A stretch of DNA of 64,000 nt from Terriglobia bacterium (lineage in GTDB: Bacteria; Acidobacteriota; Terriglobia; Terriglobales; Acidobacteriaceae), in assembly GCA_963698825.1 (NCBI GenBank), contig CAVOSG010000007.1:150548-214547 (forward strand). The letters are read 5' to 3'. This document shows positions 1 through 64,000 of this stretch, in pieces. The translations under genes and the position numbers were made by a program. Positions within the stretch are counted from its first letter, which is position 1, and each line of letters opens with the position of its first letter. The notes below the pieces were generated by a model. That model was not told the origin of the DNA. It did not search any database and was given only the letters and a program-made list of their open reading frames with translations.

Positions 1-830
1 GACGCCGCGCACTTGCAGGTGAAAATAGCCGTGGCCCATCACCGTGAACAGCACCCAACTGGGTCCGATCATGAGTTCGCCGGCCTTGGCAAATACCGCG
101 GCCAGCAACCGGCGGTCTTTGCGAACGTAGCGCATGCCCTCGAGCACGGGCGACAAGTCGATGGCATCTCGAATGTGTAATGGGGCTGCCGCTTCGGCAT
201 GCGGTTCCTCAAAACTCATGCTCCGAATCAGCAACGCCGAAACCAGAAATGACAGCGCGTTGATCACGAACACTGCATCGCGCCCCAGCAGCGCCGCCAC
301 TACTCCGCCAATAGACGCGCCGACCAGTAGATTGACCGACCAGGTGGCCGATGAAAGAGTGTTGGCCACCAGCACATCTTCGCGGGCGGTGATATTCGGG
401 ACCACCGAGGTGCGGGCGGGCTCGAAGAACGCGGCCATCAGAGTTTCAAGCAGCAACAGCGGGTACACAAACCACACCATCGAGCGGGAGCGCACCAGCA
501 GCATGGCGAAGACGATAACCATGCGCGCCAGGTCGGCGGCGATCATGACGCGCTTGCGGCGCACGCGATCGTTCACCACACCGGCAGCAGGACCAATGAA
601 AGTCTGAGGCAGGACCTGCAGCACGAGGGCCAGCGCGACCGAACTGGCTCGGCCGGTCAACTGCAGCAACAAACTGTAGATCGCCAGCGTGTAAAACCAG
701 TCCCCGAGTTCGCTTACGATCTGCGCCAGCCAAAGCCGGCGAAAATTACGGTTGTGGCGCACCAGCCGCAGGTATGCGGACAGCGAGATCCTCGTGGATG
801 CGCGTTCGGGTTGCAGGTCCATTGGCTGGG
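1..830 (-). CDS. MFS transporter, partial (runs off the window start; start codon at 828-830)
   Basis: Minus-strand translation from ATG (complement of 828-830) gives MDLQPERAS...LWLAQIVSELGDWFYTLAIYSLLL...GPAAGVVNDR..., a typical MFS N-terminus with hydrophobic helices. No stop before the window edge, which is why it is missing from the ORF track. Confidence 0.6.
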
Positions 831-937
831 CGTCGGGCGTCAGACCTCGGACCTCGGCTCAAACCCAGAAAACAGACAGGTAAGGCTGACGTGCGAGGTC
901 CGAAGTCCGACGTCCGCCCAACGACTATAATCTACCC

Positions 938-1270
938 ATGCTTGATGAAAACGATTTTCGCAAGCGCGCCGATAGCGCGCTCGAATCATTGAAGAAGGCA
1001 CTTATGCAGGCCGAGGAGTCCTCCGAAATCGAAGTGGAAGACCAATCCGGCGCGCTGCATGTTTCGTTCGAAGACCGCAGCAAGTTCGTCATCTCTCCGA
1101 ATGCTCCGGTGCGGCAGATCTGGATTTCCGCGTTGGCCACCAGTTTCAAACTCGACTGGTCGGATGCCGGACAGGATTTCGTGTTGTCCAAGACCGGGGA
1201 AGGACTCAAGCCGTTAGTGGCTCGACTGATCAATCAGCAGTTGGGAGAAGATGCGGTCACCCTGGCCTAG
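938..1270 (+). CDS. cyaY: CyaY/frataxin-like iron-sulfur cluster assembly protein
   Basis: 110 aa, acidic. Motif VISPNAPVRQIWISALATSFKLDW matches the CyaY core (IINRQEPLHQVWLA...). Confidence 0.75.
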   Translation: MLDENDFRKRADSALESLKKALMQAEESSEIEVEDQSGALHVSFEDRSKFVISPNAPVRQIWISALATSFKLDWSDAGQDFVLSKTGEGLKPLVARLINQQLGEDAVTLA

Positions 1271-1287
1271 GTCTGGCGTTACTTCCC

Positions 1288-2391
1288 TCACAGTTTCTGC
1301 TTCAAGTGGTCGGCGATCTGCTTGCCGTGGAATCTTCCGTTTTCGATGAAGATCTCGTTGGTCCGCGAGCCCGCCACGATCACTCCCGCCACGTAGATGC
1401 CGGGCACGTTGCTCTCCAGAGTTTGCGGATCGCATACAGGACGGCACTGTTCGGCGGAGAGTTCAATGCCCATCGAGCGCAGGAAATCATAGTCGGGGTG
1501 GTAGCCCGTCATGGCAAAAACAAAATCGTTCTTCAGGCGGACCGCGCCTTCGGGCGTGTCAAGCATGACGGAGTCGGCCCCAATTTCAACGACGTTGGTG
1601 CTGAAATAGGCGGCGATTTCCCGGTTCTTGATGCGGTTTTCGATATCCGGCAAAATCCAATACTTGACGTGGTTGTGCAATTTTTGTCCACGATGCACCA
1701 GGGTCACGCGGGCCCCATGCCGCCAGAGATCAAGCGCGGAAATGGCTGCGGAGTTCTTGCCCCCGATGACCACCACATCCATATCGAAAAACGGATGGGG
1801 TTCGCGATAGTAGTGGAAAACCTTGGGGAGATCTTCGCCAGGAATGTTCAGCGGGTTGGACAAATCATAGTAACCGGTCGAAACAATCAGCTTGCGGGTG
1901 CGGTAGTCGTAAATGCGTCCCAGGCCGTCGGTGGCCGCAATTTGAAAATTCCCGTCGCCGCCGGTCACCGTCTTCACCCATTGATATTGGCGAATATCGA
2001 GGTGATAGTGCTCGGTTACTTTGCGATAGTATTCGAGCGCCTCCTCCCGTGTAGGCTTTTGCCGGGCCGTGCTGAAGGGAATGTCGCCGATTTCCAGCAG
2101 CTCCGGCGTGGTAAAGAACGACATGTTGGCGGGATAGTTGTAGATGGAATTGACCACGCATCCCTTGTCGATGGCCATGGTCTTGAAGCCGGCGCGCTGG
2201 GCCTCGATGGCACAGGCCAGGCCGGTCGGTCCGGCGCCGATCACCACCACGTCGGCAGACGTATCCGGTTCGCCCTTGGTCCGCGGACGCGGAAGCGTGT
2301 CAGGAATCTGCTGGGTCACGCCGGAAATTTGTTTGGTCACCAAAGTCGTTCGTCCCGGATGAAGTAGGTTTGTTGTGCCCAGGCATGGCAC
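1288..2391 (-). CDS. YpdA-family FAD/NAD(P)-disulfide oxidoreductase (thioredoxin-reductase-like). True start probably downstream of the ORF start.
   Basis: VVVIGAGPTGLACAIEA FAD-binding motif and a second Rossmann motif VVVIGGKNSAAISALDL. Overall architecture is pyridine nucleotide-disulfide reductase (YpdA-like). Confidence 0.7.
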   Translation of the reverse strand: MPCLGTTNLLHPGRTTLVTKQISGVTQQIPDTLPRPRTKGEPDTSADVVVIGAGPTGLACAIEAQRAGFKTMAIDKGCVVNSIYNYPANMSFFTTPELLEIGDIPFSTARQKPTREEALEYYRKVTEHYHLDIRQYQWVKTVTGGDGNFQIAATDGLGRIYDYRTRKLIVSTGYYDLSNPLNIPGEDLPKVFHYYREPHPFFDMDVVVIGGKNSAAISALDLWRHGARVTLVHRGQKLHNHVKYWILPDIENRIKNREIAAYFSTNVVEIGADSVMLDTPEGAVRLKNDFVFAMTGYHPDYDFLRSMGIELSAEQCRPVCDPQTLESNVPGIYVAGVIVAGSRTNEIFIENGRFHGKQIADHLKQKL

Positions 2392-2526
2392 GCGTGAATG
2401 CTCTGGCCCTGGAAGATAACGATTCTAGCATGCGGCAAATGCAGTATTGGATGGCCAGGACCATCCTCAGCGGGTTTCGCTATAAAATATCAGGACAAAA
2501 CTTCACCAACTTCGGGAGATCAATTC

Positions 2527-3546
2527 ATGCCGGGAACTCAAGCAACTGCACCGCCTTCTCCACAGCTGTTTTTTGAAACGGTCACTGCCTTTCATAAGAC
2601 GGAAGCCTTGAAAACGGCGATCCAACTGGAAGTCTTTACCGCGATCGGAGAGGGCAACCAGACGGCGGACAGCATCGCCCGGCGCTGCCAGGCTTCGGAG
2701 CGGGGCATACGCATTCTTTGCGATGCGCTGGTGATCATGGATTTCCTCAAAAAAGAGGGCACGCGCTACAGCCTCACCCAGGACTCGGCGATTTTTCTTG
2801 ACCGGCACTCGCCCGCCTACCTTGGTGGCTCAATCCAATTTCTGCTGTCACCTCCGTCGCTGGAGGGCTTTCGAGAGCTGACGGCGGCGGTCCGTAAGGG
2901 CGGCACCGCGATCGAGCACAACAGTACGGAACCCGAACACCCGATGTGGGTGGACTTTGCCCGCGGCATGGCGCCCTTGATGAGAATGCCGGCGGAACTG
3001 ATCGCGAAATTGTTGCAGGCTGACCAGGGACAAAAGTGGAAGGTCCTCGGCCTTGCCGTGGGCCACGGACTCTTCGAGATCACCATCGCCGCGCATGACC
3101 CGAACGCGGAGGTATGGGCTGTGGATTGGCCGAAGGTGCTCGAAGTAGCTCGTGAGAACGCCGCGGCTGCGGGGGTTTCCGCGCGTTACCACACGATTCC
3201 TGGCAGCGCTTTCGATGTGGAGTATGGCAAAGACTACGACCTGGTCCTGATTACGAATTTCCTCCATCACTTCGATGTGCCTACTTGTGAGAAGCTGCTG
3301 GCTAAGGTCCACGCGGCGCTGAAGCCCGCAGGGCGAGCGGTAATTCTAGAATTTGTTCCCAATGAGGACCGGGTTTCGCCTGCGATTCCGGCACATTTCA
3401 GCCTGACCATGCTGGCGGGAACCCCTGGCGGGGACGCATACACCTTCGCCGAACATCAACGCATGCTACGAAATGCAGGCTACAGCTCGGTGGAGAATCA
3501 TCCCCTGCCGCCGACGTTCTTCAATGTGGTGATTGGGAAGAAGTAG
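2527..3546 (+). CDS. Class I SAM-dependent O-methyltransferase (COMT-like, family 2)
   Basis: N-terminal dimerisation region, SAM-binding block VLGLAVGHGLFEI...VDWPKV...DLVLITNFLHHF. Start taken at MPGTQATAPP, an internal Met of ORF 2398..3546. Confidence 0.75.
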   Translation: MPGTQATAPPSPQLFFETVTAFHKTEALKTAIQLEVFTAIGEGNQTADSIARRCQASERGIRILCDALVIMDFLKKEGTRYSLTQDSAIFLDRHSPAYLGGSIQFLLSPPSLEGFRELTAAVRKGGTAIEHNSTEPEHPMWVDFARGMAPLMRMPAELIAKLLQADQGQKWKVLGLAVGHGLFEITIAAHDPNAEVWAVDWPKVLEVARENAAAAGVSARYHTIPGSAFDVEYGKDYDLVLITNFLHHFDVPTCEKLLAKVHAALKPAGRAVILEFVPNEDRVSPAIPAHFSLTMLAGTPGGDAYTFAEHQRMLRNAGYSSVENHPLPPTFFNVVIGKK

Positions 3547-3563
3547 TCGCCGGAGTTGAAGTT

Positions 3564-3667
3564 CCTTTGCGCCCTTTGCGGTGTTTCTTTGCGCTCTTTG
3601 CGGTCAAAATCTTTAACCAAACATCTTTAGCCGCAAAGACGCAAAGGATTCGCAAAGAGCGCAAAAG
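3564..3667. promoter_or_regulatory. Array of 8 heptamers (4x CTTTGCG, then 4x CGCAAAG) forming a long imperfect palindrome upstream of fumC. A TATAAT box lies at about 3702.
   Basis: Direct reading: cCTTTGCGccCTTTGCGgtgtttCTTTGCGctCTTTGCGg ... cCGCAAAGaCGCAAAGgattCGCAAAGagCGCAAAag. Confidence 0.5.
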
Positions 3668-3751
3668 AAAACCGCCATCCTCATCGCTTCGTCTGGTCCG
3701 CGTTATAATTCCCGGTTGCCCTTATCCCCACGGACTGATCGGGAACACTAC

Positions 3752-5155
<1,404 letters not shown>

Positions 5156-5158
5156 AGG

Positions 5159-5506
5159 CTATGACTCCGCCAGGCCCAGCAGCGCCATGAGGCGCTCGCG
5201 CACCGCTTTCATCACCTCGGCCGGCGCGGTGTCGGTGTACTTGGCGTTGCGCGCCCGCCAGTCAACATTCTTAATCGCATCGGCGAGAACAACTCCAGTT
5301 GTCCTGATCTGAACTGGGAGTGGAACTTCGAAGGGGTAGCCTTTCTCTCGATTGGTAATCGGAACCACCACCGCGAGCCCGGTTTTTGCGTTGTAGATTT
5401 TAGGGGAGAGCACGAGTGCCGGACGCCAACCGCCCTGCTCGTGGCCGGTTCGCGGATCCAAATCTATTTTGATGATGTCCCCTACATCGGGAACGTAGGC
5501 GGCCAC
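5159..5506 (-). CDS. mazF: MazF/PemK-family toxin (mRNA interferase)
   Basis: DIIKIDLDPRTGHEQGGWRPALVLSP...GLAVVVPITN is the PemK/MazF fold signature. Start overlaps the stop of the upstream antitoxin gene (ATGA). Confidence 0.8.
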   Translation of the reverse strand: MAAYVPDVGDIIKIDLDPRTGHEQGGWRPALVLSPKIYNAKTGLAVVVPITNREKGYPFEVPLPVQIRTTGVVLADAIKNVDWRARNAKYTDTAPAEVMKAVRERLMALLGLAES

Positions 5507-5763
5507 TACCAGACTTCCTTGCCAACCTGGTCAGACCACTCCTGCTCTGGATAGCGATTTTTCGGCGTGATGCCTGCGACGAGGGATTCCAGTGTCATCT
5601 TCGGGTTCAGCGGCCTAATGAGGATGCGCCCTTCCTGGACCTGGATTTCGAGTTCATCGCCCGCTTGCAAGCGCGCTTGCTCGACTACAGTTTTAGGAAT
5701 GCGAACCGCTTGACTGTTACCCCACTTGACGAGTTGGGAGCGAATGGCCGGCACTAAGTCCAC
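5506..5763 (-). CDS. mazE: MazE/AbrB-SpoVT-type antitoxin
   Basis: 85 aa with LVKWGNSQAVRIPK swapped-hairpin AbrB/MazE motif. Immediately upstream of, and translationally coupled to, mazF. Confidence 0.7.
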   Translation of the reverse strand: MDLVPAIRSQLVKWGNSQAVRIPKTVVEQARLQAGDELEIQVQEGRILIRPLNPKMTLESLVAGITPKNRYPEQEWSDQVGKEVW

Positions 5764-5775
5764 CTCTGATTCGCT

Positions 5776-5799
5776 AGTATATACATAAGTATATACATT
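5776..5799. promoter_or_regulatory. Tandem GTATATACAT direct repeat / palindromic TATATA cores just upstream of mazE; candidate operator
   Basis: agTATATACATaagTATATACATtt lies 13-36 bp upstream of the mazE start. Confidence 0.4.
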
Positions 5800-6722
5800 T
5801 CAAATCGATTGTTCGCCAGTGTTTTCAATCAGTTGGCTGCCGGGTGCGCATGGAATCCGCGCCTCCGCCTTCTTTTTCGTAGTTGTGATCGTGACCACGC
5901 TCACCAGAACCAGCAACGTCCCCAGCAGGGTGCGTGAGCCAACGCTCTCGCCACCGACAAAATATCCCAGAGCGACCGCGACCACCGGGTTCACATACGC
6001 GTAGGTCCCCACTTTGGTCGGCGATTCGTAGTGCAACAGCCAGACGTAGGCGGTGAATCCAACAATCGAGCCTGCGATGATCAGGTACACCAGCGCGAAC
6101 CAGGCTTTTTCGGAGACCGCCTGCAGGCGAAAACCCGTGAACTCGCCAGTCATTGCTGCCAGCACGAACAGCAGCGCTCCTCCGGTGAGCATCTGGGCGG
6201 CGGCGCTCATCGCCTTCGACGCCGGAAGCGGAACCCGGCGGGTCAGAATCGTGGCGATCGACCAGGTAAAGGATGCCACCAGCAACGCGATCGCGCCCGC
6301 CCGATCGATGGGAGCCTCGGCCAGAGAAAACGAACGGTTCACCAGCACCGCCACGCCGAAAATACCTACGAGCAGAGCAAGGCCGAGTCTGACCGTAAGC
6401 TTTTGCGTACGCAGGAAAATAATTTCCAGCAGAGCGATGAAGACCGGGATGGTCGCCAACACCACGGCCGTAACTCCGGAGGGCACGCGCTGTTCGGCCC
6501 AGAACAGGCATCCGTAGTCGAGAACAAAAATGAGCGCCCCGAGCGCTGAGGCCGAGACCCACTCTCGCCGGTTGGGCGCCGCAGTGCCCTTGAGCCGCAG
6601 CCAGGCGTAGAGGACGACAGGCCGGCCGTAAAAAAGCGGAACGCCGCCAGCAGGAACGGAGGAACTTCGCGAACCCCGACGCGGATCGCCAGGAAGGTCG
6701 ATCCCCAGACGAAGTAAATCAT
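5800..6722 (-). CDS. EamA/DMT-family transporter; one frameshift near the A6 run at about 6630
   Basis: N-terminus MIYFVWGSTFLAIRVGVREVPPFLLAAFRFF (ORF 6366..6722) continues in another frame as ...ALGALIFVLDYG...TAYVWLLHYESPTKVGTYAYVNPVVAVALG (ORF 5800..6798). These are the two EamA domains. Confidence 0.55.
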
Positions 6723-6949
6723 GGAGAACGCCAGCAGGATTTTCCAGGTCGGCGGCCGGGCCTCTGTCTTCCATCCGGATCTCCGCTAGTTCTGCCATGG
6801 CTCTCGATGCGGTCTCTTCATAGATGTTCTGGCAGTATTTTCGGAAGCACTTTATGTCATGAAAGATTCTTATGCGGAGGAGGATTTCCGTTCATGACCG
6901 CTAGAGCCGGCTCTTCGCGAAGGACAAGCCGCTCAGGCTCGCTATGCGC

Positions 6950-8193
6950 TCAAGAGCCACATCCTTGGCCGCAACCAGAACATGGAAGCTTTCGCCCATG
7001 CCGGCCGGCGTCACCAGGTGTTTGAGCTGCAGCGCAACTTTGGCGCGCTCCTGCGGCAAGACGGCAGTCCTCGAAGGCGTCGGCAAATTGATTGGCCTCT
7101 CCGATTCCCATCAGAAATTGTGATTGGGTGAGAGGCGGCTGCACTTGCATGCCATTTTCCTCCGCCGCCGCGGCCAGAGCGGTAAAGTTCACGTGCGCCG
7201 TGATGTCCTGTTCGCCCGGGGCGTCATAAGGATTGGGCGTGGCGGAGTGTTGACGATAGGACATCAGAGTTCCGCGATGGCGGCCGGCAAGCTGTTCCTG
7301 GCGAGTGTAGCCATAGTCCACCGCGATGATAATGCCCTGGCGCAGGGATGCGGCAAGGCGCGCCATGTAGCGATGCGCCAGCAGCGGAACTTCGATACGC
7401 TCTCCCGGCTCGGGATGCACGCCGTAGCGGTCGAGAAATTCCAATTCTTCCGCGGAGGGCGGAACCCAGGTTTCGACGAAGCGGCCGTCTTGGGCCGAGA
7501 TGCGCAGCGCTCCCTGCGGGCTGAGAATCTCTACCGGAAGCGCGTCGAAGAATTCATTGGCGAAAATGATGACGGGAACCTCGGCGGTCAGAGCCCGCTC
7601 GTCCAGAGCGCTGCCAGGCACGACCAGAGTTGTGCCCTACCTGCCTTTTCTCCACTGGTGTAGAAGCTGTCGGCAGCATCGCGCGAGAGCGCCTTTGCTC
7701 GCGCCGCCTGAACCGGTCGGAGAACCAGGGCATCAGCCCCGATGGTCATGTTTCTCGGTGGCATCGCAGAAACCGAAGACGCTTTGCCGCTTTCGAGAAA
7801 TCTGGCGAGCACCTCTCTGATCCGGTCGCGCAACGCCGGAGAGCGTTCCGCCAGGGAATAGTGCAGCGCCTGGAAGAACTCCGGGAACTTTTTCTCCGAC
7901 CAGGCGAGCACATCCTGCGCAAACAATCCGCGGCCGGGGCCGAGTTCCAGAATTTCAATCTCCGCGGGCGAGCCCAGCGCCTTCCAAATTTCTTCAAACT
8001 GGCGCGCCAGCAGGCGGCCGAAGACAGCATGCACGTCACTGGAGGTATAGAAGTCTCCCGCCTTCCCGAACTGCTCGGCGTTGCGCGAGTAGTAGCCCAG
8101 TTCGGGATGGTACAGACACAACTCCATGTAGCGCGAAAACGGGATCGGCCCGTGCTCGCGCATTTCCTCTTCAATGATCTGGCGCAGGCTCAC
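6950..8193 (-). CDS. MidA/NDUFAF7-family class I SAM-dependent methyltransferase (DUF185); one frameshift near 7640-7700
   Basis: ORF 7588..8193 (YYSRNAEQFGKAGDFYTSSDV...ILELGPGRGLFAQDVL) plus ORF 6950..7621 (VPVIIFANEFFDALPVE...) together reconstruct a MidA-like protein. An in-frame stop lies at 7637-7639 in the second frame. Confidence 0.6.
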
Positions 8194-8492
8194 AGGCCTT
8201 TCCGTTGGCGGTCGGCCCGATCCTGCGGCGTGCGGATGAACATCTCGACCATATAGTCGTGCAGGCAGTCATAGAGCTGGCGCTGGAATCCCCACTCGAA
8301 CTGGGGATGATCAAGGTCGCGGGGATGAAGCTCGAAGTAATAGGTATGCACCGGCACCGAAGGATTCTTGAATTGGATGATGACTTCCACTGCCTCGCCC
8401 TTGGCGCGGGCGGAGAAATCCAGCAGCGGGTGCTCGTAGAGTTTCAGTTGCGCCAGAACACGTTCGAGCTGAGGGTTCGGGTCGTCGGTCAC
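8190..8492 (-). CDS. Hypothetical protein, 100 aa, translationally coupled to the MidA-like gene
   Basis: Clean ORF. Its stop overlaps the downstream gene start (8190-8193). No family recognised. Confidence 0.45.
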   Translation of the reverse strand: MTDDPNPQLERVLAQLKLYEHPLLDFSARAKGEAVEVIIQFKNPSVPVHTYYFELHPRDLDHPQFEWGFQRQLYDCLHDYMVEMFIRTPQDRADRQRKGL

Positions 8493-8546
8493 GTCCCAAT
8501 TCTATCGGGAGTTGGGGTTTCGTGTGGGAGGCGGGTCAGTTGAGTT

Positions 8547-8651
8547 CCAGTTTCTGGTTTCTGGTTTCGAGATCTGATAGTCTGAAGTCAGAAAGCTTGC
8601 CGGAAATTGGATATCGAAACTAGAAATTGGAAACCAGAATCTAGAAACCAG
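8547..8651. repeat. Inverted repeat built from tandem heptamers (TTCTGGT x3 / GAAACCAGA) flanking an approximately 60-nt loop
   Basis: ccagTTTCTGGTTTCTGGTTTCgag ... ggAAACCAGAatctaGAAACCAGttctc. Confidence 0.6.
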
Positions 8652-8658
8652 TTCTCAG

Positions 8659-9898
8659 TTATTCGTATCTTAGGGCTTCGATCGGGTCCAGCTTGGCTGC
8701 TTTGATCGCGGGCAGCATGCCGCTGACGATCCCCACAAAGCTCAGAATGCCGGTGGACCAGATCAGCGTAGCGGCATCGATGGTCAGATGAATGTCGCCT
8801 TCGTCGGCATCCTCTTCAAAAGCGCTCCAGAGCGTCAACGAAGGCACGGACCACGAAACCAGATAGGCGAATGCCACTCCCAGCAGTCCGCCGAGCGCGG
8901 TAATGACCAGGGCCTCGGCCAGGAACTGGAACAGGATGTGCCAGCTCTGGGCGCCCAAGGCTTTTTCCACGCCGATTTCACGGGTACGCTGGGTCACCGC
9001 CACCAGCATGATGTTCATCAGTCCCACTCCGCCAATACCCAGCGTCAGCAAGCCGATAAAACCCAGCAGCACCTTGATGCCGGTGGTGATGACTTCCAGA
9101 TCAGCCAGGTCTGAGAACACATCGAAGATGAAAATCGCCCGCTCGTCCTTGGGATCGAAGTCGTGATGAAACGCCATGGAATGACGCAGCGGCTTCGACC
9201 ACTTTCATATGGTCGCCCTCATATTCCATGACGATGGAGTTCAGGTAGTAGGTATCTTTCAGATCGCTCATCGCGCTGTAGGGCACGTACACATGCTCAT
9301 TCAGATTGTCGTCGCTGTTGTTGATCACGTGCTTCAGAACGCCGACGATTTGGTAGGAAATGCCGTCCACGCGAATACTTTCCCCGATGGCATTCTGGCC
9401 GGAGAACAGCTTTTTCTTGACGTCCGCGCCGATAAACGCCACACGAGTGTGGGTAAAATCCTCAGCCTCGCTGAAGCGACTCCTTCGGCAAATTCCATGC
9501 GGCGCATGCGCGGATAAATCGCGTAGACCCCGCTCACCCCATAGCTGGCGCTCCGCGTCCCGTAGGCGACCGCGCACTGTTTGAAGACCTCAGGCGAGAT
9601 TCGCTTCAGCAAAGGCACTTCTTCACGAATGTATTCCAGGTCGTTGATCGTCAGCTTGACTTCACTTCCGGCCTTGGTGCCGCCGGCCTGGTGCGAAGTC
9701 CGTCCGGGAAACACGAAAACCAGGTTCGTCCCAAAGGATCGAAACGCAGCCCATCAAGCCGCGTTCGAAGCCCGACCCGTAGGCCAGCAGCAAAACCACC
9801 GTGGCAATGCCCCACGCCATGCCCAGCATGGTAAGGGCGCTGCGGCGCTTGTTGAACCGCAGCGCGCTGTAGGCTTGGGTTCCCAGATCTTGAATCAT
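8659..9898 (-). pseudogene. MacB-like ABC transporter permease (FtsX family), broken by at least 3 frameshifts
   Basis: Four consecutive minus ORFs in different frames cover one gene. These are 9662..9898 (N-terminal TM, LRFNKRRSALTMLGMAWGIATVV), 9334..9714 and 9101..9577 (MacB periplasmic domain), and 8659..9177 (FtsX C-terminal TMs, VAVTQRTREIGVEKALGA). Confidence 0.6.
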
Positions 9899-9902
9899 CG
9901 GA

Positions 9903-11150
9903 TTACTCCTGCCTCATGGCTTCCACCGGAACCATCAGCGCCGCTTTTCGCGCCGGATAAATTCCCGCCATGATGCCCGCAATCGCCAGCGAAAAAATTG
10001 CCGCCAGTGCCGACATCGGCACAATCCGCGGCGTATCGAATCCCTGCGGCGAAGGCAATTGTCCCAACAGAGTCATGAATCCGCCCGCAATTAAAAGCCC
10101 GATCCCTCCGCTGAACATCGTCAGAAACATGCCTTCAATAAAGAACTGCGTCAGAATATTGCGATGGGTGGCGCCCAACGCCTTGCGCAGGCCAATCTCC
10201 CGCGTTCGCTCCGTGACCGAAACCAGCATGATGTTGACAATGCCGATCGCTCCCAGCCCCAGCGTCACAAATCCCACGACCCCCAGAAAATAGTCCATGG
10301 CATCAAAAATCTTGCCCACACGCTGCGAGTTCTCAATCGTGTCCCAGTCCTCAAACGCATCTTCCAGCTTGGGATCGAAACCATGGCGGCGGGCGATGAT
10401 CTGATGGACTTCCTCTTTGGATCGCAGGTGCTGGGCTTTATCCAGCGGCCGGTAGTTAATGAACGAGACCGCGTTCTCCGCGTTCTCCTGCTTCAATGGA
10501 AACAGGTCGCGCATGGTTTCGACCGGAACAAAGATGCGCGCGTTCGTGCCGTTGTTGCCGTCCTGTCCCACCTTCGCCAGCACCCCGATCACGTCAAAAC
10601 GAACTCCGTTGAGCAGCAGCGTGGCCCCCACGGCTGGCCGTCCCGGGAACACATTCTTCAGCAGTTCCCACCCCACCACCGCCACCCGGCGATGTTGCGT
10701 GTTGTCGTCCTCATTGAACCAGCGGCCGGTGCCGATGGGCATCGTGCGAATCTGGTTATAGTCCGGAGCCACGCCAAAAACCTGGCCATTGGTGGACCCA
10801 TAGTCGCTGACCGCGCGGATGTCCTCGCGATTGATCACTGGTGAGATCACGCGCAACGTGTGCGCCTCATCACGAATCGCCAGATAGTCGTCGTAGGTGA
10901 AGTGATAGGTCTGCCCGGATTGCTGGTTTCCCGCCACCGCCGGAATCCGCCCCGGGAAAATAAACATGATGTCCTGGCCAAGGGTTGCCAGTTGCTTCAC
11001 CTGGCCGCTGCGGAAACCTTCCCCCAGACCCACCAGAAGCAATAACGAGCCCACGCCCCACGCAATCCCGAACATGGTCAGGAACGAACGCAGCTTGTGC
11101 GCCCACAGGGTGGCCAGCGACTGGCGAACGATATCGAGAAGCGTTCTACA
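9903..11150 (-). CDS. MacB-like ABC transporter permease (FtsX family), intact. N-terminus extends upstream of the first ATG (11075) with no canonical start found.
   Basis: 390-aa ORF with FtsX C-terminal module VSVTERTREIGLRKALGA. The frame remains open upstream (..LLDIVRQSLATLWAHKLRSFLTMFGIAWG) to about 11150. Confidence 0.7.
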   Translation of the reverse strand, partial: CRTLLDIVRQSLATLWAHKLRSFLTMFGIAWGVGSLLLLVGLGEGFRSGQVKQLATLGQDIMFIFPGRIPAVAGNQQSGQTYHFTYDDYLAIRDEAHTLRVISPVINREDIRAVSDYGSTNGQVFGVAPDYNQIRTMPIGTGRWFNEDDNTQHRRVAVVGWELLKNVFPGRPAVGATLLLNGVRFDVIGVLAKVGQDGNNGTNARIFVPVETMRDLFPLKQENAENAVSFINYRPLDKAQHLRSKEEVHQIIARRHGFDPKLEDAFEDWDTIENSQRVGKIFDAMDYFLGVVGFVTLGLGAIGIVNIMLVSVTERTREIGLRKALGATHRNILTQFFIEGMFLTMFSGGIGLLIAGGFMTLLGQLPSPQGFDTPRIVPMSALAAIFSLAIAGIMAGIYPARKAALMVPVEAMRQE

Positions 11151-11420
11151 TGGTCCCCTATGGGGGCGCGGGCGTCCACGCTCGTGCTCTCCTGCACGTC
11201 TTACGCATTTAGCCCCCGGAGAGTTCGCGTCAAGTTCCCTCGATGTTGCTTTTCAATCACTTGGACTGGGTTCAGGGCAAAAGGATAGCCGCTCATCTTT
11301 CAGCCGACCCTCTGTCCGTTTTTTACACTGCTATCCAGACGTTTGTCTTCCCGTCTAAACGCTCGTTCTTTAGCGCAGGTCCGGCTTTCTCAAAAACAAT
11401 TCGAAGCGGAGGGCTGTTCA

Positions 11421-12486
11421 ATGTTTAGACCGCTTGCGCGTGCTGTGTTAGTTCGAAGGTTTTGCTGCTGTTGGCGTCCTGGGTCAGGCCCAGTCTTTTA
11501 TTCTTGAACTGCCACGGCCCAGTCAGCATGCTGTCATCACCCAGCGCATGGGCATCACCGATATCACCATCAACTACCACCGTCCCCTGGTGAACAAGCG
11601 CGAAGTTTGGGGCGGAACTCGTGCCCTACGGTCAAGTGTGGCGGGCCGGAGCCAACGAAAACACCACCATCAAGTTTACTGATCCCGTAACCATCGAAGG
11701 CAAACCCTTGCGAAAGGCGATTTACGGCCTGCACATGATTCCCGGTGAGAGCGAGTGGACCGTTATTTTCTCCAAAGCTCACACCTCTTGGGGCAGCTTC
11801 ACCTACAACCAGGCCGAGGACGCGCTGCGCGTCACCGTGAAACCGCACTCCGCGGAATTCCACGAAGCCTTGACCTATGACTTCGATGAGGTAGAGCGGA
11901 TTCCGCCGTGGTCACACTGCGCTGGGAGAAGATTGCGGTTCCCTTCAACGTCGGCGTGAAACCCACGAAATCGTGCAAGCCAGTCTGCACAGCCAACTCC
12001 ATGGGCTGTCCCAGTACACTGGGAAGGCTGGGACGACGCCGCCAACTACCTGCTGCCGGAAAAGATCGATCTGGACGAGGCCCTGAAATATGCGGAGCGT
12101 CGATCCAGAACGAAGAACGCTACGACAATCTCATGACCAAGTCGCAGATTCTCGACGCCCTGGGCCGCAAGGATGAAGCCACCACGGCGCGAAACAAAGC
12201 ACTCACCATGGCCAATGCCGTCCAGATCCACGGCTACGCTCGCCAGATGCAAATTGCCGGCAAACAGGATGAGGCGTTTGCCATCTATCGCGACAATGCC
12301 AAGAAGAACCCTGACTCAGTGGATTGTGCACGTGGGTTTGTCTCGCATGTATTCCGCGCAGGGCGACTTTGCCAACGCGGCCAAGGAGATGAACATGGCC
12401 GCTAGGCGGGAGCGCCCGATGGACAAAAACAGCCGTTACAGGCGTTCGCCAAGCGGCTGGAAGCGAAGGAGGATATCAATAAATAA
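11421..12486 (+). pseudogene. DUF2911-family secreted protein with C-terminal TPR-like region, broken by at least 6 frameshifts
   Basis: Fragments spread over three frames: signal peptide MFRPLARAVL..., then AVITQRMGITDITINYHRPLVNKREVWGG, then ELVPYGQVWRAGANENT...FSKAHTSWGSFTYNQAEDALRVTVKP, then ...RYDNLMTKSQILDALGRKDEA..., ending ...AKRLEAKEDINK*. Confidence 0.5.
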
Positions 12487-12498
12487 GGGTTTCGTAGC

Positions 12499-12599
12499 GC
12501 CGCCATCCCGGCGGCTGTCGTGTGGGCGCCCCGCCCACCCCGCCGAGAGGCAGCCCTCCGAGGGCGAGACGCCCTCGGGACGGCCGGCGAGACGCCGGC
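12499..12599. terminator. Cluster of four tandem GC-rich hairpins between convergent genes (DUF2911 and RES)
   Basis: gccgccATCCcggcggc; gtgggcgCCCcgcccac; ccgagggcgAGAcgccctcgg (9-bp stem); gccggcgAGAcgccggc. No U-tracts. Confidence 0.45.
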
Positions 12600-12641
12600 G
12601 CTACACATTCAGAGCTTTCGTTAGCACAGCTAAGAGCCAAC

Positions 12642-13112
12642 TTATCTCTTTCCCGCCAACCGCGGATCGAACTGAAAGTTCACGGGCTTGCCGAAGCGCA
12701 ACCTGGGGAAATCCGAGTGCGCCGGGTTAAGCAGAAAATTGCTTTCTCCTGGGATAAGGACACTCGGAACCTGGAGCACGGGTGAGCTTCCCGCAAGAAT
12801 CCAGTCGTCGCCAATGGACCGGACTTCCGGCGGTGCAGGGTCGGACCTCCAGTGCCTGGGCAGCACCGAGAGCTCAACCGGTCTGACCAGCGCCTGCTCG
12901 AACTCCACTTCGATCAATACGTACTTCTGCAGTAACTCCGACGAGTCGAGATGGACCAACATTTCGAGAGCAGCGAGCGATTGTGACTGTGCGGCGTAAA
13001 CGACGGCGGTTCCAGGATTGTTCCACCGACCGCCAAACTCGCGCGCGCCTTCCCCGGTAAACGCATCCCTGGCATGCTTTCGTTTGGTAATGCGCCAGGC
13101 TGTGACAATCAC
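12642..13112 (-). CDS. RES-domain toxin (Xre-RES / MbcT-like type II TA)
   Basis: 156 aa. R...E...S signature (ARDAFTGEGAREFGGRWNNPG...AAQSQSLAALEMLVHL). Overlaps the upstream antitoxin gene by 4 nt. Confidence 0.75.
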   Translation of the reverse strand: MIVTAWRITKRKHARDAFTGEGAREFGGRWNNPGTAVVYAAQSQSLAALEMLVHLDSSELLQKYVLIEVEFEQALVRPVELSVLPRHWRSDPAPPEVRSIGDDWILAGSSPVLQVPSVLIPGESNFLLNPAHSDFPRLRFGKPVNFQFDPRLAGKR

Positions 13113-13588
13113 GAAAAGATTCCGTGCTCCAGCCGTCCGATCAGGTTTTCGACCTCGCGGGCTCCGGGCTCGGTGCGAGCGTAGGTTAGCGGAGGACGAT
13201 CGCCCAGCGCCTTCCGGGGCGTAGTCAGCCAGTTCACGGCGGCCGCCACATCGCCTTCAAATAGATCGACTGCATCTTCGAATACGGCGGAGATGCGGAG
13301 CAGCCGTTCGGATTCTTCCGGAGTCAATCTGCGGGAAACCTTGCGCCGGGCCAGGGTTCGCTCGGGAATTCCCAGAATATCGGCCAGCCGCGTCAGTGCC
13401 AGACCGCTGCAGGATTCGAGGGCTTGCAGGGTCTTAAAGGAGAACCCACGTTCCAACTGTCGAATAAGTTCGTCAGAGTTGGCCGCGGTCAGGCCGAGCG
13501 TCCTCCCACGCAATCGGAATCGGACCGAATGGCGAGATGAACCTGGCCGAGCCGCCGCAGTTGGCCGGTTTAGCGGAGTATGACCCAC
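13109..13588 (-). CDS. Xre-family antitoxin with DUF2384 toxin-binding domain (ParS/MbcA-like). True start probably internal, at about 13500.
   Basis: LALTRLADILGIPERTLARR HTH followed by TPEESERLLRISAVFEDAVDLFEGDVAAAVNWLTTPRKALGDRPPL. Positioned directly 5' of the RES gene. Confidence 0.65.
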   Translation of the reverse strand: MGHTPLNRPTAAARPGSSRHSVRFRLRGRTLGLTAANSDELIRQLERGFSFKTLQALESCSGLALTRLADILGIPERTLARRKVSRRLTPEESERLLRISAVFEDAVDLFEGDVAAAVNWLTTPRKALGDRPPLTYARTEPGAREVENLIGRLEHGIFS

Positions 13589-13599
13589 GGTTCAAGTCT

Positions 13600-13660
13600 A
13601 TAAGGGGATCTGCCATATTGTCAAATATCTACTGCCAAGTGGCAGAGGTCAGATCGACTC
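13600..13660. promoter_or_regulatory. Nested palindromes (GATCTG...CAGATC; CTGCCAagTGGCAG) upstream of the Xre-RES operon; candidate operator
   Basis: Seen directly at 13607-13655, within 70 bp of the antitoxin ORF start. Confidence 0.35.
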
Positions 13661-14226
13661 GGGGCAGGAGTCCTGGGTGACGATTGTCTCTTTCCCCATG
13701 CGCCGGCCTACTGCAATCGCTGCAGCGAGAGTTGCTTCGTCCGTTTCCCGTCCGCGAATGATTTCCAGTCTCTTCTCGCTTTCAATCGGCTCCAGGAAGC
13801 GCATGCCCAGACAATTTTTGGCACGGTAGGTGACGCGGGAAATCTCGGTGATGCTGAGCGAGGAAAGATGAGATGCCAGGATCGTGCCCGGACGGCAAAT
13901 CTTGTCAAGCAGGGTGAAAATCTCGAGCTTCGATTCCAGTTCTTCGGGGACCGCTTCGATCACCAGGTCGGCCTGGCGGGCGGCGTCTTCGACGCTGCCG
14001 GCAAATTCCAGCTGGGAGAATGCGGCCTGGGCTGCATCCGCGGAGACCCCGCCTGACTCTACGGCCCGGCCCAGATCCGATGCGAATTTCGCTCTCGGCC
14101 CGGCGCAGCGCATTGGGCAGCAGATCTTCGAGAATGGTGCGATAACCGCCTCGGGCCGCCAACTGGGCGATGCCTCGGCCGACTCGGCCAGCGCCGATGA
14201 CGGCGATGGTCCGCACGTCAGGCGCT
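13649..14226 (-). pseudogene. 3-hydroxyacyl-CoA dehydrogenase NAD-binding domain gene: one frameshift and no C-terminal dimerisation domain
   Basis: VRTIAVIGAGRVGRGIAQLAARGGYRTILEDL (in ORF 13905..15449) then ADLVIEAVPEELESKLEIFTLLDKICRPGTILAS.SSLSITEI...GKETIVTQDS then stop (ORF 13649..14113). Expected PGFVVNR... continuation is absent in all frames. Confidence 0.5.
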
Positions 14227-14236
14227 ACCCCGGCCA

Positions 14237-14422
14237 CTACTGCCCCTTTTCCAGTTGTCCCAGGACAGCATTCAGGTTGGTGCTGGCGGAGCGAATATTT
14301 TCGGCGAGGCGCTTGCGCTCCTCTGCTTCCATCAGTGGGATGGAGGCGCTGATGCGGCGGAGCGTGGTGTTGATGTCGTCGACGTAGTTGATGAGACGGA
14401 TGAGTTCTCCCGTAGCTGCCAT
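14237..14422 (-). CDS. Small hypothetical alpha-helical protein (61 aa)
   Basis: ORF with good RBS (caGGAGcaggtttaactATG). No family recognised. Confidence 0.35.
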   Translation of the reverse strand: MAATGELIRLINYVDDINTTLRRISASIPLMEAEERKRLAENIRSASTNLNAVLGQLEKGQ

Positions 14423-14711
14423 AGTTAAACCTGCTCCTGTTGCCCTTTTGGGATATCTCCATTCTCAATGGTGAGAACGGATTAGTAAAGGCACGACGTG
14501 CATGCGTGCGCCCATTCGAGCAACATCCAGCGAGGGTGCCCCGTCCTCGCTTCTCCGTCTTTTGGAGAGACGGGGCGGGGGCTCTCGCTAACCCGTTGCG
14601 CTCCCGCACCAGCGAAGGCGCTCGGCGCCTGCATTCGCCATCACTTTGGTAATGCTTCCTATCGATGTTATTTATGGGCCATTCCGAGGCGCGGGGGAAT
14701 CTAATGGTGTT

Positions 14712-15548
14712 ATGAGTGAGAAACCCTTGAAGCGGTACCTGTTTGCCAGCGACTTCGACCAGACCCTGACGTTCGACGACTCGGGATACGTGTTGAGCGA
14801 GATGGTGGGCATTCCGACCGCGGAGTTTGAGCGCAAGGCGCAGGGCATGGCCAAGTTGAATCTGGTGCAGCAGGGAGCAGAGCTTTCCTACCTGTTGCTG
14901 CACGATCCAGAGTTCCGCAAGAAAGTGCGCAAGCAGCATTTGTACAAAGTGGGCAAGACCATCCGTTTGAAAGAGAACATTGAGTTGCTCTACCAGGTGC
15001 TCAAGAACGGAGTAGATGGCTATCACTTTGACTTCTACGTACTCTCCGCCTCGCCGGTGGAGGTGATTCAATCGGCGTTGGAGGGCATCGTCCCGGATGA
15101 TCACATCTACGGGACCGAATTCATCTACAACGCCGCGGGCGAGATCGAAAGCCTGGTGCGAGCGACCGCCGGTTACGGCAAAGTCGCGGCCCTCGACGAA
15201 CTGCAGGCCAAGTTGCAGATTGGGCCTGACCACATCATTTACACGGGCGACGGCAGCTCGGACATCAACGTCATGTTGCACGTCAAGATGCGAGACGGCT
15301 TCACCATCGCGGTCTCCGAAGCGAAGCACATCTCCCAGGTTGCCAGAAGGACAGTTCTGAGCACCAACGCCCTGGCGGTTCTGGGCCCGATCCTGGAGGA
15401 AACGGTGGGCTGGGAGCGTACCCAAATTCGCCAGTTCTTCGAGTCCCACGGGATATTGATCCAGGAATGGGACAGCGTCCGCACCGACTGGCTGACCCTG
15501 CGTCCGGCGGTCAAAGAGGCGGCTCCGGCCGTCGCCGCCGGCGCCTGA
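14712..15548 (+). CDS. HAD-superfamily hydrolase (HAD-IB / phosphoserine-phosphatase-like)
   Basis: Motif [12 protein letters not shown] (DxDxT). Downstream GDGSSD motif IV. Start at internal Met of ORF 14646..15548. Confidence 0.7.
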
Positions 15549-15660
15549 ATCCGCATCCCGGTCTATCTCATCTCATAGCTACGAGTGGAGTGACGAGCGT
15601 CACCAGCTGCGGCTTGGCTTGGGTTGCGCGAAAGCCCCACTGCACCGACAATAGACAAGC

Positions 15661-16155
15661 ATGCTTCGCGACAAGAACCTTATTCCTCTTTCCCACCAGC
15701 ACCAGCATTGCCTGGCGTTGTGTGTGCGACTGGATCGAGCCATCCAGGCGGGCGAGGTCGATCCCGAAGCGTGGCAGGCTGAGATCCAGCAGATCTTTGA
15801 GCAGGAAATCTCATTTCATTTTGCCGCCGAAGAAAAAGAATTGTTTCCCGTGGCCGCGCGCTACCCCGAACTGCAACCTCTGGTCCAGGAACTGCTGACC
15901 GGACACGTTTTGCTGCGTGATTTCTTCTCTCGCGCGGCCGCCCGCAAATTGCATGTAGCCGGCTTACAGGCTTTGGTCGAAAAACTGGCATCCCACATTC
16001 GCAAGGAAGAACGCGAGCTGTTTGAGGGCATGCAGCGCCTGATGCCGCCGGAAGAGCTTGCGGTGGTGGGCGCCGCGCTGCAGCAATCGCTGGCAGACGC
16101 TTCGAATGCATGCATTCTGCAGAATGCGGCTACGCGGCTGCGCCCCAAGCAGTAG
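15661..16155 (+). CDS. Hemerythrin-like (HHE cation-binding) domain protein
   Basis: Repeated H..xE...ELFP motifs (HFAAEEKELFP, HIRKEERELFEG). Confidence 0.65.
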   Translation: MLRDKNLIPLSHQHQHCLALCVRLDRAIQAGEVDPEAWQAEIQQIFEQEISFHFAAEEKELFPVAARYPELQPLVQELLTGHVLLRDFFSRAAARKLHVAGLQALVEKLASHIRKEERELFEGMQRLMPPEELAVVGAALQQSLADASNACILQNAATRLRPKQ

Positions 16156-16169
16156 TCCTTTCATCAGCC

Positions 16170-16236
16170 CCTGTCATCCTGAGCGCAGTATGCACTTCGC
16201 GAGGCGAAGCAATCCCTCCGCTCAGGATGGCACGGG
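16170..16236. repeat. GTCATCCTGAGCG...CGCTCAGGATGGC hairpin element (copy A of a dispersed repeat family)
   Basis: tGTCATCCTGAGCGcagtatgcaCTTCGCgaggCGAAGcaatccctcCGCTCAGGATGgca. Outer 11-bp stem, inner CTTCGC/GCGAAG stem. Confidence 0.6.
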
Positions 16237-16285
16237 TTGAGGGATGCACCTGAATCCCAAACATTCTTTTGTTCATCTAGCAGAT

Positions 16286-17329
16286 ATGAACCAGGAAGTA
16301 ACTCCCGTTTCTGTTGTCAATTATTCCGAGCCTGGGGTTCAGACCTCGGGCGGCAGCGCTCTGAACGATTCCGCTTTGCTCGATGCCTACTCGCAAGCGG
16401 TCGTAGGAGCTGCCGAGAAGCTCAGCCCTTCCGTGGTCAAGATTGATGTTGCCCAGGCGGCGAAAGGGCGGTCGGGCGAGCCCCGCGAGCGGCAAGGGGG
16501 CGGATCGGGTTTTGTCTTTACCCCCGACGGTCTGATTCTTACCAACAGTCACGTGGTGCACGATGCCACACGCATACAGGTCTCCTTTGCCGATGGCCGG
16601 CGTTTTCCCGCGAGCACCATCGGGGACGATCCCGCGACCGACCTGGCGGTGGTCCGCGTGGATATACCTATTAACGATGCGCCCAACCTGGTGGCAGCTC
16701 CCCTGGGAGATTCGCAGAAATTGCGCGTGGGACAACTGGCCATCGCGATCGGCAACCCGTATGGCTTCCAGTACACCGTGACCGCGGGCGTAGTGAGCGC
16801 GCTGGGGCGTTCGCTGCGCTCCTACTCGGGACGCATGATTGACGACGTGATCCAGACCGACGCTTCGCTCAACCCAGGAAACTCTGGAGGGCCGCTGGTG
16901 ACCTCTGACGGCCATGTGATCGGCGTGAACACGGCGACCATCATGGGTGCCCAGGGGTTGTGCTTCGCGATCGGAATCAATACCGCGAAATTTGTTGCCG
17001 GACGCCTGCTGCAGGAAGGAAGAATTCGTCGCAGCTACATCGGCGTCGAGGCCCAGACCACGCCTCTGCATCGCCGCCTGGTGCGTTTCTATAACCTTCC
17101 GCAGGAAACGGGCGTGGTGGTGATTTCTGTGACTGCAGGCAGTCCCGGCCAGAAGGCCGGATTGCGGGAGGGCGACGTGATTGTCGCCTTGGACGGCAAA
17201 CCAGTCGCCGGCGTGGACGACTTACACCGGCTGCTGACCGACGCCAGGGTGGGCGTCAGCAGTTCACTGACGGTATTGCGCTGGACGGAAAAGCTGGAGC
17301 TAGCCGTGGTGCCGGAAGAATCCGCATAG
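16286..17329 (+). CDS. htrA: HtrA/DegP-family trypsin-like serine protease with C-terminal PDZ domain
   Basis: Catalytic-region motifs GSGFVF...TNSHVV, DLAVVRVD, GNSGGPLV. PDZ motif VISVTAGSPGQKAGLREGDVIVALDGKPV. Confidence 0.8.
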   Translation: MNQEVTPVSVVNYSEPGVQTSGGSALNDSALLDAYSQAVVGAAEKLSPSVVKIDVAQAAKGRSGEPRERQGGGSGFVFTPDGLILTNSHVVHDATRIQVSFADGRRFPASTIGDDPATDLAVVRVDIPINDAPNLVAAPLGDSQKLRVGQLAIAIGNPYGFQYTVTAGVVSALGRSLRSYSGRMIDDVIQTDASLNPGNSGGPLVTSDGHVIGVNTATIMGAQGLCFAIGINTAKFVAGRLLQEGRIRRSYIGVEAQTTPLHRRLVRFYNLPQETGVVVISVTAGSPGQKAGLREGDVIVALDGKPVAGVDDLHRLLTDARVGVSSSLTVLRWTEKLELAVVPEESA

Positions 17330-17334
17330 GCGGG

Positions 17335-17424
17335 TGTGGCGCGGGCGCCCTCGCCCGCGTTCTTTCCCCCTAAATTAGGCCTGTGGAGCCTCGATCTTTC
17401 ACGCGGGCGAGGGCGCCCGCGCCA
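17335..17424. terminator. Perfect 24-bp GC-rich inverted repeat (GTGGCGCGGGCGCCCTCGCCCGCG) with 42-nt spacer, between convergent htrA and M20 peptidase genes
   Basis: 17335-17358 is the exact reverse complement of 17401-17424. Confidence 0.5.
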
Positions 17425-17435
17425 CACAACCATCT

Positions 17436-18940
17436 CTACCTCGCCAGCTCGTACAGATATTCCACCTGCGAGCGCACCGCTCCGTCGATCCCCTGCACGT
17501 TCGGGTTTTTGGATTCGATCACGAAGTATTCGTCGGGAGCATGAGCGCCGCTGCCGTGGCCCATTCCGAAGTGGCCTGCGGGCAAGCGCAGCGGATCGCC
17601 GGTGAAAACGTATCCGGGCCACGATCCCGCGCTGCGCGGCAGAATGATGGGATCGATCCCCTGGCTGCGATAGAACGTCACCTGGGCGCGGATCAGCGGA
17701 GCGTCCGCCGAAGTGCTATTGGGATCGTAACCACCCGTCATGTTCACTTCGATGTCGCCGAAGCCGCGTTTGGCCAGGTGGGCCTTGAGCGCGGCCAGCG
17801 CTTCGTCGGCTTTCATGTCCGGCACCAGCCGCAGGTCAAGCTTGGCGACCGCCCGATGGGGAAGAATCGTCTTGCCGCCCGGCCCGGTGTAGCCGCCCAC
17901 CAGTCCTTCGATATTCACCGTGGGGCGCGATTGCAGCAGCTCGAGTGCTTCCTGATAGCTGACGTCGTGTACCCAGTGTTCGGTGCTGTACTGCTTCTTG
18001 GCGACGCTCTCATCGAGGCGGCGAGCGGCTTCCGCGACCATCTTCTTTTCGGCAGCGGAGATCGGGCGGGCCTTGTCCGCAAAGCCGTCAATCGCAGGCG
18101 TGCTGCCGTCGGGCGAGACCAGCGTCACCAGAGCTTCCACGAGATGCCATGCCGGACTGTCAATCATGGCCTTCAGGCTGGAGTGAACATCTTTGCGCGG
18201 ACCGCGTCCCCACTTTTCTCCGCTGGAAACCAATTCGAGTTCAATTACACCTTTGGCGCCGAGCGTCATCGTGACTTTGCCGTCGCGGTCCTGCTCGGCC
18301 GATGGCATGTAAACTCCGCTGCACTTGCGCAGCGCAGCCAGCACCTCAGGACGGCGGACAACTTGCGGGAAGTGCGGCGAGCCGATCTCTTCTTCGCCTT
18401 CCGCCACAAACACCAGGTTCACCGGAAGCTTGCGGCCCGCGCCGCGAATCGCATGCAGGGCCGCGAGGAAAGAGGCCTCCGGGCCCTTCTGGTTGACCGC
18501 GCCCCGGCCGATCAAGACTTTCCCCAAGTCCGGCTTGTCCACCAGCGCGGCCTCGAACGGCGGCGACGACCACTCCGCGGGATCGGCCTGCTTCACGTCA
18601 TACATGAAATAGAGGCCGATGGTTCGCGGGGCGCCGGCGTCAAGCGTGGCGAAGATGCCGGGCTGGCCGTCGGTGGGAATTTTCGTGACTTCGCCGAAAC
18701 CGGCATCGCGCAGCATGCGCATGGTGAGATCGCAGCCTTCATCCATGCCGCGTTTCTCGGCGGCAATCGAAGGCTGGCGAATCCACTGCTGCAGGCGCGC
18801 ACCGATTCGTCGTGGCGCTTTTCAATTTCTTTTTGAATGGCGGCCAGGTCGGGATTGTCGGCGGCAGCCAGCGAACTGCGGGACAAGGCGAGAGATGCGG
18901 CTCCAGCAGCGGTGGCTTGAAGAAACGTTCGTCGGTTCAT
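17436..18940 (-). CDS. M20-family metallopeptidase (dipeptidase-like) with Tat signal peptide; one 1-nt frameshift near 18790
   Basis: N-terminus MNRRTFLQATAAGAASLALS (twin-arginine) in ORF 18593..19000. M20 body in ORF 17436..18746 (HFGMGHGSGAHAPDE, GGKTILP). Frames join if one base is restored in gtgcgcgcctgcag. Confidence 0.6.
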
Positions 18941-19229
18941 GGGCGCGAGGATAATCGGAAGGGGGGCGGGGTGTAAAGGGCGGGCGCCGGTGGCGGACAC
19001 AGCAGATTCCTCACCGGCTGAAGCCGGTTCGGAATGACACGGGATGCGGCGCTCATCTCGTTTCCTTCAAGCCGATGATCTTGAAATAACGACGGGTAAG
19101 AAAACTGCCGAGCTTGGCTCGGCTGGGCGGACGAGTGCGTCCGCCCCTACGTGGTTCGTGGTGCGCCGCCGTAGTATCATTGCAAGCTCCGGTACCCTGT
19201 GTTAGCGTCTTGAAACAGCAGAGGTTAGC

Positions 19230-20060
19230 TTGCAAGCGACAATTCCTGCCGGGCTGGATCGCAAGGAAGCTGAAGTTTACCAGCGGCTTGATCCGGAACG
19301 GCTCCCGAAACACATCGCCATCATCATGGACGGCAACGGCCGCTGGGCGCGCCGCCGCCATTTGCCGCGCATGGCCGGGCACCGCGCCGGAGTCACATCC
19401 GTGCGCTCGACGGTCGAGACCGCGGCTCGCATCGGGATTCCGTCGCTGACCCTGTATGCGTTCTCCGAAGAGAACTGGAAGAAGCGTCCCCGCAGCGAAG
19501 TGGATTTCCTGATGGGACTGCTGTGCCGCTATCTGAAGGCGGAAGTTCCGACGCTGAACAAGAACAACATCCGGCTGGAATACATCGGCCGCCAGCACGA
19601 GCTGCCGCCGGCGGTGCAGGAAAAGATGGACTGGGCGCGGGAGGCTACCGCGGGCAATACCGGCATGGTGCTGACCCTGGCGCTGAATTACAGCGCGCGC
19701 ACCGAACTGGTGGACGCCTTCCGGTCGATGGTGGATGCGGCTGCCCGCAATGGCGGCCTGGATCATCTGGCGATTGATGAGGACGCGGTTTCGCAGAACC
19801 TGTACACGCGGCACTTGCCCGATCCCGATCTGGTGATTCGCACCAGCGGCGAGATGCGGCTGAGCAATTTTCTGCTGTGGCAGCTGGCCTACGCTGAAAT
19901 CTATGTCACTCCGACTTTGTGGCCGGAATTCCGCGGCGTGCATCTGCTCGAGGGCATCGCGGAATATCAGAAGCGCGAGCGGCGCTACGGCGGATTGGCC
20001 GGCGACGCGGCGCACGCGCACGCTTCTCATCAGCACGCAGCCAAGACGGGCCGGAGCTAA
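19230..20060 (+). CDS. uppS: Undecaprenyl-diphosphate synthase (isoprenyl transferase)
   Basis: HIAIIMDGNGRWA, LTLYAFSEENWKRP, RTSGEMRLSNFLLWQLAYAE signatures. TTG start. Confidence 0.85.
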   Translation: MQATIPAGLDRKEAEVYQRLDPERLPKHIAIIMDGNGRWARRRHLPRMAGHRAGVTSVRSTVETAARIGIPSLTLYAFSEENWKKRPRSEVDFLMGLLCRYLKAEVPTLNKNNIRLEYIGRQHELPPAVQEKMDWAREATAGNTGMVLTLALNYSARTELVDAFRSMVDAAARNGGLDHLAIDEDAVSQNLYTRHLPDPDLVIRTSGEMRLSNFLLWQLAYAEIYVTPTLWPEFRGVHLLEGIAEYQKRERRYGGLAGDAAHAHASHQHAAKTGRS

Positions 20061-20066
20061 CACGGC

Positions 20067-20967
20067 TTGCAACTACTGAAACGAATCCTCACCGCAGTGC
20101 TCCTGATTCCGATCGTCTGCTGCTGGTGTTGCGCGCGCCGGTGCCGGTGCTGGCGTTGGTTACTGCGCTGGTGGCGCTGCTCGCGGTTCAGGAACTGCTC
20201 AAGATTTCCGAAGCCTACGGGATCCGTCCGTTTCACTGGCCGACCTATATTTTTGTCGGCTTGTTCTTTCTTTTCCTGGCGGTGAATCTCGGGCACGACA
20301 CTCCTTTGCTTTCTACTGCCGTGTTTGTCTGCAGCGCGGCGTTCGTGGCCGCCATCGCGCCGTTTGTCTTTCTGGTATCGGCATGAGGCGGGCCGATCTC
20401 AGCACCGCGTTTCCCGCCGCCATGATTTCGTCTTCGCGTTCGCCTATATCGCTCTGCCGCTTGGGATGTCTGGTGCAGATTCGGGAGCAGGCGCAGGCGC
20501 GTTCTTTTGCTTGTATCTGCTGTTGATGGTGTGGGCGGGAGACATCTTTGCCTATTTTGTCGGGCGTTCCCTGGGACGCCACCTGATGTCGCCGCGCATC
20601 AGTCCGAAGAAGACCTGGGAAGGCGCGCTGGCGTCGATGATCGCCAGTGTCGGAGTCGGAATGTTGCTGTACAACTATGCGCTGCCCATCAGCACGGCGC
20701 TGCTGAATGCCCATTTGATCGAGAAGAAGGATGGCTTGTTTGCCTTGGAGAAGCCGCCACTGTGGCCGATCATGCTGCTTTCCGCGGTGCATCAATGTTG
20801 CCGCGCAGCTGGGCGATCTGGTGGAATCGCTGATCAAGCGCGGAGCTGGGGTAAAGGATTCAGGGACGCTTCTTCCCGGGCACGGAGGCATGCTTGACCG
20901 GGTAGATGCCCTGCTCTTTGCCGCTCCTGTGCTGTGGTACTATGCGGCTTGGCGCGTGATGCAGTAA
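20067..20967 (+). pseudogene. cdsA: Phosphatidate cytidylyltransferase, at least 3 frameshifts
   Basis: Fragments in three frames: MQLLKRILTAVLLIPIV; LVLRAPVPVLALVTALVALLAVQELLKISEAYG; VWAGDIFAYFVGRSLGRHLMSPRISPKKTWEGA; [40 protein letters not shown]. Confidence 0.7.
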
Positions 20968-21007
20968 GCCGTCCCCCTCGGCTGCGCCCCACCCGAATTT
21001 CTGACTC

Positions 21008-22100
21008 ATGAAACGCATTGCCATCCTGGGCTCGACCGGCTCCATTGGTCGCAGCACGCTGAGCGTGGTCGAAACCTATCCTGAGCGTTTCAGGTGGTTG
21101 CCCTCGCGGCCGGACGGAATGTGGACGCCGCGTTCGAACAGGCCCGGCGCTGGAAGCCCAAGCTGATTTCGATGGCCACCGCCGTGGACGCGGAAATCTT
21201 GCGTTCGCGGCTGAAGACATCGGGAATGAAAGGGGTCGAAGTTGTGCAGGCGCGGCCGGAACGGTCCGGGTGGCAACTCATCCCGAAGTGGATTTCGTGG
21301 TCAGCGCCATCGTCGGCGTGGCCGGGCTCAAGGCCACCTACGAAGCGGTACGAGCCGGAAAAACCGTTGGACTGGCCAACAAGGAATGCCTGGTGGCCGC
21401 GGGAGAATTGATCACCGCCGAGGCCCGCCGCCAGGGCAAGCCACTGCTGCCGATCGACAGCGAGCACAACGCGGTTCACCAGTGCCTGCGCGGCGGACGG
21501 ATGGAAGAAGTCGAGCGCATCTGGCTGACCGCCTCCGGCGGGCCATTTCTTATACACCCCAAAGTCGCAATTTTCTTCGATCACGGTCGAGCAGGCGCTG
21601 AACCATCCCACGTGGAAAATGGGGCAGCGCATCACCATTGATTCGGCCACCCTGATGAACAAAGGATTTGAGGTGATCGAGGCGTGCCGTTTGTTCAACT
21701 TGCCGCCCAGCCAGGTGCAGGTGATCGTGCATCCGCAATCCACCATCCACTCCATGGTGGAGTTCGTGGATGGCAGCATACTTGCTCAGTTCTCGGTGAC
21801 CGATATGCGCCTGCCGATCCTGTACGCGTTGACCTATCCGGATCGCATTCCGTCGGATATGCGCTTCCCGGTCATGGACTTACGACACCTCGAATTCTGC
21901 CCCCGGACATGGAAAAATTCCCTTGTCTGGGTCTGGCCTATGAAGCGGCGGAGGCCGGGGGTGCGAAAACTGTTGCACTCAATGCCGCCGACGAAGTGGC
22001 GGTGGCGGCGTTTCTGGAGGGCCGCATTGGCTTCGACCAGATTCCTGAAGTGATTGAGAGGTCCTTTCTGAAACGGAAGTCGGCAAGTTGGAATCTATAA
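21008..22100 (+). pseudogene. dxr: 1-deoxy-D-xylulose-5-phosphate reductoisomerase, at least 4 frameshifts
   Basis: MKRIAILGSTGSIGRSTLSVV (frame 2). Then VALAAGRNVDAAFEQARRWKPKLISMAT, EVDFVVSAIVGVAGLKATYEAVRAGKTVGLANKECLVAAGELI...[35 protein letters not shown] and C-terminal ...[20 protein letters not shown] in alternating frames. Confidence 0.75.
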
Positions 22101-22228
22101 GCAGGTGTTGGAGGCGGATCGTGGCGCGTGATGTGGCCCGCGAACGAGTCGAGCGGATGGTGGGAAGATCGGAAGCTTCCCGGCCGGTCTCCACCGGCAT
22201 CGCGAGTGGAGTAGGAAAAACTTTATTT

Positions 22229-23569
22229 ATGTCTGGATTCTTAACGGCAGTGCTCTCCGTCGGCGTGATTCTCGGATTCATGATCCTGATTCACGAGTTC
22301 GGCCACTATGCCGTGGCCAAGCTGCTGGGCGTGCGGGTCGAGGTGTTCTCCATCGGCTTCGGCAAACGTCTGTTCGGCTTCCGCCGCGGCGAAACCGACT
22401 ACCGCATCACCGCCATCCCGCTGGGCGGCTACGTAAAGATGAGCGGCGAGAACCCGATGGACGCCCGCACCGGCGATCCTGGCGAGTTCATGTCTCACCC
22501 GCGCTGGCACCGTTTCATGATCGCCATCGCCGGTCCCGCCATGAATATCCTGCTCGCAGTCGGCCTGCTGACCGGCGTTTACATGGTGCATTATGAGTAC
22601 CCCGCGGTGTTCGACGAGCCCGCGGTCATCGGATGGGTGGTGCAAGACACTCCCGCGGCGAAAGCTGGGATTCAGATCGGCGACCGCATCGTCCGCATTG
22701 ACGGCATACAAGACCCGACCTGGGAGCAGGTGATTCTGCGCGAGGCTTTGAATCCGAACCAGCCCCTGAACGTCGCCATCGAGCGCGGCGGCCAGCTTCT
22801 AACGAAAACAATCGTGCCCGAGGCCTCCGGGCCGAATCAGATGGGCTCGGCCGGATGGGAACCGAAAGAGCCGAGTTTCCCGATCACAGACCTGGATCCC
22901 GGCATGCCGGCCGAAAAAGCCGGAATGAAGCTGGGGGATGAAATTGTCAGCGTGGACGGGCAGCCGATCGTCGGCCTCGAGGCCATGATCGAGAGCTTGA
23001 AGCGCACCAAGGACAAGCCGATCCAGATCACGGTCAGGCGCGACGGCCAGCTGCTGAACTTCACGGTGCAGCCGGTTTTGTCGGATATCAGGGGCGACCA
23101 GCGCTACCGCGTGGGTATCGGCAGCGCGCCCATGAAGGTATCGTCGTTGCCGTTTGCGGCCGCGTTTCGCCGGTCGGTGGAACAGAACAAGCAGGGCTCG
23201 CTGCTGATTCTCGAACTGGTGCAAAAAATGATTCAGCGCAAGATCTCGATCCGCTCCATCGAGGGCCCGATCGGCATCGGACGCGCCGCAGGGCAGGCAG
23301 CCAGCAAGAAGGGCTGGACGCCGCTGCTGGAACTGACTGCGGGAATCAGCCTGAATCTGGGCATCTTTAACCTGCTGCCGATTCCCATCATGGACGGCGG
23401 CGTCATTCTGCTGCTGTTCGTCGAAAGCCTGATGCGGCGGGACATCAGCCTGCGAATCAAAGAACGCATCTATCAGGCGGCCTTTGTATTCCTGGTGCTG
23501 TTCGCGGTCATGGTGATCTACAACGACGTAGCCAAGATGCTGCCCGGCGTGATGGGGAGAATGCCTTAG
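22229..23569 (+). CDS. rseP: RIP metalloprotease RseP (site-2 protease, M50) with PDZ domains
   Basis: HEFGHYAVAKLLGV zinc motif, FGFRRGETDYRITAIPLGGYVKMSGE, two PDZ segments, C-terminal LNLGIFNLLPIPIMDGG. Start at MSGFLTAVLSV, an internal Met of ORF 22088..23569. Confidence 0.85.
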   Translation: MSGFLTAVLSVGVILGFMILIHEFGHYAVAKLLGVRVEVFSIGFGKRLFGFRRGETDYRITAIPLGGYVKMSGENPMDARTGDPGEFMSHPRWHRFMIAIAGPAMNILLAVGLLTGVYMVHYEYPAVFDEPAVIGWVVQDTPAAKAGIQIGDRIVRIDGIQDPTWEQVILREALNPNQPLNVAIERGGQLLTKTIVPEASGPNQMGSAGWEPKEPSFPITDLDPGMPAEKAGMKLGDEIVSVDGQPIVGLEAMIESLKRTKDKPIQITVRRDGQLLNFTVQPVLSDIRGDQRYRVGIGSAPMKVSSLPFAAAFRRSVEQNKQGSLLILELVQKMIQRKISIRSIEGPIGIGRAAGQAASKKGWTPLLELTAGISLNLGIFNLLPIPIMDGGVILLLFVESLMRRDISLRIKERIYQAAFVFLVLFAVMVIYNDVAKMLPGVMGRMP

Positions 23570-23571
23570 AG

Positions 23572-23843
23572 CAGCTGTCAGCTATCAGCTATCAGCCTGT
23601 CAGCTCTCAGCTTCTGGCTGCTAGCTTCTGGCTTCTGGCTCCGCCAAAAAAATCTGTCATCCCGACCGGAGCGAAGCGCAGCTACGCGCAGTGGAGGGAC
23701 CTTGTGTTTCGCGCCGAGAGCAGCGGCCTCAGGGTATGCCTCTCCCGAAAGAGCCTAGGTCATCCGCCAAGACACCTGCGCTAACTCATTCATCAGCGTC
23801 CCTTAAGTACTGACAGCTGAGAGCTGACAGCCGAGAGCTCCTC
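23572..23843. repeat. Composite intergenic element between rseP and ispG: heptamer tandem arrays (TCAGCTA/TCAGCTC/TTCTGGC units) in inverted orientation at both ends, flanking a degenerate GTCATCC-family core
   Basis: Left 23572-23641 cagctgtcagctatcagctatcagcctgtcagctctcagcttctggctgctagcttctggcttctggct. Right 23808-23843 tactgacagctgagagctgacagccgagagctcc. Core tGTCATCCcgaccgGAGCGAAGCGcagc at 23654. Confidence 0.55.
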
Positions 23844-23868
23844 CCCCGTGTTAAAATAGAGCTTCCCC

Positions 23869-25106
<1,238 letters not shown>

Positions 25107-25107
<1 letters not shown>

Positions 25108-25145
25108 TGTAGGCGCGAGCGTCCTCGCTCGTGCGGCAGCGCCAC
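25107..25145. repeat. REP sequence copy 1 (gtaatgtaGGCGCGAGCGTCCTCGCTCGTGCGGCAGCG)
   Basis: Imperfect palindrome CGAGCG-TCCT-CGCTCG. Copy 2 is nearly identical in inverted orientation. Confidence 0.65.
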
Positions 25146-25236
25146 GAACCAGTGTGGCGTTTCCCGTTTCGAAACAAATTTCCTACTTTAGCTCAGGCGT
25201 TGGTCTCTCATGTTCGCCGCTTATGGTATTCGTGTC

Positions 25237-25625
25237 GGATGAACCGAGTCTACGAATATCGCCGTCATCTGCCCCACTATCAAGGCGACTACAAAGCCGT
25301 CTTCCTGACATTCTCTACTCACCACCGCTGGATATTGTCCCCAGAAGCTCGCACGTCGGTCCTTGAATCTTGCACCTGGGGAAATGGGACCTACTTCAAC
25401 CTGCATGGAGCTGTCATAATGCCGGATCACGTTCATCTTGTACTGACCCCAGCGCCCGATGGGAACAGCTTTTTTAGCGTGGCGGAAATCATGCAAGGCA
25501 TCAAAGGCGCTTCTGCCCATAAGGTCAACCGCTTGCTGAATCGGAAGGGGCAGGTGTGGCAGCGTGAGTCGTTTGATCGTGTCCTTCGACGCGAGAAAGC
25601 CTTCACGCGAAAGTTGAATACATAG
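25237..25625 (+). CDS. REP-associated tyrosine transposase (RAYT; IS200/IS605 TnpA-like HuH nuclease). Alternative start at 25131.
   Basis: MNRVYEYRRHLPHYQ...VFLTFSTHHR N-terminus and HuH motif IMPDHVHLVLTP, followed by IMQGIKGASAHKVN...QVWQRESFDRVLR. Flanked by inverted REPs. Confidence 0.75.
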
Positions 25626-25737
25626 TCCAAAATCCCGTGCGGGCTGGATTGGTCCGAACCGCGATGGAATATCGTTGGTTGTGGATTGCGAATCTGGCAA
25701 AGAGTGCGTGAGCCGGGCTAAGACTCGACACGTCCGT

Positions 25738-25783
25738 GTCGCTGCCGCACGAGCGAGGACGCTCGCGCCCACATCAACATTAC
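25738..25783. repeat. REP sequence copy 2 (inverted; ...CGCTGCCGCACGAGCGAGGACGCTCGCGCCcacatcaacattac)
   Basis: Reverse complement matches copy 1 over about 35 nt, including the gtaatgt flank. Confidence 0.65.
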
Positions 25784-26794
25784 GCCCGCAGCGGCAGATC
25801 TGGATTCGCACTGTCGTCGTAGATTGGATCTGCGATCTTGCTCAGTTCGGGATAGTGCTTCAGCAGCGGCTCGGGCGCCTTCACACGCTGACCCGTCAGC
25901 ATATTTTTGAACTGTAGCGCGTTGACTCCCGCCTTGCCTTCGAAGTGATTGTTGGTCACGACATAAGTGACCTCGGCCTTGTCCGCGATGCGGACGATTT
26001 TTCTTTCCATCCTGCCAGCTCGGCTTCGTTATAGAGATAGTTATAGCGATCGGCCCCTGTTTCCGCTTCGAACCACTGATCGTAATTTCTGCCATGCAGG
26101 CGCACGTAGCCGACGGGGAAGTTACGTGCTCGGTGGGCGCGAGTGAGCGTCCGATCAGGGGCTGATCGATGTTGCAGAAAGCAACATTTTTCTCCATGAA
26201 GTCGTTGATAGTGTCGGGATTCTCCCAACTGTCGTGACGCACTTCGACGACACGCGGGTATTCAATGAACTGGCGCAGAAGCTTTTCCAGATATTCGCGG
26301 TTGAGCGAAGTATTCTTGAATGAAACTGGAAATTGGATGAGCAGCGCGCCCAGCTTCCCCTCGCCGGCGAGCGCTTCCAGTCCTTCCCGCGCCAGGGCTT
26401 CGTCTTCATCGTTGGGCTTGATCGACGCGGCCGAAGTGGGCTCCATGACCGCCATGGGATTGTGAGTGAAAGAACGATGCAGTTTGGCGGTGAACGTGAA
26501 CTTGGGATTCACCGCTTTGGCGGTGCGAACCCACAGCTTGGCCAGGTGCGGCTTGATGTGTCCGTAGAAAGAAGTGTTGATCTCGACCATGTCGAAGCAG
26601 CGCGCCAGAATCTCCAGCGGGTGCTGTTTGCGGTGCTGCATGCCCGGCGGATAGAAGATGCCGTCCCAGTCCTTGTAAGACCAGCCGGCAGTGCCGACGC
26701 GGATTTGCGAGGATGGATTCAAGAGGACCTTCAAGTTAGATGCCAGCAGACTAGCATATGCGGCGGCACAATCAGGGACGGCCCTGAGGAACAA
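25780..26794 (-). pseudogene. DUF72 (UPF0759) family protein, 2 frameshifts
   Basis: N-terminus IRVGTAGWSYKDWDGIFYP (ORF 25718..26794). Middle VGYVRLHGRNYDQWFEAETGADRYNYLY (ORF 25956..26228). C-terminus AEVTYVVTNNHFEGKAGVNALQF (ORF 25780..26010). Confidence 0.6.
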
Positions 26795-27012
26795 AATGCA
26801 AACGAGACGTTCTGCTACTCATGATGAGATGGGAAGGGCGCGAGTTTACTCGTGCCGCTCAGCTAGCGAAAATTAACCACGCTTTAGCGTCTGAGGTCGG
26901 CTCCTGGGATATCAAAAGACAAACCCCAGGGGCTAAAGCCCTCGCATCTCCACCGTTTGTGGCACGACTGAAGTCGGCCCTCCCACGAGAGCGCAGGCAC
27001 CGACGAAGTGAT

Positions 27013-27900
27013 CTAGTAGAAGAGTATTGCGATCCAGTAGGCCCCGGTGGGATAGCTGGGCGTACGCGCATAGCAGGAACCGACGGCGAAGGCCCGGACA
27101 GAGCCGTTCGCGATGGCCCGCGATGCGTTTTCAGGAAGTACCTCGGGCTGTGAGGTTGTATAGCGCAGAACTGCTCGGCCGCGGGGCGCCGGGGTATGCA
27201 ACGAGTCGGCTTTGGCCATCGCACAGGCCGCGGCCGCCGCTTCCCTTCCGTCCAGGAGCCGCAGCGCGGGTTGGCGGCTTTGGGCGCGCAGGCGATCCAC
27301 GCTCCCGGCCGCCAGGTCCTCGGCTTCGCGGGTCGAACGGCGTGGCAAACTGTGTCCGAAATCCTGGGTCACATACACCAGAGACCCGCTGCGCACTACG
27401 CTGAATCCGGCCACGTTGTATTGGGCATTGAGCAAGTTCGCGCGATGAGGAGGAGAGTGCATCAGGTTGTCCTCCGCCTGAACGACGCTGGGAGCGAACG
27501 CGACGTTTTCACCGGACTGATCAAGCTGGGTCTTGGTGTTGGCCGCCAGCCGGTGCGAAAGATCGGGCTCGCCGGAGAACTGATGCGAAAGTTTCTGTTG
27601 CGCCGCCATGGCGGCGGCATGTGCGCGCGCCGCTTTGGTCAGTCCGTCATCGGTTTGCAATGGAGGCAGTCCGGCCTTGGCCCGTTCGTGGTTGGCCATG
27701 TCCAGCAGCCGGCGTTCCGCTTCGGTGTCGTAATAGGGGGAGGGCTGCGATTCCACCGAAGCGGTGACCGGTTGTTCCGCCGCGTGCACCGTGCGCAGCT
27801 TCGGCATGGCGACAGCTGCCGCAAGAAACATCGCCAAAGAAGCTATCAGGGCCCGGGGCATATGAGTCGTCATTCCGCAGCCAAGTGGCTGGGAAATCAA
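27013..27900 (-). CDS. Secreted CAP/SCP/PR-1-like domain protein
   Basis: Signal-peptide-like N-terminus (MPRALIASLAMFLAAAVA) and CAP motif region HERAKAGLPPL...AARAHAAAMAA...SHQ..GE..AF. Moderate confidence on family. Confidence 0.55.
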   Translation of the reverse strand: MISQPLGCGMTTHMPRALIASLAMFLAAAVAMPKLRTVHAAEQPVTASVESQPSPYYDTEAERRLLDMANHERAKAGLPPLQTDDGLTKAARAHAAAMAAQQKLSHQFSGEPDLSHRLAANTKTQLDQSGENVAFAPSVVQAEDNLMHSPPHRANLLNAQYNVAGFSVVRSGSLVYVTQDFGHSLPRRSTREAEDLAAGSVDRLRAQSRQPALRLLDGREAAAAACAMAKADSLHTPAPRGRAVLRYTTSQPEVLPENASRAIANGSVRAFAVGSCYARTPSYPTGAYWIAILFY

Positions 27901-27955
27901 ACTTCCGCTTTGCTTCCCTCACGCTAGCCCCTAAAATCAAAGTGAGCACCTTACG

Positions 27956-29301
27956 ATGGGGACATTCCTTCTGGGCATACTTGTCGTGGTCAATGTAGTA
28001 CTTCTGGTACTGCTGGCGGCGGTTCTGCGCCGCGGCCTGGGCTCTTCGCAAGGCACTGAAATCACGGATTTGGCGCGGCAAACGGCGCTCTTGCACGATT
28101 CCTTGTGCCAGAAATTCAACGATGCCACGCGAGACATGGCCACGCGTCTCGAAAGCACCAAGGGAGACCTGCGCCAGGGCGTGACCGACCGCCTGACCCA
28201 GGGCTTCAACGAAATTCGCACCTCGGTGGAAGCACAGCTGACCGGCGGACGACGGGAGCAGACTCAGGATCTGCGTGAGGCGCGCACCGAACTTACCACG
28301 TCATTGGCGCTGACCACTTCGCAACTCAAAGTCGAATTCGAGAATCTGAATCAGAAAACGGCGCAGAGTCTCGATTCGATTCGCGACCGCGTGGACGCCA
28401 AGCTGCTCGCCATCACCGACCAGGTGCAGCAAAAGCTCGATCAGAACATCAAGGAGGGATTTGCCCAGTTCGAAAAGGTTCAGCAACACCTGAAAGCGGC
28501 GGAAGAGCAGTTGCGTGAAGTGGGCGCTCTGGGCACTCGATCAACGACTTAAACAACATGCTCAAGTTGCCGCATCTGCGCGGTCAGTTCGGCGAAGCCA
28601 GCCTGGAGCGCTTGCTGTCGGACTTCCTGCCTGCCCACATGTTCGAAATACAGTCCTCCGCCGGCGACGGCAACGGGCGCGCGGATGCCGTGATCCAGTT
28701 TCCCGATCGCCGCCTGCCTATCGACGCGAAGTTTCCCCGCGAACAGGTGCTGGCGCTCTTCGAGAGGAACATCGAATCCGAGATTGAAGAAGCCCGCCAC
28801 GAGTTTGTGCGCGTGATGAAGACCGAAGCCAAGCGGATCAAAGCGTACATTCAGCCCGAACACGGCACGACGGACATTGCCCTGATGTACCTGCCCAGCG
28901 AAACGCTGTACATGGAAGCCATCCGCAATCGCGAGTTGGCCGACTGGCTCAACGTGCAGCATGTGTTTCCGGTATCACCCAATACGCTGCTGATGACCTT
29001 ACAGACGATCGCGCTGGTGCATAAGTGGTATGAAGTGGCCAGCCGCTTCGAAAAGAGCCGCCTGGAGCTGGCTAAGGCGCAAAAGTCGTTCGACCACTTC
29101 CAGAACCAGTTCGAGAATGTCGGCAAGAATCTGAACAAGGCGCAGGAAGCCTTCGATACCGCGCAACGCCACCTGAAGACCTATCGCGGCCGGGTCACCG
29201 CGCTCAGCGGGCAGGAACAGCTGGAATTGGATGCGGCCACCGCAACAACGAAGAGTGAAGAAGAGCCGATCCTGCCGCTGATCGACAAAGCTAGCGCCTA
29301 G
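27956..29301 (+). CDS. rmuC: DNA recombination protein RmuC; one frameshift near 28535
   Basis: ORF 27956..28552 (TM N-terminus plus coiled coil) and ORF 28558..29301 (MLKLPHLRGQFGEASLERLL...DAVIQFPDRRLPIDAKFP...) together form one RmuC. SINDLNN lies in the second frame just upstream of the listed Met. Confidence 0.7.
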
Positions 29302-30304
29302 ATGGCTCGGGTGGCGTGCTAAGCGGAGTCGAAGGACCACTAAGCGGACAATGATATATATCTTGATATACATCTTTTTGTTAGCTATCAAGGTATATAC
29401 CGAGAAAGCGGTTACCTATGCATCGTACCACCAAACTATTGCGGAACGGACGCAGCCGAGCCGTGCGCCGGCCTTCGGAGAACCGGAATTCAGGGCTCTC
29501 GAACTGTTGATACCGTCGCGCTGAGCACCGCCATCGGGGCGACGTTGCCTGTGCACCCCAGAGCCGGAATCTTGGCAGGACTTTTGTCATCCTTAGTGGA
29601 ACTCGATCACGAAGTGAGTGCAGAGTTCATAGCCGATCGGAGATGATCGCTCCGCCCAAGAAGCGAAAGTGCTCTAGCATGGTGCGGCTTACTGTGTCGC
29701 TGCGACACGAATACATGCCAGCTATGCCATCAAGGGCAACCATGCCAGCGTACGCGATCAGCTGTATGACACTCAGCTGTGGCTGACGAACGGCAATATT
29801 CGGTCATCACCGGAGATGAATGCGCTTCGGAATCGCCCGACTTGCCGGCAGCTGTCCCGTCTGAAAGGTCTGGTCAAGGAGTGCCTGCTGTCGAGTTGGC
29901 GTGAATTGCCCGATGGATCTCGTCGACTCGAACATCCCTCGCCGAGATATCGAGCTCCTCTCGGAACGATCATGGGAGCCCGATGGTCCTCATGGACATG
30001 TTGATCTCCGCGCACGCATTTGCCGCGGATGCCATACTGCGACACTCATAGACAGGGTGTTCCGGCGAGTCAAACGTCTCAAGATCGAGGACTGGAATAA
30101 TGCTGACGTTCAGGGTTGCGAATATGTGCGGCCCTCGAAGCAAAATAAGTCGCTGGCCAAATCGAAGGTAGGCTTTCTCGCAACAGTTGAGGGCCATGCA
30201 TATCCTTCCCCCCCGCCACCACAGGGATGGCCCGTGAATCCCACGCTTCGCAAAGTGCGCGAAGCATGGGGCACCCATCGTTTGTTTTTTAAGCGACTTC
30301 GCGT

Positions 30305-30964
30305 CTACGCTCCGCGCTTCGTCTTCAACTCCGCCAGCAACTGCTCGATGCGGTCTTCTTTTTCGAGGGCTGCTAAACGCTCTTCCACATCATCGGCGGC
30401 GATCTCGGATTTGGCCTGGCTGTGGGCGGCGGCGTGGGCGACTTTGCGCTTCATGCGATCGAAGGCGCTGGCGCTGGAACCGTTGCCTGCCGCCATCTTC
30501 GCGTCGCTGGCCTTGCCTACGGCGCGCGCCCGGCGATGCTGGGCGATCAGCAGGTCGGCCTTGGCCTGGGCTTCGGTCAGCTTCTGCTCGAGCTGGCGCA
30601 GCGCGATCTTCAGGTTCTCCACTTGGGCCTTCTGATCGGTTACCTGCTGCGCGAAGCCTTCGCTTAAGTCGCGATAGCTCTCCACGCGTTCGAGGGCGGC
30701 GCGGGCCAGGTCGTCTTTTTTCTTGTCCACGGACAATTCCGCCTTGCGCATCCACTCCGCGACTTTGTCTTCATTTTCCTTTTGCTTTTTTTCCAGCAGG
30801 TGCTGATCGGCAATGGCGATGGCCACCTGCGTCTTGACCTGCAGAAGCTGGTTCTGCATGTCGAGAATGACCTGCTTGATCATTTTTTCCGGATGCTCAG
30901 CCTTGTCGATCAGATCGTTGAGATTGGCCCGGACCAGTGTGGAAACTCGCTCTAGTAATGCCAT
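30305..30964 (-). CDS. pspA: Phage-shock protein A / IM30-family (PspA/Vipp1-like)
   Basis: 219-aa coiled-coil protein with MALLERVSTLVRANLNDLIDKAEHPEKMIKQVILDMQNQL, the canonical PspA N-terminus. Confidence 0.8.
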   Translation of the reverse strand: MALLERVSTLVRANLNDLIDKAEHPEKMIKQVILDMQNQLLQVKTQVAIAIADQHLLEKKQKENEDKVAEWMRKAELSVDKKKDDLARAALERVESYRDLSEGFAQQVTDQKAQVENLKIALRQLEQKLTEAQAKADLLIAQHRRARAVGKASDAKMAAGNGSSASAFDRMKRKVAHAAAHSQAKSEIAADDVEERLAALEKEDRIEQLLAELKTKRGA

Positions 30965-30974
30965 GATGGACTCC

Positions 30975-31012
30975 TTATTAGCTATCAGCCGTCAGCTATC
31001 AGCTTTCAGCTC
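30975..31012. repeat. Heptamer tandem array (AGCTATC AGCCGTC AGCTATC AGCTTTC) immediately upstream of the pspA RBS, with no inverted partner
   Basis: ttAGCTATCAGCCGTCAGCTATCAGCTTTCAGCTcgg. Confidence 0.55.
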
Positions 31013-31200
31013 GGTGTTTTTCGTGAACTTCCTGCGCACTCTGGGCAGTTCGTTCCGCGAAAGTTGCCTCCGATCGCGACCCCGATGGCGATGCCCACTC
31101 CCAGCCACGCCGCAACGTGGCCGGCGGCCACGCCTAACGCGGTGCCAACGCCGGCGCCGAGAACAATGCCCAGAACAATTTGCATCGACGGTTTCTTCAT
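31006..31200 (-). CDS. Small glycine-zipper membrane protein (64 aa)
   Basis: MKKPSMQIVLGIVLGAGVGTALGVAAGHVAAWLGVGIAIGVAIGG with strong RBS (GAGGAAAgaaacATG). Sits between flotillin and pspA on the same strand. Confidence 0.5.
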   Translation of the reverse strand: MKKPSMQIVLGIVLGAGVGTALGVAAGHVAAWLGVGIAIGVAIGGNFRGTNCPECAGSSRKTPS

Positions 31201-31273
31201 GTTTCTTTCCTCAACTTCGGATGCTCGAGAGCAATGGAGGACGGGCGTCCCCGCCCGTCCTCGTCTCGAAGCA

Positions 31274-32719
31274 CTACTTTCCTGCTCCGCCGTTCGACGG
31301 CAACGCGTCGGCCTGGGCGTCTTGTCGCCGATCTGGCGCACCTTGCCCAGCAGCTCGGACATCGGCATCCCGGACAGGGTTTCGAACAACGCCGGCACCT
31401 GGGCCGCCATTTTCGCGATGTCGCCCGTGATCTTGTTCATCCCGGACGAGTCGCCGTTGCCGGTGGACACAATAGTGATCTTGTCCACGTTGGCCAGCGG
31501 AGCTGGCCAGCGCGCGCACGATTTCGGGCATGCCGGTGAACAGCTTGTCGATGACCGCGGCCTGGTTGTATTCCTGGTAGGCCTCGGCTTTCACGTTCAT
31601 GGCCTTGGCTTCAGCTTCGCCCTTCTTGAAGATGATCTCGGCTTCGGCTTCGCCTTGGGCGCGAATCGCAGAGGCATGACCATCCGCTTCCGACATCAGG
31701 CGCTGCTTTTCGGCCAGCGCCAGGGTTTCGATTCTCTGGCGCTCGATTTCGGCGCCCTTCAACACGGTCGCAATCAGTTCTTTCTCGCGGCGGTTGATTT
31801 CCGCTTCCTGCACTTTGACCTGTTGTTCTTTCTCGATCTGCTGCACCTTCACCTGCTCGGCGATGACCTGCTGTTGCATGATGTTGGTCTGAATGTCGTA
31901 GGCCTTGTCAGCCTGCGCCTGCTGCCGCTTGGTGACTTCGACGTACTGCGCTTTCTTCACTTCAAGGTCGCGTTGCGCCTCGGCCTGCTTGGCCAAAGAA
32001 AGCGTTTCCGCCAGGACTCGCTCCTGGTCGGCTTGTGCTCTGGCGACCGCAGATTCGCGTTGCGCGAGGGCGCGCTTGATGGCTGTGTCGCGATCGGCTT
32101 CCGCCGTGGCCACGTCGGCGTCGCGCTTGATGCGGGCCACGTCGGGCTTGCCCATGTTGGTGATGTACTCGTTCTTGTCGCGCACTTCCTTGATGGTGAA
32201 CGAAATGACTTCCAGGCCCATCTTGTTCATGTCTTCCGCGCAAGTGGAGCGCATGCGGTCGGAAACCATTTCCGGCTGCTTCACGATCTCTTCCACCGTG
32301 AGCTGGCCGATGATGCCGCGCAGATGGCCTTCCATTACCAGACGGATCAGACCCTCGCGTTCCTGATCGGTCTTGGTGAGGAATTGTTCCGACGCAGTCA
32401 AGATGGACTCCAGGTCCGACTTGACCTTAATCTGTGCCACCGCTTCGACCGTCACCGCGACGCCCTGCTTGGTGTACAGGTCCTGCTGCGGAGCCACGTC
32501 GAACGACATGAGTTCCAGCGAAAGTTCGCGGCAGATCTGGACCATGGGAAATACCAGCGTGCCGTGGCCTTTGACCACACGCGTGCCGCCCAGTCCGTAC
32601 ACGATGAGCGCTTCATGCGGGCCGGCTTTGCGATAAAGCCGGGCCATGCCGCTCATCAGGAACAGAATGACCATGACGCCCAGGCCGACGAACACCCAAA
32701 TCTCGAAAATGTGTGACAT
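31274..32719 (-). pseudogene. Flotillin-family (SPFH domain) protein, 2 frameshifts near the 3' end (about 31500 and about 31320)
   Basis: MSHIFEIWVFVGLGVMV TM, SPFH core, long EA-rich coiled coil. C-terminal ...VDKITIVSTGNGDSSGMNKITGDIAKMAAQVPALFETLSGMPMSELLGKV lies in a second frame (ORF 31006..31488). Confidence 0.65.
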
Positions 32720-32828
32720 CCCCAACATATTGCCTCCTCTTTCGAGTGCCCCCACTAGACTCTCGACCAACTCAGAGCTTCAACCACAAAGGGCACGAAG
32801 TTACACGAAGGAAATCAAAGCATTCGCT

Positions 32829-33761
32829 TCATGTATTCTCGCGAGCTTTCTGGTTCTGCCGGATCAAGTTCAAGTCGTTCATAATTTTCTCCGGCTCACT
32901 GTGGCCCAGAAATACTTCTCCGTCGGAAAGCGTGATGCGAACACCGCGGTTTCCCCAAACGTAGGCTCGCCGTTCGCCGATACCGCGAATCCCATATCCG
33001 CCCATCGGGTTCCAGGATGCGACCGCATACGCCCTGATGTTTTGCACGGGGATGGAGCGCAGGCGGAAACCGAGCGTGCTGATCTCGACGCCCTGCGGCG
33101 AAAAGCGATAGTGAAACCCGCTCCAGGCCAGCGCCGTGACTCCGAACAGGAGCAGCGCGGGTAATGCCATCACCAGCCGCAATCCAGGCAGCGGAATCAC
33201 CGCAATCACAATCAGTTCAATCACGGTGATGGAAACAAACACGAGGGCCCAAAGAGACGACGCGTGCACTTCCTCGGCTTCCAACAGTCCGGGACTGCGC
33301 GGCAATACGGCGCCACGCTTTGCGCTCAAGGCAATCGCGGTCACCACGAACGCCGCCACAAATACCGCAACCATTTCGGGCACGATGTTCAGCGGCCGGC
33401 CATGAACGTTGTAGTTCAGGACCGAGGAATTGATGCTGATCAGCACACCCATCACGACATAGAACATCGCCAGCAACGACCAGGCCAGAGCATCGGGCCG
33501 GCGGAGTCGGGTGAGTACCCAGGTAAACGTTGTCAGCAGGAAGGCCAGCAATGCCAAGAAGAAGATGACTGAAGTCTCCCGCGACATCCAGCCATTGGGC
33601 TGGCCTGTAGCTCCGAAGTGCGACGCTACCCGGGCCGGCAACTGGTCCCATACTCTCCAATACTGAAAGGCAGCCAGGGGCAGCGCCAGCCAGAGCAGCG
33701 CGGTCATCGTCCGATAGCACCCGGTCCGATCAATTTTGGTCCGATCGAGATGGCTGTCCAT
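32829..33761 (-). CDS. Membrane protein with N-terminal DUF1648 (SdpI-like) and C-terminal bacterial PH-like domain
   Basis: WDQLPARVASHFGATGQPNGWMSRE (DUF1648 motif), multiple TMs, C-terminal FHYRFSPQGVEISTLGFRLRSIPVQNIRAY...GIRGIGERRAYVWG. Confidence 0.5.
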   Translation of the reverse strand: MDSHLDRTKIDRTGCYRTMTALLWLALPLAAFQYWRVWDQLPARVASHFGATGQPNGWMSRETSVIFFLALLAFLLTTFTWVLTRLRRPDALAWSLLAMFYVVMGVLISINSSVLNYNVHGRPLNIVPEMVAVFVAAFVVTAIALSAKRGAVLPRSPGLLEAEEVHASSLWALVFVSITVIELIVIAVIPLPGLRLVMALPALLLFGVTALAWSGFHYRFSPQGVEISTLGFRLRSIPVQNIRAYAVASWNPMGGYGIRGIGERRAYVWGNRGVRITLSDGEVFLGHSEPEKIMNDLNLIRQNQKARENT

Positions 33762-33795
33762 TTACCTCTCCTAGACTGCCCGAACAATTACCTGA

Positions 33796-33835
33796 ACCGC
33801 TCTTGCCGCGGGAGCACGAGCGAGGACGCTCGCGC
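33796..33835. repeat. REP sequence copy 3
   Basis: ccgcgggaGCACGAGCGAGGACGCTCGCGCCtacattgaatc. Same family and orientation as copy 2. Confidence 0.6.
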
Positions 33836-34492
33836 CTACATTGAATCTGCTTCGCCCGACATCTCCGTCCACAGACGCACGTACGCAATGCCTTTCTGAT
33901 AGCGCGTTACTACCACTTCCGTTCCCTTTGGGATCGCGCTTCCATCTTCTCCGCGAGCTCCACACGTCCGCCGCGTCCCGGCTTGCGAATAAATGATTTC
34001 TCCCGTACCGCTCGCGCGAATGGGAACTGAAACTCTGCCCAGCACTCCTGTCATTTCGTAGTCGGCGGGATCCATGATTTCTTCCTGCGAGATCAGCACC
34101 CGGCTAAGAAAAAGAAACACGATGGTGCCGCCGATCAGGCCGCTGCCTATGGCCAGCGAAAGGCCGGTTACGAACCACACCGTGGAGAAGCGTGTGAGCA
34201 GAAAGCCGGTCCCCCCGAACCAGGCGAGAAAGGCCGTCAGAGTGACAAAGTTCAAGGGCGCGATTTGTGTAGTGGGGCCGTGCGCCGGAGCTTGCCCAGC
34301 ACCGGTTGCGCTCGCCGGCCCTGAAGCGACCGGTGGCGCACCGTGTCCGGCAGCAACGTGGGGCGCCGCCACATGCACATGAGAAAAGTGTGGCAGGTGG
34401 AGATGCCAGCGCAGACCTCCAGCGAGAAACGACAGCAGGCTGAAGAAGAATCCCAGCGCGAAACAAATGAGATAGAAATCTGCCCAAGTCAT
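33836..34492 (-). CDS. NfeD-family (short, OB-fold) membrane protein
   Basis: N-terminal TM helices plus C-terminal beta-rich GVLGRVSVPIRASGTGEIIYSQAGTRRTCGARGEDGSAIPKGTEVVVTRYQKGIAYV typical of NfeD/YuaF. Start overlaps the stop of the upstream XRE gene. Confidence 0.6.
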   Translation of the reverse strand: MTWADFYLICFALGFFFSLLSFLAGGLRWHLHLPHFSHVHVAAPHVAAGHGAPPVASGPASATGAGQAPAHGPTTQIAPLNFVTLTAFLAWFGGTGFLLTRFSTVWFVTGLSLAIGSGLIGGTIVFLFLSRVLISQEEIMDPADYEMTGVLGRVSVPIRASGTGEIIYSQAGTRRTCGARGEDGSAIPKGTEVVVTRYQKGIAYVRLWTEMSGEADSM

Positions 34493-35004
34493 AGGCGTCG
34501 TCTCCCTTCCCTGCTCTGGCCCCGCGGCACACTGGCCAGGTGGGGCTGCAGCGCCTCCAGTAAACGGTCAGCCAGGCCGGGCGTATCGAGAATCGCTCCC
34601 AGCAGCAGGAAACACCGCCGCGTGTCCTTCTCGCGCGCCGCTTTGATCAGAACTTCACTCAGTGGCGGATCACTGGCGAAACGCTCCGAACCCTGCAGCA
34701 GCCAGACATCGAGTTTGCCTTCCGTGGTGCGTAAGTCGGAGACCAGTTCGGTGTGGTAGCCCTCGGGATCGTCCACCAAAAACCCGGGATGAATCTTGAA
34801 AAACTTCGCCAACAGCGTGCGCGTGGACTGCGTCATGTGGCGGCGCGCGCCGCTCTCGATCTGCGAGACGTAAGACTGGCTGATGCTCTTGCCCTGCTCC
34901 TTGCGGATGGCACGGACCAACTCTTGCTGGGTCAGGGGACGTCCCAGGCCGCGCAGCGAGCCTTCCACTTCACGCAGGTAACGAATTTTCTCGGCGACCG
35001 TCAT
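34489..35004 (-). CDS. XRE-family helix-turn-helix transcriptional regulator
   Basis: LTQQELVRAIRKEQGKSISQSYVSQIESGARRHMTQSTRTLLAKFF is an HTH_XRE. Translationally coupled to the NfeD gene. Confidence 0.65.
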   Translation of the reverse strand: MTVAEKIRYLREVEGSLRGLGRPLTQQELVRAIRKEQGKSISQSYVSQIESGARRHMTQSTRTLLAKFFKIHPGFLVDDPEGYHTELVSDLRTTEGKLDVWLLQGSERFASDPPLSEVLIKAAREKDTRRCFLLLGAILDTPGLADRLLEALQPHLASVPRGQSREGRRRL

Positions 35005-35007
35005 TTC

Positions 35008-35055
35008 CTGAATATTGCAGATCGCGATATTTATATGCCATATTGCTATATTCAG
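35008..35055. promoter_or_regulatory. AT-rich inverted repeat (cTGAATATTGCAgat...tgcTATATTCAG) directly upstream of the XRE-NfeD operon; candidate operator/promoter
   Basis: 12-nt arms with one mismatch and about 24-nt spacer, starting 4 nt upstream of the XRE start codon. Confidence 0.4.
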
Positions 35056-35290
35056 TCAAGAACTGGATATGGCGTATTTCCGGTGGTTTACAGGTTAGCT
35101 TTGTGGAATTTGGAGACTACACTTGCCCGGCGCGTTCCCAGCCACCGGGATAGGCAGTGATCAGCCCAAGGTCATCCATCTGAAGTTCGGCGGAGAAGCC
35201 GGTGCCGCTGCCGTGAGCGGCAAGATTGCGCCATACGACCGAGCGCAGCAGCGTTCCCGGCGAAGCTGAGGATCGAAGCATAAGCGCACT

Positions 35291-35608
35291 CTAGGGCAAC
35301 GGGGACGGCGCAGCGAGCACTTCATAGTGCTCAACCTGTGGGAGCATCTCGAGCAGGAACCGCTTGTCCTCGGGATAGTACACAGCCTTTTCGTAGTCTG
35401 CTCCGGCGAAGGCCTTGATCGCATCCCAGGACTCCCAGTGCGAAATCAGGGTGAACTCGGCACGACCGTCCTGCACCCGCCGCAGGACCCAGACGCCCCG
35501 ATTGCCGGGAACGGCTGCGTACTCCTTCAATCCGGTTTTTTGAAGGTACGCAAAATACGTGTCTTTATCGGACTCGCGAGTAACGCCCCGCCAAATGCGC
35601 GCAATCAT
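35291..35608 (-). CDS. ABM (antibiotic-biosynthesis-monooxygenase)-like / Dabb-fold small protein
   Basis: 105 aa, MIARIWRG...EFTLISHWESWDAIKAFAG...AVYYPED pattern. Low-moderate confidence. Confidence 0.45.
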   Translation of the reverse strand: MIARIWRGVTRESDKDTYFAYLQKTGLKEYAAVPGNRGVWVLRRVQDGRAEFTLISHWESWDAIKAFAGADYEKAVYYPEDKRFLLEMLPQVEHYEVLAAPSPLP

Positions 35609-35689
35609 GATGGTGGCTCCTGGTCGGATTGTATTAGAGATGGTTTTCTCGGGAAACTTCGACTAACTCGGGGCGGCCTCCGACTAGAT

Positions 35690-35725
35690 CTCCGCACGAG
35701 CGGGACGCTCGCGCCCACATGAAAA
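35690..35725. repeat. REP sequence copy 4 (slightly diverged)
   Basis: tctccGCACGAGCGGGACGCTCGCGCCcacatg. Confidence 0.55.
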
Positions 35726-35768
35726 AGGCCTCCGTTTCGGAGGCCTTTCATCTTCTACTTGTGCTGTC

Positions 35769-36374
35769 TTACTGGACGCGCGCGTTGTGCTTCTTGCGAT
35801 AGATGGCGCGCGAGGTACGGTTTTCCTGATGATTGACCTGGCGGCGCTCGGCTGCAGTCAGCTTGCCACCGTTGGCCACGCGATCATTGTGAACTTCCTT
35901 GTTGATCGCCGATTCGCGGCCTTCGAGGTGAGCGGTTTCGCCGGCAGTCAACTGGCCGCTCTTTACACCCTGGGCAATCCGCTCCTGCTGATTGCGCTCG
36001 CGCTGTCCAACTTCGCTCTTGGGATCGACGTTCTGTACGCGGGCGTTGTGCTTGTCCTTGTAGATGTTATTGGAGAGCTTGTTCTGCTGCTGGTTCAGAG
36101 TGGCGCGATCGGCAGCAGTCAGGTGACCGTTGTCCAGTTTGCGCATGTCGTGCTCTTCGTGGTTCAGCTCGGATTCCTTCTTCTCCAGATTCTTGGTCTC
36201 GCCTGCGGTCAGTTCACCGCTCTGGACGCCATTGGCGATGCGATCCTGCTGGTTTTCCTTGCGCTGGTTGATGGTGGCCGGCGCGGCCGCCGGGGCGCTG
36301 CTTTGCGCGGCAGCCGGCAGCATGAAGGCCGCCATGACCGCGGTCAAGATAAGACCTTTGTTTTGTGACTTCAT
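35769..36374 (-). CDS. Secreted tandem-repeat protein with LTAGE/LTAAER motifs (possible LTXXQ / Spy-CpxP-like periplasmic protein)
   Basis: Signal peptide MKSQNKGLILTAVMAAFMLPAAAQ, then two about 75-aa repeats: NQQ(D/E)RIA.GV.SG.LTAGET..LE..ES..N.E.H..R...G.LTAA.R...N.Q.N..S..IY..KHNARVQ. Confidence 0.45.
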   Translation of the reverse strand: MKSQNKGLILTAVMAAFMLPAAAQSSAPAAAPATINQRKENQQDRIANGVQSGELTAGETKNLEKKESELNHEEHDMRKLDNGHLTAADRATLNQQQNKLSNNIYKDKHNARVQNVDPKSEVGQRERNQQERIAQGVKSGQLTAGETAHLEGRESAINKEVHNDRVANGGKLTAAERRQVNHQENRTSRAIYRKKHNARVQ

Positions 36375-36571
36375 ATGGTTCTCCCTGGCTCCCTTGATTC
36401 CCACTGCTTGCCCGTTTTTCGGGTCACATCTTCAAACACAGTGTGTAAAGAAATGTTGCGCCGGAAAAGGGCAATCATCGACAACGCACATCCTAGTAAC
36501 GGTTACCAAAGTCGGTGGCCCGCGGTCTGCGCGGCCTTCAGTATGGAAGGAAATGAGGAAACTGCGTGCGG

Positions 36572-37429
36572 TTAGAGTCCAACTTCGATGCGTGAGCGCG
36601 GATCGAGAAAATCGCGCAGGGCGTCGCCGATAAAATTGAATGAGAGCACTGCCAGCATCACCGCGAAGGCGGGGAAAAGGACAAGGTGCGGAGCGTCAAA
36701 CAGGTGAGCCCGGCCATCATTCAACATCGCTCCCCAGCTGGCGGTGGGCGGGGCCACACCCAGGCCCAGAAAGCTCATGGTGGCTTCGGCGAGAATCGCA
36801 CCCGCCATGCCGATCGCGGCCTGCACGATCACGGGTTGAATGATGTTAGGAAGAATGTGGCGGACAATCACCCGCAAATCGCTTGCGCCCAGTGCCCGGG
36901 CGGCCTCCACAAATTCACGTTCGCGTGCCGCCAGCACCTGTCCGCGAACCAGGCGGGCGTAGCCCACCCAGCCTCCGAGCGAAAGCGCCAGCACCAGATT
37001 GAAAATTCCCGGGCCGCGAAAGGCAACAAAAGCGATGGCCAGCAGAATTCCCGGGAAGGAAAGAAACGCGTTCATCACCACCACGTTGAAAAAGCGGTCG
37101 ATGTTTCCGCCGTAGTATCCGGCGATCGATCCCACGATCAGGCCGAGGGCGAGCGAGAGCGCGACCACGGAACTGCCCACCAGCATGGAAATGCGCGAGC
37201 CATAGATGAGGCGGGAAAAGATGTCGCGTCCCAGTTCATCGGTGCCACACCAGTGCGCGGATGAGGGCGGCGACAGGCGCGCAGGCAAATCGATGTAAGC
37301 CGGATCCTGGGGAGCGATCCACGGAGCGAACAGCGCGAAGATCACGAAGATGATGACCAGCACGGCGCCTGTGGCTGCCAGTGGGTTGCGGCGGGCAGCG
37401 CCGGGAAGCGAGATGGAGAGAGTGGACAA
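36572..37429 (-). CDS. ABC peptide/nickel transporter permease, DppC/OppC family
   Basis: HWCGTDELGRDIFSRLIYGSRISM plus EAA-like loop. 285 aa. Confidence 0.8.
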   Translation of the reverse strand: MSTLSISLPGAARRNPLAATGAVLVIIFVIFALFAPWIAPQDPAYIDLPARLSPPSSAHWCGTDELGRDIFSRLIYGSRISMLVGSSVVALSLALGLIVGSIAGYYGGNIDRFFNVVVMNAFLSFPGILLAIAFVAFRGPGIFNLVLALSLGGWVGYARLVRGQVLAAREREFVEAARALGASDLRVIVRHILPNIIQPVIVQAAIGMAGAILAEATMSFLGLGVAPPTASWGAMLNDGRAHLFDAPHLVLFPAFAVMLAVLSFNFIGDALRDFLDPRSRIEVGL

Positions 37430-37461
37430 GATCAGTCTCGAATTCCGCTACGCCTTGTATT

Positions 37462-38386
<925 letters not shown>

Positions 38387-38561
38387 TGGCCTTCGGTCGT
38401 TGGTCGTTGGCCATTCCTCGTCGGTCATTCTTCATTTGCTGGCTTCACTTGCTGGCTGGCAAATCATCCACCTGAATTCCGGCTCCGGCTGGTTGCTTTA
38501 CTCTTCTTCTTCAACCTTTTCTTGTTTTCAACATCAGTTTTCGGTTCTTTGTTCCCGGTTC

Positions 38562-39923
38562 TCAGTCGCCGGCTTGGGTGACGGCTTTGGACTCCAGTTT
38601 TTCAACCCTGACTTTGGCGATGCGGTGGCCTTCGATCTCCTGGACGGTGAAGCGGTGGCCCTCGTATTCGAAGGTTTCGTTCTGTCTGGGGATTCTCTGC
38701 AGGCGGGCCAGAATGAAGCCGGCCAGAGTCTCGAAGCCGGAATCGCGCGGCAGCGAAAGTTGATACTGCGACTCCAGATCACGAATGCTGACCGAGCCTT
38801 CGAGCACGACCGCGATCTCACCTTCAACCAGGGCCTGCTGGGGCGGCGCGATATCGAATTCATCTTCTATTTCGCCGACTATCTGTTCCAGAACATCTTC
38901 GACCGTGATCACGCCCGCAGTGGAGCCGAACTCGTCCACCACCACCGCCAGATGGCGTTTTCGTTCCTTGAACTCTTGCAACAATTCAGTGAGGACCTTG
39001 GTTTCGGGAACGACCAGCACGTCGTGCATGATCTGGCTGATTTTCATCGTGGAGACTCGCGCCGCGGCCGGCTGGTCGGTGAGCCGGAGGCGGGTCCAGC
39101 GCATCATGTCTTTGGCATAGAGGACTCCGACAATGTGCTCCGGTCCCCGCTGCGGGTCGTAGACCGGGACTCGCGAATGCTGTTCCTCGACCACCCGGGC
39201 CAGCGCGTCGGAAATCGTAAGATCGCCGGGCAGAGAGAAAATGGCGGGGCGCGGCACCATGACCTCGCGCACGGTGATGTTGTCCAATTCCAGGGCATGA
39301 TGGATCATTTCTTCCTGGAATGGCGGAATCTCACCGAACTGCCGGCTGGCGGTCACGATCAGCTTGAGCTCATCGGGCGAGTGCACCGGCCCTTCCCGGA
39401 TGCGGCGCGAGCCCAGGGCGCGCAATACCCAGCCCGCCGCCCGGCTCATGACGTAGAGCAAGGGACGGGTTAGGGTGAGGAAGACATCCATCGGCGCCGC
39501 CACCGCAAGCGCCACTTGCTCGGCGCGCTGCAAGGCCAGCGACTTGGGAACCAGTTCGCCCAGGATGACGTGCAGGCAAGTGATCAGGCCGAAGGCGATG
39601 AAAATCGCAATCCCGTGCGCGTACACCGAGGCATGGGGAACGTCCTGAACCGGACCGAGCATCATTTGCGCCAACAGCGGCTCGCCCACCCAGCCCAGGG
39701 TCAGGCTGACGATGGTGACTCCCAACTGAACGCCGTTGACGACTTCATCCAGATTGCGGTGCAGCTTCTGCACGATACGGGCGCCGATGCGCCGGGCGGC
39801 GATCAATTGCTGAATACGGGTATCACGCACGCTCACCAGGGAGAATTCCGCGGCGGCGAAGAAAGCGTTGGCCGCTACCAGGAGCAGGATGAGGAACACC
39901 CGCAGCAGCACGTAGGCAATCAT
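38562..39923 (-). CDS. HlyC/CorC-family (CNNM) transporter: DUF21 + CBS pair + CorC_HlyC
   Basis: AAAEFSLVSV...ITCLHVILGELVPKSLA DUF21 region, CBS pair, C-terminal transporter-associated domain. Confidence 0.8.
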   Translation of the reverse strand: MIAYVLLRVFLILLLVAANAFFAAAEFSLVSVRDTRIQQLIAARRIGARIVQKLHRNLDEVVNGVQLGVTIVSLTLGWVGEPLLAQMMLGPVQDVPHASVYAHGIAIFIAFGLITCLHVILGELVPKSLALQRAEQVALAVAAPMDVFLTLTRPLLYVMSRAAGWVLRALGSRRIREGPVHSPDELKLIVTASRQFGEIPPFQEEMIHHALELDNITVREVMVPRPAIFSLPGDLTISDALARVVEEQHSRVPVYDPQRGPEHIVGVLYAKDMMRWTRLRLTDQPAAARVSTMKISQIMHDVLVVPETKVLTELLQEFKERKRHLAVVVDEFGSTAGVITVEDVLEQIVGEIEDEFDIAPPQQALVEGEIAVVLEGSVSIRDLESQYQLSLPRDSGFETLAGFILARLQRIPRQNETFEYEGHRFTVQEIEGHRIAKVRVEKLESKAVTQAGD

Positions 39924-40207
39924 GGAAGGCTAATTCTAACATTCCAAAGAGCGTAGGCAGGACTCTCCGTCTAACGTCTTGTAGAATCAGGGTCAGACTC
40001 GCCGCGATCGTCCAAAATCGGGGTTCCCTGCTTCCATTTCGAGCTTTCGGGGGTCTAACTGTTAAGTTTGTGTCTTGTTGACCCAGAAGGTTCTGGGTGC
40101 CAGCAATCTAATCCCTGCGATCCAGAGTTAATGCAATCCAGGGAACAAACTGTGCATCGCACTCGTAGTTACATTCGACACCAGCGTGATCGGTTCAGGA
40201 GGCGGAC

Positions 40208-41419
40208 GTGAACGGGAATGGCAGCAGCAAGAAGCGGCGCAAACGGCTGATTTATGGCGGTGTCGGACTGTTTCTGGTCCTGGCCATCGCGGGAGGGCTG
40301 ATTGCAGCTACGCACAGCGGCACCAAGATTGATCCATCCAAGCTCCAGAAGGTAGAAAAAGGCGATCTGGCAAAGAGCGTGGTCGCGACTGGCAAAGTCA
40401 CTCCCATCACCAAGGTTGAAGTAAAGTCCAAGGCCAGCGGCATCGTCAAAAAGCTCATGGTAGACGCCGGCGATAAGGTCAAGAAGGGCCAACTCCTGGC
40501 CCAGCTGGACAAGGCCGAGATCGAAGCGCAGGTGGAACAATCCCGCGCTGCCGTGGAGGCTGCCGAAGCCAATCTGAAGAGTTCGGAAGCTGACTTCGAG
40601 CGCGCCAAGGTTGACGCGGAAGGCCCCGACGTCCCGCTGCTTAAGCGCGCCTATGAACGCGCCATCGGCATGGCCAAGGAAGGCGTAGTTTCCACTTCTG
40701 CCCTGGAAGACGCCCAGAAGAACTACGAGCTGGCATTGAACAAACAGAACGTTTCGAAGGCACAAGTAACCGTGTTGAAGGCCAAGATTGCCCAGTCCCA
40801 GGGCCAGCTCTCACAAGACCGCGCCAACCTGAAGCAACTGGAAGAGCAACTCAGCTACACCGATATTCAGTCGCCTATCGATGGCGTAGTGTTGTCGCGT
40901 AATGTGGAAATGGGCGACGCGGTTAGCTCCATTCTGGTGCTGGGCTCGTCGGCCACGCTGGTCATGACCCTGGGGGATATCAGCCAGGTGTATGTAAAAG
41001 GAAAAGTTGACGAGAGCGACATCGGAAGGGTTTACCTCGGTCAGCCGGCGCGTATTAAAGTGGAGTCCTTCAAGGACAAGACTTTCAACGGCGTGGTCAC
41101 TAAAATCTCGCCGATGGGCGTGGAGAAGGACAACGTCACCACTTTCGAGGTGCGCGTCTCTATAAACAACCCGGGCGGTGAGCTGAAGGCCGAGATGACC
41201 GCCAACGCGGAAGTCATCCTCGAGGAGCACAAGAACGTCCTGCAGATTCCCGAAGGCTCCATTATTTACGACAAGGACAAGAAGGCGTCCGTCGAGGTGC
41301 CCGACCCGAGCGCTAAGGATGGCAAGAAGAAAATGGCGGTCAATATTGGCATCTCCAACGGCGCCAAGACCGAGCTCCTCAGCGGATTGAAGGAAGGCGA
41401 CGAAGTCGTATTGCAGTAG
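40208..41419 (+). CDS. Efflux-transporter periplasmic adaptor (HlyD/MacA-type membrane fusion protein)
   Basis: N-terminal TM, lipoyl/biotinyl-like half domains (VVATGKVTPITKVEVKSKASGIVKKLMVDAGDKVKKGQLLAQLD), long coiled coil, beta-barrel domain. Confidence 0.75.
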   Translation: MNGNGSSKKRRKRLIYGGVGLFLVLAIAGGLIAATHSGTKIDPSKLQKVEKGDLAKSVVATGKVTPITKVEVKSKASGIVKKLMVDAGDKVKKGQLLAQLDKAEIEAQVEQSRAAVEAAEANLKSSEADFERAKVDAEGPDVPLLKRAYERAIGMAKEGVVSTSALEDAQKNYELALNKQNVSKAQVTVLKAKIAQSQGQLSQDRANLKQLEEQLSYTDIQSPIDGVVLSRNVEMGDAVSSILVLGSSATLVMTLGDISQVYVKGKVDESDIGRVYLGQPARIKVESFKDKTFNGVVTKISPMGVEKDNVTTFEVRVSINNPGGELKAEMTANAEVILEEHKNVLQIPEGSIIYDKDKKASVEVPDPSAKDGKKKMAVNIGISNGAKTELLSGLKEGDEVVLQ

Positions 41420-41435
41420 TTCCATAAAGGAAGGA

Positions 41436-41497
41436 AGCTCTCAGCTCTCAGCCATCAGCCCTCAGCTAGGATGTGGACACCGATAGCTGATAGCTTA
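41436..41497. repeat. Heptamer array AGCTCTC AGCTCTC AGCCATC AGCCCTC with short inverted partner gatagctgatagct
   Basis: Seen at 41436-41468 and 41483-41497, immediately 3' of the adaptor gene. Confidence 0.5.
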
Positions 41498-41550
41498 CTC
41501 ATAGGTCAATCCTCCGGGCACCACCACTTGACTCAGTCTTTGGAGAAAAC

Positions 41551-42552
41551 ATGAAACGCCGAAGCCTGGTTTCCTCTACGCTCTCTGTTTCGACCATCGC
41601 CGGTGCGACTCTCGCCGCAGTGATTTGTCTCCAGGCTCTGCCTGCGGCAGCTGCGGCGGAGGGCTCGTTCCACCGTGCATTGCAGGTGAGTGGACCGGTG
41701 CATCTGGACCTCACCACGGGCTCAGGCAGCGTCGAGGTGCGCACCGGCAACTCCAGCCAGGTGCAGGTGACGGGACGCATTCGGGCCACGGAATGGTTCG
41801 AGGGAAATGTAGAGGAAAAAATCAAGCGGCTGGAGGCGAACCCGCCCATCCAGCAGAGCGGCAACAATATCCGTATCGGCCACATTGATGACCCGGAATT
41901 GCGGCACAACATATCGATCAGCTATGAGGTGGTTGTCCCGGCCGAGACCGACTTGAAGGTGCAGAGCGGCTCGGGGGATCAGAGTGTGGAAGGAATTCGA
42001 GGTCCACTCGAAGTCAGCGCCGGCTCCGGAGGTCTGAAGATTTCTGCCATCGGCGACCGGGTGCACGCCGAGACCGGCTCCGGCGATATCGACATTGAAC
42101 GGGTAAAGGGAAACGTGCACGCCAAGACTGGCAGCGGATCGATTGACGCCAATGACATCGCTGGCGCCTTTGAGGCCGATAGCGGCAGCGGCCACATCAC
42201 GTTGCAGCAGACCGCGCCCGGCTCGGTGCACGTAGACACCGGTTCCGGGGGCATGGAACTGCATGGCGTACGTGGCTCGCTGGAGGCGAAGGCGGGCAGC
42301 GGAACCATTCAGGCCGACGGCGAAGCCTCTGGGCCGTGGACGGTGCATACCGGTTCAGGCGAGGTGCAACTGAAGCTTCCATCCGATGCGTCATTCGATC
42401 TGGACGCCCATACCAGCTCCGGGTCCATCTCGGTTGAACATCCTCATACCGTGCAAGGCTCTATCGGACGCAGGGAAGTACGCGGCCGGGTGGGCGGCGG
42501 GGGCGTACCGGTTGACGTGCAGACCGGATCCGGAGATATACAGATCCAGTAG
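41551..42552 (+). CDS. DUF4097-family beta-strand repeat (putative adhesin-like) secreted protein
   Basis: Signal peptide, then repeated TGSGxI / AGSGxI beta-helix-like units (TGSGSVEV, SGSGDQSV, AGSGGLKI, TGSGDIDI, TGSGSIDA, SGSGHITL, TGSGGMEL, AGSGTIQA, TGSGEVQL, SSGSISV, TGSGDIQI). Confidence 0.65.
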   Translation: MKRRSLVSSTLSVSTIAGATLAAVICLQALPAAAAAEGSFHRALQVSGPVHLDLTTGSGSVEVRTGNSSQVQVTGRIRATEWFEGNVEEKIKRLEANPPIQQSGNNIRIGHIDDPELRHNISISYEVVVPAETDLKVQSGSGDQSVEGIRGPLEVSAGSGGLKISAIGDRVHAETGSGDIDIERVKGNVHAKTGSGSIDANDIAGAFEADSGSGHITLQQTAPGSVHVDTGSGGMELHGVRGSLEAKAGSGTIQADGEASGPWTVHTGSGEVQLKLPSDASFDLDAHTSSGSISVEHPHTVQGSIGRREVRGRVGGGGVPVDVQTGSGDIQIQ

Positions 42553-42631
42553 AAGGCTTCAGTCGTCGGTCGTCAGTCGTCGGCAAATCCCAACCAGAAC
42601 CGTAGGACTGCTGACGACTGACGACTGAAGG
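42552..42631. terminator. Heptamer-array inverted repeat (CAGTCGT CGGTCGT CAGTCGT / ACGACTG ACGACTG) directly after the DUF4097 gene stop
   Basis: gaaggcttCAGTCGTCGGTCGTCAGTCGTCGG ...26 nt... CTGACGACTGACGACTGaaggc. 22-bp near-perfect stem. Confidence 0.55.
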
Positions 42632-42732
42632 CTGCAGACTGCCCCCTCCGTTACCTCCGTTCCTTGACTCTGCCTTTCTGACAGGTTACTTTCGGTTTTT
42701 CCAGGGATTATTCTGTCTGGAGCGAGGATCCA

Positions 42733-43563
42733 TTGGCGCACCGTCCAATCATCACGCTGACTACCGACTTTGGGCTCAACGATCACTTCGTGGGCACGAT
42801 CAAGGGCGTCATTCTCAATATTGTTCCCGAAGCCGAGATCGTGGACATCAGCCATTCCGTGCAGGCGTTCGACGTGCTGGATGGCGCGCTTACGATCGCG
42901 CAATCGTATTCCTATTTCCCCACGGGCACCGTGAATCTGGTGGTAGTGGATCCGGGCGTGGGAACGGCGCGGCGGCCCATCCTGGTCAGCAGCGACCGGC
43001 ATCATTTTGTTGCGCCCGACAACGGCGTGCTCTCCATGGTCTACGCCCGGGAAGAGCGATTGCACATCCGTCATGTGACCGCCGAGCACTATTCCCTGCA
43101 GCCGGTGAGCAACACCTTCCATGCGCGCGATATTTTTGCGCCGGTCGCGGCCTGGCTGGCCAAGGGAGTGGACTCGGAAAAATTCGGCGATGAGATCACC
43201 GACTTCGTCCGCTTCAATCCGCCCAAGCCGAAATCGGTAAACGGCAACACCCTGCGCGGCGTGATCCTGAAAGTGGACCGCTTCGGCAACCTGGTGACCA
43301 ACATTACGCCTCAGGACGCACCCATGCTTTTCGCGGCCGAACCGGCGCCCTTCAAGATGGTGGTGGGCAAGCACGAGATTACGGCAATCCTGCCCAACTA
43401 CTCCGAGGGTTCGCCGGGAGAAGTCTTCGGAATCCTGGGCAGCATGGGCTACCTGGAAATCGCTGCCAATCGCGGTTCCGCAGCGAAGATTATTGGGAGT
43501 GGCAAAGGCAGCGAAGTGACCATCTCACTCGAAGGCGCGGCCGCCGCCGGCAACGGGAACTAG
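42733..43563 (+). CDS. SAM hydroxide adenosyltransferase / SAM hydrolase family protein (DUF62)
   Basis: IITLTTDFGLNDHFVGTIKGVI N-terminal motif and overall DUF62 architecture. Confidence 0.7.
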   Translation: MAHRPIITLTTDFGLNDHFVGTIKGVILNIVPEAEIVDISHSVQAFDVLDGALTIAQSYSYFPTGTVNLVVVDPGVGTARRPILVSSDRHHFVAPDNGVLSMVYAREERLHIRHVTAEHYSLQPVSNTFHARDIFAPVAAWLAKGVDSEKFGDEITDFVRFNPPKPKSVNGNTLRGVILKVDRFGNLVTNITPQDAPMLFAAEPAPFKMVVGKHEITAILPNYSEGSPGEVFGILGSMGYLEIAANRGSAAKIIGSGKGSEVTISLEGAAAAGNGN

Positions 43564-43583
43564 GCTCTTAAGAAATCAGGAAC

Positions 43584-43602
43584 CGCGGGCGGGTCGCCCG
43601 CG
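43584..43602. terminator. GC hairpin CGCGGGCG-ggt-CGCCCGCG between convergent genes
   Basis: Perfect 8-bp stem. Confidence 0.4.
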
Positions 43603-43622
43603 ACCACACCACCACGCTTCTA

Positions 43623-43937
43623 CTAGGATCGCTTCTGCGCGGGATGAACGTAACGTTCTATCTCTCCCGTCCATTTCAGAAAGCGCCAGAGGTTATCGCG
43701 CTCCCTCCACATGAACTCCCAGAATTCGAGGAAGCCGATCTGCTGCATCTTGACCCCGCAGTAGGTTTCGACCCGCCACAGCAGATAGGGGCTGCGCCAG
43801 GGGGTAAGGCGATGGCCGCGGGTCGCGTTCCAGATGAATCGAAGCATGGGCGCATCGTTGTTCGTCAGTATAACGCTCGTGACCATAAGGCTCCGCTCTC
43901 GTGGTCCTCGATCGGTCTCGGGCGGTATTTCGGACAA
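43623..43937 (-). CDS. Hypothetical conserved W-rich small protein
   Basis: ORF with LTPWRSPYLLWRVETY...FLEFWEFMWRER segment. No family assigned. Confidence 0.35.
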   Translation of the reverse strand: MSEIPPETDRGPRERSLMVTSVILTNNDAPMLRFIWNATRGHRLTPWRSPYLLWRVETYCGVKMQQIGFLEFWEFMWRERDNLWRFLKWTGEIERYVHPAQKRS

Positions 43938-43996
43938 CCAGTTGATCAGTCTCTAGTTCCCGGTTCTCAGTTAGGACCTGTTAAGATTTCCGCTTC

Positions 43997-44344
43997 ATGA
44001 CCGACGACGCCCGCCAGAAAGCCGAAGACCACTACTACGCCGCGCTCGATCTGGTCGCGGAGGGCGAACAGGAGCGTGCTCTGGCGGAGTATCAAAACTC
44101 CCTGGCCGCCGATCCTGATTTTACCGAGGCCATGCACGGCATGGCCCGCACTCTCCAGGATCTCAATCGCCTGGATGAAGCCATCACCGTGGCCAAGCGA
44201 ATCGCCGAACTTGATCCCGACGATGTGCTGGCCCATACCAGCCTGTCCGTTCTCTACCAGAAAAAGGGCATGATTCCGGAAGCCGAAGCCGAAGCCAATA
44301 AGGCTCGTGTGCTGGGGTGGAAGCAGCAATTGAAGAAGACCTAG
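43997..44344 (+). CDS. Tetratricopeptide-repeat protein (115 aa)
   Basis: Three TPR-like units (ALAEYQNSLAADPDF..., AMHGMARTLQDLNRLDEAI, AKRIAELDPDDVLAHTSLSVLYQKKG). Confidence 0.55.
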   Translation: MTDDARQKAEDHYYAALDLVAEGEQERALAEYQNSLAADPDFTEAMHGMARTLQDLNRLDEAITVAKRIAELDPDDVLAHTSLSVLYQKKGMIPEAEAEANKARVLGWKQQLKKT

Positions 44345-44441
44345 CTCTCAGCCGTCAGCTATCAGCTCTCAGTAAAAGCCCGAATAAGTTATCGCCGCGA
44401 TGGTTTGGCTGAAAGCTGAGAGCTGACGGCTGAGAGCTCAG
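44344..44441. terminator. 30-bp heptamer-array inverted repeat (AGCTCTC AGCCGTC AGCTATC AGCTCTC) between convergent TPR gene and pilR; overlaps the pilR stop
   Basis: agctctcagccgtcagctatcagctctcag ...35 nt... ctgaaagctgagagctgacggctgagagctcag. Confidence 0.6.
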
Positions 44442-45826
44442 AGTTCGTACTTCTTCGCCAAATGCCGGAAGGAACGATAGGAAATTTTCAGCACTTCCGC
44501 CGCGCGGGTCTGCACTCCATTGGATTGCGCCAGCGCGGCCAGCAGCAGCGAGCGCTCAATGTCGGCGACGTACTTCTCCATGTCCAGGCCTTCCGGTAAG
44601 ACCGAGCCGGAAGCGATCGAAGGCGCGCCTCCCACGCCGGCCGCCGCAGCCCGCGCTTTGGACCGTTCCGCGGGAAGCTCAACCGTCAGTTCTTCTCCGG
44701 TCTCCAGGGCGACCGCCCGCTCGATGGTATTTTCCAGCTGGCGCACATTGCCCGGCCAGTCGTAGCCGCACAGAGCGTCCAGCGATTGCGCATGCACCCG
44801 CGCGATGGCCTTGCCGGCCGCCGGAGCATATTTCTTGAGGAAGTGGTTCACCAGCAGCGGAATGTCTTCGCGGCGCTCCCGCAACGGCGGAACCGAAACC
44901 GGAATCACGCTCAAGCGGTAATACAAGTCTTCGCGGAAAGTATTTTCGGCCACCTGCTTATCGAGATCGCGGTTGGTGGCGGCGATCACGCGCACATCAA
45001 TGGGAATCTCGGTCGTGCCGCCCACGGGCCGCACGCTGCGCTCCTGCAATACGCGCAGCAGCTTGACCTGCATGGTCAGCGTCATCTCGCTGATTTCGTC
45101 CAGGAAGATGGTTCCCTGGTCGGCCACTTCAAACAAGCCGCGCTTGTTCTGGTTGGCGCCGGTGAAGGCACCCTTCACGTAGCCGAAGAGTTCGCTCTCC
45201 AGCAGGGTTTCGGGAAAGGCCCCGCAGTTGATGGAGACGAACGGCTCGCTGGCGCGGGGCGAACATACATGCACCGCGCGAGCCACGAGCTCCTTGCCGG
45301 TACCGCTCTCGCCGTAGATCAGGATCGTACTTTGCGTGGACGCCACGGTGCGAATGGTCTGTTTCAGCTTTTCCATCGCCGGGCTCGCGCCGACGATGTT
45401 GTCCAGCGAATTGCGGGTTGCGGCATCGCGTTTGAAGGCAAAATTCTGCCGGCTCAGCGTCATCTTCTCCAGGGCGCGATTGATGGCGAGTTTGATCTCG
45501 TCCACCAGCCCGGGGGACTTGCGGATGTAGTCGGTCGCTCCGCCCGCTTTGACCGCTTCGACGGCGGCTTCATAGTCATCGACTGCAGTGATCAGAATGA
45601 CTGCGGAATCGGGCGAGACCTGGTGCGCATAGCGCAGCACTTCGATGCCGTCGGTATTCGGCATCTTGATATCGGTCACGACCACGTCGTAGATCGCGCT
45701 GTCGAGCTTCTTCTTCGCAACCTCGCCGGAGTTGACGGTTTCGACCTTGTGGCCGTCGCGGCGCAGGGCGATATCGAGCATTTCGCAGATGGAGCGCTCG
45801 TCATCGCAAACCAGGATGTTACCCAT
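44438..45826 (-). CDS. pilR: Sigma-54-dependent Fis-family response regulator (NtrC-like; PilR by context)
   Basis: REC (DDERSICEML...D), AAA+ sigma-54 activator (GESGTGKE...GAFTGA...ESELFGY), C-terminal Fis HTH. 462 aa, intact. Follows pilS in a pilB-T-C-S-R block. Confidence 0.8.
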   Translation of the reverse strand: MGNILVCDDERSICEMLDIALRRDGHKVETVNSGEVAKKKLDSAIYDVVVTDIKMPNTDGIEVLRYAHQVSPDSAVILITAVDDYEAAVEAVKAGGATDYIRKSPGLVDEIKLAINRALEKMTLSRQNFAFKRDAATRNSLDNIVGASPAMEKLKQTIRTVASTQSTILIYGESGTGKELVARAVHVCSPRASEPFVSINCGAFPETLLESELFGYVKGAFTGANQNKRGLFEVADQGTIFLDEISEMTLTMQVKLLRVLQERSVRPVGGTTEIPIDVRVIAATNRDLDKQVAENTFREDLYYRLSVIPVSVPPLRERREDIPLLVNHFLKKYAPAAGKAIARVHAQSLDALCGYDWPGNVRQLENTIERAVALETGEELTVELPAERSKARAAAAGVGGAPSIASGSVLPEGLDMEKYVADIERSLLLAALAQSNGVQTRAAEVLKISYRSFRHLAKKYEL

Positions 45827-47529
45827 GCGCTTTACCTCCGTCCCAGCCGCGGCCGCAACGCCTTCCCTTGCCTCGGGAAGGAACTGGGGTTGCGCGACCG
45901 GCCGTTTCGCCGGTCAGGTTCTCGGCCATTGCCACCCGGCGCAGGCGAAGTACAAAGACGCTGCCTTCTCCCAACTTGGAGCGGGCCCAAACCTTGCCTT
46001 CATGGGCCTGCACGATCTGGTACACGATGGCGAGGCCCAGTCCGGTGCCGCCTTCAAACTGCGACTGGAAGGGCTCGAAGATTTTCTCCACCAGCTGGCG
46101 GCTCATGCCGGGGCCGGTATCGGCAAAGTTGATTTGCCAGTCCTCTCCACCTGCTCCAGCGAGACGCGAAGCACTGCCTCCCGAAACCATGGCGCGCACG
46201 GCGTTCTCGCAAAAATTCCAGAACACCTGTTTGATCTTGTCGCCGTCGGCCAGGGTCAAGGCTTGTTCGAAGTTATAGTTCCGCTCGATGCGGATTCCGG
46301 TGTTCTCCGTCACCAGCCGGTGCTCCAGCAGAGTCAGCGTGTCTTCGAGCAGGGGCAACAGGTCGACGGTGGCGAATTGATATTGTTTGCCGCGGGAGTA
46401 CGCCAGAAAGTCGGTGATGATGCCGTTCAGGCGCTCCGACTCGCGGGTCACGATCTGCAGCAACTGGCGGTGCTCGTCGCTCAGGTCGGCGATGCCGGAG
46501 AGCATGCTCACCGAGCCGGCGATCGAGGTCAGAGGATTGCGGATTTCGTGGGCGATGGCCGCAGCCAGCCGTCCCACGGCCGCCAGGCGGTCCTGCATGC
46601 GCACTTCCCGCTCCAGGCGGCGGATTTCGGTCAGATCATCGAAAGTGTAGACGTAGCCAATCGTCTTTTTGCCGGTCACAGCGAGCGAGGTCGCCATCAC
46701 GCGAAGAGTCTTGCAGAAACCATTCGAGGCAACGAAGCGGACTTCTCCGTGGGTACGCTCCGAATCAGCCGTGGGCAAGGGGTCGAGGAAGAGCTGGGCA
46801 CGGGCTGACCCAGGAAATCACCCTCGGAGCGCTCCAGCAACTTCTGCGCCGCCGTGTTCGCCAGCGTGATATGGCCGTCCAGCCCGGTGGTGATCAGTCC
46901 GCCGCTGATGGACTGAATAATGTTTTCATGCAGCGCCTGCAGGTCTTCCAGCGCCCCGCTGGTGTGCTTCAGCTTTACATCGACCTGGCGCAGCTTGGCC
47001 GCCAGCAATCCCGCCAGATAGGCCACCGCCAGGTAGCCAAACAGATTGACGAAGATGATGGCCTGCAGGGCACCGAGCCCGGGATGCGTAGTGGAATACG
47101 AAGGAATGACTTCGAAGTACGTCAGCTCCAGGACGGCACCATACAGGATGAACGCCAGCGCCGCGGTCAGATACGCCCAGACCCGGGGCAGCAGGATGCA
47201 GGCCACGATGATGACCAGGGGATAGAGAAAGTTCAGCGAACTGTCAACGCCGCCGGTGGCGTAGACCACCAGCGTGACCATCACCAGGTCGGTGATGACT
47301 TGCAGGAGCGACTGGATGCGGCGTTCCTCCCAGAAGGAAAGCAGCAGACGTAGAAAACCGAAATCGTGTACCAGAGCAGAATGACGTTGATGAACAAACG
47401 CAGCGGAGAACGGATTGGGCGTGAGCCGGGCAATGGCCAGTTCAATGCCCAGCAGAAAGGTCAGGATAAGATGCGGACCTTGACCAGCCAGGCCAGCCAA
47501 AGCCGCTCATCGAACATGGATTGCATGCG
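45819..47529 (-). pseudogene. pilS: PAS-domain sensor histidine kinase (PilS-like by context), 2-3 frameshifts
   Basis: N-terminus MQSMFDERLWLAW then, in another frame, AGQGPHLILTF...multi-TM...IIQSISGGLITTGLDGHITLANTAAQKLL (PAS; ORF 46697..47500). Then HisKA/HATPase (AHEIRNPL...GTGLGLAIV; ORF 45819..46778). Confidence 0.65.
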
Positions 47530-47547
47530 AGACCCGAATCCTGAATG

Positions 47548-47617
47548 CTCGGTCGTCAGTCGGCGGTCATCAGCCTTCAGAGAGTGCTGAAGACCGATGA
47601 CCGACGACTGACGACTG
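47548..47617. repeat. Heptamer-array inverted repeat (CGGTCGT CAGTCGG CGGTCAT / ATGACCG ACGACTG ACGACTG) between pilC and pilS
   Basis: ctCGGTCGTCAGTCGGCGGTCATCAGccttcag agagtg ctgaagaccgATGACCGACGACTGACGACTG. Confidence 0.55.
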
Positions 47618-47627
47618 CCCGTAGTAC

Positions 47628-48835
47628 TTAGCCCGCCAGTTTGGCGATCATCGAGAACAGCGGCATGTACAGCGAAATGACGATGCCGCCGATCATGACG
47701 CCCAACAGGCCGATGATGACCGGTTCCAGCATGGCCAGCATGTCTTTGGTGGCGGAGTCGACTTCGTCTTCGTAGAAGTCGGCGATTTTTTGCAGCATGG
47801 CATCCATGGCGCCGGTAGCTTCGCCGACGCCGATCATCTGGGTCACCATGTTGGGGAATACGCCCGATTCCCGCAGCGGATCCACGATGGTGCGGCCTTC
47901 TTCGATGGCCTTGCGCACCTTCATCAGCGCCTCTTCCAGCACGGCGTTGCCGGAGGTCCGGGCCGTAATGCTCAGACCTTCCAGGATGGGCACGCCTGAA
48001 GTGATCAGAGTTCCCAGAGTCCGGGTAAAGCGCGCCACCGCGATCTTGCGCAGCAGCACGCCCAGGATGGGCAACTTCAGCAAGGCGTAGTCGAAGTAGT
48101 AGCGGCCTCTGGGTTCTTGCGAATCTGCTTGACCCCGAAGACGATGCCGACGACACCGACGATGAAAAACCACCAGAACTGGCCGACAAATGCGCTCAGC
48201 CCCATCACGATCCGAGTGGGCAACGGCAGGGCGACGCCCAGGCCGATAAACAAGTTGGCGAAGATGGGGACAACCCACTTCAGCAGCGCGCCCACGATCA
48301 GGAAGGCCAGGCTGACGACCGACACCGGGTAGATCAAGGCTGACTTGACCGCCGCCCGCAGTTTGACCGCCTTCTCGACGTAGATGGCCAGGCGCTGCAG
48401 AATGATGTCGAGAATACCGCCGGTTTCACCGGCCTCGATCATGTTGGTGGTCAGGTCATCGAAGATCTTGGGATAAAGCTTCATGGCATTGGCCAGCGTG
48501 GCGCCACCTTCGACCGTGGTCCGCACGCCCGTCAGCGTCTTCTGGAAGGACTGGTTCTCCTGGTTCGCGGCCAGAATTTCCAGACACTGCACCAGCGGCA
48601 GGCCGGCGTCGATCATGACCGAGAACTGCCGGAAGAAGATGGCGATGTCCTTGGTCTTGACTTTGCCGGTGCCGAAAGTCGGCATGACAAATTCTTTGCC
48701 TTTTTCCCGGATGGCGCCCGGCGTGATGCGCTCGCGCCGCAACTGGGTGGTCAGGACTTGCTTGTTGACTGCCGTCCGCTCCCCGCTGACTTTCTCCCCG
48801 GATGCGTTCTTTCCTGAAAATGTGAAAACTGGCAT
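47628..48835 (-). CDS. pilC: Type II secretion / type IV pilus platform protein GspF/PilC family; one frameshift near 48100
   Basis: ORF 48077..48913 (MPVFTFSGKNASGE...FRQFSVMIDAGLPLVQCLEIL...) and ORF 47628..48278 (...LGTLITSGVPILEGLSITARTSGN...IGVGEATGAMDAMLQKIADFYE) carry the two GspF domains. Confidence 0.75.
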
Positions 48836-48966
48836 GGTAAACCTCTCCTTGCTGCAATTCGCTCTTTCCCGGTCCGCATTCTCCTGACGTCCGGAACCGC
48901 TTCTCACCTCCATCCATCTCTACGACTCACGGCGGCAAAGATGGATGACTGCTTACGTCCGCGCCC

Positions 48967-50094
48967 CTAGCGCTTGCCGGGCGCGGCACCCTTCGCCAAG
49001 GCCGCGGGCTGGTTGCGATTGAGGCCCGCGCCGCGGTTGATCATTTCCTGCAATTCGTCGGTGTTGCTGGAACGCGCCATCGCCACTTCCAGCGTGATCT
49101 GTTTCTGGAAATACGCGGTCGCCAGCGCCTGGTTGAAGGTCTGCATGCCGAACTTGTCCTGGCCGGATTGCATGGACGAATAGATCTGGTGGATCTTGTC
49201 TTCGCGGATCAGGTTGCGGACGGCGGCATTCGGAACCAGGATTTCCATGCACATGGCGCGTCCCTTGCTGTCCGCCTTGGGCAGCAGGCTTTGGCACATG
49301 ATGCCTTCCAGCACCAGCGACAACTGCGCCCGAATCTGCGGCTGCTGGTGGGCCGGAAACACGTCGATGATTCGGTTGATGGTCGAAGACGCCGAGTTGG
49401 TGTGCAGCGTGCCGAAGGTCAAGTGGCCGGTTTCAGCGATACGCAGCGCCGATTCGATGGTTTCCAGATCGCGCATTTCGCCGATCAGCACCACGTCCGG
49501 GTCTTCACGAAGGGCGGCGCGCAAGGCGTCGGCAAAACTCTTGGTGTCAGCGTGCAGTTCGCGCTGGTTCACCACGCAGTTCTTGTTCATGTGAACGAAT
49601 TCGATCGGGTCCTCAATGGTGAGGATGTGGTCGTGGCGCTCGGTGTTGATCTTGTCGATCATGGCGGCCAGAGTGGTGGACTTGCCCGAGCCGGTCGGGC
49701 CCGTCACCAGCACCAGTCCGCGCGGCTTGTCGCACAGCTTGGTCACGATGGCGGGCAGGCCCAGCTGGTTGAAGGACTTGATCTCAAACGGAATCAGACG
49801 GAAGACCGCCGAAGTCGCGCCGCGCTGGTTGAAGATGTTGGCGCGGAAACGGGCCAGGCCCTTCAATCCGAAGGAGAAGTCGAGCTCGAGGTTTTCTTCG
49901 AAGCGATGCTTCTGCGAATCGGTCATGACGCTGTAGGCCAGCTGCTTGGTTTCCGCCGGAGTCATCTGCGGCAGATCGAGCGGCACCAGGTGCCCGTGCA
50001 CGCGAATCTGCGGCGGTGAGTTGGTGGTGATGTGGAGATCGCTTCCCCCCATCTCCAGCAGCCTTTTCAACAGATCACTTAACGAGAGCGACAT
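48967..50094 (-). CDS. pilT: Twitching-motility ATPase PilT (type IV pilus retraction)
   Basis: Walker A GPTGSGKSTT, AVRNLIREDKIHQIYSSMQ PilT signature. 375 aa, intact. Confidence 0.9.
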   Translation of the reverse strand: MSLSLSDLLKRLLEMGGSDLHITTNSPPQIRVHGHLVPLDLPQMTPAETKQLAYSVMTDSQKHRFEENLELDFSFGLKGLARFRANIFNQRGATSAVFRLIPFEIKSFNQLGLPAIVTKLCDKPRGLVLVTGPTGSGKSTTLAAMIDKINTERHDHILTIEDPIEFVHMNKNCVVNQRELHADTKSFADALRAALREDPDVVLIGEMRDLETIESALRIAETGHLTFGTLHTNSASSTINRIIDVFPAHQQPQIRAQLSLVLEGIMCQSLLPKADSKGRAMCMEILVPNAAVRNLIREDKIHQIYSSMQSGQDKFGMQTFNQALATAYFQKQITLEVAMARSSNTDELQEMINRGAGLNRNQPAALAKGAAPGKR

Positions 50095-50120
50095 AGTTTT
50101 CCCCTTTCCTTCTCTGAACT

Positions 50121-51836
50121 CTAGTGAATGGTCTCGCGTGCCACTTCTTCCAGCGTGGTCATGCCGGCCGCAACTTTGATCAATCCGCTGCGGCGCAGCG
50201 TGATCATGCCCCGCTCAATCGCTTTCTTCTTCAACTCCAGCGCCGAAGCGCCCACCAGAACCAGTTCCTTGATCTCGTCGTCCACTTCCATCACTTCGTA
50301 CAAACCGGCGCGGCCCTTGTATCCGGTGTTGTTGCAGGTGCCGCAGCCTTTGCCTTTTTGGATCTTCACCGTCTTGGCTTCTTCCGGCGTGAAGCCTTCT
50401 TCGATCAGCGCCTGCGCCGGCATGTCGATGACTTCCGCGCAGTCCCTGCAAATGCGGCGGACCAGTCGTTGCGCGCAGATCAGGTGGACCGAGGTCGCAA
50501 CCAGGAAAGGCTCAATACCCATGTTCATCAGGCGGGTAATGGTTTCCGGCGCGCCGTTGGTGTGCAGCGTGGAAAGCACCAGGTGGCCGGTAAGGGCGGC
50601 TTTGATGGCGATTTCCGCGGTTTCAAAGTCGCGGATTTCGCCGACCAGAATGATGTTGGGATCCTGCCGCAGGAAAGCGCGCAGCGCGGCCGCAAAGTTC
50701 AAGCCGATCTGTTCCTTCATCTGCACCTGGTTGACGCCGGCCAACTGGAATTCGACCGGATCTTCCGCGGTCATGATGTTGGTGTCGGGCTTGTTCAGGC
50801 GCGCGATGGAAGAATACAGAGTGTTGGTCTTGCCCGATCCCGTGGGCCCGGTGACCAGCACCATGCCGTAGGGCTTCAGAATGGCTTTCTCGAACTTGGT
50901 CAGCGACTCCGGCTCGAAGCCCAGCTTGGTCATATCGAGCCGCAGGTTTTCTTTGTCCAGCAACCGCATCACGATCTTTTCGCCCCACAGCGTGGGCAGC
51001 GTGCTGACGCGGAAGTCGAGCTGCTTCTTGCGTCCGCCCAGGCTCATCTTCAGCATGATGCGGCCGTCCTGCGGCAGGCGCTTTTCGCTGATGTCCAGCT
51101 TCGCCATGATCTTCATGCGCGAGGTGATGGCGTCTTTCAACTTCAGCGGCGGCGACATGATGCTCTGCAGCACGCCGTCAATACGGAAGCGCACGCGGAA
51201 TTCTTTTTCGTACGGCTCCATGTGAATGTCGCTGGCGCCGCGCTTCACCGCGTCGGTCAGCACCAGGTTCACCAGCTTGACGATCGGAGCTTCGTCGGCC
51301 GCCTTCTCCAGGTCGGCCAGGTCCATTTCCGTTTCTTCGGCCTGCAGCTCGACGTCGGCGTCGCCCATCTCGGTCATCGACTGCATGACCTGCTCGAGGT
51401 CTTCCTGCTGGGTGGTGCCGTAGGCCTTCTCGATGCCTTCGAGGATCGAACTCTCGGACGCCACCACCGGCTCAATGTTGAAGCCGGTCATGAACTTGAT
51501 ATCGTCCATGGCGAAGACGTTGGTCGGATCCACCATGGCGATGGTCAGCGAAGCGCCCACGCGGCTGAGCGGCAGAATCTGGTAGCGCTTGGCAGTCTCA
51601 AACGGAATCAGCTTTACGACCGAAGGATCAATTTCAAAGTAGGAGAGATTAATGGCGGGGACGCCGTACTGGCGGGAGAGGAAGTTGGTGACGTCCTCGT
51701 CCGTCAGAAAGCCCAGCTTGACCAAAGCCGAGCCCAGGCGACAATTGGTCTCTTTCTGGACCTTCGTCGCCTGCTCCAACTGCTCCGTGGTAATGACCTT
51801 CTCTTTGACAAGAAGATCACCCAGCCGTTGAGACAT
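50121..51836 (-). CDS. pilB: Type IV pilus assembly ATPase PilB / GspE family
   Basis: N-terminal GSPII_E_N, GPTGSGKTNTLYS Walker A, CxxC...CxxC zinc tetracysteine (CRDCAEV...CGTC). Start at MSQRLGDLL, an internal Met of ORF 50121..51947. Confidence 0.9.
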   Translation of the reverse strand: MSQRLGDLLVKEKVITTEQLEQATKVQKETNCRLGSALVKLGFLTDEDVTNFLSRQYGVPAINLSYFEIDPSVVKLIPFETAKRYQILPLSRVGASLTIAMVDPTNVFAMDDIKFMTGFNIEPVVASESSILEGIEKAYGTTQQEDLEQVMQSMTEMGDADVELQAEETEMDLADLEKAADEAPIVKLVNLVLTDAVKRGASDIHMEPYEKEFRVRFRIDGVLQSIMSPPLKLKDAITSRMKIMAKLDISEKRLPQDGRIMLKMSLGGRKKQLDFRVSTLPTLWGEKIVMRLLDKENLRLDMTKLGFEPESLTKFEKAILKPYGMVLVTGPTGSGKTNTLYSSIARLNKPDTNIMTAEDPVEFQLAGVNQVQMKEQIGLNFAAALRAFLRQDPNIILVGEIRDFETAEIAIKAALTGHLVLSTLHTNGAPETITRLMNMGIEPFLVATSVHLICAQRLVRRICRDCAEVIDMPAQALIEEGFTPEEAKTVKIQKGKGCGTCNNTGYKGRAGLYEVMEVDDEIKELVLVGASALELKKKAIERGMITLRRSGLIKVAAGMTTLEEVARETIH

Positions 51837-52130
51837 ACTTCGATCTCCTATCTGCGTATCAGATAATTTCGGTCTGCGAATGCGCGCGACTAGAGCTGCT
51901 TTTCGAGGGGAGAAGTTGCAGCCTATCGCGTTGACAGAAATTGTCAACGTAACTGGGTTACGGCACCAGTAACTTTAGTGCGTGGGACTAGTGTGTATCG
52001 TCCGCACGCCAGAGATTGAATGCCCGCAGAAACCGCGCGATTACAGGGGAAAGGCCGCGCCGAACGGACAAAATAAGACGAAGATCCGGCAGCGGAGGTG
52101 AAATGACTTCGGTAACAGGGCGAGGTCGGA

Positions 52131-52380
52131 CGGGTGGCCCACTCAAGCCCGGTTTTGGCTTGAGTGGGGATGTTTACGCGTCGCAAATTTTGGGGACAAA
52201 CTACACGGTCCTCCATGCCGTGAGGCTGAAGCGTTTTCGCAACCATGCGACAGGCTGTGAAGGTGACGGCGAAGGTCGAGTCGGGATAGGCGATACGAAA
52301 ACACGCGAGGCCGGCAGGAAGAATCTGTCCGGCAGTAGAACTCCACTCAAGCCAAAACTGGGCCTGAGTGGGCCACCCGT
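52131..52380. mobile_element. MITE-like element: two about 40-nt palindromic hairpins that are reverse complements of each other, flanking about 170 bp of non-coding sequence
   Basis: 52131-52170 cgggtggCCCACTCAAGCCcggttttGGCTTGAGTGGGgatg. 52341-52379 ctCCACTCAAGCCaaaactGGGCCTGAGTGGgccacccg. No intact ORF inside. Confidence 0.45.
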
Positions 52381-52427
52381 CCTCACCTTTGTCCGCATTA
52401 CTATGAGAGAGTGGAGGCTCTTCCCCA

Positions 52428-52888
52428 TGTTCACCCCGCAGCCGGTTGGATTTGTGAGCAGTCCCTACAACGACACTAAAGCGATTCCCAAAGGTCTTAA
52501 CGCCAAGCACGACGCCGAAGGCGTGCTCAAGATTCTGCCCGAGTTTGCGCCGGGGCTCACCGACATCGAGGGCTTCTCGCATCTCTTCGTCATCTGGGAG
52601 TTCGATCGTTCGCCGAAAGAGGAATTGCGTGGTGACAACCTACTTGCCCATCCGCCTTCCGACAATCGACCGCACGGAGTGTTTGCGACGCGGTCGCCGC
52701 GGCGTCCGAACCCGATTGGCTTGACCACCGTCGAACTGCTTCGCCGCGACGGCGTCGAGCTGCACGTGCGGGGCGTCGATATGCTGGATGGGACACCGAT
52801 TCTCGATATCAAGCCCTACCTGTCCAGCATCCCACCTGAGAAGCTGCGGCGGGGATGGCTGGCTGAAGCTGAGGCGCGAAAGAAGTGA
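52428..52888 (+). CDS. trmO: tRNA (t6A37) N6-methyltransferase TrmO/TsaA (YaeB family)
   Basis: MFTPQPVGFVSSPYND...GFSHLFVIWEFD...RPNPIGLTTVELLRRDG...LDGTPILDIKPY. Start at internal Met of ORF 52016..52888. Confidence 0.7.
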
Positions 52889-53066
52889 CGCAGTGGCAGT
52901 CGCGTGGCCCAGCAAATTCCCCGCCCAAGCGGAGCTTGGACGGGCCACCCTCGAGACTGGTATGGGTCGGGGCACTCTGAAACCGATCTCCTGAGGCTTA
53001 TAATGAGGCCCTTAGGTCCGGGGTTTCAGGCTTCAGTATGCCGCCTGCGCCGGGCCGATTCGTAAC

Positions 53067-55322
53067 GTGGCCACTCCCACTCCAAACCGAAACAAGGAAT
53101 CGACTAGCCGCAAGAAGGTCATCATCTTGCTGACTATCGGGACCCTGATCTCGTTTGGGATCCTGCTTTCCCAATCGTCCTTCGATCTGCCCTTTCTCAA
53201 CGCGGACACACAGCAGCGTTTTCCGCTTTTGTTCTTTGCCGCGCTTACCATTGTCATATTTCTGCTGTTCGTGGCCTTGACGTTTGTTCTGGCCCGGAAT
53301 CTTCTGAAGCTTTTTGCGGAACGGCGGCTGGGCGTCCTGGGTTCGAAGTTCCGCACTCGCCTGGTGGTGGGCGGGCTGCTGCTTTCCTTCCTGCCTGTCA
53401 TCATGATGTTCTGGTTCGCCTACGGCCTGATGAACAATTCGATCGAGCGCTGGTTCTCGCGTCCCGTCGAGGAAGTGCGGGAGGACACGGCCGCCGTGGC
53501 CTCGCTGGTCAAGAAATATGCGGCGCAGAACGCCCGCGCCGAAGCCGAATCCATCGCGGCTTCGCCGGAAACCCAGCGTGCCTTTGCGGGGCACGGCTTC
53601 TCCAGCGTGATGAATGAATTCCGGCGGCACGAGACCACACTGCAGGGCGGATTCGCCCTGGCCCTGGAGGAGGGCAACGCCGAGGCCAGCATCAACGCGC
53701 CCGCGCCCTGGCCGCTGCTGAAGCCGAAAATTCCGCTGGAGCGTTTGACCTCCGAGGCCATTGTGCCCTTTAAGTGGGAGAACACTGACTACATCCTCAG
53801 TGGCGCTTCGGTGGGTGATCGCGGGCTGATCGTCGTGGCCATGCCCTTGCCGCAGAAATTCTCCGAGACGGTAAAGCAGCTGGATGCCAGCCAGCACCGC
53901 TATCTCGAACTCCGAAGCCAGCGCCGCCTGGTGCGCAGCACTTACATGGAGCTGCTGCTCCTGCTTACGGTGCTGGTGCTGTTTTCGACAACCTGGCTGG
54001 CGCTCTATCTGGCCAAGCTCGTGACCCGTCCGGTGGTGGCACTGGCCGAAGCGACCCAGGAGATTTCGCGCGGACGCCTCGACTACCGCGTGGAAGTCAG
54101 CGCGGCCGACGAAATCGGCGACCTGGTGCGCTCTTTCAACCGCATGGCGGAAGAGCTTGAAACCAGCCGCCGCCAGATCGAAGCTTCCAGCCACGACCTG
54201 AGCGCCGCCAACATCGCGCTCGAACAGCGCCGCCGGCATATTGAGACCATTCTGGAAAGCATTCCCACCGGCGTGCTTTCGCTTGATGCCAATCGCCGGA
54301 TCACGCACGTGAATCATGCCTTGATTCGCATGTTCAACCCTTCCGGCGTGGAGTCTGCGAATCAGATTGTGATCGGCGCGGCCCTGCGGGAGGTATTTCC
54401 TCCGGAGATCCTGGAAGACCTCGAGCCTTTGTTGCGGCGGGCGGACCGCATGGGCACCACCACCACGCAACTCGAAGTGGATTTGCATCGCTCCCGCTTT
54501 AACGCCGCCGCCACGGTGGCGACGCTGCAACATGGCGGCCAGGGGCTGGGCTATGTTCTGGTGTTCGAAGATCTGTCCGACCTGCTCAAGGCCCAGAAGC
54601 AAACCGCGTGGCGGGAAGTGGCGCGGCGCGTGGCGCACGAAATCAAGAACCCGTTGACGCCCATTGCGCTCTCGGCCGAACGCATCCGCCGGCATCTCGA
54701 TCGCGGTTCCCCTCCCGACGCGGCTTCGCTCGAGGTCCTGCACAGTTGCGCCGAAACTATCGGCGGGGCGGTCGAAACATTACGCACGCTGGTGGACGAG
54801 TTTTCTACTCTGGCGCGTTTTCCCACGGCGCAGCCCGCGCCGGCGAACATCAACTCCATCGTCGACAACACCCTGGCCATGTTCAACGGCCGGCTCGATG
54901 GAATTCATGTGCAGACTTTTCTGGCTCCCGACCTGCCCAAGGTCATGGCGGATTCCGAGGCCATCAAGCGCGCCCTGGCCAATCTGGTGGACAACGCCGC
55001 CGAAGCCATCGAAGGCGCGATGGTGCGCGATATTCAGATTTCCACGTCCCTGGTGGCCAGCCGGGACGCGGTCGAAATCACCGTCGCCGACACCGGCCAC
55101 GGAGTGACCCAGGAATTGAAAGAGCGCTTGTTCCTGCCTTACTTCTCCACCAAGAAACGGGGAACCGGACTTGGACTTGCGATCGTCAGCCGCATCATTG
55201 AAGACCACCGCGGCTCCATTCGTGTGGAGGAAAACCGGCCCGTAGGCACCCGCTTCGTGGTGGAGCTGCCCGTAGCCGGAGAACTGGTGGCCACCCCTGC
55301 TCCCATCCGCCAGCATGCATAA
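53067..55322 (+). CDS. ntrY: NtrY-like sensor histidine kinase (TM-HAMP-PAS-HisKA-HATPase)
   Basis: 751 aa, intact. HAMP (LAEATQEISRGRLDYRVEV), PAS, H-box HEIKNPLTPIALSAERI, G-boxes DTGHGV / GTGLGLAIV. Stop overlaps ntrX start. Confidence 0.8.
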   Translation: MATPTPNRNKESTSRKKVIILLTIGTLISFGILLSQSSFDLPFLNADTQQRFPLLFFAALTIVIFLLFVALTFVLARNLLKLFAERRLGVLGSKFRTRLVVGGLLLSFLPVIMMFWFAYGLMNNSIERWFSRPVEEVREDTAAVASLVKKYAAQNARAEAESIAASPETQRAFAGHGFSSVMNEFRRHETTLQGGFALALEEGNAEASINAPAPWPLLKPKIPLERLTSEAIVPFKWENTDYILSGASVGDRGLIVVAMPLPQKFSETVKQLDASQHRYLELRSQRRLVRSTYMELLLLLTVLVLFSTTWLALYLAKLVTRPVVALAEATQEISRGRLDYRVEVSAADEIGDLVRSFNRMAEELETSRRQIEASSHDLSAANIALEQRRRHIETILESIPTGVLSLDANRRITHVNHALIRMFNPSGVESANQIVIGAALREVFPPEILEDLEPLLRRADRMGTTTTQLEVDLHRSRFNAAATVATLQHGGQGLGYVLVFEDLSDLLKAQKQTAWREVARRVAHEIKNPLTPIALSAERIRRHLDRGSPPDAASLEVLHSCAETIGGAVETLRTLVDEFSTLARFPTAQPAPANINSIVDNTLAMFNGRLDGIHVQTFLAPDLPKVMADSEAIKRALANLVDNAAEAIEGAMVRDIQISTSLVASRDAVEITVADTGHGVTQELKERLFLPYFSTKKRGTGLGLAIVSRIIEDHRGSIRVEENRPVGTRFVVELPVAGELVATPAPIRQHA

Positions 55323-56670
55323 CATCCTCATCGTGGACGACGAGTCCGGCATCCGGCAATCGCTCAAAGGGGTGCTCGAAGACGAAGGCTACAAGGCCTC
55401 GGCTGCCGACAGCGGCGAAGCCTGCCTGGACGCCTTGCGCCGGCGGTCCTTTGACGTGGTGCTGCTCGACGTCTGGCTTCCCGGAATCGACGGCCTTGAA
55501 ACTCTGCAAAGGATTCGCGATCTCGAGAATGCTCCCGAAGTCATCATGATTTCCGGCCACGGCACCATTGAGACCGCGGTGCGCGCGACCAAACTCGGAG
55601 CTTATGACTTTCTCGAAAAGCCCCTCTCCATCGACAAGACGCTCAGCCTGATCAAGCACGCCATCGACGCCAAGCAGATGAAGCAGGAAAACCGTGAGCT
55701 CAAGCGGCAGCTCACGCCGCGCAGCGTGATCGAAGGGGAAAGCGTCCCCATGAAGGCACTGCGCCAGCAGATTCTGCTGATGGCGCCGACCAATGGCCGG
55801 GTACTGATCTACGGCGAGTCGGGAACGGGGAAGGAGCTGGTGGCCCATGCCATCCACGCTCAAAGTCTGCGAAAGGGCGAGATGTTCGTCGAGCTGAACT
55901 GTGCCGCGATTCCGGAAGATCTGATCGAGAGCGAGCTGTTCGGCCATCGCAAGGGATCGTTCCCCGCCGCCACCACCGACAAGGAAGGGAAATTCCACCG
56001 GGCTCACGGCGGCACACTTTTCCTGGACGAGATCGGCGACATGAGCCTGAAGACTCAGTCAAAAGTCTTGCGCACTCTCGACGAGCAGCGCTTTACGCCC
56101 GTGGGCAGCGATGAGCCCATCACGGTTGACGCCCGGCTGATTGCTTCCACCAACAAGGATCTGGACGAAGAAATCTCGCGCGGCAACTTTCGCGAAGATC
56201 TGTTCTACCGCCTCAATGTGATTCCCTTTTCCGTCCCACCCCTGCGCGAACGCCAGGAGGACATTCCCCTGCTGGCGCGCCACTTTCTCAAGGAATTTTC
56301 CGCTACCTACGGACGCCGGCCACGCGAAATCACCGACGATGCTATTGAGACCTTGATGCGATATTCGTGGCCGGGCAACGTTCGCGAGTTGCGCAACGTC
56401 ATCGAGCGTATCGTGATCATGAATCCGACCACCACCCGCTTCGACCGCAAGCACCTGCCCCCGCTGGTCCACCGCGATGGTACGCGCCGCTCCATTGGGT
56501 CGGAATTTTCCACCCTGCACCAGGCTCGCGCTGCCTATGAACGCGACTACATCCTGAAAAAGCTGGATGACAACCACGGCAATATCAGCCGCACCGCCGA
56601 GGTGCTCGGCCTGGAGCGAAGCCATCTCTACCGCAAAATGAAGACTTTGGGGATTGCCGTGAAGGAGTGA
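55315..56670 (+). CDS. ntrX: NtrX-like sigma-54-dependent response regulator
   Basis: REC, sigma-54 AAA+ (GESGTGKE, GSFPAA variant of GAFTGA, ESELFGH), C-terminal HTH. 451 aa, intact. Confidence 0.8.
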   Translation: MHNILIVDDESGIRQSLKGVLEDEGYKASAADSGEACLDALRRRSFDVVLLDVWLPGIDGLETLQRIRDLENAPEVIMISGHGTIETAVRATKLGAYDFLEKPLSIDKTLSLIKHAIDAKQMKQENRELKRQLTPRSVIEGESVPMKALRQQILLMAPTNGRVLIYGESGTGKELVAHAIHAQSLRKGEMFVELNCAAIPEDLIESELFGHRKGSFPAATTDKEGKFHRAHGGTLFLDEIGDMSLKTQSKVLRTLDEQRFTPVGSDEPITVDARLIASTNKDLDEEISRGNFREDLFYRLNVIPFSVPPLRERQEDIPLLARHFLKEFSATYGRRPREITDDAIETLMRYSWPGNVRELRNVIERIVIMNPTTTRFDRKHLPPLVHRDGTRRSIGSEFSTLHQARAAYERDYILKKLDDNHGNISRTAEVLGLERSHLYRKMKTLGIAVKE

Positions 56671-56714
56671 GTAGTAGCTGGGCTTTGGGCAGCGCCCGAA
56701 CCATGTTTATCTCG

Positions 56715-56826
56715 GCGTCATCCTGAGGGACTTCAGTCCCGAAGGATCTGGCGCGCAGCGTTGCGGTTCCCGCCAGCGTGTATAGACGCTCCACGCAAGA
56801 TGCTTCGCAAGCTCAGCATGACGCTG
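56715..56826. repeat. GTCATCCTGAG-family element, copy B, between convergent ntrX and anti-sigma kinase genes
   Basis: cGTCATCCTGAGggacttcagtcccGAAGGATCTggcgcgcagcg...gcttcgcaaGCTCAGCATGACGc. Terminal 12-nt inverted repeat plus inner hairpin GGGACTtcaGTCCC. Confidence 0.55.
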
Positions 56827-56863
56827 CATCGAACAAAGGCTTTTTGGGGGCCAGCAGAAAAAT

Positions 56864-57301
56864 CTACTTCTTGATCATGTGGATTTCGGTTCCGTTCTTG
56901 AGGAACTTCACTTCATCCATGAGCTGGTTAATCAGGAAGATTCCGCGGCCGTGATCGGAATAAACGCTTTCGCCGCGGAGAGGATTGGGAATCTCGCCGG
57001 GGTTGAATCCAGTGCCGGGATCACGCACCACGATCAGCATGCTCTTGTCTTCATTACAAACCACGTCGCACTCAACAATCTTTGATGGATCACCCTTCGC
57101 GCCGTGAACCACGGCGTTGGCCAGCGCCTCGGTCAGGGCCAATTCGATAGCATCGTATTTCTCCGCCTCGCAATGCACCTGTCGCACCAGATTCATCACG
57201 CTCTGGACCACCGGATCAACGGCATTCCGGTCGGCCGCAAGCGTCACTTTCAACTGCAGCTTCCCGCTGTCGAACTGGTGGATCTCGTGGTTATCGGTCA
57301 T
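56864..57301 (-). CDS. Anti-sigma regulatory factor (RsbW/SpoIIAB-like serine kinase, HATPase_c_2)
   Basis: 145 aa with ELALTEALANAVVHG...VVRDPGTGFNP...DHGRGIFLI GHKL-ATPase motifs. Confidence 0.65.
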   Translation of the reverse strand: MTDNHEIHQFDSGKLQLKVTLAADRNAVDPVVQSVMNLVRQVHCEAEKYDAIELALTEALANAVVHGAKGDPSKIVECDVVCNEDKSMLIVVRDPGTGFNPGEIPNPLRGESVYSDHGRGIFLINQLMDEVKFLKNGTEIHMIKK

Positions 57302-57402
57302 GGCCTGCTTTCATGTCGGGTGGCCGGATACGTACGATTAGATGCGCCCCCGCGTTGGGGGATTCTACAGGGATCGGTCCCTTCGAGCAAAGTGCTGACA
57401 GT

Positions 57403-58347
57403 TCATGGCTTGCTGCCGGCGGCCAACCGCTCCACCCGGCGACGCCAGTCCAGCTCCTCGACAAACTCGTGCGACTCTCGCCAGTTTTCCCGGACCTTCA
57501 CGAAGAGCTCGAGAAACACCTTCTGTTCCAGCATCTTCTCGATCTGCAAGCGGGCCGCGGTACCGATCTTTTTGAGCATCTGGCCGCCCTTGCCCACCAG
57601 GATTCCCTTCTGTCCCTCCCGTTCGCAGTAAATCACCGCCGCGATCCGCGTGACTCGCGCGCCCTCCTCGAACTGCTCAATCATGACCGTGGTGGCGTAG
57701 GGAACCTCTTCGTTCGGTCTGCACCAAAATCTGCTCGCGGATGATTTCCGCCACCATGAAACGGACAGGCTGGTCGGTGACCTGGTCTTCCGGAAAATAG
57801 CGCGGTCCTTCCGGAAGAAACTTGAGCACTTTTTCCAGGAGCACGTCGAGGCCTTCGCGTCTTCGCGCCGAGAGTGGAATGATTTCGACGAAGTCGTGCA
57901 GCTTGCGATACTCGTCCATGATGGGCAGCAGCTTTTCTTTTTCGTACCGCGGAGAAGGTCGATCTTGTTCAGCAGCAGGAACACCGGCGTCCCTGACTTC
58001 TTTGCCAGATCGAGGACGAAGTGGTCCTCCCGCGTAAACCTGCGCGTGACGTCCGCGATCAGCAGTACCAGCTCGCCGCCCACCATGGCTTCCCGAACTT
58101 CCGCCATCATTTTGCGGCCCAGGGAAGTGTCCGGCCGATGAACCCCGGGGGTATCGATGAGCACAATCTGGCCGCCAAGCCTGCCCTTCTGCCGGGGCAC
58201 GTGGATGATTCCCAGAATGCGGTTGCGTGTGGTTTGCGGCTTCGGACTGATGATGGCCAGTTTCTCTCCGACCAGCGCATTGAGGAGCGTGGACTTGCCG
58301 GCGTTGGGACGGCCCAGGATACAGACGAATCCGGAGTGAAAGGCCAT
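57403..58347 (-). pseudogene. era: GTPase Era, 2 frameshifts in the middle
   Basis: G1 GRPNAGKSTL, G3 DTPG, G4 NKID in ORF 57403..58347. Central EIIPLSARRREGLDVLLEKVLKFLPEGPRYFPEDQVTDQPVRFMVAEIIREQIL in ORF 57677..57919 (other frame). KH-domain C-terminus back in the first frame. Confidence 0.75.
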
Positions 58348-58408
58348 AGGTGGTTTCGTAGGGCCGGTATCCCGGCGGTTTTCCGGGCGGCTCTACACGG
58401 AGACCTGA

Positions 58409-59675
58409 CTATATCAGCTTCATCTGCGTCGGTTTGGCGACGGAGATTCGTACCCGCTCCACCCGGCGCTCGGTTGACTCCAGAACTTCGAAGCGCAGGC
58501 CGTCTTCCTCGATGACTTCGCCCCGGTGCGGGATGCGGCCCGCCAGTTCGCTCACCAGCCCGGCCACCGTCGCCGACTCCTTGCCCTCCGGCCGTATGCC
58601 GAACATCTCGTCCAGCCGGTCGACATCCATGTTGCCGGGCACAATGTAGGAGTTTTCGTTTTCACGGATCACTTCCAGCTTTTCGTGCTCGTCGCGAATC
58701 TCGCCGACGATTTCTTCCACCAGGTCTTCGATGGTCACCAGGCCGGCCACGCCGCCGTATTCGTCCACCACGATGGCCATGCGAATATTGTTTTTCTGCA
58801 TCTCGCGCAGCAGATCGCTGACCAGTTTGCTTTCGGGTACAAAATAGGGGTCCCGGCGCATGAGGGTATCGACCGTACGATAGTGGGCTTCGGTGTCGGG
58901 CACCTGCAGCACATCCTGGGCAAAAACGATGCCCACGATATTGTGGATGGTGCCTTCAAACACCGGTACGCGCGAAAAGGGCTTGGTACGCAGCAGTTCG
59001 ATGAATTGCTCGACCGTGGTGTTGGTGGGCACGGCCACAATTTCCGGCCGGGGCTTCATGGCCTCACGAACTGTCTTCTCGCTGAACTCCACCACCGACT
59101 GGATCAGGTCGCGATTGCTTTCATCCAGGATGCCCTCTTCCTGCCCGGCTTCGATGAGTGCGTCTACGGCTTCGGCCTGGGTTTCCGGGGTTTCGTCCGC
59201 ATGTTCCTTGGTCAGCGCGGTCACCGATTGCAGGAACCCTAACACCAGCGTGACGGGCAGCACGATGTAGATGAGGATTCGCAGCACCAGCGCACACCGG
59301 ACCAGCCATTCGCCCCGGGTCCGCAGAAAAGAAAACAAAGGGCAGAAAGCGATTGAACAGAATGATGATCAGGACAAGACTGAGCGTGGCCTGGAGAATC
59401 TCATAGAGGCCCCATCCGCGCTCACGAAACACGGCGAAGCCGACTAACAGGGCGATGGCCGCCATCATGATTTGAGTCAGCACCGCCATGGAGAGCATGG
59501 CTCGTGCCCGGCTCACTCCCAGCCTGGGCTCGACCTGCTGCTCGAAGGTTGCAATGTTGTCCTGGAACTCGCGCGAGAGAAATCTGCCGATCTCCGTGTA
59601 AACGCGATCCGCGTAGGAGACCAGCGTCAGCAGGCAAAGCAACAAGAGCAACGCAGCTGCGATGGCATAACTCAT
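58409..59675 (-). CDS. HlyC/CorC-family (CNNM) protein, YbeX/CorC-like; one frameshift near 59330
   Basis: DUF21 N-terminus in ORF 59121..59675. CBS pair plus CorC_HlyC domain in ORF 58409..59338. Confidence 0.7.
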
Positions 59676-60167
59676 CTGTTTTTTGCGGCGCGGGTGCCTC
59701 GGCCCGCGGCTTTTGCCGGCACCCTCTTCGGACCTCTTCCATTCCTCTCGATCAGGCCCTGGGGCAGACTCAACAACCGCCGTAGGTCCACTTCTTTGGT
59801 GGCCATCCTGCCCTGGTCATGTTCATGATCGTAGCCCGCCAGATGAAGCACTCCATGCAGGGCCAGGATCTTGATTTCCTGCACCGTCGAATGGCCCAAC
59901 CGGCGGGCATTCTGCCGGGCGATATCGGCCGAGATCGCGATATCGCCGGCCAACCCGTTCACCAAACCGGGCGCGGGCGGAAATGAGAGCACGTCGGTGG
60001 GCTGGTCTTTTCCGCGAAAGCGCCGGTTCAAGTGAGCGCAGTTCCGAACTGCTGGTCACCAGCACGTTGACCGTGCCCTTAAGCCTGCTGGCCTGGCTGG
60101 CCCGTGTAACAAACTTTGCCAGAGCGGTATCGCTCAATCCGGCCACGGGTTTGTGCAGGATGACCAA
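59672..60167 (-). CDS. ybeY: Endoribonuclease YbeY (rRNA maturation factor); one frameshift near 60020
   Basis: TDVLSFP...GDIAISADIA...HGVLHLAGYDHEHD zinc-binding motif in ORF 59672..60031. N-terminus MVILHKP...VNVLVTSSSELRSL in ORF 59823..60167. Confidence 0.7.
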
Positions 60168-60288
60168 GTTCTTCTTTGCGGCCGGCTTTGCGCTCTTTGC
60201 TGTGAAAAGGCTTTCCTTCCGCGACTCTCACTCCAAAAATAAACAGGAGGGCCTCATTCCGGCGCCCTCCGCTTCCATCTTACCTGCT

Positions 60289-61350
60289 CTACTCGCTGGT
60301 TTCTACTTCCGAGGAGGGGACGCTGTCGTTCCGCCGGGGCGCCATCTCGCTTCCATTGGCCTTGCCGTTCGTCCTGGATTCCGGTGAGGACATCGACTCG
60401 TCCGCCGCCTTGGCCTTGTGCTCATCGTAGGCGCGGATAATGCGCTGCACCAATTGGTGACGCACCACGTCGGTATCGTCGAAATAAGCAAAGGTCAAAC
60501 CCTCGACGTTCTTGAGGACATCGGCTGCTTCCAGTAGTCCACTGCGGCGCGCGTTGGGCAGGTCAATCTGGGTCACGTCGCCCGTGATCACGGCCTTGGA
60601 GTTGAAGCCCAGACGGGTCACGAACATCTTCATCTGTTCGGAGGTCGTGTTCTGCGCCTCGTCCAGGATCACGAAGGAATCGTTCAACGTCCGCCCGCGC
60701 ATGAACGCAATGGGCGCGATCTCGATCACACTCTTCTCCAGGTAGCGGTCAACCTTTTCGGGCTCGAGCATGTCGTACAGCGCGTCATACAGGGGGCGTA
60801 GATAGGGGTCGATCTTGTCCTGCAAAGTTCCCGGAAGAAATCCCAGGCGCTCGCCCGCTTCGACCGCGGGACGCGCGAGAATGATCCGGCTCACGCGCTT
60901 GGAAAGCAGCGCGGATATCGCCATGGCCACAGCCAGGTAGGTCTTGCCTGTTCCGGCCGGCCCGATGCCGAAGACCATGTCGTGACTCTCGATGGCTTCG
61001 ATATAGCGCCGCTGGTTCACGCTCTTGGGCTGCACGGTGCGGCGTCCGAAGGAGCGCTGGCGTCCGGCTTCGGCCAAGCCGCGCAGCGTAGCCTTGGGGT
61101 CGGCCAGCAGAACTCGCAGCATGCTGCCCAGGTCGCCATTGTTGAAGGTGTAGCCGGAGCGCTGCAGGTGGTCGTAGTCGGCAAAGACCTGCTCCGCCCG
61201 GGCCACATCTCGGGCCGCCCCTTCCAGGGCGATGGAGTCAGATCGTAGATCGATGTTGATATTCAGGCCGTCTTCCAGCAGACGCACATTCTCGTCGCGC
61301 GTGCCGAACAGGGTCTCGATGTTGGGACTGATTTCAATGCTCTTCTTCAT
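60289..61350 (-). CDS. phoH: PhoH-family ATPase (YbeZ-like)
   Basis: GPAGTGKTYLAVAMA Walker A, DEAQNTT, KH-like N-terminal domain. Start at MKKSIEIS, an internal Met of ORF 60289..61416. Confidence 0.85.
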   Translation of the reverse strand: MKKSIEISPNIETLFGTRDENVRLLEDGLNINIDLRSDSIALEGAARDVARAEQVFADYDHLQRSGYTFNNGDLGSMLRVLLADPKATLRGLAEAGRQRSFGRRTVQPKSVNQRRYIEAIESHDMVFGIGPAGTGKTYLAVAMAISALLSKRVSRIILARPAVEAGERLGFLPGTLQDKIDPYLRPLYDALYDMLEPEKVDRYLEKSVIEIAPIAFMRGRTLNDSFVILDEAQNTTSEQMKMFVTRLGFNSKAVITGDVTQIDLPNARRSGLLEAADVLKNVEGLTFAYFDDTDVVRHQLVQRIIRAYDEHKAKAADESMSSPESRTNGKANGSEMAPRRNDSVPSSEVETSE

Positions 61351-61680
61351 TCGGTATTTGGCGCTTCCTCCGGCGCATTGGATGCAGAGTTGCCTGTGCA
61401 TGGAGCGCAAAAACACTCCTGCCTGGGCGCGGACAAACGATGCTCATGTCTGGAGGTGGAACCAGCCGAGGATGCTCGCCCCGAAGTGCAAGCAACTGCC
61501 ATTGAGTTAAGGGTACCCCTGCTCGTTGACGGGAGTCAATGGCGGCGAAAGTAGGCCCATTACTGTTGGTATGCGAGGGAAACCTCCGGCCCATACGACC
61601 GGGGGTCAATGACTCAGGCTCACCCCAGAGGCCCCCGAAATTGCGGCCCACCCCCACTCCGGATATCATGCAGGCCAACC

Positions 61681-62974
61681 ATGAGACTCACATACTCGTT
61701 CCTGCTTGTCCTGTTGGCTGCTTTTGCCGGGGCGCAAACTTCAACCCTCCCCGCGGAAGTGCAAACCGTCTACCCCGACGCCCACGCCTTGTACCTTGAT
61801 CTCCATCAGAATCCCGAACTCTCATCCCACGAAACGCAAACCGCCGCGAAGCTGGCCGGCCGCCTGCGTGACCTCGGCTACTCCGTCACCGAACATGTAG
61901 GTGGAACCGGCGTGGTGGCGATCATGAAGAACGGCGCCGGGCCCACGGTGATGCTTCGCACCGAGCTCGACGGGCTTCCGGTCGAGGAAAAGACCGGCCT
62001 GCCCTATGCCAGCAAGGTCCATGCCAAGGACGATTCGGGTCGCGAAGTCGGAGTGATGCACGCCTGCGGACATGACGTCCACATGGCGTCGCTCGTCGGG
62101 ACGGCTGCCATCATGGCGCACAGCAAGAACACCTGGCACGGAACTCTCATCCTGATCGGCCAGCCCGCCGAGGAAACCATCTCCGGCGCGAAACGGATGA
62201 TCGAAGACGGCCTCATGACCCGCTTTCCAAAGCCCGACGTAGCCGTGGCGTTACACGTCGGCAACTGGGGTCCATGCCGGAAAGGTCGGGGTTGGGCCCG
62301 GATACCGCTTTTCCAACGCCGATTCCCTGCGCATCACGATCTATGGCAAAGGCGGACACGGCTCGATGCCCAATAGCACCGTCGACCCGATCGTGATTGC
62401 GGCCCGTACCATTGTTGCTTTGCAGACCATCGTTTCACGGGAGGTCAAGCCGGGAGAAGTTGCCGTGGTCACTGTGGGATACATTCAAGCGGGCACCAAA
62501 AATAATATTATTCCCGATCAGGCCGAGCTCGGCCTCACCGTCCGCAGCTATAAACCGGAAGTTCGCAAGCAGGTGCTCGCGGCCATCGAGCGGATTACCA
62601 AAGCAGAAGCGAATGCCGCCGGCGCAACCCGTGAACCCAAAATCGAGCACTTCGAGGGCACGGATGCTGTCTACAACGATCCCGCGCTGGCTCAGCGGAT
62701 GCAGGGCGTGCTGGAATCGGCGCTGGGCAAAGACAACGTGGTGGTCGAGGAGCCGGGCATGGCGTCGGAAGATTTTTCCTACTTCACCGCCCAGGGCGTG
62801 CCCTCGTTCTACTTCAGCCTGGGAGGAGCGGAGCCAGGAAAATTAGCGGAGGCAAAAGCGGCTGGAACAAATTTGCCTTCCAATCATTCGGCGCTGTTCG
62901 CTCCCGACGTAGATCCCGCGCTGCACACCGGAATCGCGGCTGAGGTTGCAGTGCTGCGGAATCTGTTGAAGTGA
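61681..62974 (+). CDS. M20D-family amidohydrolase (aminoacylase / hippurate-hydrolase-like) with signal peptide; 1-2 frameshifts near 62270-62340
   Basis: MRLTYSFLLVLLAAFAGAQ signal, MHACGHDVHMA metal-binding motif (ORF 61609..62376). C-terminal ...ITVGYIQAGTKNNIIPDQAEL...SEDFSYF (ORF 62366..62974). Confidence 0.65.
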
Positions 62975-62985
62975 TCGACCCCTCC

Positions 62986-63182
62986 AGGTTGTCATCCTGA
63001 GCAAGGAGGCCTCTTCGCTGTGCGAAGAGGCAGACGCGCCGAAGGACCCCTATAAGTGAACCGACCTGTCGCTGTTGAGGGTTGCTCGTTCGCCGCCCGG
63101 CACAGTTGCCGCCTATAGGGGTCCTTCGCCTCCGCGGCTGCTTCGCGAAGCGAAGCAGCTACTCCGCTCAGGTTGTCATCCC
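62986..63182. repeat. GTCATCCTGAG-family element, copy C (about 200 bp, highly structured) between convergent amidohydrolase and AAA ATPase genes
   Basis: aggttGTCATCCTGAGC...GCTCAGGttGTCATCC termini. Internal hairpins CCTCTTCGCtgtGCGAAGAGG and CTGCTTCGCGAAGCGAAGCAG. Long-range IR GGACCCCTATA / TATAGGGGTCC. Confidence 0.55.
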
Positions 63183-63190
63183 CGCGCGGC

Positions 63191-64000
63191 TTACGCTCCT
63201 TCGCCTTTCGCATCCGCCGCCGAAGCCGGCACCGCGCGCAGCCTGGCCCACTCTCTCAGTTCCTCAATTTCTTCGGACCTGGTCACCGAAAGCGGCACCG
63301 TGGCCTTGAATGCCTCCAGCAGGCCTTGCGTATTTAGCGTCTGCTTGCTGGAAAATGCCGCGTACAGTGCGGTCTGCACGGCGGCTTCGATCTCTGCTCC
63401 CGAATATCCCTTGGCTGCGGCCGCGACTCGATCCAGATCAAATTCCGCTGCATTGCGCTTCCTCTTCGCCAGGTGGATGGCACAAATTTGCTTGCGCTCG
63501 GCCTGGTTGGGCAGATCGACGAAAAACAATTCGTCGAAGCGTCCTTTGCGGATCAACTCCGGAGGCAACACCGTCACGTTGTTGCATGTGGCTGCCACGA
63601 ATACCGGCGCCTTGCGGTCCTGCATCCAGGACAGGAAAGCGGCCAGAATACGCGAAGAGACCCCGGCATCGACCGATGCGGAATCCGGACCGCTGCCGGC
63701 AAAGACTTTTTCCAGCTCGTCGATCCAGAACACACATGGCGCCAGTCCTTCGGCAACGCGAAACACCTTCTGGATCCGCTTTTCGGTCTCGCCGATGTAC
63801 TTGTCGTAGATGGCGGCCGTATCGAACTTGACTAGCGGAAGTTTCCATTCCCCAGCGATGGCGCGGGCGCACATACTCTTGCCGCAGCCTTGCACGCCGA
63901 GAATGATCGCCCCGCGCGGCGGTTCCAGACCAAAGTCTCGCGCTGCATCTTCCCAGGTGCCACGCCGCTGCGCGAGCCAACGCTTAAGATTGTCCAGACC
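63191..64000 (-). CDS. AAA+ family ATPase, partial (5' end beyond window)
   Basis: Walker A GVQGCGKSM, Walker B VFWIDELEK, second region of homology, C-terminal helical bundle. Frame open to the window edge. Confidence 0.7.
   Translation of the reverse strand, partial: GLDNLKRWLAQRRGTWEDAARDFGLEPPRGAIILGVQGCGKSMCARAIAGEWKLPLVKFDTAAIYDKYIGETEKRIQKVFRVAEGLAPCVFWIDELEKVFAGSGPDSASVDAGVSSRILAAFLSWMQDRKAPVFVAATCNNVTVLPPELIRKGRFDELFFVDLPNQAERKQICAIHLAKRKRNAAEFDLDRVAAAAKGYSGAEIEAAVQTALYAAFSSKQTLNTQGLLEAFKATVPLSVTRSEEIEELREWARLRAVPASAADAKGEGA

Follow-up and report, generated by a model that had tools for sequence, protein, structure and literature searches.

Fast-evolving heptamer-repeat hairpins with a fixed arm polarity at intergenic sites across Terriglobia

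Background

The STRR sequences of cyanobacteria are built from the units CCCCAGT (STRR1), TTGGTCA (STRR2) and CAACAGT (STRR3). The DNA analysed here, a window of 64,000 nucleotides from a soil acidobacterium of the class Terriglobia (Acidobacteriota), resembles them in having tandem 7-nt units in intergenic DNA at many loci per genome, and its main unit, when written as CGTCAGT, has the CAGT end in common with STRR1 and STRR3. The unit sequences are otherwise different, and STRRs belong to heterocystous cyanobacteria rather than Acidobacteriota. Compared with STRRs, the arrays described here are mostly short (3-6 units), form complementary inverted arms of fixed polarity and abut stop codons.

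Heptanucleotides are the commonest long SSR class in most SSR-rich genomes examined (Mrazek 2007, as related by MacGregor 2015, PMC4679880). Direct repeats of TAACTGA occur in marine Beggiatoaceae, Cyanobacteria and Bacteroidetes (MacGregor 2015, PMC4679880); these heptamers also end in CTGA and are intergenic, and their "forward" copies lie just 5' of start codons, comparable with the array at 30976-31011 upstream of pspA in the window. They differ in that the BOGUAY genome has 169 direct sets against one indirect, that most lie at ribosome-binding sites and not past stop codons, and that no hairpin is predicted (PMC4679880).

Heptamer arrays that form inverted pairs, with an identical CTGA core and polarity, have already been catalogued in Geobacter metallireducens, as "class 3 predicted global regulator binding sites" Gmet_I301-I308 (Aklujkar et al. 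2009, PMC2700814, Additional file 9). In those entries, about five tandem heptamers ending in CTGA (MTYCTGA) are paired on opposite strands 75-115 nt apart, between genes, with site A 3' of one gene and site B 5' of the next, and the TCAG-type arm precedes its partner on the + strand in 8/8 pairs. The first three unit positions are ATT/CTC in Geobacter and CGA/AGA/NAG here, only eight pairs per genome are listed against roughly one hairpin per 5 kb here, the phylum is different, and the sites were read as binding sites for proteins (IHF/HU); the available portion of PMC2700814 mentions no hairpin pairing, slippage or stop-codon adjacency for class 3 sites. From their sequences, the heptamer hairpins of the window are seen to resemble these little-studied repeats of cyanobacteria and Geobacter. 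An earlier sequence-only reading of the window had called the arrays STRR-like and such repeats mainly cyanobacterial; the tandem, intergenic heptamers are indeed present far above chance, but PMC4679880 and PMC2700814 do not bear out a mainly cyanobacterial distribution.

REP, BIME and REPIN sequences are likewise abundant extragenic palindromes, found chiefly between co-directional or convergent genes downstream of coding regions and frequently arranged in inverted pairs that give larger hairpins; hypotheses on their role include mRNA stabilisation, termination and supercoiling (Di Nocera et al. 2013, PMC3733652; Bertels and Rainey 2011, PMC3116915). The stem of a REP measures 5-13 bp and is accompanied by an unpaired GTAG or CGTC tag, and many REPs are tied to RAYT transposases (PMC3733652; PMC3116915), whereas the stems here are 20-35 bp of tandem heptamers whose copy number within an arm varies by slippage. 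With the palindromes described here, neither a transposase nor a target-site duplication nor a terminal tag was detected, and no autonomous element bounded by such ends was observed.

Results

Period-7 tracts are specific to intergenic DNA

A lag-p self-match scan (score at least 10) was applied to the window, with 30 dinucleotide shuffles of the window as background. Twelve period-7 segments were found, against 0.20 in the shuffles, and all 12 lay in the intergenic DNA that makes up about 15% of the window; periods 4, 5, 8, 10 and 11 gave no tract. Across 80 related loci (1.48 Mb), which are orthologous to one another and hence not independent samples, 195 period-7 tracts were found, compared with 1-8 for other non-codon periods. 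TRF reported period-7 arrays at 8550, 23572, 23610, 23810, 30976, 38395, 41436, 42562, 42611, 44343, 44408 and 47587, confirming 7-nt periodicity at every locus that had been proposed except the CTTTGCG element. Since the hairpins are found in short-read as well as long-read assemblies, they are not artefacts; the heptamer-repeat hairpins are real.

The CTTTGCG/CGCAAAG palindrome upstream of fumC (3561-3675) had been counted as a member of the family. Its four motifs per arm, around GGTCAAAATCTTTAACC, are spaced 9/13/9 and not by 7, and similar palindromes of about 100 nt are dispersed at other sites in related genomes; it is a separate dispersed element.

Hairpins and unpaired arrays in the window

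Inverted arms were confirmed at 822-921, 8545-8646, 23574-23831, 42557-42630, 44343-44438 and 47552-47615. The first of these hairpins (A, 822-921) had been overlooked by the sequence-only reading. It occupies the divergent region between an MFS transporter gene (- strand) and cyaY (+ strand, ATG at 938), with the arms GGGCGTC GGGCGTC AGACCTC GGACCTC (828-857) and CGAGGTC CGAAGTC CGACGTC (888-916) and a folding z of -4.6 for the RNA. Directly downstream of an FtsX-like gene (- strand, stop at 8659), the hairpin at 8545-8651 pairs (GTTTCTG)n at 8545-8574 with (GAAACCAG/CTAGAAA)n at 8610-8651. Between rseP (stop at 23569) and ispG (start at 23869), the hairpin at 23572-23839 has a 5' arm of (CAGCTNT)5.7 (23572-23612), a 3' arm of CTGACAG/CTGAGAG (23810-23839), a second, unpaired array of (GCTTCTG)4.4 at 23610-23640, and a 214-nt loop that contains another palindromic element.

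Hairpin H (42557-42630) is located between the stop of a DUF4097 gene (42552) and the conserved promoter-like block of a SAM hydroxide adenosyltransferase gene, right before which it ends; its arms are CAGTCGT/CGGTCGT (42557-42581) and CTGACGA (42606-42630), and its RNA folds with z=-4.3. The whole gap between a convergent TPR gene and a pilR-like gene is taken up by hairpin J (44343-44438; z=-8.0), in which AGCTCTC AGCCGTC AGCTATC AGCTCTC faces its mirrored complement and the two stops (TAG at 44342-44344; 44438-44440) both lie within the stem base. Between pilC-like and pilS-like genes, the hairpin at 47552-47615 begins 12 nt past the pilC-like stop (- strand, 47628) and ends 51 nt ahead of the pilS-like start (47500), with arms GTCGTCAGTCGGCGGTCATCAGCCTTCAG and CTGAAGACCGATGACCGACGACTGACGAC and a loop of 6 nt.

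The inverted layout proposed for the family thus holds for most arrays but fails at 30976-31011, 38530-38566 and 43940-43975, which are unpaired, and is only partial at 41436-41497. The array at 30976-31011 is (GCTGANN)5 on the pspA mRNA strand (-), directly 5' of an AAGGAG ribosome-binding site and the ATG (30964). Two unpaired tracts of the same orientation lie within 38382-38566: a GGTCGTT-type tract at 38382-38430 and, adjoining the stop of a CNNM gene (- strand, 38562), CAGTTTT CGGTTCT TTGTTCC CGGTTCT CAGTCGC at 38530-38566. The array at 41436-41497 (site G) begins 17 nt past the stop of an HlyD-family gene, with AGCTCTC/AGCCATC/AGCCCTC at 41436-41467 and a short partial inverted partner, CGATAGCTGATAGCT, at 41481-41497; the heptamer array at this site was present in only 3/56 related genomes. 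Site I (43940-43975, + strand), between a conserved 74-aa gene (-) and the divergent TPR gene, is a degenerate array (CAGTTGA TCAGTCT CTAGTTC CCGGTTC TCAGTTA); in about 20 related genomes the same site holds a full heptamer hairpin. A 16-mer, GTTCCCGGTTCTCAGT, reported in two copies, is found at 38551 as stated and again at 43956, not 43946, and both copies belong to these unpaired 7-periodic arrays.

Hairpin architecture and arm polarity

An inverted partner lay within 400 nt for 167/207 tracts, leaving about one fifth of all arrays unpaired. The 118 distinct hairpins had stems of 20-35 bp, with 25 matched bp as the median, and the median loop length was 40 nt. About 11% of stem positions were mismatched, and about 40% of the mismatches were transversions. 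RNA folding z for the hairpin-bearing intergenic regions (+ strand) ranged from about -8 to -2.7.

The units had been thought to share only their period. They have a common YYNYYRG/CYRRNRR skeleton ("TCRG"), which marks the unit families as related to one another by sequence, and the same families recur at several sites of a single genome. Units such as TCGTCAG or TCTCAGC make up the 5' arm, (YYNYYRG)n, and units such as CTGACGA its complement, the 3' arm (CYRRNRR)n; a G:C pair every 7 nt in the stem is invariant. Polarity is strict, with the pyrimidine-rich arm 5' and the CYGA arm 3' (64:2 and 78:2 here); a metagenome sample that was independent of these loci gave 34:1.

Position relative to genes

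Between co-directional genes the stem base lay a median of 7 nt past the upstream stop and 37 nt ahead of the next start, and the hairpin was closer to the stop in 57 cases and to the start in 9. Both stops are overlapped by the hairpin between convergent genes. Some arrays extend into the last 2-3 codons and provide the stop codon (GSR*, GSS*). The proposed location at gene 3' ends therefore applies to most hairpins, at stops or between convergent genes, but some lie in divergent promoter regions. In truly divergent promoter regions, hairpins persist at site I in about 20 relatives and at 822-921 in the window; such hairpins are probably not transcribed as a whole, and no terminator model accounts for them. 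At locus L001 the palindrome is minimal, at 20 nt.

The arms remain complementary while their sequence turns over

The arrays are inherited at fixed orthologous intergenic sites across Terriglobia species, and they evolve fast. Across orthologues of the J site, pairing held in 90.8% of cells, compared with 78.2% in shuffles (0/500), and both-sided changes were found in 14/16 pairs, with slid controls at no more than 51%. Pairing was better between the two arms of one locus (0.66) than between arms exchanged among species (0.59; permutation p<1e-4). The arms thus keep their complementarity as their sequence changes. As a signal at the level of RNA, transition mismatches in tandem-gene contexts were G·U on the sense strand in 79 cases and on the antisense strand in 47 (binomial p=0.0055), in the same direction at both large sites; counts were balanced between strands in convergent and divergent contexts. 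A transcription-associated C>T bias could be a partial source of the G·U excess.

The arrays gain and lose 7-nt units: the lengths of indels between close relatives had one peak at 7 nt (29 indels, where 6 nt had 20 and 8 nt had 4) and another at 14 nt, which supports the suggestion that a common process generates the arrays. Two loci whose adjacent gene is 99.6% identical differ by two units in one arm. Four different sites carried the inner-stem motif GGATTGGCTGA, with 20 occurrences where 0.7 were expected.

Discussion

The reading that we prefer, with a probability of about 50%, is that the arrays form a lineage-wide family of extragenic palindromes similar to REPs, with arms made of heptamers; that they are transcribed into 3' stem-loops; that slippage remodels them; and that they are not canonical terminators. 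As the tail of the transcript from the upstream gene or genes, the hairpin would fold into a stem-loop of 20-35 bp, which may stop 3'-exonucleases in the manner of REP/BIME sequences and may serve as a point of factor-dependent termination or insulation ahead of the next promoter. Because the hairpin abuts the stop codon, terminating ribosomes would affect whether it folds. The period of 7 would reflect the way in which arms grow and shrink, by replication slippage of one unit, with complementarity restored by selection on pairing or by template switching from arm to arm. Copies at new sites would arise through the spread of whole palindromes, which would keep the arm polarity; the unit families found at several sites of one genome, the array that few relatives have at site G and the inner-stem motif found at four sites favour such spread. 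A plain stem-loop function explains neither the strict polarity nor the G:C pair that recurs invariantly every 7 nt, and the divergent-region hairpins, mismatched stems and unpaired arrays also count against this reading.

Non-functional, self-propagating DNA is possible but rather unlikely: slippage-prone heptamer palindromes would expand where tolerated, gene 3' ends being least harmful, and quasi-palindrome template switching rather than selection would keep the arms complementary. Rapid turnover with often unequal arms, entry into the last codons, hairpins in divergent promoter regions, the loss or decay of site I in the window, the minimal palindrome at L001 and the general prevalence of heptamer SSRs (Mrazek 2007, as related in PMC4679880) agree with such an origin, but it does not sit well with arrays kept at the same orthologous sites in many species, nor with G·U pairs enriched specifically on the sense strand, and neutral de novo origin would give 50:50 polarity where polarity and the CTGA core are conserved between distant lineages. 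A still less probable reading makes the two opposed arms DNA-level sites, on whose 7-bp units a nucleoid-associated protein or global regulator would bind cooperatively. The omega repressor of pSM19035 binds heptad arrays in this manner. The C/G core every 7 bp, invariant across unit families, the fixed arm orientation, the unpaired arrays and the overlap of hairpins with -35 positions in untranscribed divergent promoter regions would suit such sites, as would the interpretation given to the Geobacter pairs (PMC2700814). A binder of double-stranded DNA, however, needs no mirroring of variable positions from arm to arm, and both-sided compensatory changes are abundant; a sense-strand G·U bias is not expected of double-stranded sites, nor the close tie to stop codons of regulator sites. 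By analogy with cold-shock proteins, the 5' arm, which is always the pyrimidine-rich one and is transcribed first, may instead be a tandem pad with a 7-nt site for each OB-fold domain of a protein that binds single-stranded RNA; its binding to the nascent arm would block folding and allow read-through. The site occupied by B. subtilis CspB is a heptanucleotide, and the protein favours the pyrimidine-rich sequence 5'-GTCTTTG/T-3' (C at position 3; T at 2, 4 and 6; PMC1904285). Cold-shock proteins are described as transcription anti-terminators (PMC7704496), and on direct reading the CspB preference is partly matched by GTCAGTC, by GTCTTCA and by TCTTTG in the CTTTGCG element. We consider such protein-gated attenuators improbable: the likeness is a resemblance only, the most conserved positions (TCAG) fit the CspB consensus only partly, unpaired 5'-leader arrays are purine-rich (30976-31011; TAACTGA repeats, PMC4679880), and the divergent-region hairpins are left unexplained.

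Canonical Rho-independent terminators are very improbable, even though stable stem-loops stand right after stops and between convergent genes. The absence of a U-tract, noted by the sequence-only reading, was confirmed (on average 2.9 T among the 10 nt that follow the stem; at least 6 T in only 7% of cases) and makes its suggestion of terminator function unlikely in canonical form; terminators normally look very different from stems of 20-35 bp with loops of about 40 nt, some hairpins lie in divergent regions, and canonical terminators were not enriched in the first 20 kb (15 found, 19.4 expected). Least credible of all are outward-facing promoters, in which CTGACG units would act as -35-like hexamers (TTGACA) for the flanking genes. 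CTGAC matches 4/5 bases of TTGAC, the CYGA arms always point outward to flanking genes, and site I has conserved -10/extended -10 boxes just outside both arms; but site H has a separate conserved TTGACT -35 downstream of the array, spacing to the -10 box varies between relatives, and between convergent genes outward promoters would yield only antisense RNA. The same heptamer repeats are also present in a contig that encodes a T9SS sorting-domain protein; if this contig comes from Bacteroidota or a relative, different promoters would be in use there, which would speak against a promoter role.

Heptamer arrays in intergenic DNA

The window was scanned for lag self-similarity (lags 4 to 15; +1 per match and −2 per mismatch; threshold score ≥10) and compared with 30 dinucleotide-preserving shuffles. 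Twelve period-7 segments were found, against a mean of 0.20 in the shuffles, and all twelve were intergenic on a GC3-based gene map in which intergenic DNA makes up approximately 15% of the window. Periods 4, 5, 8, 10 and 11 gave no segments, and period 14 was a harmonic of 7. Tandem Repeats Finder reported period-7 arrays at every locus listed in the earlier sequence-only reading. The claim of that reading, that arrays of 7-nt units occupy the intergenic DNA, is thus confirmed, and its interpretation overall proved partly right. Its list of loci was incomplete, missing a hairpin at 822-921, and the second copy of a shared 16-mer, which it placed at 43946, lies at 43956.

Related loci were collected through the SAM hydroxide adenosyltransferase gene (42733-43563), giving 80 loci and 1.48 Mb in total. 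All 80 are from Acidobacteriota MAGs, nearly all of them Terriglobia/Terriglobales, the best match having 97% amino-acid identity. These relatives contained 195 period-7 tracts, compared with 1 to 8 for periods 4, 5, 8, 10, 11 and 13, and tract density was highest among the closest relatives. Assembly artefact was ruled out as an explanation because the hairpins occur in MAGs of differing contig-naming styles and in metagenome contigs from JGI and other sources. No Rfam family was matched across the entire window at gathering thresholds, and an E-value scan of 41-48 kb returned only a spurious mir-512 match; no tRNA or tmRNA was found in the window. A literature search on the repeat sequence returned only an unrelated primer match, and no description of these heptamer repeats in Acidobacteria was found in the searchable literature.

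Paired arrays form hairpins of fixed polarity

An inverted partner was present within 400 nt for 167 of 207 tracts, resolving them into 118 distinct hairpins. Matched bp per hairpin had a median of 25, and loop length a median of 40 nt (IQR 19-94). Hairpin density in the window and its relatives is approximately one per 5 kb. Fold z-scores on the + strand for the intergenic regions with paired loci were −8.0 for 44345-44437, close to −4.5 for three regions and −2.7 for two. The proposal that most arrays form inverted arms is supported; those at 30976-31011, 38530-38566 and 43940-43975 have no inverted partner, and at 41436-41497 inverted pairing is only partial.

The commonest unit, CTGACGA/TCGTCAG (equivalent to ACGACTG, CAGTCGT), accounted for 84 of the 207 tracts. 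The unit families were said to share only their period and inverted layout; instead, one pattern spans them, with YYNYYRG in the 5' arm (the pyrimidine-rich TCRG arm) and its complement CYRRNRR in the 3' arm (the CYGA arm). Whichever strand was read, TCRG arrays formed the 5' arm in 64 cases and the 3' arm in 2, and CYGA arrays formed the 3' arm in 78 and the 5' arm in 2. Neighbouring arrays no more than 400 nt apart ran from TCRG to CYGA 65 times and in the opposite order 7 times.

An independent check of polarity used a metagenome scan for (CTGACGA)3, which returned 120 loci of 35-71% GC. Among the 104 arrays with adequate flanks, the complement lay 5' in 34 and 3' in 1, and 69 were unpaired. 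Contigs with paired arrays included one that encodes a T9SS sorting-domain protein and another with the gene for a MYXO-CTERM protein; judged from these marker domains, both the CTGACGA unit and its polarity probably occur outside Acidobacteria. Since inverting a palindrome leaves its arm polarity unchanged, the polarity requires either descent of whole hairpins or functional constraint. No clear rule emerged when the adjacent gene was considered as the source of polarity: (CTGACGA)n arrays without a partner adjoin gene ends on both sides (12 vs 19). Distances to ORF starts are confounded in this test, since every reading frame of the array contains stop codons.

Much longer forms of the repeat were also seen on metagenome contigs, at L096 4890-5070, L128 9380-9530 and L161 15-217. 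Two of these are hairpins, one with approximately 12 heptamers per arm, and L161 carries one array of 29 units at the contig end.

Hairpins adjoin or overlap stop codons

Between co-directional genes the base of the stem lay a median of 7 nt past the upstream stop and 37 nt ahead of the next start, and of the two it was closer to the stop in 57 cases and to the start in the other 9. Hairpins separating convergent genes overlapped the two stops (medians −4 and −2 nt). The terminal codons of a gene, its stop included, can be overwritten by a hairpin: at site J (44343-44438) the stop TAG opens a unit (TAGTCGT, TAGCTCT) and the final two or three codons are derived from the array (GSR*, GSS*).

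At site H (42557-42630) the hairpin ends directly before a strongly conserved promoter-like block (42640-42732, GTTACCTCCGTTCCTTGACTC-N17-GTTACTTTCGG) upstream of the SAM hydroxide adenosyltransferase gene, which is in the same place in L001-L040 of the related loci. Use of the arrays as −35 elements was considered and set aside, their spacing being inconsistent and site H having its own −35. Approximately 20 relatives carry a hairpin in the divergent gap between a conserved 74-aa gene and a TPR gene, with −10 boxes just outside both arms. The 74-aa ORF (43623-43886, − strand) is 90-97% identical across relatives and has no Pfam match; it is taken as a real gene because the overlapping + strand ORF is far less conserved. 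The second truly divergent hairpin, at 822-921 in the window, separates an MFS gene from cyaY.

The lack of a U-tract noted from the sequence was borne out, with a mean of 2.9 T in the 10 nt following the stem. Lacking a U-tract, and with stems near 25 bp and loops near 40 nt, the hairpins failed the test for intrinsic terminators. Consensus terminators were not enriched in the first 20 kb (15 vs 19.4 expected).

Arm sequences change while pairing is retained

Relatives carried an array at the orthologous position in 23 of 54 cases for site H, 28 of 72 for site I (43940-43975), 44 of 72 for site J and 31 of 74 for site K (47552-47615); arrays were rare at sites G (41436-41497; 3/56) and X (4/73). 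At site J the unit family differs by species (TAGTCGT, TCAGCNN, TAGCTNC/TGGCTNC or GGTCGTT), and the opposite arm always matches. Plain MAFFT alignment of 16 site J sequences gave a 16-pair helix with one invariant G:C pair every 7 nt. Paired cells made up 90.8% of this helix, compared with 78.2% in shuffles (0/500) and at most 51% in slid controls, and cells changed on both sides numbered 57 vs 23 in shuffles. Arms also paired better with their own partner than with arms exchanged between species (permutation p<1e-4). This swap test used array-defined arms, MFE-defined arms being too noisy because the folds extended into coding sequence; a ±7 register-shift test was excluded from the evidence as biased, the best register having been picked first.

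Indel lengths among close relatives peaked at 7 nt (29 indels; 20 were of 6 nt and 4 of 8 nt), with another peak at 14 nt. Two loci whose neighbouring gene is 99.6% identical differ in one arm alone, by two units. Both observations support stepwise slippage of 7 nt. For the inner-stem motif GGATTGGCTGA, 20 occurrences (0.7 expected) were counted, at four different sites. The TCAGCNN family is found at four sites in the window, including G, where most relatives have no array, and some spread or exchange of arrays between sites is therefore likely. Comparison of filled and empty sites G and J revealed no target-site duplication, TCRG...CYGA pairs showed no excess at the 0.4-3 kb spacing of an autonomous element, and no conserved unpaired terminal tag was seen, the stems extending to the stop codons.

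Transcript-level and DNA-level explanations

We favour, at a probability of roughly one half, the reading that the hairpins are REP-like extragenic palindromes whose arms consist of heptamers, and that they would be transcribed as 3' stem-loops and remodelled by 7-nt slippage. Either selection or arm-to-arm correction would preserve arm complementarity. Among transition mismatches of stems in tandem-gene contexts, 79 were G·U on the sense strand and 47 on the antisense strand (p=0.0055); the direction was the same at both large sites (H, 14 vs 6; K, 26 vs 9) and when counted per hairpin (31 vs 11), and counts were balanced in convergent and divergent contexts. The excess points to a constraint acting on the transcript, an indication weakened by transcription-linked mutation bias and shared ancestry. 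The presence of hairpins in divergent regions speaks against an RNA role as the whole story. Arrays that bind protein at the DNA level, as proposed for paired sites in Geobacter, would suit the divergent hairpins; set beside the sense-strand bias, this explanation appears quite improbable. Non-functional palindromic satellites that expand by slippage are another rival; given the sense-strand bias and the persistence of arrays at orthologous sites, we regard this as unlikely. If the hairpins do not act on transcripts, they would be a clear case of slippage-shaped palindromic satellite DNA inside compact bacterial genomes. If they do, they would be the principal mark of gene ends in a major soil phylum where canonical terminators seem scarce.

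A protein-gated attenuator would give the period itself a meaning, 7 nt matching the heptanucleotide site of a cold-shock-type OB-fold (PMC1904285); we consider it very unlikely. Equally speculative is a broader form, in which the polar heptad hairpin (YYNYYRG)n-loop-(CYRRNRR)n would be a conserved regulatory device of several bacterial phyla and 7 nt the footprint of one OB-fold/cold-shock-type domain. Such domains would occupy the nascent 5' arm, one per 7 nt, and competition between protein and hairpin folding would set gene-end read-through or RNA stability. Acidobacteriota and Geobacter both have the polar heptad hairpin, and Myxococcota-like and FCB-like metagenome contigs probably carry it too. 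Such a device, if real, would be the first mechanistic explanation for the cyanobacterial STRRs and related heptamer repeats.

Comparison with known repeats

Knowledge of intergenic heptanucleotide arrays goes back to the STRRs of cyanobacteria, whose units are CCCCAGT, TTGGTCA and CAACAGT, and no established function was found for them in the literature searched. The present arrays resemble STRRs in their tandem 7-nt units, intergenic position and many loci. They differ in layout and in unit, none of the consensus units listed in this analysis being an STRR unit in another rotation or on the opposite strand. They also differ in host, which is a (heterocystous) cyanobacterium for STRRs and here has Terriglobia/Terriglobales MAGs as its best relatives, at 97% amino-acid identity.

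The closest match is the class 3 paired heptamer sites of Geobacter metallireducens (PMC2700814). These likewise consist of opposite-strand heptamer arrays between genes, tens of nt apart, and the polarity agrees in 8 of 8 MTYCTGA pairs, with arrays reading outward from the centre as NNNCTGA. The CYGA core of MTYCTGA is present here, in a logo that is partly circular because the register was picked by the motif, and the other three positions are mostly CGA/AGA rather than MTY. The authors of PMC2700814 assign the Geobacter paired sites to IHF/HU-type regulators. The TAACTGA repeats of Beggiatoaceae (PMC4679880) are similar in form and differ in unit, host and layout. REP, BIME and REPIN elements (PMC3733652) are, like the hairpins here, dispersed extragenic palindromes found mostly after genes, as the recurrence of one unit family at 4 window sites recalls. 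REPs carry an unpaired GTAG/CGTC tag, which these hairpins do not; CGTC is present solely within the repeat (GTCGTCAG). A cognate RAYT/TIRYT tyrosine transposase flanked by the repeat is another mark of REP/REPIN elements; TIRYT genes are reported from cultured Acidobacteria (PMC3733652), which is no more than a lead for the present arrays.

The arrays belong to a known, functionally unexplained kind of repeat, to which the polarity rule and the coupling to stop codons are the most useful new handles. The window and its relatives are a dense and comparatively tractable case, with testable properties in the fixed polarity, the invariant G:C pair per 7 nt, stop-codon placement, arm covariation and 7-nt indels.

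Other palindromes and repeats

The CTTTGCG array upstream of fumC, previously counted with the period-7 family, does not belong to it, its motifs being spaced 9/13/9. This element (3561-3675) is a palindrome of about 100 nt with four CTTTGCG motifs per arm and a conserved centre, GGTCAAAGATTTTGACC. CTTTGCG/CGCAAAG homologues lie at non-orthologous sites in other genomes (L024; site G of L004-L006; site H of L006), and copies are also nested within the loops of heptamer hairpins. The element is separate from the heptamer family and behaves like a dispersed element of REPIN/MITE type.

A recurrent palindrome, GTCATCCTGAGCG...CGCTCAGGATG(AC), was observed at 16155-16249 and 23650-23700 of the window and upstream of the SAM hydroxide adenosyltransferase gene in L069 and L071; one copy sits inside the 214-nt loop of hairpin D (23572-23839, between rseP and ispG). 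Further extragenic palindromes were seen at 17334-17427, 12494-12604 and 52128-52382. One of the three has perfect 27-nt GC-rich arms and lies between convergent genes, one is GC-rich with a period-11 GGCGAGACGCC repeat, and one has 40-nt arms, 95% complementary and 175 nt apart, each itself a hairpin.

Several window genes appeared split or truncated: IspG/GcpE (23869-24965) over two overlapping ORFs, PilC (47628-48913) with a frame difference between its two T2SSF halves, PilS (45819-47500) with sensor and kinase parts in different frames, and FtsX (8659-9177) with the C-terminal domain alone. Long-read indel errors or pseudogenes are the probable cause, and the repeats are unaffected by these apparent frameshifts. 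AT-rich 12-nt direct repeats were observed in intergenic DNA at 5776-5798 and 29352-29376 (AGTATATACATA twice and TGATATA(T/C)ATCT twice), which may be operator-like sites.

Follow-up and report, generated by a model that had tools for sequence, protein, structure and literature searches.

The window, that is, the whole 64,000-nt stretch of Terriglobia bacterium DNA that was analysed, carries a real dispersed hairpin repeat at the motif flagged earlier. We think it probable, with some reserve, that its copies represent a REP-type element, non-coding and non-autonomous, which forms hairpins, is selected as a hairpin of single-stranded DNA and is moved in trans.

Enrichment, anatomy and covariation of the hairpin unit

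In the window, GTCATCCTGAG had 7 matches with at most one mismatch, against 0.99 expected, and 0 of 100 shuffled sequences reached 7. The preliminary description had considered that the 13-mer might occur only at random expectation. This was not the case: related loci from soil metagenomes, 899 kb in all and picked without regard to the motif, contained the 13-mer 11 times against 0.036 expected, and the 11-mer 19 times against 0.44 expected. The three main copies described before were found again in their places, and every family copy lay between genes, as had been proposed.

The repeated unit is a single hairpin. An unpaired 5' YGTC tag is followed by a 5-bp basal stem A-YYYY/RRRR-T, then by a conserved GA opposite a conserved GA, and then by at least one G-C pair. 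The distal stem-loop varies freely: it can be as small as a 2-bp/3-nt mini-hairpin, with GCGNAGC as its shortest form, or exceed 40 nt. The 3' end is a short C-tail. The element had been read before as a pair of hairpin termini with GAAGGATCT as the second terminus. Instead, the unit is one tagged hairpin, beginning with GTCATCCTGAG and having GAAGGATCT as its 3' half. In alignment A3 (69 short units), GTC, A-T, GA, GA, A-T and C were all invariant, including positions A9, T10, A28 and T29. The base 5' of the invariant GTC was mostly T and otherwise C; next to the invariant C after the stem stood a T in at least 70% and otherwise a C, with variable bases beyond. At unselected loci, the first stem pair was AU in 31 of 33 cases and the second UA in 34 of 34. 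GCGNAGC was found in 59 of the 99 short-form matches, with all four bases occurring at N. An A.C at stem position 0 (the '...GGAC' variant) recurred in 23 cases. Single stem mismatches were about equally G.T (21) and A.C (15), so that, the conserved GA/GA aside, neither strand is marked as the working strand.

The stem combinations TCCT/AGGA (194), TTCT/AGAA (63), TTCC/GGAA (18), TGCT/AGCA (17), TCCC/GGGA (16) and TTTC/GAAA (11) were counted in loci selected by the TCCT/AGGA pattern, and each non-complementary combination occurred at most twice. At unselected loci, 98.6% of the stem cells paired and 34 cells were changed on both sides, which 0 of 500 shuffles matched. Since the basal stem covaries, the own fold of each unit is under selection. 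One doublet subfamily separates pairing within units from pairing between them. Its right unit is ATGCT/AGCAT, ATCCC/GGGAT or ATCCT/AGGAT, and its left unit is constantly ATCCT; thus, pairing within the unit is kept and pairing between units is broken. By nearest-neighbour DNA energies, whose parameters may take no account of sheared G.A pairs or GNA triloops, both strands were almost equally stable, and the short unit folded no better than shuffles (z = -0.8).

Copies in the window

Copy 1 (16172-16232), judged by its sequence, is an internally deleted composite doublet. It holds a left box TGTCATCCTGAGCG (16172-16185), an inner hairpin CTTCGCgagGCGAAG (16195-16209) and a right box CGCTCAGGATGGCA (16219-16232). 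It is flanked by two plus-strand genes, one for a hemerythrin-domain protein (stop 16155) and one for an HtrA-like protease (start 16244). Either strand folds into a single long hairpin (z = -6.4), and the copy received no score as a single unit with the covariance model R1. Its right part aligns with L243 and L250. At this hemerythrin/HtrA site, a full composite of about 190 nt is present in L243, L249 and L250. The window has a reduced form there, L248 has a vestige, and L251, L252, L254 and L256 have an empty site.

The best R1 match in the window was absent from the earlier list. It is a canonical solo unit, TGTC-ATTCC-GA-ACCGGCttcaGCCGGT-GA-GGAAT-CT, at 19004-19039 on the minus strand (28.1 bits, E = 3e-6), and its predicted fold agrees with the model. 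It lies between a divergent M20 peptidase gene (minus, start 18746) and uppS (plus, start 19230), the strands being those given by Pfam. L254 has the unit too, and in L244 the 3' half can be recognised at the orthologous site.

A 'degenerate' copy had been placed at 23650-23800. Within that span, one probable long-form unit, TGTC-ATCCC-GA-C...G-GA-GGGAC-C, was recognised by its anatomy at 23654-23700 on the plus strand, and the rest of the span did not stand. The first stem position of this unit is A.C. It lies between rseP (stop 23569) and ispG (start 23869), in the loop of a large heptad-repeat inverted repeat; the R1 model missed it, and its fold was no better than shuffles (z = 0.7). A further 'degenerate' copy, reported at about 29583, had to be dropped: at 29586 there is only a mismatched 5' box lacking a 3' half, and folding does not set it apart from shuffles. 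The match with one mismatch at 39559 was also rejected as a family member, as it sits inside a long ORF and is probably due to chance.

Copy 2 is an inverted doublet with its tags outward. The left unit, CGTC-ATCCT-GA-GGGACttcaGTCCC-GA-AGGAT-CT (56716-56749, plus strand; R1 27.5 bits, E = 5e-6), begins 46 nt past the stop codon (56670) of a sigma-54 activator gene. This unit is conserved in L001 and L002 and is identical at non-orthologous loci in L312 and L255. The spacer (56750-56797) was delimited by alignment with the doublets of L312 and L255. Its ends, GGCGCGCAGCG ... CGCTCCACGC, are complementary to each other, and in L001 its conservation is below that of the units. The right unit, CGTC-ATGCT-GA-G-cttg-C-GA-AGCAT-CT (56798-56823, minus strand; R1 27.2 bits, E = 6e-6), lies 41 nt past the stop of a convergent HATPase_c_2 gene (ORF end 56864), and it has compensatory stem changes relative to L255 (ATCCT/AGGAT) and L312 (ATCCC/GGGAT).

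Copy 3 (62990-63177) is a composite doublet of about 190 nt, also inverted with the tags outward. Its left long-form unit, TGTC-ATCCT-GA-GC...[GCCTCTTCGCtgtGCGAAGAGGC]...GC-C-GA-AGGAC (62990-63047, plus strand), was assigned from sequence and fold. It begins 16 nt past the stop (62974) of a split M20 peptidase gene and has the same architecture as the composites of L243, L249 and L250. In the central arm (63048-63118), CCCTATA...TATAGG closes a long hairpin between the units. The right long-form unit (63119-63177, minus strand), assigned from the sequence, is degenerate in tag and stem (GACAACCTGAGCGGAG...GCGAAGGAC) and abuts the 3' end of a convergent AAA+ gene (63191). The copy folds as a three-way junction on both strands (z = -8.9 and -8.4), and the arms of its inverted repeat I1 are 68 nt long and 72% complementary. 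A 13-nt direct repeat, CAGGTTGTCATCC, brackets it at 62985-62997 (plus strand) and again at 63169-63181; this may be either a target duplication or an end duplication.

Doublets, dispersal and hosts

Among 124 neighbouring unit pairs, 68 had their tags outward, and 40 of these 68 combined different stem types (a TCCT unit with a TTCT unit). Their spacers had modes of 18, 24 and 41 nt and were mostly 17-43 nt, within an overall range of about 10-100 nt. Solo units accounted for 137 of 336. The doublets are 80-190 nt long, have inverted ends, encode no protein, and are present or absent at orthologous sites. One doublet subfamily was found at three non-orthologous loci, which indicates that whole doublets were dispersed. 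Deletion could be part of the cause of the presence and absence at orthologous sites. There was no clear or consistent target-site duplication, a direct repeat being seen only at copy 3, and the filled and empty orthologous sites of the hemerythrin/HtrA comparison are too diverged to define one. A parent insertion sequence sharing its ends with the doublets did not turn up, and transposition itself was not directly observed.

The exact 27-mer occurred in at least 120 stretches from genomes labelled as at least 10 phyla, most of them metagenome bins in which mis-binned contigs are possible. It was also found in IMG/VR contigs, some with terminase genes, and the unit is present in isolate genomes and plasmids as well, carrier strains including Mucilaginibacter sp. 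SG564 and Paracnuella aquatica N24. The family is an ordinary element type with an unusually wide reach.

By its described features, rather than by a consensus sequence, the family fits the CGTC/TGTC-tagged REP superfamily described by Di Nocera et al. 2013 (PMC3733652). The superfamily comprises four families, with Neisseria dRS3 (CGTC-1) and Rickettsia RPE-6 and RPE-4 among its members, and has no dedicated or known transposase. Its repeats have an unpaired terminal tag CGTC, often TGTC, and the window units likewise begin with TGTC or CGTC. Both groups have complementary A-T at stem positions 1 and 2. The short unpaired tail has the consensus CCA in the published repeats, and here it is C followed by T or C. 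As in the family here, dimers with the tags outside predominate there, with spacers of 20-100 bp, some having complementary ends; heterodimers are frequent, and the repeats occur in several phyla, mainly downstream of ORFs and apart from transposase genes. The stem differs: PMC3733652 gives stems of 8-9 bp and loops of 4-5 nt, whereas the unit here has 5 bp, a 2x2 GA/GA mismatch and a distal part, which is 1-2 bp plus a 3-nt loop in the short unit or else a long variable stem. Written as 8 positions plus a 5-nt loop, the unit is as long as the published repeats (21 nt) but carries two mismatches. The published screen, as described there, discarded repeats with more than one stem mismatch and would therefore have discarded such units. 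Acidobacteriota, Bacillota, Chloroflexota, Gemmatimonadota, Nitrospirota and phage contigs are not among the hosts named in PMC3733652; the mismatched stem and Acidobacteriota as a host appear to be new relative to it.

Tagged imperfect palindromes are also known from the RAYT-mobilised GTAG REPs/REPINs and from E. coli BIMEs, where inverted doublets likewise occur and can form one bigger hairpin; these repeats too are intergenic, mostly 3' of genes, and turn over between strains. In the GTAG REP/REPIN-RAYT system, the tag is GTAG and the RAYT is flanked by the same repeats, whereas here the tag is YGTC and no RAYT is flanked by the units. GTAG REP families are usually lineage-specific, unlike the family here, whose sequence is the same in many phyla. 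A MITE has terminal inverted repeats and a fixed-length target-site duplication; the doublets here have inverted ends, and the direct repeat is confined to copy 3. The distinct REP/MITE-like family proposed earlier was borne out, as the units covary, form inverted doublets, and come and go at orthologous sites. The shortest units carry exactly GCGNAGC, the DNA mini-hairpin d(GCGNAGC) of Hirao, at the tip. Such DNA is extremely stable and occurs at single-strand initiation signals and in hairpin promoters of phages and plasmids (PMC13037366). It is a structure and not a repeat family, and because many units have an ordinary longer stem in its place, GCGNAGC is not required.

Level of action and mobilisation

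The unit could act at the RNA level, as a 3' stem-loop at which transcription ends or 3' exonucleases are halted, with doublets serving convergent genes and the family spreading through its usefulness. We regard this as possible though unlikely. Four of the five window sites lie past the 3' end of a gene, in line with the downstream position of REPs recorded by Di Nocera et al. (PMC3733652), and both window doublets lie between convergent genes with the sense unit first on each transcript. Where L288, L280 and L273 hold a doublet, the site in L278 and L311 is taken by a simple GC hairpin ending in a T-rich tail. By RNA energy, the sense strand has an advantage of about 1.5 kcal/mol, and solo units lean the same way (55 sense against 33 antisense, counts that rest on crude gene calls, one window 'gene' having proved a shadow ORF), but more than one third of them are antisense by those calls. 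Moreover, no unit is followed by a T-run, the terminator scan reported no unit, and the terminator-like matches in both regions stayed at the level of shuffles. The unit at 19004-19039 lies in a divergent promoter region, and a structural role would leave the invariant unpaired GTC tag and the identical 27-mer across phyla unexplained. Rfam 15 gave no match at the gathering score, and E <= 10 added just generic hairpin matches to miRNA precursor models. The GCGNAGC core reportedly has a much higher stability in DNA than in RNA, the melting temperature being 76.5 C for d(GCGAAGC) and 39 C for r(GCGAAAGC) (PMC13037366). Taken with the occurrence of units in both orientations, these results do not bear out the structured-RNA role suggested in the preliminary description.

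Units might also be attachment or insertion sites for a site-specific recombinase or for IS110/Piv-type elements and phages, with local gene gain and loss there. Neisseria dRS3, a CGTC-1 REP, has been reported as such a target of recombination and insertion. The 1.6-kb window segment 61590-63177, with the M20 gene and copy 3, is absent from L001, whose sequence picks up again at CATCCCC; the junction lies in a TGTCATCC-like box, and the 13-nt direct repeat brackets copy 3. Tandem half-site arrays adjoin units in L174, L188, L130 and L131, and units occur in phage contigs. We nevertheless consider this explanation quite improbable: that support comes from a single indel, no integrase or insertion sequence adjoins the units in the window or regularly so in 2 Mb of loci, and the hundreds of near-identical copies, with doublets and their spacers at unrelated loci, are left unexplained. 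Chance similarity, low-complexity sequence or an assembly artefact, for which the split window genes might speak, was ruled out by the strong enrichment and covariation, by the conservation of the element in the independent assembly L001 at 92% background identity, and by the units in isolate genomes and plasmids.

We favour the single-stranded DNA hairpin as the mechanism. Replication would expose the selected form, or supercoiled DNA would extrude it. An enzyme provided in trans might read its tag and stem base, by analogy with RAYT/IS200-type HUH enzymes, which read a hairpin and a 5' guide tetranucleotide, and this enzyme would copy or move the doublet. Since most copies lie just past gene ends, hairpins would also come to lie in 3' untranslated RNA, where they are perhaps tolerated or mildly useful. 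A broader proposal, which we rate as speculative and distinctly unlikely, is that the GA/GA-mismatched tagged hairpin is one single-stranded DNA signal, conserved in sequence, across at least 10 phyla and their phages, selected for its fold and used by a non-RAYT enzyme in trans or by a core replication or repair activity. If true, orphan REPs would mark an undescribed mobilisation or DNA-processing system of very broad host range.

The 2 Mb of loci selected by pattern showed no protein family that was dominant or plainly transposase-like beside the units, and no RAYT homologue. A mobilising enzyme for the units was not found in the approximately 2.9 Mb of loci fetched, which are loci and not whole genomes; RAYT homologues occurred there only at the window's RAYT locus and its relatives, away from the units. 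The earlier view that the family is not that of the local RAYT was upheld: this RAYT (25131-25625, Y1_Tnp) is flanked by different repeats, of the GGCGCGAGCGTCCTCGCTCGTGC type. The RAYT gene, ispG and the M20 peptidase gene are split in the window, which suggests assembly indel errors.

A single hairpin unit and its abundance

The repeated entity in the window is a single hairpin unit, not the pair of inverted hairpin termini proposed in the preliminary description, and GAAGGATCT is the 3' half of its stem. From 5' to 3', the unit consists of an unpaired YGTC tag (mostly TGTC, sometimes CGTC), a 5-bp basal stem (A-YYYY paired with RRRR-T), GA opposite GA, a closing G-C pair, a variable distal stem-loop and a C-tail; it can be written as ATCCTGAG...CGAAGGAT. 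The pattern GTCATCCTGAGN{3,30}CGAAGGATC occurred in at least 120 stretches of IMG/VR, with inserts from 5 nt (CGNAG, which gives GCGNAGC) to 30 nt. Across 69 aligned short units, GTC, A-T, GA, GA, A-T and C were invariant. In 1.2 Mb of loci, the bases at the four variable positions of the stem were nearly always complementary. The combinations (5' arm/3' arm) were TCCT/AGGA (n = 194), TTCT/AGAA (n = 63), TTCC/GGAA (n = 18), TGCT/AGCA (n = 17), TCCC/GGGA (n = 16) and TTTC/GAAA (n = 11); the search pattern inflated the count of TCCT/AGGA only and left the other classes unaffected. Each non-complementary combination was found at most twice. A.C at the first position of the stem was a recurrent variant (23 cases).

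The abundance of the unit was measured in loci chosen without regard to the motif. This unselected set (899 kb) comprised 80 soil-metagenome loci taken for a gene whose product is related to the HtrA-like protease of the window (16244-17329), the window itself and L001, a relative of the window end. The preliminary description had named random occurrence of its 13-mer as the point against a family; the 13-mer was found 11 times in this set, with 0.036 expected, and the 11-mer 19 times, with 0.44 expected from base composition. In the window, GTCATCCTGAG with at most one mismatch occurred 7 times against 0.99 expected, a count that no shuffle reached. The covariance model that the preliminary description had called for, R1, was trained on the 69 short units and gave 34 matches at E ≤ 0.01 in the unselected set, approximately one per 26 kb. 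In the alignment of these matches, 98.6% of the cells pair and 34 cells carry double-sided changes; shuffles and slid registers came nowhere near this pairing, in an alignment that was fitted to R1 and is biased towards pairing. The repeat family is real and well-defined. Each unit keeps its own fold by compensatory change, and the hairpin is under selection: the unpaired tag and the mismatched stem base are conserved, while the distal tip varies freely.

Copies in the window, turnover and dispersal

The three main copies reported previously were confirmed at their coordinates, and the doublet of copy 2 (56716-56823) contains two of the three canonical units detected by R1 in the window (E < 1e-5). 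These are its left unit (56712-56755, plus strand) and its right unit (56792-56827, minus strand); the third, at 18998-19043 on the minus strand (core 19004-19039), had been overlooked. In copy 3 (62990-63177), two long-form units face each other across a central arm as a composite doublet, and each strand folds into a three-way junction (z approximately -9). Of copy 1 (16172-16232), the two outer boxes and a single inner hairpin remain. Two further sites had been described as degenerate copies. The one at 23650-23800 has the anatomy of a unit at 23654-23700, with A.C at the first stem position, and weak statistical support as a site; the one at about 29583 has only a mismatched 5' box at 29586 and is not a member. 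A site at 39559, within a long ORF, is not a member either.

By the arrangement of the neighboring genes, identified with Pfam, four of the five window sites lie beyond a 3' end and one does not. Copy 1 lies between a hemerythrin-domain gene on the left and the HtrA-like protease gene on the right, and the 23654 unit between rseP and ispG, both in same-direction pairs. An exact look-up of this protease among assemblies gave no record. Copies 2 and 3 lie between convergent genes, a sigma-54 response regulator and an HATPase_c_2 (histidine-kinase-like ATPase) gene for the former, and a split M20 peptidase gene and an AAA+ gene for the latter. The 19004 unit lies between a divergent pair, an M20 peptidase gene (minus) and uppS (plus). 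A 339-aa ORF at 19053-20072 (minus) has no Pfam match and is apparently a shadow of uppS (19230-20060, plus); because such long shadow ORFs occur, length-based gene calls are unreliable in this GC-rich DNA. Both ispG/GcpE (23869-24965), which is normally essential, and the M20 peptidase gene (61609-62974) are each broken into two ORFs that overlap and differ in frame. Together with a frameshifted RAYT (the Y1_Tnp gene at 25131-25625, plus, running on to about 25700, with the catalytic-tyrosine motif EYIVQNPVRAGLV in the next frame just downstream), this suggests assembly indel errors rather than three pseudogenes.

Site occupancy varies between relatives. At the hemerythrin/protease site, three loci (L243, L249 and L250) carry a composite doublet of approximately 190 nt, and the window has a 61-nt version that can be aligned to L243 and L250 over its right part. 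A vestige of approximately 20 nt was found in L248, an unrelated repeat in L244-L247, and an empty site in L251, L252, L254 and L256. L001, which shares 92% identity with window 54189-64000, has retained copy 2, and the spacer of this copy is less conserved than its units; L001 is without the 1.6 kb of window 61590-63177 that holds the split M20 gene and copy 3. In place of this segment, L001 has approximately 60 nt with a small GC hairpin (7372-7433), and homology restarts at CATCCCC. A direct repeat of CAGGTTGTCATCC was observed at 62985-62997 and 63169-63181.

Units disperse as doublets. Among 336 units in viral loci, 137 were solo, and the tags pointed outward in 68 of the 124 neighboring pairs. 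Spacers there clustered at 18, 24 and 41 nt, and a TCCT unit was joined with a TTCT unit in 40 of the 68 outward-tag doublets. The copy 2 doublet can be aligned over its full length with doublets in L312 (at 2.9 kb) and L255 (at 7.6 kb), neither of which is an orthologous locus; this indicates that whole doublets disperse. In this subfamily the left unit is constantly ATCCT/AGGAT, and the right unit is ATGCT/AGCAT, ATCCC/GGGAT or ATCCT/AGGAT. Pairing within units is retained while pairing between units is lost, which argues for selection on each unit's own hairpin.

Host range and relation to CGTC-tagged REPs

The exact 27-mer TGTCATCCTGAGCGAAGCGAAGGATCT, for which we estimate a chance expectation far below 1, occurred in at least 120 stretches of GTDB contigs (one genome per species). 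By record title, most of the matches listed belong to Acidobacteriota. Also among the matches listed were Bacillota (Lachnospiraceae, Oscillospiraceae, Syntrophomonadaceae, Desulfosporosinus), Bacteroidota (including the isolates Mucilaginibacter sp. SG564 and Paracnuella aquatica N24), Gemmatimonadota, Verrucomicrobiota, Planctomycetota, Chloroflexota, Nitrospirota (including a complete Candidatus Manganitrophus genome), Bdellovibrionales, and Alpha-, Beta-, Gamma- and Deltaproteobacteria-type lineages. The outward-tag doublet was found in all these lineages, and the base composition of the flanks suits the named host. Most of the genome matches are metagenome bins, so individual host assignments may be wrong; a general artefact is argued against by the isolates that carry the unit and by the fit of the flanks. 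Units were also found in phage contigs, and the plasmid collection gave 25/27 matches in five plasmids, including those of Planktothrix, Gloeothece and Phocaeicola. The cultured-phage collection gave essentially none, with one marginal match. Half-site tandem arrays abut complete units, beside the 27-mer, at L174 (CTGTCATCCGTGAGTCCCCCC four times), L188 (GCGCTCAGGATGACATAGGGTGT three times), L130 and L131, in bins of Lachnospiraceae, Syntrophomonadaceae and Bacteroidales.

Two superfamilies of REPs, one GTAG-tagged and one CGTC-tagged, have been distinguished (Di Nocera, De Gregorio and Rocco 2013; PMC3733652). In that account, the CGTC class often carries TGTC as its tag, almost always has complementary A-T at the first two stem positions, and ends in a short unpaired tail. 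Dimers with the tags outside predominate, with spacers of 20-100 bp whose ends are sometimes complementary; heterodimers are common, and the repeats lie mainly downstream of ORFs and are found in five phyla. Neisseria dRS3 belongs to the class, as do RPE-4 and RPE-6 of Rickettsia, and its members are said to "apparently lack a dedicated transposase". The units described here fit this account in tag, A-T start, dimers, spacers, heterodimers, placement, occurrence in several phyla and lack of a transposase, but not in dimensions, as the CGTC REPs are described there with 8-9 perfect pairs and a loop of 4-5. A short tail is also present, with C and then T or C where the published consensus is CCA. 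The published pipeline discarded repeats with more than one stem mismatch, and the GA/GA form may therefore be uncatalogued. On this comparison of described features, we file the family under the CGTC-tagged REPs, possibly as a variant.

The type has been known since 2013, and what is extended here is its host range; the kind of system is not itself new. Repeats of the REP type shape the DNA between genes, the ends of mRNAs and the rearrangement of genomes, and the CGTC-tagged class has since 2013 been one "without a transposase". The window adds a clear member from a soil lineage related to Acidobacteriota, with a conserved tag and mismatched stem base, a variable tip and compensatory change in each unit, and an identical 27-mer across many phyla and phage contigs. 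The 27-mer and R1 together provide a precise probe for phylogenetic profiling towards the missing enzyme. For annotation, the units account for many hypervariable intergenic gaps, and such repeat units explain many spurious short ORFs.

Working form of the unit and other repeats

We believe that the working form of the unit would be single-stranded DNA. TnpA of IS200/IS605 and the RAYTs recognize substrates in which a hairpin has a conserved tetranucleotide at its 5' foot, and the tag would be analogous. The core GCGNAGC was present in 59 of 99 short-form matches. As DNA, it is reported to form a mini-hairpin of extraordinary stability (Tm 76.5 °C), far above that of the RNA (39 °C for r(GCGAAAGC)), and it is present in hairpin promoters and single-strand initiation signals (PMC13037366). 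This core, the tetranucleotide analogy and the occurrence of units in both orientations relative to genes (with a weak lean only, from crude ORF calls prone to shadow ORFs) all bear on this reading. Against it, G.T and A.C mismatches, compared as a test of the working strand, were balanced and gave no signal, the two strands hardly differ in modelled energy, and the searches yielded no enzyme. A less likely reading that still carries real weight is that the hairpin acts mainly in RNA, as a 3' stem-loop, a role that would suit the placement of units at gene 3' ends. A terminator-like hairpin at an orthologous intergenic site, approximately 2 kb upstream of the protease gene, also favors it: L278 and L311 have a plain hairpin, GGCTGGC...GCCAGCC, followed by a T-rich tail where L288, L280 and L273 carry a tagged doublet. 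Single-stranded DNA remains our preferred form, and the wider proposal that the units are a broad-host, phage-borne single-stranded DNA signal served by a putative enzyme is unlikely.

No enzyme is encoded in cis. ORF clustering around units in viral and genome loci gave no transposase-like or dominant neighbor family. Near viral units there were only syntenic phage genes, with terminases in 2 of 10 clusters tested; the genome loci gave small clusters without an assigned identity, the largest having 13 ORFs from 11 of 120 loci. Searches of Rfam at gathering and permissive thresholds gave nothing relevant to the unit, and a full-text literature search with the sequence and its variants gave only unrelated primers. 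Several other identities were rejected: an intrinsic terminator (no T-run follows any unit), a hammerhead-like core with GUC triplet, CUGA and GA...GAA (on inspection, CUGANGA is unmet and helix I absent), a kink-turn (no 3-nt bulge beside tandem G.A) and an integron attC (no GTTRRRY core, and convergent doublets rather than same-direction cassette arrays). A link to the local or any RAYT was likewise rejected, and the family is distinct from that of the local RAYT, as had been proposed. The RAYT is flanked by a different repeat (25101-25137 and 25737-25774), and in approximately 2.9 Mb of loci RAYT homologues were found only at this locus and its orthologues. Its region (about 25108-25780) aligns in L243, not in L253, L255 or L246.

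Other repeats were also observed in the window. RAYT-type copies lie at 17334-17427, 11154-11190 and 33804-33841 and include a perfect 27-nt inverted repeat, I6 (spacer 40 nt), which produced a spurious match to a plant miRNA model (E = 8e-5). Intergenic hairpins with tandem-heptad arms (CAGCTNT, GTCGTCA, CCTCGGA, TTCTGGT, CTTTGCG) are repeat families distinct from the tagged units. They were found at 23565-23612 with 23810-23840, 30979-31023, 41435-41465, 44332-44456, 42554-42641, 47552-47615, 834-916, 8541-8657, 3565-3675 and 60186-60208, and one pair surrounds the 23654 unit. A GTAG-tagged palindrome (GTAGCGCCGCCATCCCGGCGGC...) at 12494-12604 and 58352-58383 is probably a third REP family and adjoins a RES toxin/Xre antitoxin pair (12642-13588). 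A 40-nt inverted repeat (52128-52167 with 52343-52382, 95% complementary, 175 nt between the arms) lies within the N-terminal part of an ORF carrying a TrmO domain.

Follow-up and report, generated by a model that had tools for sequence, protein, structure and literature searches.

In a 64-kb stretch of DNA from a Terriglobia bacterium (64,000 nucleotides, here called the window), a gene with ispG on one side and a DUF72 gene on the other codes for a small HUH/Y1 protein and stands between two GC-rich palindromes in inverted orientation. This arrangement raises the question of whether the gene is a RAYT with its own family of REPs, or whether it represents an insertion sequence, the remnant of an older system, or a transposase-like gene that happens to neighbor unrelated hairpins. 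RAYT genes are domesticated single-strand DNA transposase genes, and REPs are short palindromic repeats which are thought to be spread by RAYTs. Most work on REP/REPIN-RAYT systems has concerned Proteobacteria and Cyanobacteria. We consider it very likely that the locus is a REPtron, consisting of a RAYT of the class-2 HUH/Y1 type, probably single-copy and vertically inherited, between ispG and DUF72, bracketed by cognate inverted REPs (Table 1).

Table 1. Coordinates of the RAYT gene, its neighbors and the REP copies in the window.
Feature	Position	Strand	Remarks
ispG (GcpE)	23869..25107	+	Runs over three frames through indels; last base of the TAA stop (25105-25107) is also the first of the left REP
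Left REP	25107..25141	+	ATGTAG head (GTAG at 25109-25112); 9-bp stem 25113-25121/25126-25134; TCCT loop; GGCAGCG tail
RAYT (TnpA-REP) ORF as assembled	25239..25625	+	128 aa and stop
Frameshift site	25595..25596	+	One base fewer than in four orthologs; GCGA-GAAAGC in the window, GCGAGGAGAGC in the orthologs
RAYT C-terminal part, next frame	25596..25711	+	Ends in SLHAKVEYIVQNPVRAGLVRTAMEYRWLWIANLAKSA and stop; Y128, N132-P133; TGA stop at 25709-25711
Right REP	25740..25774	-	ATGTGG head; stem and loop as in the left REP; 5 nt after the DUF72 stop
DUF72 gene	25780..26972	-	Broken by at least four frame changes
Dispersed REP copy	33814..33842	-	AATGTAG and identical hairpin; upstream NfeD-like gene has the TAG of the GTAG head as its stop
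Dispersed REP copy	35692..35720	-	ATGTGG head; TCC loop variant (loop 1 nt shorter)
Degenerate REP copy	11160..11187	+	ATGGGG-GCGCGGGCG-TCCA-CGCTCGTGC; hairpin still folds

Family membership of the RAYT protein

The open reading frame reported in the first-pass annotation was recovered with its end and with both of its sequence blocks, YRRHLPHYQ (residues 7-15) and HVHLVL (residues 64-69), although its start is at 25239 and not at 25237. It contains the HUH motif H64-V-H66 and the pair W107-Q108, and the HMM search that had been proposed as a check matched Pfam Y1_Tnp above the cut-off (30.5 versus 23 bits). The frame is shared with the orthologs up to about codon 119 only. The motif YIVQNP is coded at 25622-25639, in the frame that follows a 1-nt deletion, and aligns with YIYINP of the E. 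coli protein; it conforms to the class 2 signature Y-x3-N-P and not to the Y-x3-Q of class 1/IS200 proteins (PMC6006769). When the frame was repaired, the resulting 157-aa protein scored 93.6 bits with the NCBIfam equivalog model NF047646 (REP_Tyr_transpos), for which the cut-off is 80; the open reading frame as assembled reached 56.4 bits, below that cut-off. The score of the RAYT protein with the IS200 model was 27.5 bits (cut-off 55), far under that with REP_Tyr_transpos.

More than 1300 homologs were found with the RAYT sequence. The best of them, each 157 aa long, are 82% identical, belong to Terriglobales and carry the JGI/NCBI names RayT or REP-associated tyrosine transposase. Residues M61, P62, H66, Y128, N132 and P133 are invariant in alignments of 12 and of 43 sequences, and D63, H64, V65 and W107 do not vary among the 12 sequences and reach at least 90% conservation among the 43. 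For the 82%-identical ortholog P0001, the top structural match of the AlphaFold model (pLDDT 82) is E. coli TnpA-REP in complex with a REP hairpin (4ER8_A; TM 0.67/0.64, rmsd 3.1 Å), followed by IS200/IS605 transposases with TM values of about 0.48. The equivalog match of the repaired protein, this structural match and the GT[AG]G-footed hairpins described below agree with the REP/RAYT architecture that was proposed at first pass. In pairwise BLASTP comparisons the RAYT is 35% identical to a Pseudomonas group-3 RAYT and 31% identical to the TIRYT of K. versatilis, values of which neither decides the subclass. The window contains one RAYT copy. Scanning positions 24900-26000 for promoters and terminators gave no promoter-like site for the RAYT and none relevant to the REPs, and an Rfam E-value search of positions 24500-26500 gave no match.

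REP copies in the window

The flanking repeats had been placed at 25107-25145 and 25738-25783. Both exist, as parts of inverted-repeat arms of 43 nt (25107-25149 and 25732-25774) that are 93% complementary, but the right-hand coordinates overshot by about 9 nt. The two REPs share an identical 30-nt core, which has three matches in the window at three or fewer mismatches and none in 100 dinucleotide shuffles. The two additional copies of the first-pass annotation are likewise real, with their positions corrected from 33796-33835 and 35690-35725 to those in Table 1, and we identified a degenerate copy between two divergent genes, upstream of the one for a MacB/FtsX-like permease. The copy at 33814-33842 (REP-c) is present at the orthologous site of one relative (L083) and absent from that of another (L001). 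L083 also has the copy at 35692-35720. In the window, the gene at 35769-36404 is followed by a terminator-like hairpin (35722-35750), and this copy comes directly after that hairpin. A weak match to a fuzzy pattern at 14599-14634, inside a long open reading frame, was treated as a chance match or a decayed copy.

The consensus of this family (family A) is ATGTRG-GCGCGAGCG-N3-4-CGCTCGTGC. Each of the four intact copies has a 9-bp stem with one G-T wobble and a 3-4-nt loop, with a folding energy of -10 to -12 kcal/mol as single-stranded DNA, and each has GTAG or GTGG directly 5' of the stem. All five copies are intergenic, and the intact ones (4/4) lie 0-49 nt past a stop codon in sense orientation to the upstream gene, in line with the earlier claim that the additional copies occur at gene ends. 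Zero copies would be expected in 64 kb, compared with the five found; GC-rich hairpins with a GT[AG]G foot number 10 in the window and 0.57 +/- 0.83 in shuffled sequences. The stems of the window copies are not followed by a T-tract on their 3' side, and for this reason we do not regard the REPs as intrinsic terminators. A second REP type is present in the window as a doublet at 17334-17427.

Dispersal and polarity of REPs in related genomes

Eight-kb blocks containing the REP core numbered at least 119 and came from about 50 metagenome-assembled genomes (MAGs) of Terriglobia, with at least 7-8 such blocks per relative MAG. Among the matches listed, the closest contig is about 85-88% identical to the window. 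Genome-wide over-representation of the REP was seen in these relatives only. The 5' flank lay outside the search pattern, and it is conserved in the 128 copies from other genomes for which it was read among the matches listed (A 80%, T 92%, G 94%, T 89%, R 94%). The median length of the open reading frame covering a REP position in the relatives, among the matches listed, was 615 nt versus 1149 nt for random positions (p = 1e-17 in a crude test).

The first-pass annotation had suggested checking whether the REPs occur as BIME-like inverted pairs. The family-A copies in the window do not: they are singletons rather than REPIN/BIME doublets, the pair around the RAYT being 598 nt apart. In the relatives they do, and with strict polarity, since the 240 copies among the matches listed form 73 adjacent heads-outward (+/-) pairs, with spacers of 6-240 nt, no (-/+) pair and 7 direct pairs. 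Matches to a 23-nt core in four Bacteroidota sequences (L026, L061, L094 and L113) have no ATGTRG head and were left out of the family. A further 23-nt core match, from a 'delta proteobacterium' (L059), has GTAG directly 5' of the core and a different flank, and we assigned it neither to the family nor to another.

Conservation of the locus and pairing of REP types with RAYT clades

The order ispG-RAYT-DUF72 is conserved in six related contigs, whose RAYTs are 67-82% identical to that of the window. Flanking REPs were read in the DNA at this locus in L001, L121, L122 and L126, and recognized by alignment in L093; for the contig of P0047, synteny was taken from gene calls only. RAYTs of about 60% identity occur at other loci, where they are flanked by a different REP, ATGGAG-GACGGGCG-TCCT-CGCCCGTC. 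The REP type therefore changes with the RAYT clade, and this, with the dispersal of the REP core through dozens of Terriglobia genomes, upholds the earlier proposal of a cognate REP family.

The cassette bounded by the two REPs is inverted in three relatives. One reading of this observation is that the cassette (25107-25774) is an invertible segment, whose orientation would act, via REP-mediated inversion, as a slow on/off control of the RAYT. The cassette would have flipped in Terriglobales at least once, through RecA or the RAYT itself, and the breaks would have fallen within the inverted REPs on either side. In one orientation transcription from ispG would continue into the RAYT, in the other the RAYT would be antisense to ispG, and inversion could therefore control both RAYT expression and the spread of REPs. 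We regard this reading as distinctly improbable.

Proposed activity of the RAYT

Biochemical knowledge of RAYTs comes from E. coli TnpA-REP only, which binds, cleaves and recombines single-stranded REP/BIME DNA and requires GTAG (PMC3333891, PMC3479197). By analogy with this protein, the Terriglobales RAYT would bind the REP hairpin on single-stranded DNA and would read the four bases GT[AG]G directly 5' of the stem, and the HUH-bound metal together with Tyr128 would cut and rejoin the strand. REPs and REPINs would in this way be spread into extragenic sites, mostly just past stop codons, while the RAYT gene itself would stay in place. Both the catalytic activity of the RAYT and the mobilization of the REPs are thus predicted from the E. 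coli system.

The frameshift and alternative explanations

Relative to four orthologs the gene has one base missing at 25595/25596, and consequently the catalytic tyrosine motif is in another frame than the HUH domain. The open reading frame as assembled ends at 25625 without Y128, and no single frame joins the HUH motif to the catalytic tyrosine. Programmed ribosomal frameshifting was ruled out, as the four orthologs have a continuous open reading frame with one extra base at this position. A real frameshift would make the RAYT a recent pseudogene within a decaying REPtron, and the REPs immobile relics that are kept, if at all, for hairpin functions in RNA or DNA. The removal of Y128 from the open reading frame and the degenerate state of the copy at 11160-11187 would both fit such a decay, and E. 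coli strains are known that have lost tnpA-REP and retained their REPs (PMC3333891). However, at least 14 frame changes are found in 8 of the 16 syntenic genes of the window, including the essential genes dxr and ispG, and dxr, ispG and DUF72, all near the RAYT, have several each, so that one indel in the 474-nt RAYT gene is expected from error alone. The gene has no second lesion, the part preceding the break has a dN/dS of 0.08-0.16 and the part following it one of 0.13-0.19, and the flanking REPs still have identical cores. The several frameshifts in each of dxr and ispG, and the low dN/dS of both parts of the RAYT gene, point to an assembly error, and not to true inactivation, as the probable cause of the frameshift, and we consider decay of the REPtron unlikely.

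It is extremely unlikely that the locus holds, in place of a domesticated RAYT, an autonomous, selfish insertion sequence of the IS200/IS605 type that transposes as a whole. Elements of this type (TnpA-IS200, e.g., IS608 and ISDra2) have in common with the locus the HUH/Y1 fold, reflected in the Pfam match and in the next-best structural matches, the presence of hairpins on both sides of the gene and, on the activity predicted above, the recognition of single-stranded hairpins through a guide tetranucleotide on their 5' side. In contrast to the RAYT locus they have the Y-x3-Q motif (PMC6006769), are multicopy with asymmetric ends and often a tnpB partner, and are mobile as units. The RAYT has Y-x3-NP, was preferred by the REP model over the IS200 model, is single-copy in the window and occupies the same site between ispG and DUF72 in six related contigs, with no tnpB adjoining; its flanks are identical inverted copies without distinct left and right ends, and the hairpins are also dispersed without the gene. 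We find it very unlikely, if somewhat less so, that the hairpins are host regulatory elements, such as 3'-UTR stabilizers or terminators, whose juxtaposition with the RAYT is coincidental. The position of the intact copies shortly past stop codons, in sense orientation, would suit such elements, and stabilization of mRNA by REPs is known (PMC6006769). Yet the REP flanks the RAYT in every ispG-locus contig of which the DNA was read, a distant RAYT clade is flanked by a different REP, the unpaired GT[AG]G head is conserved, doublet polarity is strict and the stem is without a following T-tract. A host-beneficial role of the RNA is moreover compatible with RAYT-driven spread, and is thus no alternative to it.

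Comparison with known REP/RAYT systems

The REPtron interpretation can be compared with E. coli K-12 (tnpA-REP/yafM with its flanking BIMEs; structure 4ER8). The two proteins have a common HUH and Y-x3-NP core and a similar predicted fold (TM 0.67 for the ortholog model); the alignment to 4ER8 pairs the WQ residues, R117 with R104, and YIVQNP with YIYINP. In both systems GT[AG]G stands at the 5' foot of the hairpin, and the gene lies between inverted REPs, is single-copy (here in the window) and has a conserved chromosomal position. They differ in that sequence identity is about 20% in the structural alignment, with a weak phmmer match (E = 2e-4), and in that E100/H101 of E. coli correspond to D113/R114. 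The Terriglobales stem is a perfect 9 bp with one G-T wobble and lacks the bulge on which binding by E. coli TnpA-REP depends, there is one REP on each side instead of three BIMEs, and the phylum is Acidobacteriota.

The REPIN-RAYT systems of Pseudomonas (Bertels group 3/Quentin subclass 2.5, e.g., P. fluorescens SBW25) resemble the Terriglobales system in their short GT[AG]G-footed REPs, mostly arranged in inverted doublets of fixed polarity (here in the relatives), in having a separate REP type for each RAYT clade, and in vertical inheritance (probable here). Their RAYTs have similar C-terminal motifs (DR..RREE...Y-I-x-x-NP-[LV]-RAGLV), the 35% identity extending over the core, but differ at the N-terminus, where the YRRHLPHYQ block is found here, and in having YI[VI]ANP instead of YIVQNP; they also belong to another taxon. 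The TIRYT genes of the same phylum (TIRtrons; Di Nocera et al. 2013; T. saanensis 392, K. versatilis 3477, A. capsulatum 645 and G. mallensis 794) are likewise Y1 transposase-like genes between inverted repeats. However, the TIRYT proteins, at 31% identity, have an MPxGLKRYQ N-terminus and a WSSF tail, and TIRtrons were described without GTAG REPs, whereas the inverted repeats here are members of a dispersed family of hairpins with a GT[AG]G foot.

Significance

As an ordinary case, in a soil acidobacterium, of the bacterial REP/RAYT systems already known, the locus leaves the understanding of the mechanism unchanged. For work on soil acidobacterial MAGs, the REP consensus can serve as a marker of repeat-induced assembly and annotation problems, and caution is due before a frameshifted gene in such an assembly is accepted as a pseudogene. 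GTAG repeats in Acidobacteria were not listed by a 2013 survey (PMC3733652), and our literature search found no joint treatment of REP-associated tyrosine transposases and Terriglobia. With this locus, the range of canonical GT[AG]G REP/REPIN-RAYT systems comes to include Terriglobales, where conserved synteny, two RAYT clades with their own REP types and strict doublet polarity make the system useful for comparative work on REPIN persistence.

Identity of the transposase

The open reading frame that the first-pass annotation had placed at 25237-25625 is present and ends at 25625, but its start is the ATG at 25239. As assembled, it runs to a TAG at 25623-25625 and encodes 128 aa with the N-terminus MNRVYEYRRHLPHYQ, including the HuH motif that had been read in it (PDHVHLVL). 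The 128-aa product ends in ...RREKAFTRKLNT before its stop, and the frame next to it reads ...SLHAKVEYIVQNPVRAGLVRTAMEYRWLWIANLAKSA up to a stop at 25711. A DNA alignment with four orthologs locates one missing base at 25595/25596 (GCGA-GAAAGC in the window, GCGAGGAGAGC in the orthologs), so that the catalytic tyrosine motif lies outside the RAYT (REP-associated tyrosine transposase) ORF as assembled.

With this base restored, the 157-aa protein scores 93.6 bits against NCBIfam NF047646 (REP_Tyr_transpos; cut-off 80), versus 56.4 bits, under the cut-off, for the ORF as assembled. The earlier assignment to the Y1 transposases holds with or without the repair (Pfam Y1_Tnp, about 30.5 bits, cut-off 23). 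The homologs of the repaired RAYT number more than 1300; those ranking highest are 82% identical, exactly 157 aa long and derived from Terriglobales MAGs, and are named in their sources 'REP element-mobilizing transposase RayT' or 'REP-associated tyrosine transposase'. In a 12-sequence alignment M61, P62, D63, H64, V65, H66, W107, E110, F112, D113, R117, Y128, N132 and P133 are invariant, and in a 43-sequence alignment D63, H64, V65 and W107 are nearly so (at least 90%); the HUH motif is H64-V65-H66.

By sequence, the only significant relative of solved structure is Escherichia coli TnpA-REP (4ER8, E = 2e-4), with which HVH aligns to HMH, WQ to WQ, D113-R114 to E100-H101, R117 to R104 and YIVQNP to YIYINP. 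Y-x3-NP is the signature of class 2 (TnpA-REP-like) proteins and Y-x3-Q that of IS200, and D in place of E100 and R in place of H101 have been reported in the REP-associated subclasses 2.5 and 2.7 (PMC6006769). For P0001, an ortholog with 82% identity, an AlphaFold model (pLDDT 82, pTM 0.79) likewise matches 4ER8 best among PDB structures (TM 0.67/0.64, rmsd 3.1 A), followed by IS200/IS605 transposases at TM of about 0.48. Identity of the window RAYT is 35% with a Pseudomonas group-3 RAYT and 31% with a Koribacter 'TIRYT', and the protein clearly falls outside the acidobacterial TIRYT group reported in 2013.

REP copies in the window

The ORF is surrounded by a 43-nt inverted repeat (25107-25149 / 25732-25774, 93% complementary), whose arms have an identical 30-nt core, GGCGCGAGCGTCCTCGCTCGTGCGGCAGCG; this core has three window matches at up to 3 mismatches versus none in 100 dinucleotide-preserving shuffles. 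A blastn-short and Hamming scan recovered five REP copies in all. The first-pass annotation was thus right about an inverted pair around the ORF and about two distal copies at gene ends, and its coordinates for the right arm and both distal copies needed shifting by as much as 18 nt.

Every copy, as single-stranded DNA, forms the same hairpin with a 9-bp stem (GCGCGAGCG/CGCTCGTGC, containing a single G-T wobble) closed by a TCCT or TCC loop (-10 to -12 kcal/mol in the four intact copies), and an unpaired GTAG/GTGG lies directly at the 5' foot of the stem, inside a conserved ATGT[A/G]G head. A stop codon precedes each of the four intact REPs by 0-49 nt, and each REP is in sense orientation to the upstream gene; the REPs are therefore probably transcribed into 3'-UTR hairpins. 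REPs elsewhere are known to stabilise mRNA, and the placement seen here would fit such a role.

Repeats in the window
Feature	Position	Orientation	Remarks
Left REP	25107-25141	+	ispG TAA stop overlaps first base
Right REP	25740-25774	-	begins 5 nt past DUF72 stop
REP	33814-33842	-	TAG in GTAG head is stop codon of NfeD-like gene
REP	35692-35720	-	loop one base shorter; after terminator-like hairpin behind gene 35769-36404
Degenerate REP	11160-11187	+	divergent intergenic, just upstream of MacB/FtsX-like permease gene
Second-family doublet	17334-17360 / 17401-17427	inverted	perfect; 27-nt arms, 100% complementary, 40-nt spacer
Second-family copy	about 43583-43607	-	GTGG-footed hairpin
Third hairpin type	about 19125-19150	-	GTAG foot; CACGTAG-GGGCGGACG-CACT-CGTCCGCCC; single copy in window
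CAGCTMT arrays	23572-23612, 23810-23839, 30976-31011, 41436-41467		
CAGCTMT arrays	44342-44377 / 44404-44443	inverted pair	
40-nt inverted repeat	52128-52167 / 52343-52382	inverted	95% complementary; arms 175 nt apart
Motif TGTCATCCTGAGCG...	16172-16209 and 62990-63027		two distant sites
68-nt imperfect inverted repeat	62987-63054 / 63114-63181	inverted	contains second site of TGTCATCCTGAGCG...

The window holds 10 GT[AG]G-footed GC-rich hairpins versus 0.57 +/- 0.83 in shuffles. Among them is a second REP-like family with a GTGG foot, GTGTGG-CGCGGGCG-CCCT-CGCCCGCG, whose doublet lies between convergent protease and M20 peptidase genes and has a diverged counterpart at the orthologous site of the syntenic contig L001; no second RAYT was found within the 64-kb window. 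Intergenic heptamer arrays, (CAGCTMT)n, with 4-6 copies of the 7-nt unit on both strands, are another dispersed repeat family. Further inverted repeats occur at various intergenic sites. The 40-nt repeat, with a hairpin within each arm (CCACTCAAGCC...GGCTTGAGTGG), could be a small MITE-like element.

Origin of the frameshift

A tblastn comparison of proteins from the JGI contig L001 with the window revealed at least 14 frame changes in 8 of 16 syntenic genes within 15300-36100, most of them, and most densely, at 20000-27000. At least 4 fall in DUF72, at least 3 in Dxr, at least 2 in IspG and 1 in RAYT, and M20 peptidase, CdsA, RmuC and flotillin are affected as well; another probable indel lies at the permease gene start, near 11150. 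Dxr and IspG are essential enzymes of the MEP pathway, and since their in-frame segments have up to 100% identity to the ortholog protein, their frame changes are sequencing indels rather than decay. Against the four orthologs, the repaired RAYT has a dN/dS of 0.10-0.15 overall and 0.13-0.19 over the 38 codons past the break. The RAYT frameshift is therefore probably an assembly artefact, and a real pseudogene, created by a genuine and very recent mutation, is an unlikely reading. A programmed frameshift is ruled out, as the orthologs are continuous at 25595/25596. The window has the appearance of an indel-rich assembly, and apparent pseudogenes in it should not be trusted.

Conservation and inversion of the locus in relatives

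The window order of ispG, RAYT and, on the opposite strand, DUF72 recurs in three related contigs (L001, L121, L093), and the three genes likewise lie together in L122, L126 and the contig encoding P0047, known from gene calls. RAYTs of contigs with this locus are 67-82% identical to that of the window, and such a fixed position is the pattern expected for a vertically inherited, domesticated gene. In all relatives for which DNA of the ispG locus was read, the REP that flanks the window RAYT stands on both sides of the gene, heads outward; L001 has an additional REP downstream, yielding a doublet. REP copies turn over at other sites, the 33814 copy being present at the orthologous site in the related locus L083 and absent from L001, and the 35692 copy being common to the window and L083.

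In L122 the REP-bounded segment (window 25107-25774; L122 3847-4531) aligns forward and both flanks align in reverse, with the inversion breakpoints falling within the flanking REPs. The gene order is inverted in the same way in L126 and the P0047 contig. Judging from pairwise RAYT identities, the REP-bounded cassette appears to have inverted at least once.

RAYTs of a second clade share about 60% identity with that of the window and sit at conserved loci of their own: L124 and L125 carry them downstream of hslVU (hslV-hslU), and L123 has its copy near a TPR gene. These RAYTs are flanked by another REP of the same architecture, ATGGAG-GACGGGCG-TCCT-CGCCCGTC; L125 carries full GGAG-headed REP doublets on both sides of its RAYT. 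REP type thus tracks RAYT clade. For this reason, and because the unpaired head is conserved and doublet polarity is strict, we reject the reading of the repeats as host-only regulatory hairpins unrelated to the gene. We also reject an autonomous IS200/IS605 element: the Y motif and model scores are those of a RAYT, the gene occurs once in the 64-kb window and at a position conserved in relatives, its flanks are identical and inverted, and no tnpB is adjacent.

Dispersal of the REP family

We scanned 185,579 species-representative genomes for exact matches to GGCGCGAGCGNCCTCGCTCGTGC, which occurred in at least 119 eight-kb blocks; among the matches listed, nearly all belonged to some 50 Terriglobia/Terriglobales MAGs, a single MAG contributing as many as 8 blocks. 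The 5' flank, which lay outside the search pattern, reads A80% T92% G94% T89% R94% in the 128 exact-core copies among the matches listed, that is, an ATGTRG head. Allowing up to 4 mismatches, loci among the matches listed contain 240 REP copies, arranged as 73 +/- pairs, 7 direct pairs and 83 singletons, with no -/+ pairs. The BIME-like inverted pairs for which a check had been suggested earlier are found in relatives, as adjacent heads-outward doublets with 6-240-nt spacers and the polarity of the two REPs around the window RAYT. Given 73 +/- versus no -/+ pairs, the family in these loci consists mainly of REPINs of fixed polarity. Stop-to-stop ORFs over REPs are shorter than over random positions of the same loci (median 615 versus 1149 nt; Mann-Whitney p = 1e-17), the expected direction in what is a crude test for a GC-rich genome.

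The 23-nt hairpin core GGCGCGAGCGTCCTCGCTCGTGC also occurs exactly in a few Bacteroidota genomes (L026, L061 from a Pontibacter qinzhouensis isolate, L094, L113) and in a 'delta proteobacterium' locus (L059), which has GTAG directly 5' of the core and a different flank. By a rough estimate, an exact 22-base match has a chance expectation of about 0.07 across the whole collection. The Bacteroidota copies have a CCCC..CT-type flank instead of the ATGTRG head, and may represent a different family with a common stem.

Implications

There is ample earlier work on REP/RAYT systems, REPtrons and REPINs, and in databases these homologs are already called RayT. A 2013 survey reported GTAG REPs in Proteobacteria, Cyanobacteria, Chloroflexi and the PVC group, not in Acidobacteria, whose Y1 genes it classed as TIR-flanked (PMC3733652), and in the full-text literature we found no paper joining REP-associated tyrosine transposases with Terriglobia, Terriglobales or Acidobacteriota. 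In detail, the lineage and the inversion of the REP-bounded cassette may be new.

This analysis establishes the anatomy of the system, its family membership, the pairing of REP type with RAYT, the polarity of doublets and the turnover of REP copies; catalysis and mobilisation are inferred. The cleavage and rejoining steps proposed for RAYT draw on work on E. coli TnpA-REP (PMC3333891, PMC3479197). By this analogy, RAYT would bind the REP hairpin on single-stranded DNA and read the GT[AG]G foot base-specifically; cleavage by Tyr128 would proceed through a 5'-phosphotyrosine intermediate, the metal being bound by the HUH histidines. Rejoining of strands would then give rise to REPs and their doublets and spread them, with the RAYT gene remaining at its locus.

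Follow-up and report, generated by a model that had tools for sequence, protein, structure and literature searches.

Gene Organization

The window, as we call the whole 64-kb stretch of DNA that was analysed, contains six open reading frames (ORFs) between positions 30305 and 35004, all on the minus strand, as had been described in the original prediction. In their order from upstream to downstream they encode an XRE-family regulator, an NfeD-like membrane protein, a DUF1648 protein, a flotillin, a small Gly-zipper membrane protein and PspA. All features discussed below are on the minus strand.

In the XRE regulator (34489-35004, 171 aa), an EspR-like helix-turn-helix (HTH) domain takes up about residues 1-80, and a conserved domain of three helices follows in the C-terminal part, at about residues 94-139. 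Its match to HTH_3 is marginal (22.2 bits, with a cut-off of 23); we accept membership of the family, and with it the earlier assignment, because it is backed by profile and fold matches. The profile of the family matches EspR (E = 8e-6, residues 23-80), and the top Foldseek matches are all EspR, with the folds of SinR, cI and DdrO also found. The C-terminal domain is without a known relative, and its model is of low confidence (pLDDT 62). The regulator is highly conserved: it is 76% or more identical across Terriglobia, and its homologues fill more than 8000 clusters, the best 120 of which are at least 79% identical.

The NfeD-like protein (33836-34492, 218 aa) starts within the XRE stop, the two codons sharing ATGA. 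The overlap agrees with the translational coupling proposed earlier and is typical of 84 related loci, where the first quartile, the median and the third quartile of the gap are all -4 nt. The protein has an N-terminal transmembrane (TM) segment, a His-rich loop, more TM segments and a C-terminal OB-like domain, the TM segments being assigned by hydropathy. A His-rich loop like the one seen here is not known as a feature of the yuaF-floT and yqiJ-yqiK pairs. The gene always lies upstream of the flotillin gene, which together with the multi-TM N-terminal part agrees with the YuaF/YqiJ type. Its naming as NfeD stands in part. The single sequence has no significant match to the family (PF01957, 13.7 bits, E = 0.074, cut-off 29.1), and for 42 homologues a local copy of Pfam gave no PF01957 match as good as E = 0.01. 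A profile of the 42 sequences, on the other hand, matches the OB domain of YuaF (PDB 2K14, E = 0.0012, residues 133-204), and it is by this profile match only that the OB domain of the window protein can be assigned to NfeD. Among homologues, precomputed matches to NfeD_TM (PF25842) are unmarked in the related loci L003-L005 and faint in others.

A REP-like palindromic 22-mer (33814-33835) directly follows the NfeD stop. It occurs in four copies in the window, where 0.01 would be expected by chance, and the same element is also present behind the NfeD stop in 8 of 46 related loci whose genes are separated at this point. REP copies had been thought to bound the cluster. This does not hold, because the 22-mer lies inside the cluster, in the gap that separates NfeD from DUF1648; the other copy, a variant at 35697-35712, precedes an ABM gene, which is unrelated, and is about 690 nt away from the start of XRE.

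The DUF1648 protein (32829-33761, 310 aa) is an accessory membrane protein with an N-terminal DUF1648 domain (PF07853, 44.6 bits, cut-off 28.7, residues 34-72), two TM helices and a beta-rich C-terminal domain. It is modular: relatives have the full-length protein, its N-terminal half only, its C-terminal half only, or none. DUF1648 was correctly predicted; the PH domain predicted with it is unproven. The window protein matches neither the bPH profiles nor any sequence in a PDB search, and among 31 homologues sub-threshold matches to bPH_5 were found in five (best E = 0.01), and matches to DUF4307 in 11. The model of the C-terminal domain has seven strands and a C-terminal helix in a PH-compatible order, but at a pLDDT of 32-43, and Foldseek found nothing for it below E = 0.7.

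The flotillin (31274-32728, 484 aa once repaired) is a FloT-like SPFH protein, in agreement with the original prediction. It belongs to the SPFH proteins by its match to Band_7 (108.3 bits, cut-off 23.6), and scores 284 bits against the FloT equivalog NF058507 (cut-off 700); orthology to Bacillus subtilis FloT is not claimed because the latter score is below the cut-off. ATG at 32728 is more likely to be the start codon than TTG at 32770. Compared with the related loci L001 and L002, the gene as assembled has an extra C at about 31502 and lacks an A at about 31309. These two compensating indels shift 65 conserved codons, encoding the C-terminal Flot segment, out of frame. After repair, 482 of the 484 residues (99.6%) are identical to the L001 protein, which matches Flot (PF15975) at 37.3 bits (cut-off 27); only then is the corresponding window segment in frame. 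With the Flot domain and a hydrophobic segment at residues 1-32, the protein has the features of a membrane-anchored flotillin.

A GC-rich hairpin with an 11-bp stem and a GGGA loop (31237-31262) begins 12 nt after the flotillin stop. Of 76 loci, 69 have a hairpin of -12 kcal/mol or lower at the equivalent place, with stems that differ in sequence; the count covers the flotillin-PspA gap only. T runs follow the hairpin in a few loci (L027, L033 and L036).

The Gly-zipper protein (30999-31200) has 66 aa once repaired and a tail, CPECAEVHEKH, on the cytoplasmic side. A 1-bp insertion at about 31033 turns it, as assembled, into a 64-aa ORF ending at 31006. Both the peptide and the ribosome binding site noted for it earlier are present, with GAGGA upstream. 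It matches no family in Pfam. Of 76 loci, 59 have a homologous ORF in the flotillin-PspA interval, with CxxC in 42 and CxxC-x2-4-HxxH in 34. The three 1-bp indels in the flotillin and peptide frames are probably assembly errors; if they are real, both genes are defective in the window copy.

PspA/IM30 (30305-30964, 219 aa), an ESCRT-III-like membrane-remodelling protein, is encoded by the last gene. It matches PF04012 over residues 3-217 at 135.2 bits (cut-off 33.9), so that the original identification holds, and is 78-97% identical across Terriglobia loci.

Promoter and Putative Operators

A sigma-70-type promoter and two candidate operators lie at 35012-35059, upstream of the XRE gene, as defined by an alignment of 79 loci and by site counts. 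The -35 element is TTGACT (35054-35059) and the -10 element TATAAA (35030-35035). The putative operators are 19-mers with the palindromic pattern AT.GC-N5-GC.AT, 21 bp apart from centre to centre: O1 (35033-35051) covers the -35/-10 spacer and the -10 element, and O2 (35012-35030) the transcription start. In the alignment, CTTGAC, the -10 element and the operators are near-invariant. Sites of this pattern were found in 149 of 156 loci, as against 5.3% of control segments, and at least two sites in 90 of the 156, as against 0.14% of controls. Of 93 pairs of sites, 83 are spaced by 21-22 nt. The half-site varies by lineage, being ATTGC in Terriglobia and ATAGC or ATAAC in Ktedonobacteria; the architecture is retained. 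A 12-nt inverted repeat had been noted earlier at this promoter. It exists (35008-35019 and 35044-35055, 11 of 12 positions complementary), but it mixes the two operators, each of which contributes one arm, a left half in one case and a right half in the other.

The promoter upstream of XRE is the only sigma-70-type promoter recognizable from the sequence. The scan, which covered promoters of this type only, found one upstream of XRE in 81 of 84 loci, and upstream of NfeD, DUF1648, flotillin or the peptide in none (0 of 61 for the peptide). The frequency upstream of PspA, 3 of 82 loci, is that of the background (3% of random segments). An internal stress promoter for an alternative sigma factor may be present, for example within the 3' end of the flotillin gene.

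Conservation of the Gene Order

With XRE as bait, 80 Terriglobia loci were gathered from species representatives (GTDB). The order XRE, NfeD, (DUF1648), flotillin, (peptide), PspA, and the strand, are the same in all 80, while the flanking genes vary. Forty-nine loci have all six genes, 20 are without a peptide detectable by tblastn, eight are without DUF1648, and the rest lie on truncated contigs. Flotillin is 84% or more identical across Terriglobia, one locus excepted. The median intergenic gaps, from XRE to PspA, are -4, 35, 54, 84 and 36 nt. Conserved neighbourhood and shared transcription had been set in advance as the check on the original prediction; given the invariant order, the short or overlapping gaps and the single recognizable promoter, the prediction withstands it.

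The core of XRE, NfeD, flotillin and PspA is also present in Ktedonobacteria (Chloroflexota) and, more generally, in distant clades in which XRE is 40-66% identical. It was found in the genome record of Ktedonosporobacter rubrisoli (CP035758.1) and in contigs that encode an XRE homologue named by NCBI from Thermosporothrix hazakensis. Judged by gene content, DUF1648 and the Gly-zipper peptide are dispensable, Terriglobia-specific accessories and not part of the core. That unrelated membrane genes came to lie together by chance or history, without a shared function, is effectively refuted by synteny: the order is constant in spite of changing flanks, the core is common to two phyla, and the stop and start codons of XRE and NfeD overlap.

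A Model for Regulation and Function

We propose, with a probability of roughly 0.7 and on the basis of sequence comparison, that the region is one autoregulated operon, most likely serving as a membrane-stress and membrane-repair module. Two dimers of the EspR-like XRE protein, bound to the same face of the DNA, would occupy the operators and repress the operon from which XRE is made, and a membrane-derived signal would lift the repression. A plausible route is capture of the highly conserved C-terminal helical domain of XRE by a product of the operon, a partner switch as in PspA-PspF and ClgR-PspA; this mechanism is a conjecture, because the domain is without a known relative and its model is of low confidence. 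Upon expression, the NfeD protein would partner the membrane-anchored flotillin through its OB domain, and the flotillin scaffold would draw PspA to places where the membrane is damaged or fluidised, the part played by YdjI in B. subtilis. The Gly-zipper peptide, with its possibly zinc-binding tail, and the DUF1648 protein could be lineage-specific membrane anchors or sensors.

The hairpin behind flotillin bears on whether PspA belongs to the same unit. One possibility is that it serves as an attenuator or RNA-stability element, and then probably tunes the ratio of upstream to downstream products; another is that it is a true terminator that splits off PspA transcriptionally. The second possibility leads to two linked units, an XRE-controlled NfeD-flotillin operon that ends at the hairpin and a separately controlled (peptide)-PspA stress unit. 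The prevalence of the hairpin, with T runs that look terminator-like in some loci, fits such a division, as do the wide occurrence of NfeD-flotillin pairs without PspA (PMC11237479) and the often monocistronic state of PspA in other phyla (PMC9239133). We nevertheless consider it unlikely. In compact loci flotillin and PspA are no more than 48-99 nt apart, and with the hairpin reaching to about 25 nt from the start codon, a promoter would not fit in. The promoter counts upstream of the peptide and PspA point the same way, and PspA is adjacent in every clade, that of the other phylum included.

The operators bear on the role of XRE itself. Since its closest solved relative, EspR, is described as a nucleoid-associated protein, XRE might be a global regulator of this kind, merely co-transcribed with the other genes and having its main targets elsewhere; its extreme conservation would suit many partners or targets. 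This is very unlikely in view of the two precisely placed candidate operators over its own promoter in nearly all loci. No other good site was found in the window, site frequency elsewhere within the loci equals the background, and the gene always heads the operon, in two phyla.

Within the single autoregulated operon that we favour, a more far-reaching proposal can be made, tentatively and with considerable doubt. XRE would be an ancient dedicated sensor-repressor of a flotillin/ESCRT-III repair machine in Acidobacteriota and Chloroflexota, its C-terminal domain being captured at the damaged membrane by PspA, NfeD or flotillin, and the CxxC-HxxH peptide would be a zinc- or redox-sensitive anchor of PspA. 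If so, the capture of XRE would amount to a partner switch of a new type, separate from the circuits of PspF, ClgR and LiaRS.

Little is understood of how Terriglobia, which rank among the most abundant bacteria of soils, withstand acid, drying and membrane-active compounds. All Terriglobia species representatives that were sampled have the operon, and purifying selection on it is very strong, so that it probably is a central system for membrane maintenance in the class. It offers a testable model of regulation that consists of one promoter, two defined putative operators of 19 bp and one small candidate repressor. Ktedonobacteria, for which at least one complete genome is on record, could serve as a second model for cooperation between an SPFH scaffold and ESCRT-III-like PspA.

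Comparison with Known Systems

The HTH of EspR from Mycobacterium tuberculosis is homologous to that of XRE, as seen in the profile match and in the best matches by fold, and in both proteins a C-terminal domain comes after it; no relationship between the two C-terminal domains is demonstrable. EspR differs in that it regulates ESX-1 secretion, is a nucleoid-associated protein and has a wholly different genomic context.

In the actinobacterial clgR-pspA-pspM-pspN operon, a Cro/XRE-type HTH regulator likewise heads a PspA operon, and there is a small integral membrane partner (PMC11237479). That operon has no flotillin or NfeD, and its regulator is shorter than XRE, which carries an additional C-terminal domain and has EspR as its nearest solved relative. 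We do not assign the cluster to this system: none of its genes gave a match to the PspM or PspN (DUF3046) families, and ClgR, stated to be unique to Actinobacteria (PMC11237479), is set apart by description. Nor is it an E. coli-type Psp system. PspA falls below the equivalog cut-offs (131 bits against 243 for the proteobacterial TIGR02977, and 95 against 336 for NF007974), and no cluster gene matches the PspB, PspC or PspF families. The Lia system (LiaIH-LiaFSR) is rejected as well, the score for LiaH (NF045984) being 47.6 bits against a cut-off of 380 and the cluster containing no two-component system.

The flotillin-NfeD pairs invoked in the original prediction are indeed known, as yuaF-floT of B. 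subtilis and yqiJ-yqiK of E. coli (pairing described in PMC11237479). There, the gene of a FloT-type flotillin is directly preceded by that of a multi-TM protein ending in an OB domain, to which the NfeD-like protein with its OB-like domain corresponds here; these pairs are without PspA and without a dedicated repressor.

The experimental analogue is pspA-ydjGHI (samGHI) of B. subtilis, where the SPFH protein YdjI and the anchors YdjG and YdjH are needed to recruit PspA to the membrane (Scholz et al., 2021, PMC8581546). Both systems have PspA in one cluster with an SPFH protein and membrane anchors, and zinc-finger or zinc-ribbon motifs occur in partner proteins. In B. subtilis, however, the operon begins with pspA, YdjI is a short soluble protein, unlike the membrane-anchored FloT-type flotillin found here, the anchors are YdjG and YdjH (TPM-domain proteins according to Ravi et al.) and not NfeD, and control is by sigma-W without an operon-encoded repressor.

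There is also the in silico prediction by Popp et al. (2022, mSystems, PMC9239133) of an association of PspA, Band7_Flot, NfeD and an HTH regulator in Acidobacteriota. It concerns the same phylum, with PspA beside Band7_Flot in 11 of 19 genomes, NfeD as a partner and an HTH regulator in the PspA operon. It differs in consisting of domain-level neighbourhood statistics from 19 genomes, and its main text is without the EspR-like family and its C-terminal domain, the operators, the Gly-zipper peptide and Ktedonobacteria, with 0 mentions of DUF1648. A membrane-microdomain or envelope-stress module, as originally suggested, is supported with two qualifications: the DUF1648 protein and the Gly-zipper peptide are accessories, and the module is already present in the literature as a genome-based prediction. 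Because the gene association was predicted from genomes in 2022, the operon is a well-documented form of a known system type and not a new system.

Gene content of the cluster

Six consecutive minus-strand ORFs occupy 30305-35059, on the strand and at the place originally predicted. The first (34489-35004, 171 aa) encodes an XRE regulator, whose match to HTH_3 (22.2 bits) is slightly below the cut-off of 23. Its stop codon overlaps the start codon of the second gene in an ATGA sequence, in keeping with the proposed translational coupling. The second gene (33836-34492, 218 aa) encodes an NfeD-like membrane protein, and the DUF1648 domain assigned to the third product (32829-33761, 310 aa) is recovered by profile search (PF07853, 44.6 bits). 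A flotillin follows (31274-32728; Band_7, 108 bits; FloT NF058507, 284 bits), then a glycine-rich (glycine-zipper) peptide of 64 aa as assembled (31006-31200), and the series ends with PspA (30305-30964, 219 aa; PF04012, 135 bits). A 550-aa plus-strand ORF antisense to flotillin (31064-32716) was not taken as a gene and is most likely a side effect of the Glu/Ala/Gln-rich, repeat-rich flotillin coding strand.

Support for placing the second product in the NfeD family, with an OB fold, comes from a family profile: built from 42 homologues, it matches the solved OB domain of YuaF from B. subtilis (2K14) with E = 0.0012. The single sequence gives no significant family match (PF01957, E = 0.074). 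NfeD homologues of related contigs carry precomputed NfeD_TM (PF25842) matches, which were not reproduced with the local Pfam copy, that on the protein of related contig L003 included. Between its first transmembrane segment and the later ones the NfeD-like protein has a His-rich loop, HLHLPHFSHVHVAAPHVAAGHG (residues ~28-60, window ~34310-34410), which is longer in Ktedonobacteria (L168, a related locus, 8149-8964) and may serve to bind metal or to sense pH. PDB profile searches with the DUF1648 protein and its C-terminal domain returned nothing, and a fold search with its predicted model (pLDDT 59.5) returned noise only. For this protein and for XRE, structure prediction drew on shallow alignments in which the sequences were at least 71-79% identical, and this limits the models.

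Three genes in and beside the cluster carry small indels. When the DNA is aligned with L001 and L002, related contigs ~93% identical to the window within the cluster, the flotillin gene proves to have an additional C at ~31502 and to lack an A at ~31309. Both ends of the gene are thus in register, and the 65 codons lying between the two indels, the conserved VDKITIVSTGNG segment among them, are out of frame. Repair of the two positions gives an identity to the L001 protein of 482/484, vs. 427 raw. A 1-bp insertion at ~31033 garbles the tail of the peptide, which after repair reads ...NCPECAEVHEKHRAES, the same as in relatives, and RmuC (27956-29301) is likewise disrupted by a 1-bp indel at ~28534. 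Given the strong purifying selection acting on the encoded proteins, we infer that these indels stem from a noisy long-read assembly rather than from gene decay. They were scored against contigs ~90-93% identical to the region, and L002 carries indels of its own. An ABC permease (~37450-38430) is split into two overlapping frames (37448-38428 and 37462-37698), a case that looks similar in ORF layout.

Conservation in Terriglobia

The original prediction depended on gene order being kept in relatives. A search with XRE in a single genome for each GTDB species returned 80 loci, all from Terriglobia, Terriglobales or Acidobacteriaceae MAGs. The order XRE, NfeD, (DUF1648), flotillin, (peptide), PspA was found on one strand in 80/80. 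All six genes are present in 49 loci; the peptide escapes tblastn detection in 20, DUF1648 is absent from eight, and in three the contig ends early. Successive genes are separated by median gaps of -4, 35, 54, 84, and 36 nt. The flanks vary, with RmuC, a 211-aa secreted protein and the ABM gene found in some loci only, mainly in nearer relatives; the conserved unit is therefore the block itself.

Two members of the block are variable. The DUF1648 gene is modular, occurring at full length, as the DUF1648 half only, as a half with two transmembrane segments and a beta-rich region only, or not at all. The peptide was found by a motif-based search in 59/76 loci; 42 of the 59 peptides contain CxxC and 34 contain CxxC-x2-4-HxxH, a possible zinc-binding tail.

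The 211-aa protein (35769-36404, minus strand) has a hydrophobic N-terminal segment and two internal repeats with LTAxxR...N.Q.N motifs, and profile searches gave no family match. It lies on the same strand, at most 1.2 kb upstream of XRE, in 34/76 Terriglobia loci, and so may be an envelope protein with a loose link to the cluster. A 54-aa remnant ORF (35117-35281, minus strand) sits between the XRE promoter and the ABM gene. L001 and L002 have at this position a 181-aa Glycolipid_bind (PF06475) gene, ~420 nt of which is absent from the window (L001 3053-3473 unaligned), leaving the remnant.

Promoter, putative operators and transcription units

The region upstream of XRE is highly conserved across 79 loci (consensus CTTGACATATATTGCAAATTGCAATATAAATATCGCGATTTGCAATATG). 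The consensus promoter has a -35 element TTGACA, a 17-nt spacer and a -10 element TATAAA; it was missed by a standard promoter scan because the -10 element ends in A. With the XRE start codon ~16 nt past the -10 element, the transcript would have a very short leader, in most cases without a Shine-Dalgarno sequence; in the window a 7-nt insertion adds AGGA.

Two AT.GC-N5-GC.AT palindromes, 21 bp apart, are found at this promoter. The putative operator O1 (35033-35051) covers the spacer and the -10 element, and O2 (35012-35030) covers the expected transcription start. The inverted repeat reported earlier (35008-35019/35044-35055) is present, and its two arms correspond to the left half of O1 and the right half of O2. 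Across all clades, at least one operator-like site occurs upstream of XRE in 149/156 loci, vs. 5.3% of control segments, and at least two in 90/156, vs. 0.14%; in 83 of the 93 pairs the two sites are 21-22 nt apart. Terriglobia have the half-site ATTGC and Ktedonobacteria ATAGC or ATAAC, with placement unchanged.

The cluster could also consist of two units, an XRE-controlled NfeD-flotillin operon ending at a hairpin after flotillin, and a separately controlled (peptide)-PspA unit. The main argument for this arrangement is the hairpin, which in the window is GC-rich and follows the flotillin stop codon (31237-31262). An equivalent is present in 69/76 loci; the stems differ in sequence, and a T run occurs in a few. 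The hairpin may attenuate transcription or stabilize the upstream RNA. Independent transcription is disfavored by the distribution of promoters: under a relaxed rule covering sigma-70-type promoters only, a site is found upstream of XRE in 81/84 loci, upstream of NfeD, DUF1648, flotillin or the peptide in none, and upstream of PspA in 3/82, vs. 3% of random segments. The pattern of promoter and operators fits a single autorepressed operon.

REP copies had been taken as bounds of the cluster. The REP-like palindrome GCGCGAGCGTCC(N)CGCTCGTGC has four full copies in the window (11166-11187, 25113-25134, 25747-25768, and 33814-33835) and a shorter variant (35697-35712), vs. 0.01 expected by chance. 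The 22-mer at 33814-33835 falls inside the operon, after NfeD, and a delimiting role was rejected; such an element follows NfeD in 8/46 related loci having a gap there. Downstream of PspA, a repeat-like intergenic segment (30225-30290) includes a short hairpin, ATGGGTGCCCCAT, with a T run after it on the opposite strand, and so could act as a terminator in both directions or be one more dispersed repeat.

A four-gene core beyond Terriglobia

Among 1.84 billion cluster representatives searched, 472 XRE relatives were found, some full-length at 38-48% identity. Scanning the alignment of distant relatives against metagenome contigs yielded 80 further loci, in which XRE, NfeD, flotillin and PspA were again present wherever the contig was long enough. 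An intermediate clade (XRE 59-66% identical) has these four genes only, and a distant clade (40-46%), the Ktedonobacteria of the phylum Chloroflexota, keeps the same core. The Ktedonosporobacter rubrisoli genome record (CP035758.1) has the series XRE, a 110-aa protein with two transmembrane segments, NfeD_TM, Band_7/Flot and PspA, and contigs encoding an XRE homologue that NCBI names from Thermosporothrix hazakensis have the identical series, the 110-aa protein included. Since the block recurs outside Terriglobia, the core is the four genes; judged from sequence comparison, DUF1648 and the glycine-zipper peptide are Terriglobia additions. One distant metagenome locus (L149, 8465-9004) has a second, short PspA paralogue (PF04012, E = 4.7e-13) between XRE and NfeD.

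The XRE regulator stands out for its conservation: its homologues make up more than 8000 clusters at 90% identity, the best 120 of which are all at least 79% identical to it over the full length. Among solved proteins, M. tuberculosis EspR is the nearest to it (profile E = 8e-6, residues 23-80), and the top Foldseek matches of its model are EspR throughout. Past the HTH are three helices (residues ~94-139), conserved as strongly as the HTH itself, which matched no known fold or relative (model pLDDT 62). Many Ktedonobacteria-like homologues (proteins P0414-P0508 and P0442) carry a precomputed match to PF12424 (calcium ATPase C-terminal), and NCBI names the T. hazakensis homologue "plasma membrane calcium transporter ATPase-like protein"; this annotation, which would concern the C-terminal helical domain, is probably spurious. 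Derivation of XRE from a prophage or a toxin-antitoxin system was rejected, as phage genes are absent and the context is kept in every locus examined.

Proposed mechanism and comparison with known systems

At the level of sequence, the comparison establishes a conserved linkage, a single recognizable promoter and a double putative operator. In the mechanism we propose, two XRE dimers bound at O1 and O2 would repress the operon, and repression would be relieved by a membrane signal, possibly via the XRE C-terminal domain. NfeD and flotillin would form a scaffold positioning PspA, and lineage-specific anchoring or sensing would fall to the peptide and the DUF1648 protein.

The module had been called uncharacterised. 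Acidobacteriota PspA has already been reported to be associated with Band7_Flot (11/19 genomes), NfeD and operon-encoded HTH regulators, and a predicted network has been drawn from these associations (Popp et al., 2022; PMC9239133); the central idea is therefore already published as a prediction. The description stands for experiment: a literature search for flotillin with phage shock protein in Acidobacteria found no paper, and no experimental work on the operon there. Added here are the exact operon anatomy, the family and extreme conservation of the regulator, the predicted operator pair, the recognition of DUF1648 and the peptide as accessories, a peptide tail that may bind zinc, and the core common to Terriglobia and Ktedonobacteria.

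Precedents exist for several of these associations. PspA operons with band-7/flotillin proteins, and with Cro-type regulators (ClgR), have been catalogued, and YuaF/YqiJ-type proteins pair with FloT-type flotillins (PMC11237479). Recruitment of PspA to the membrane in B. subtilis requires the SPFH protein YdjI as well as two membrane anchors, YdjG and YdjH (PMC8581546).
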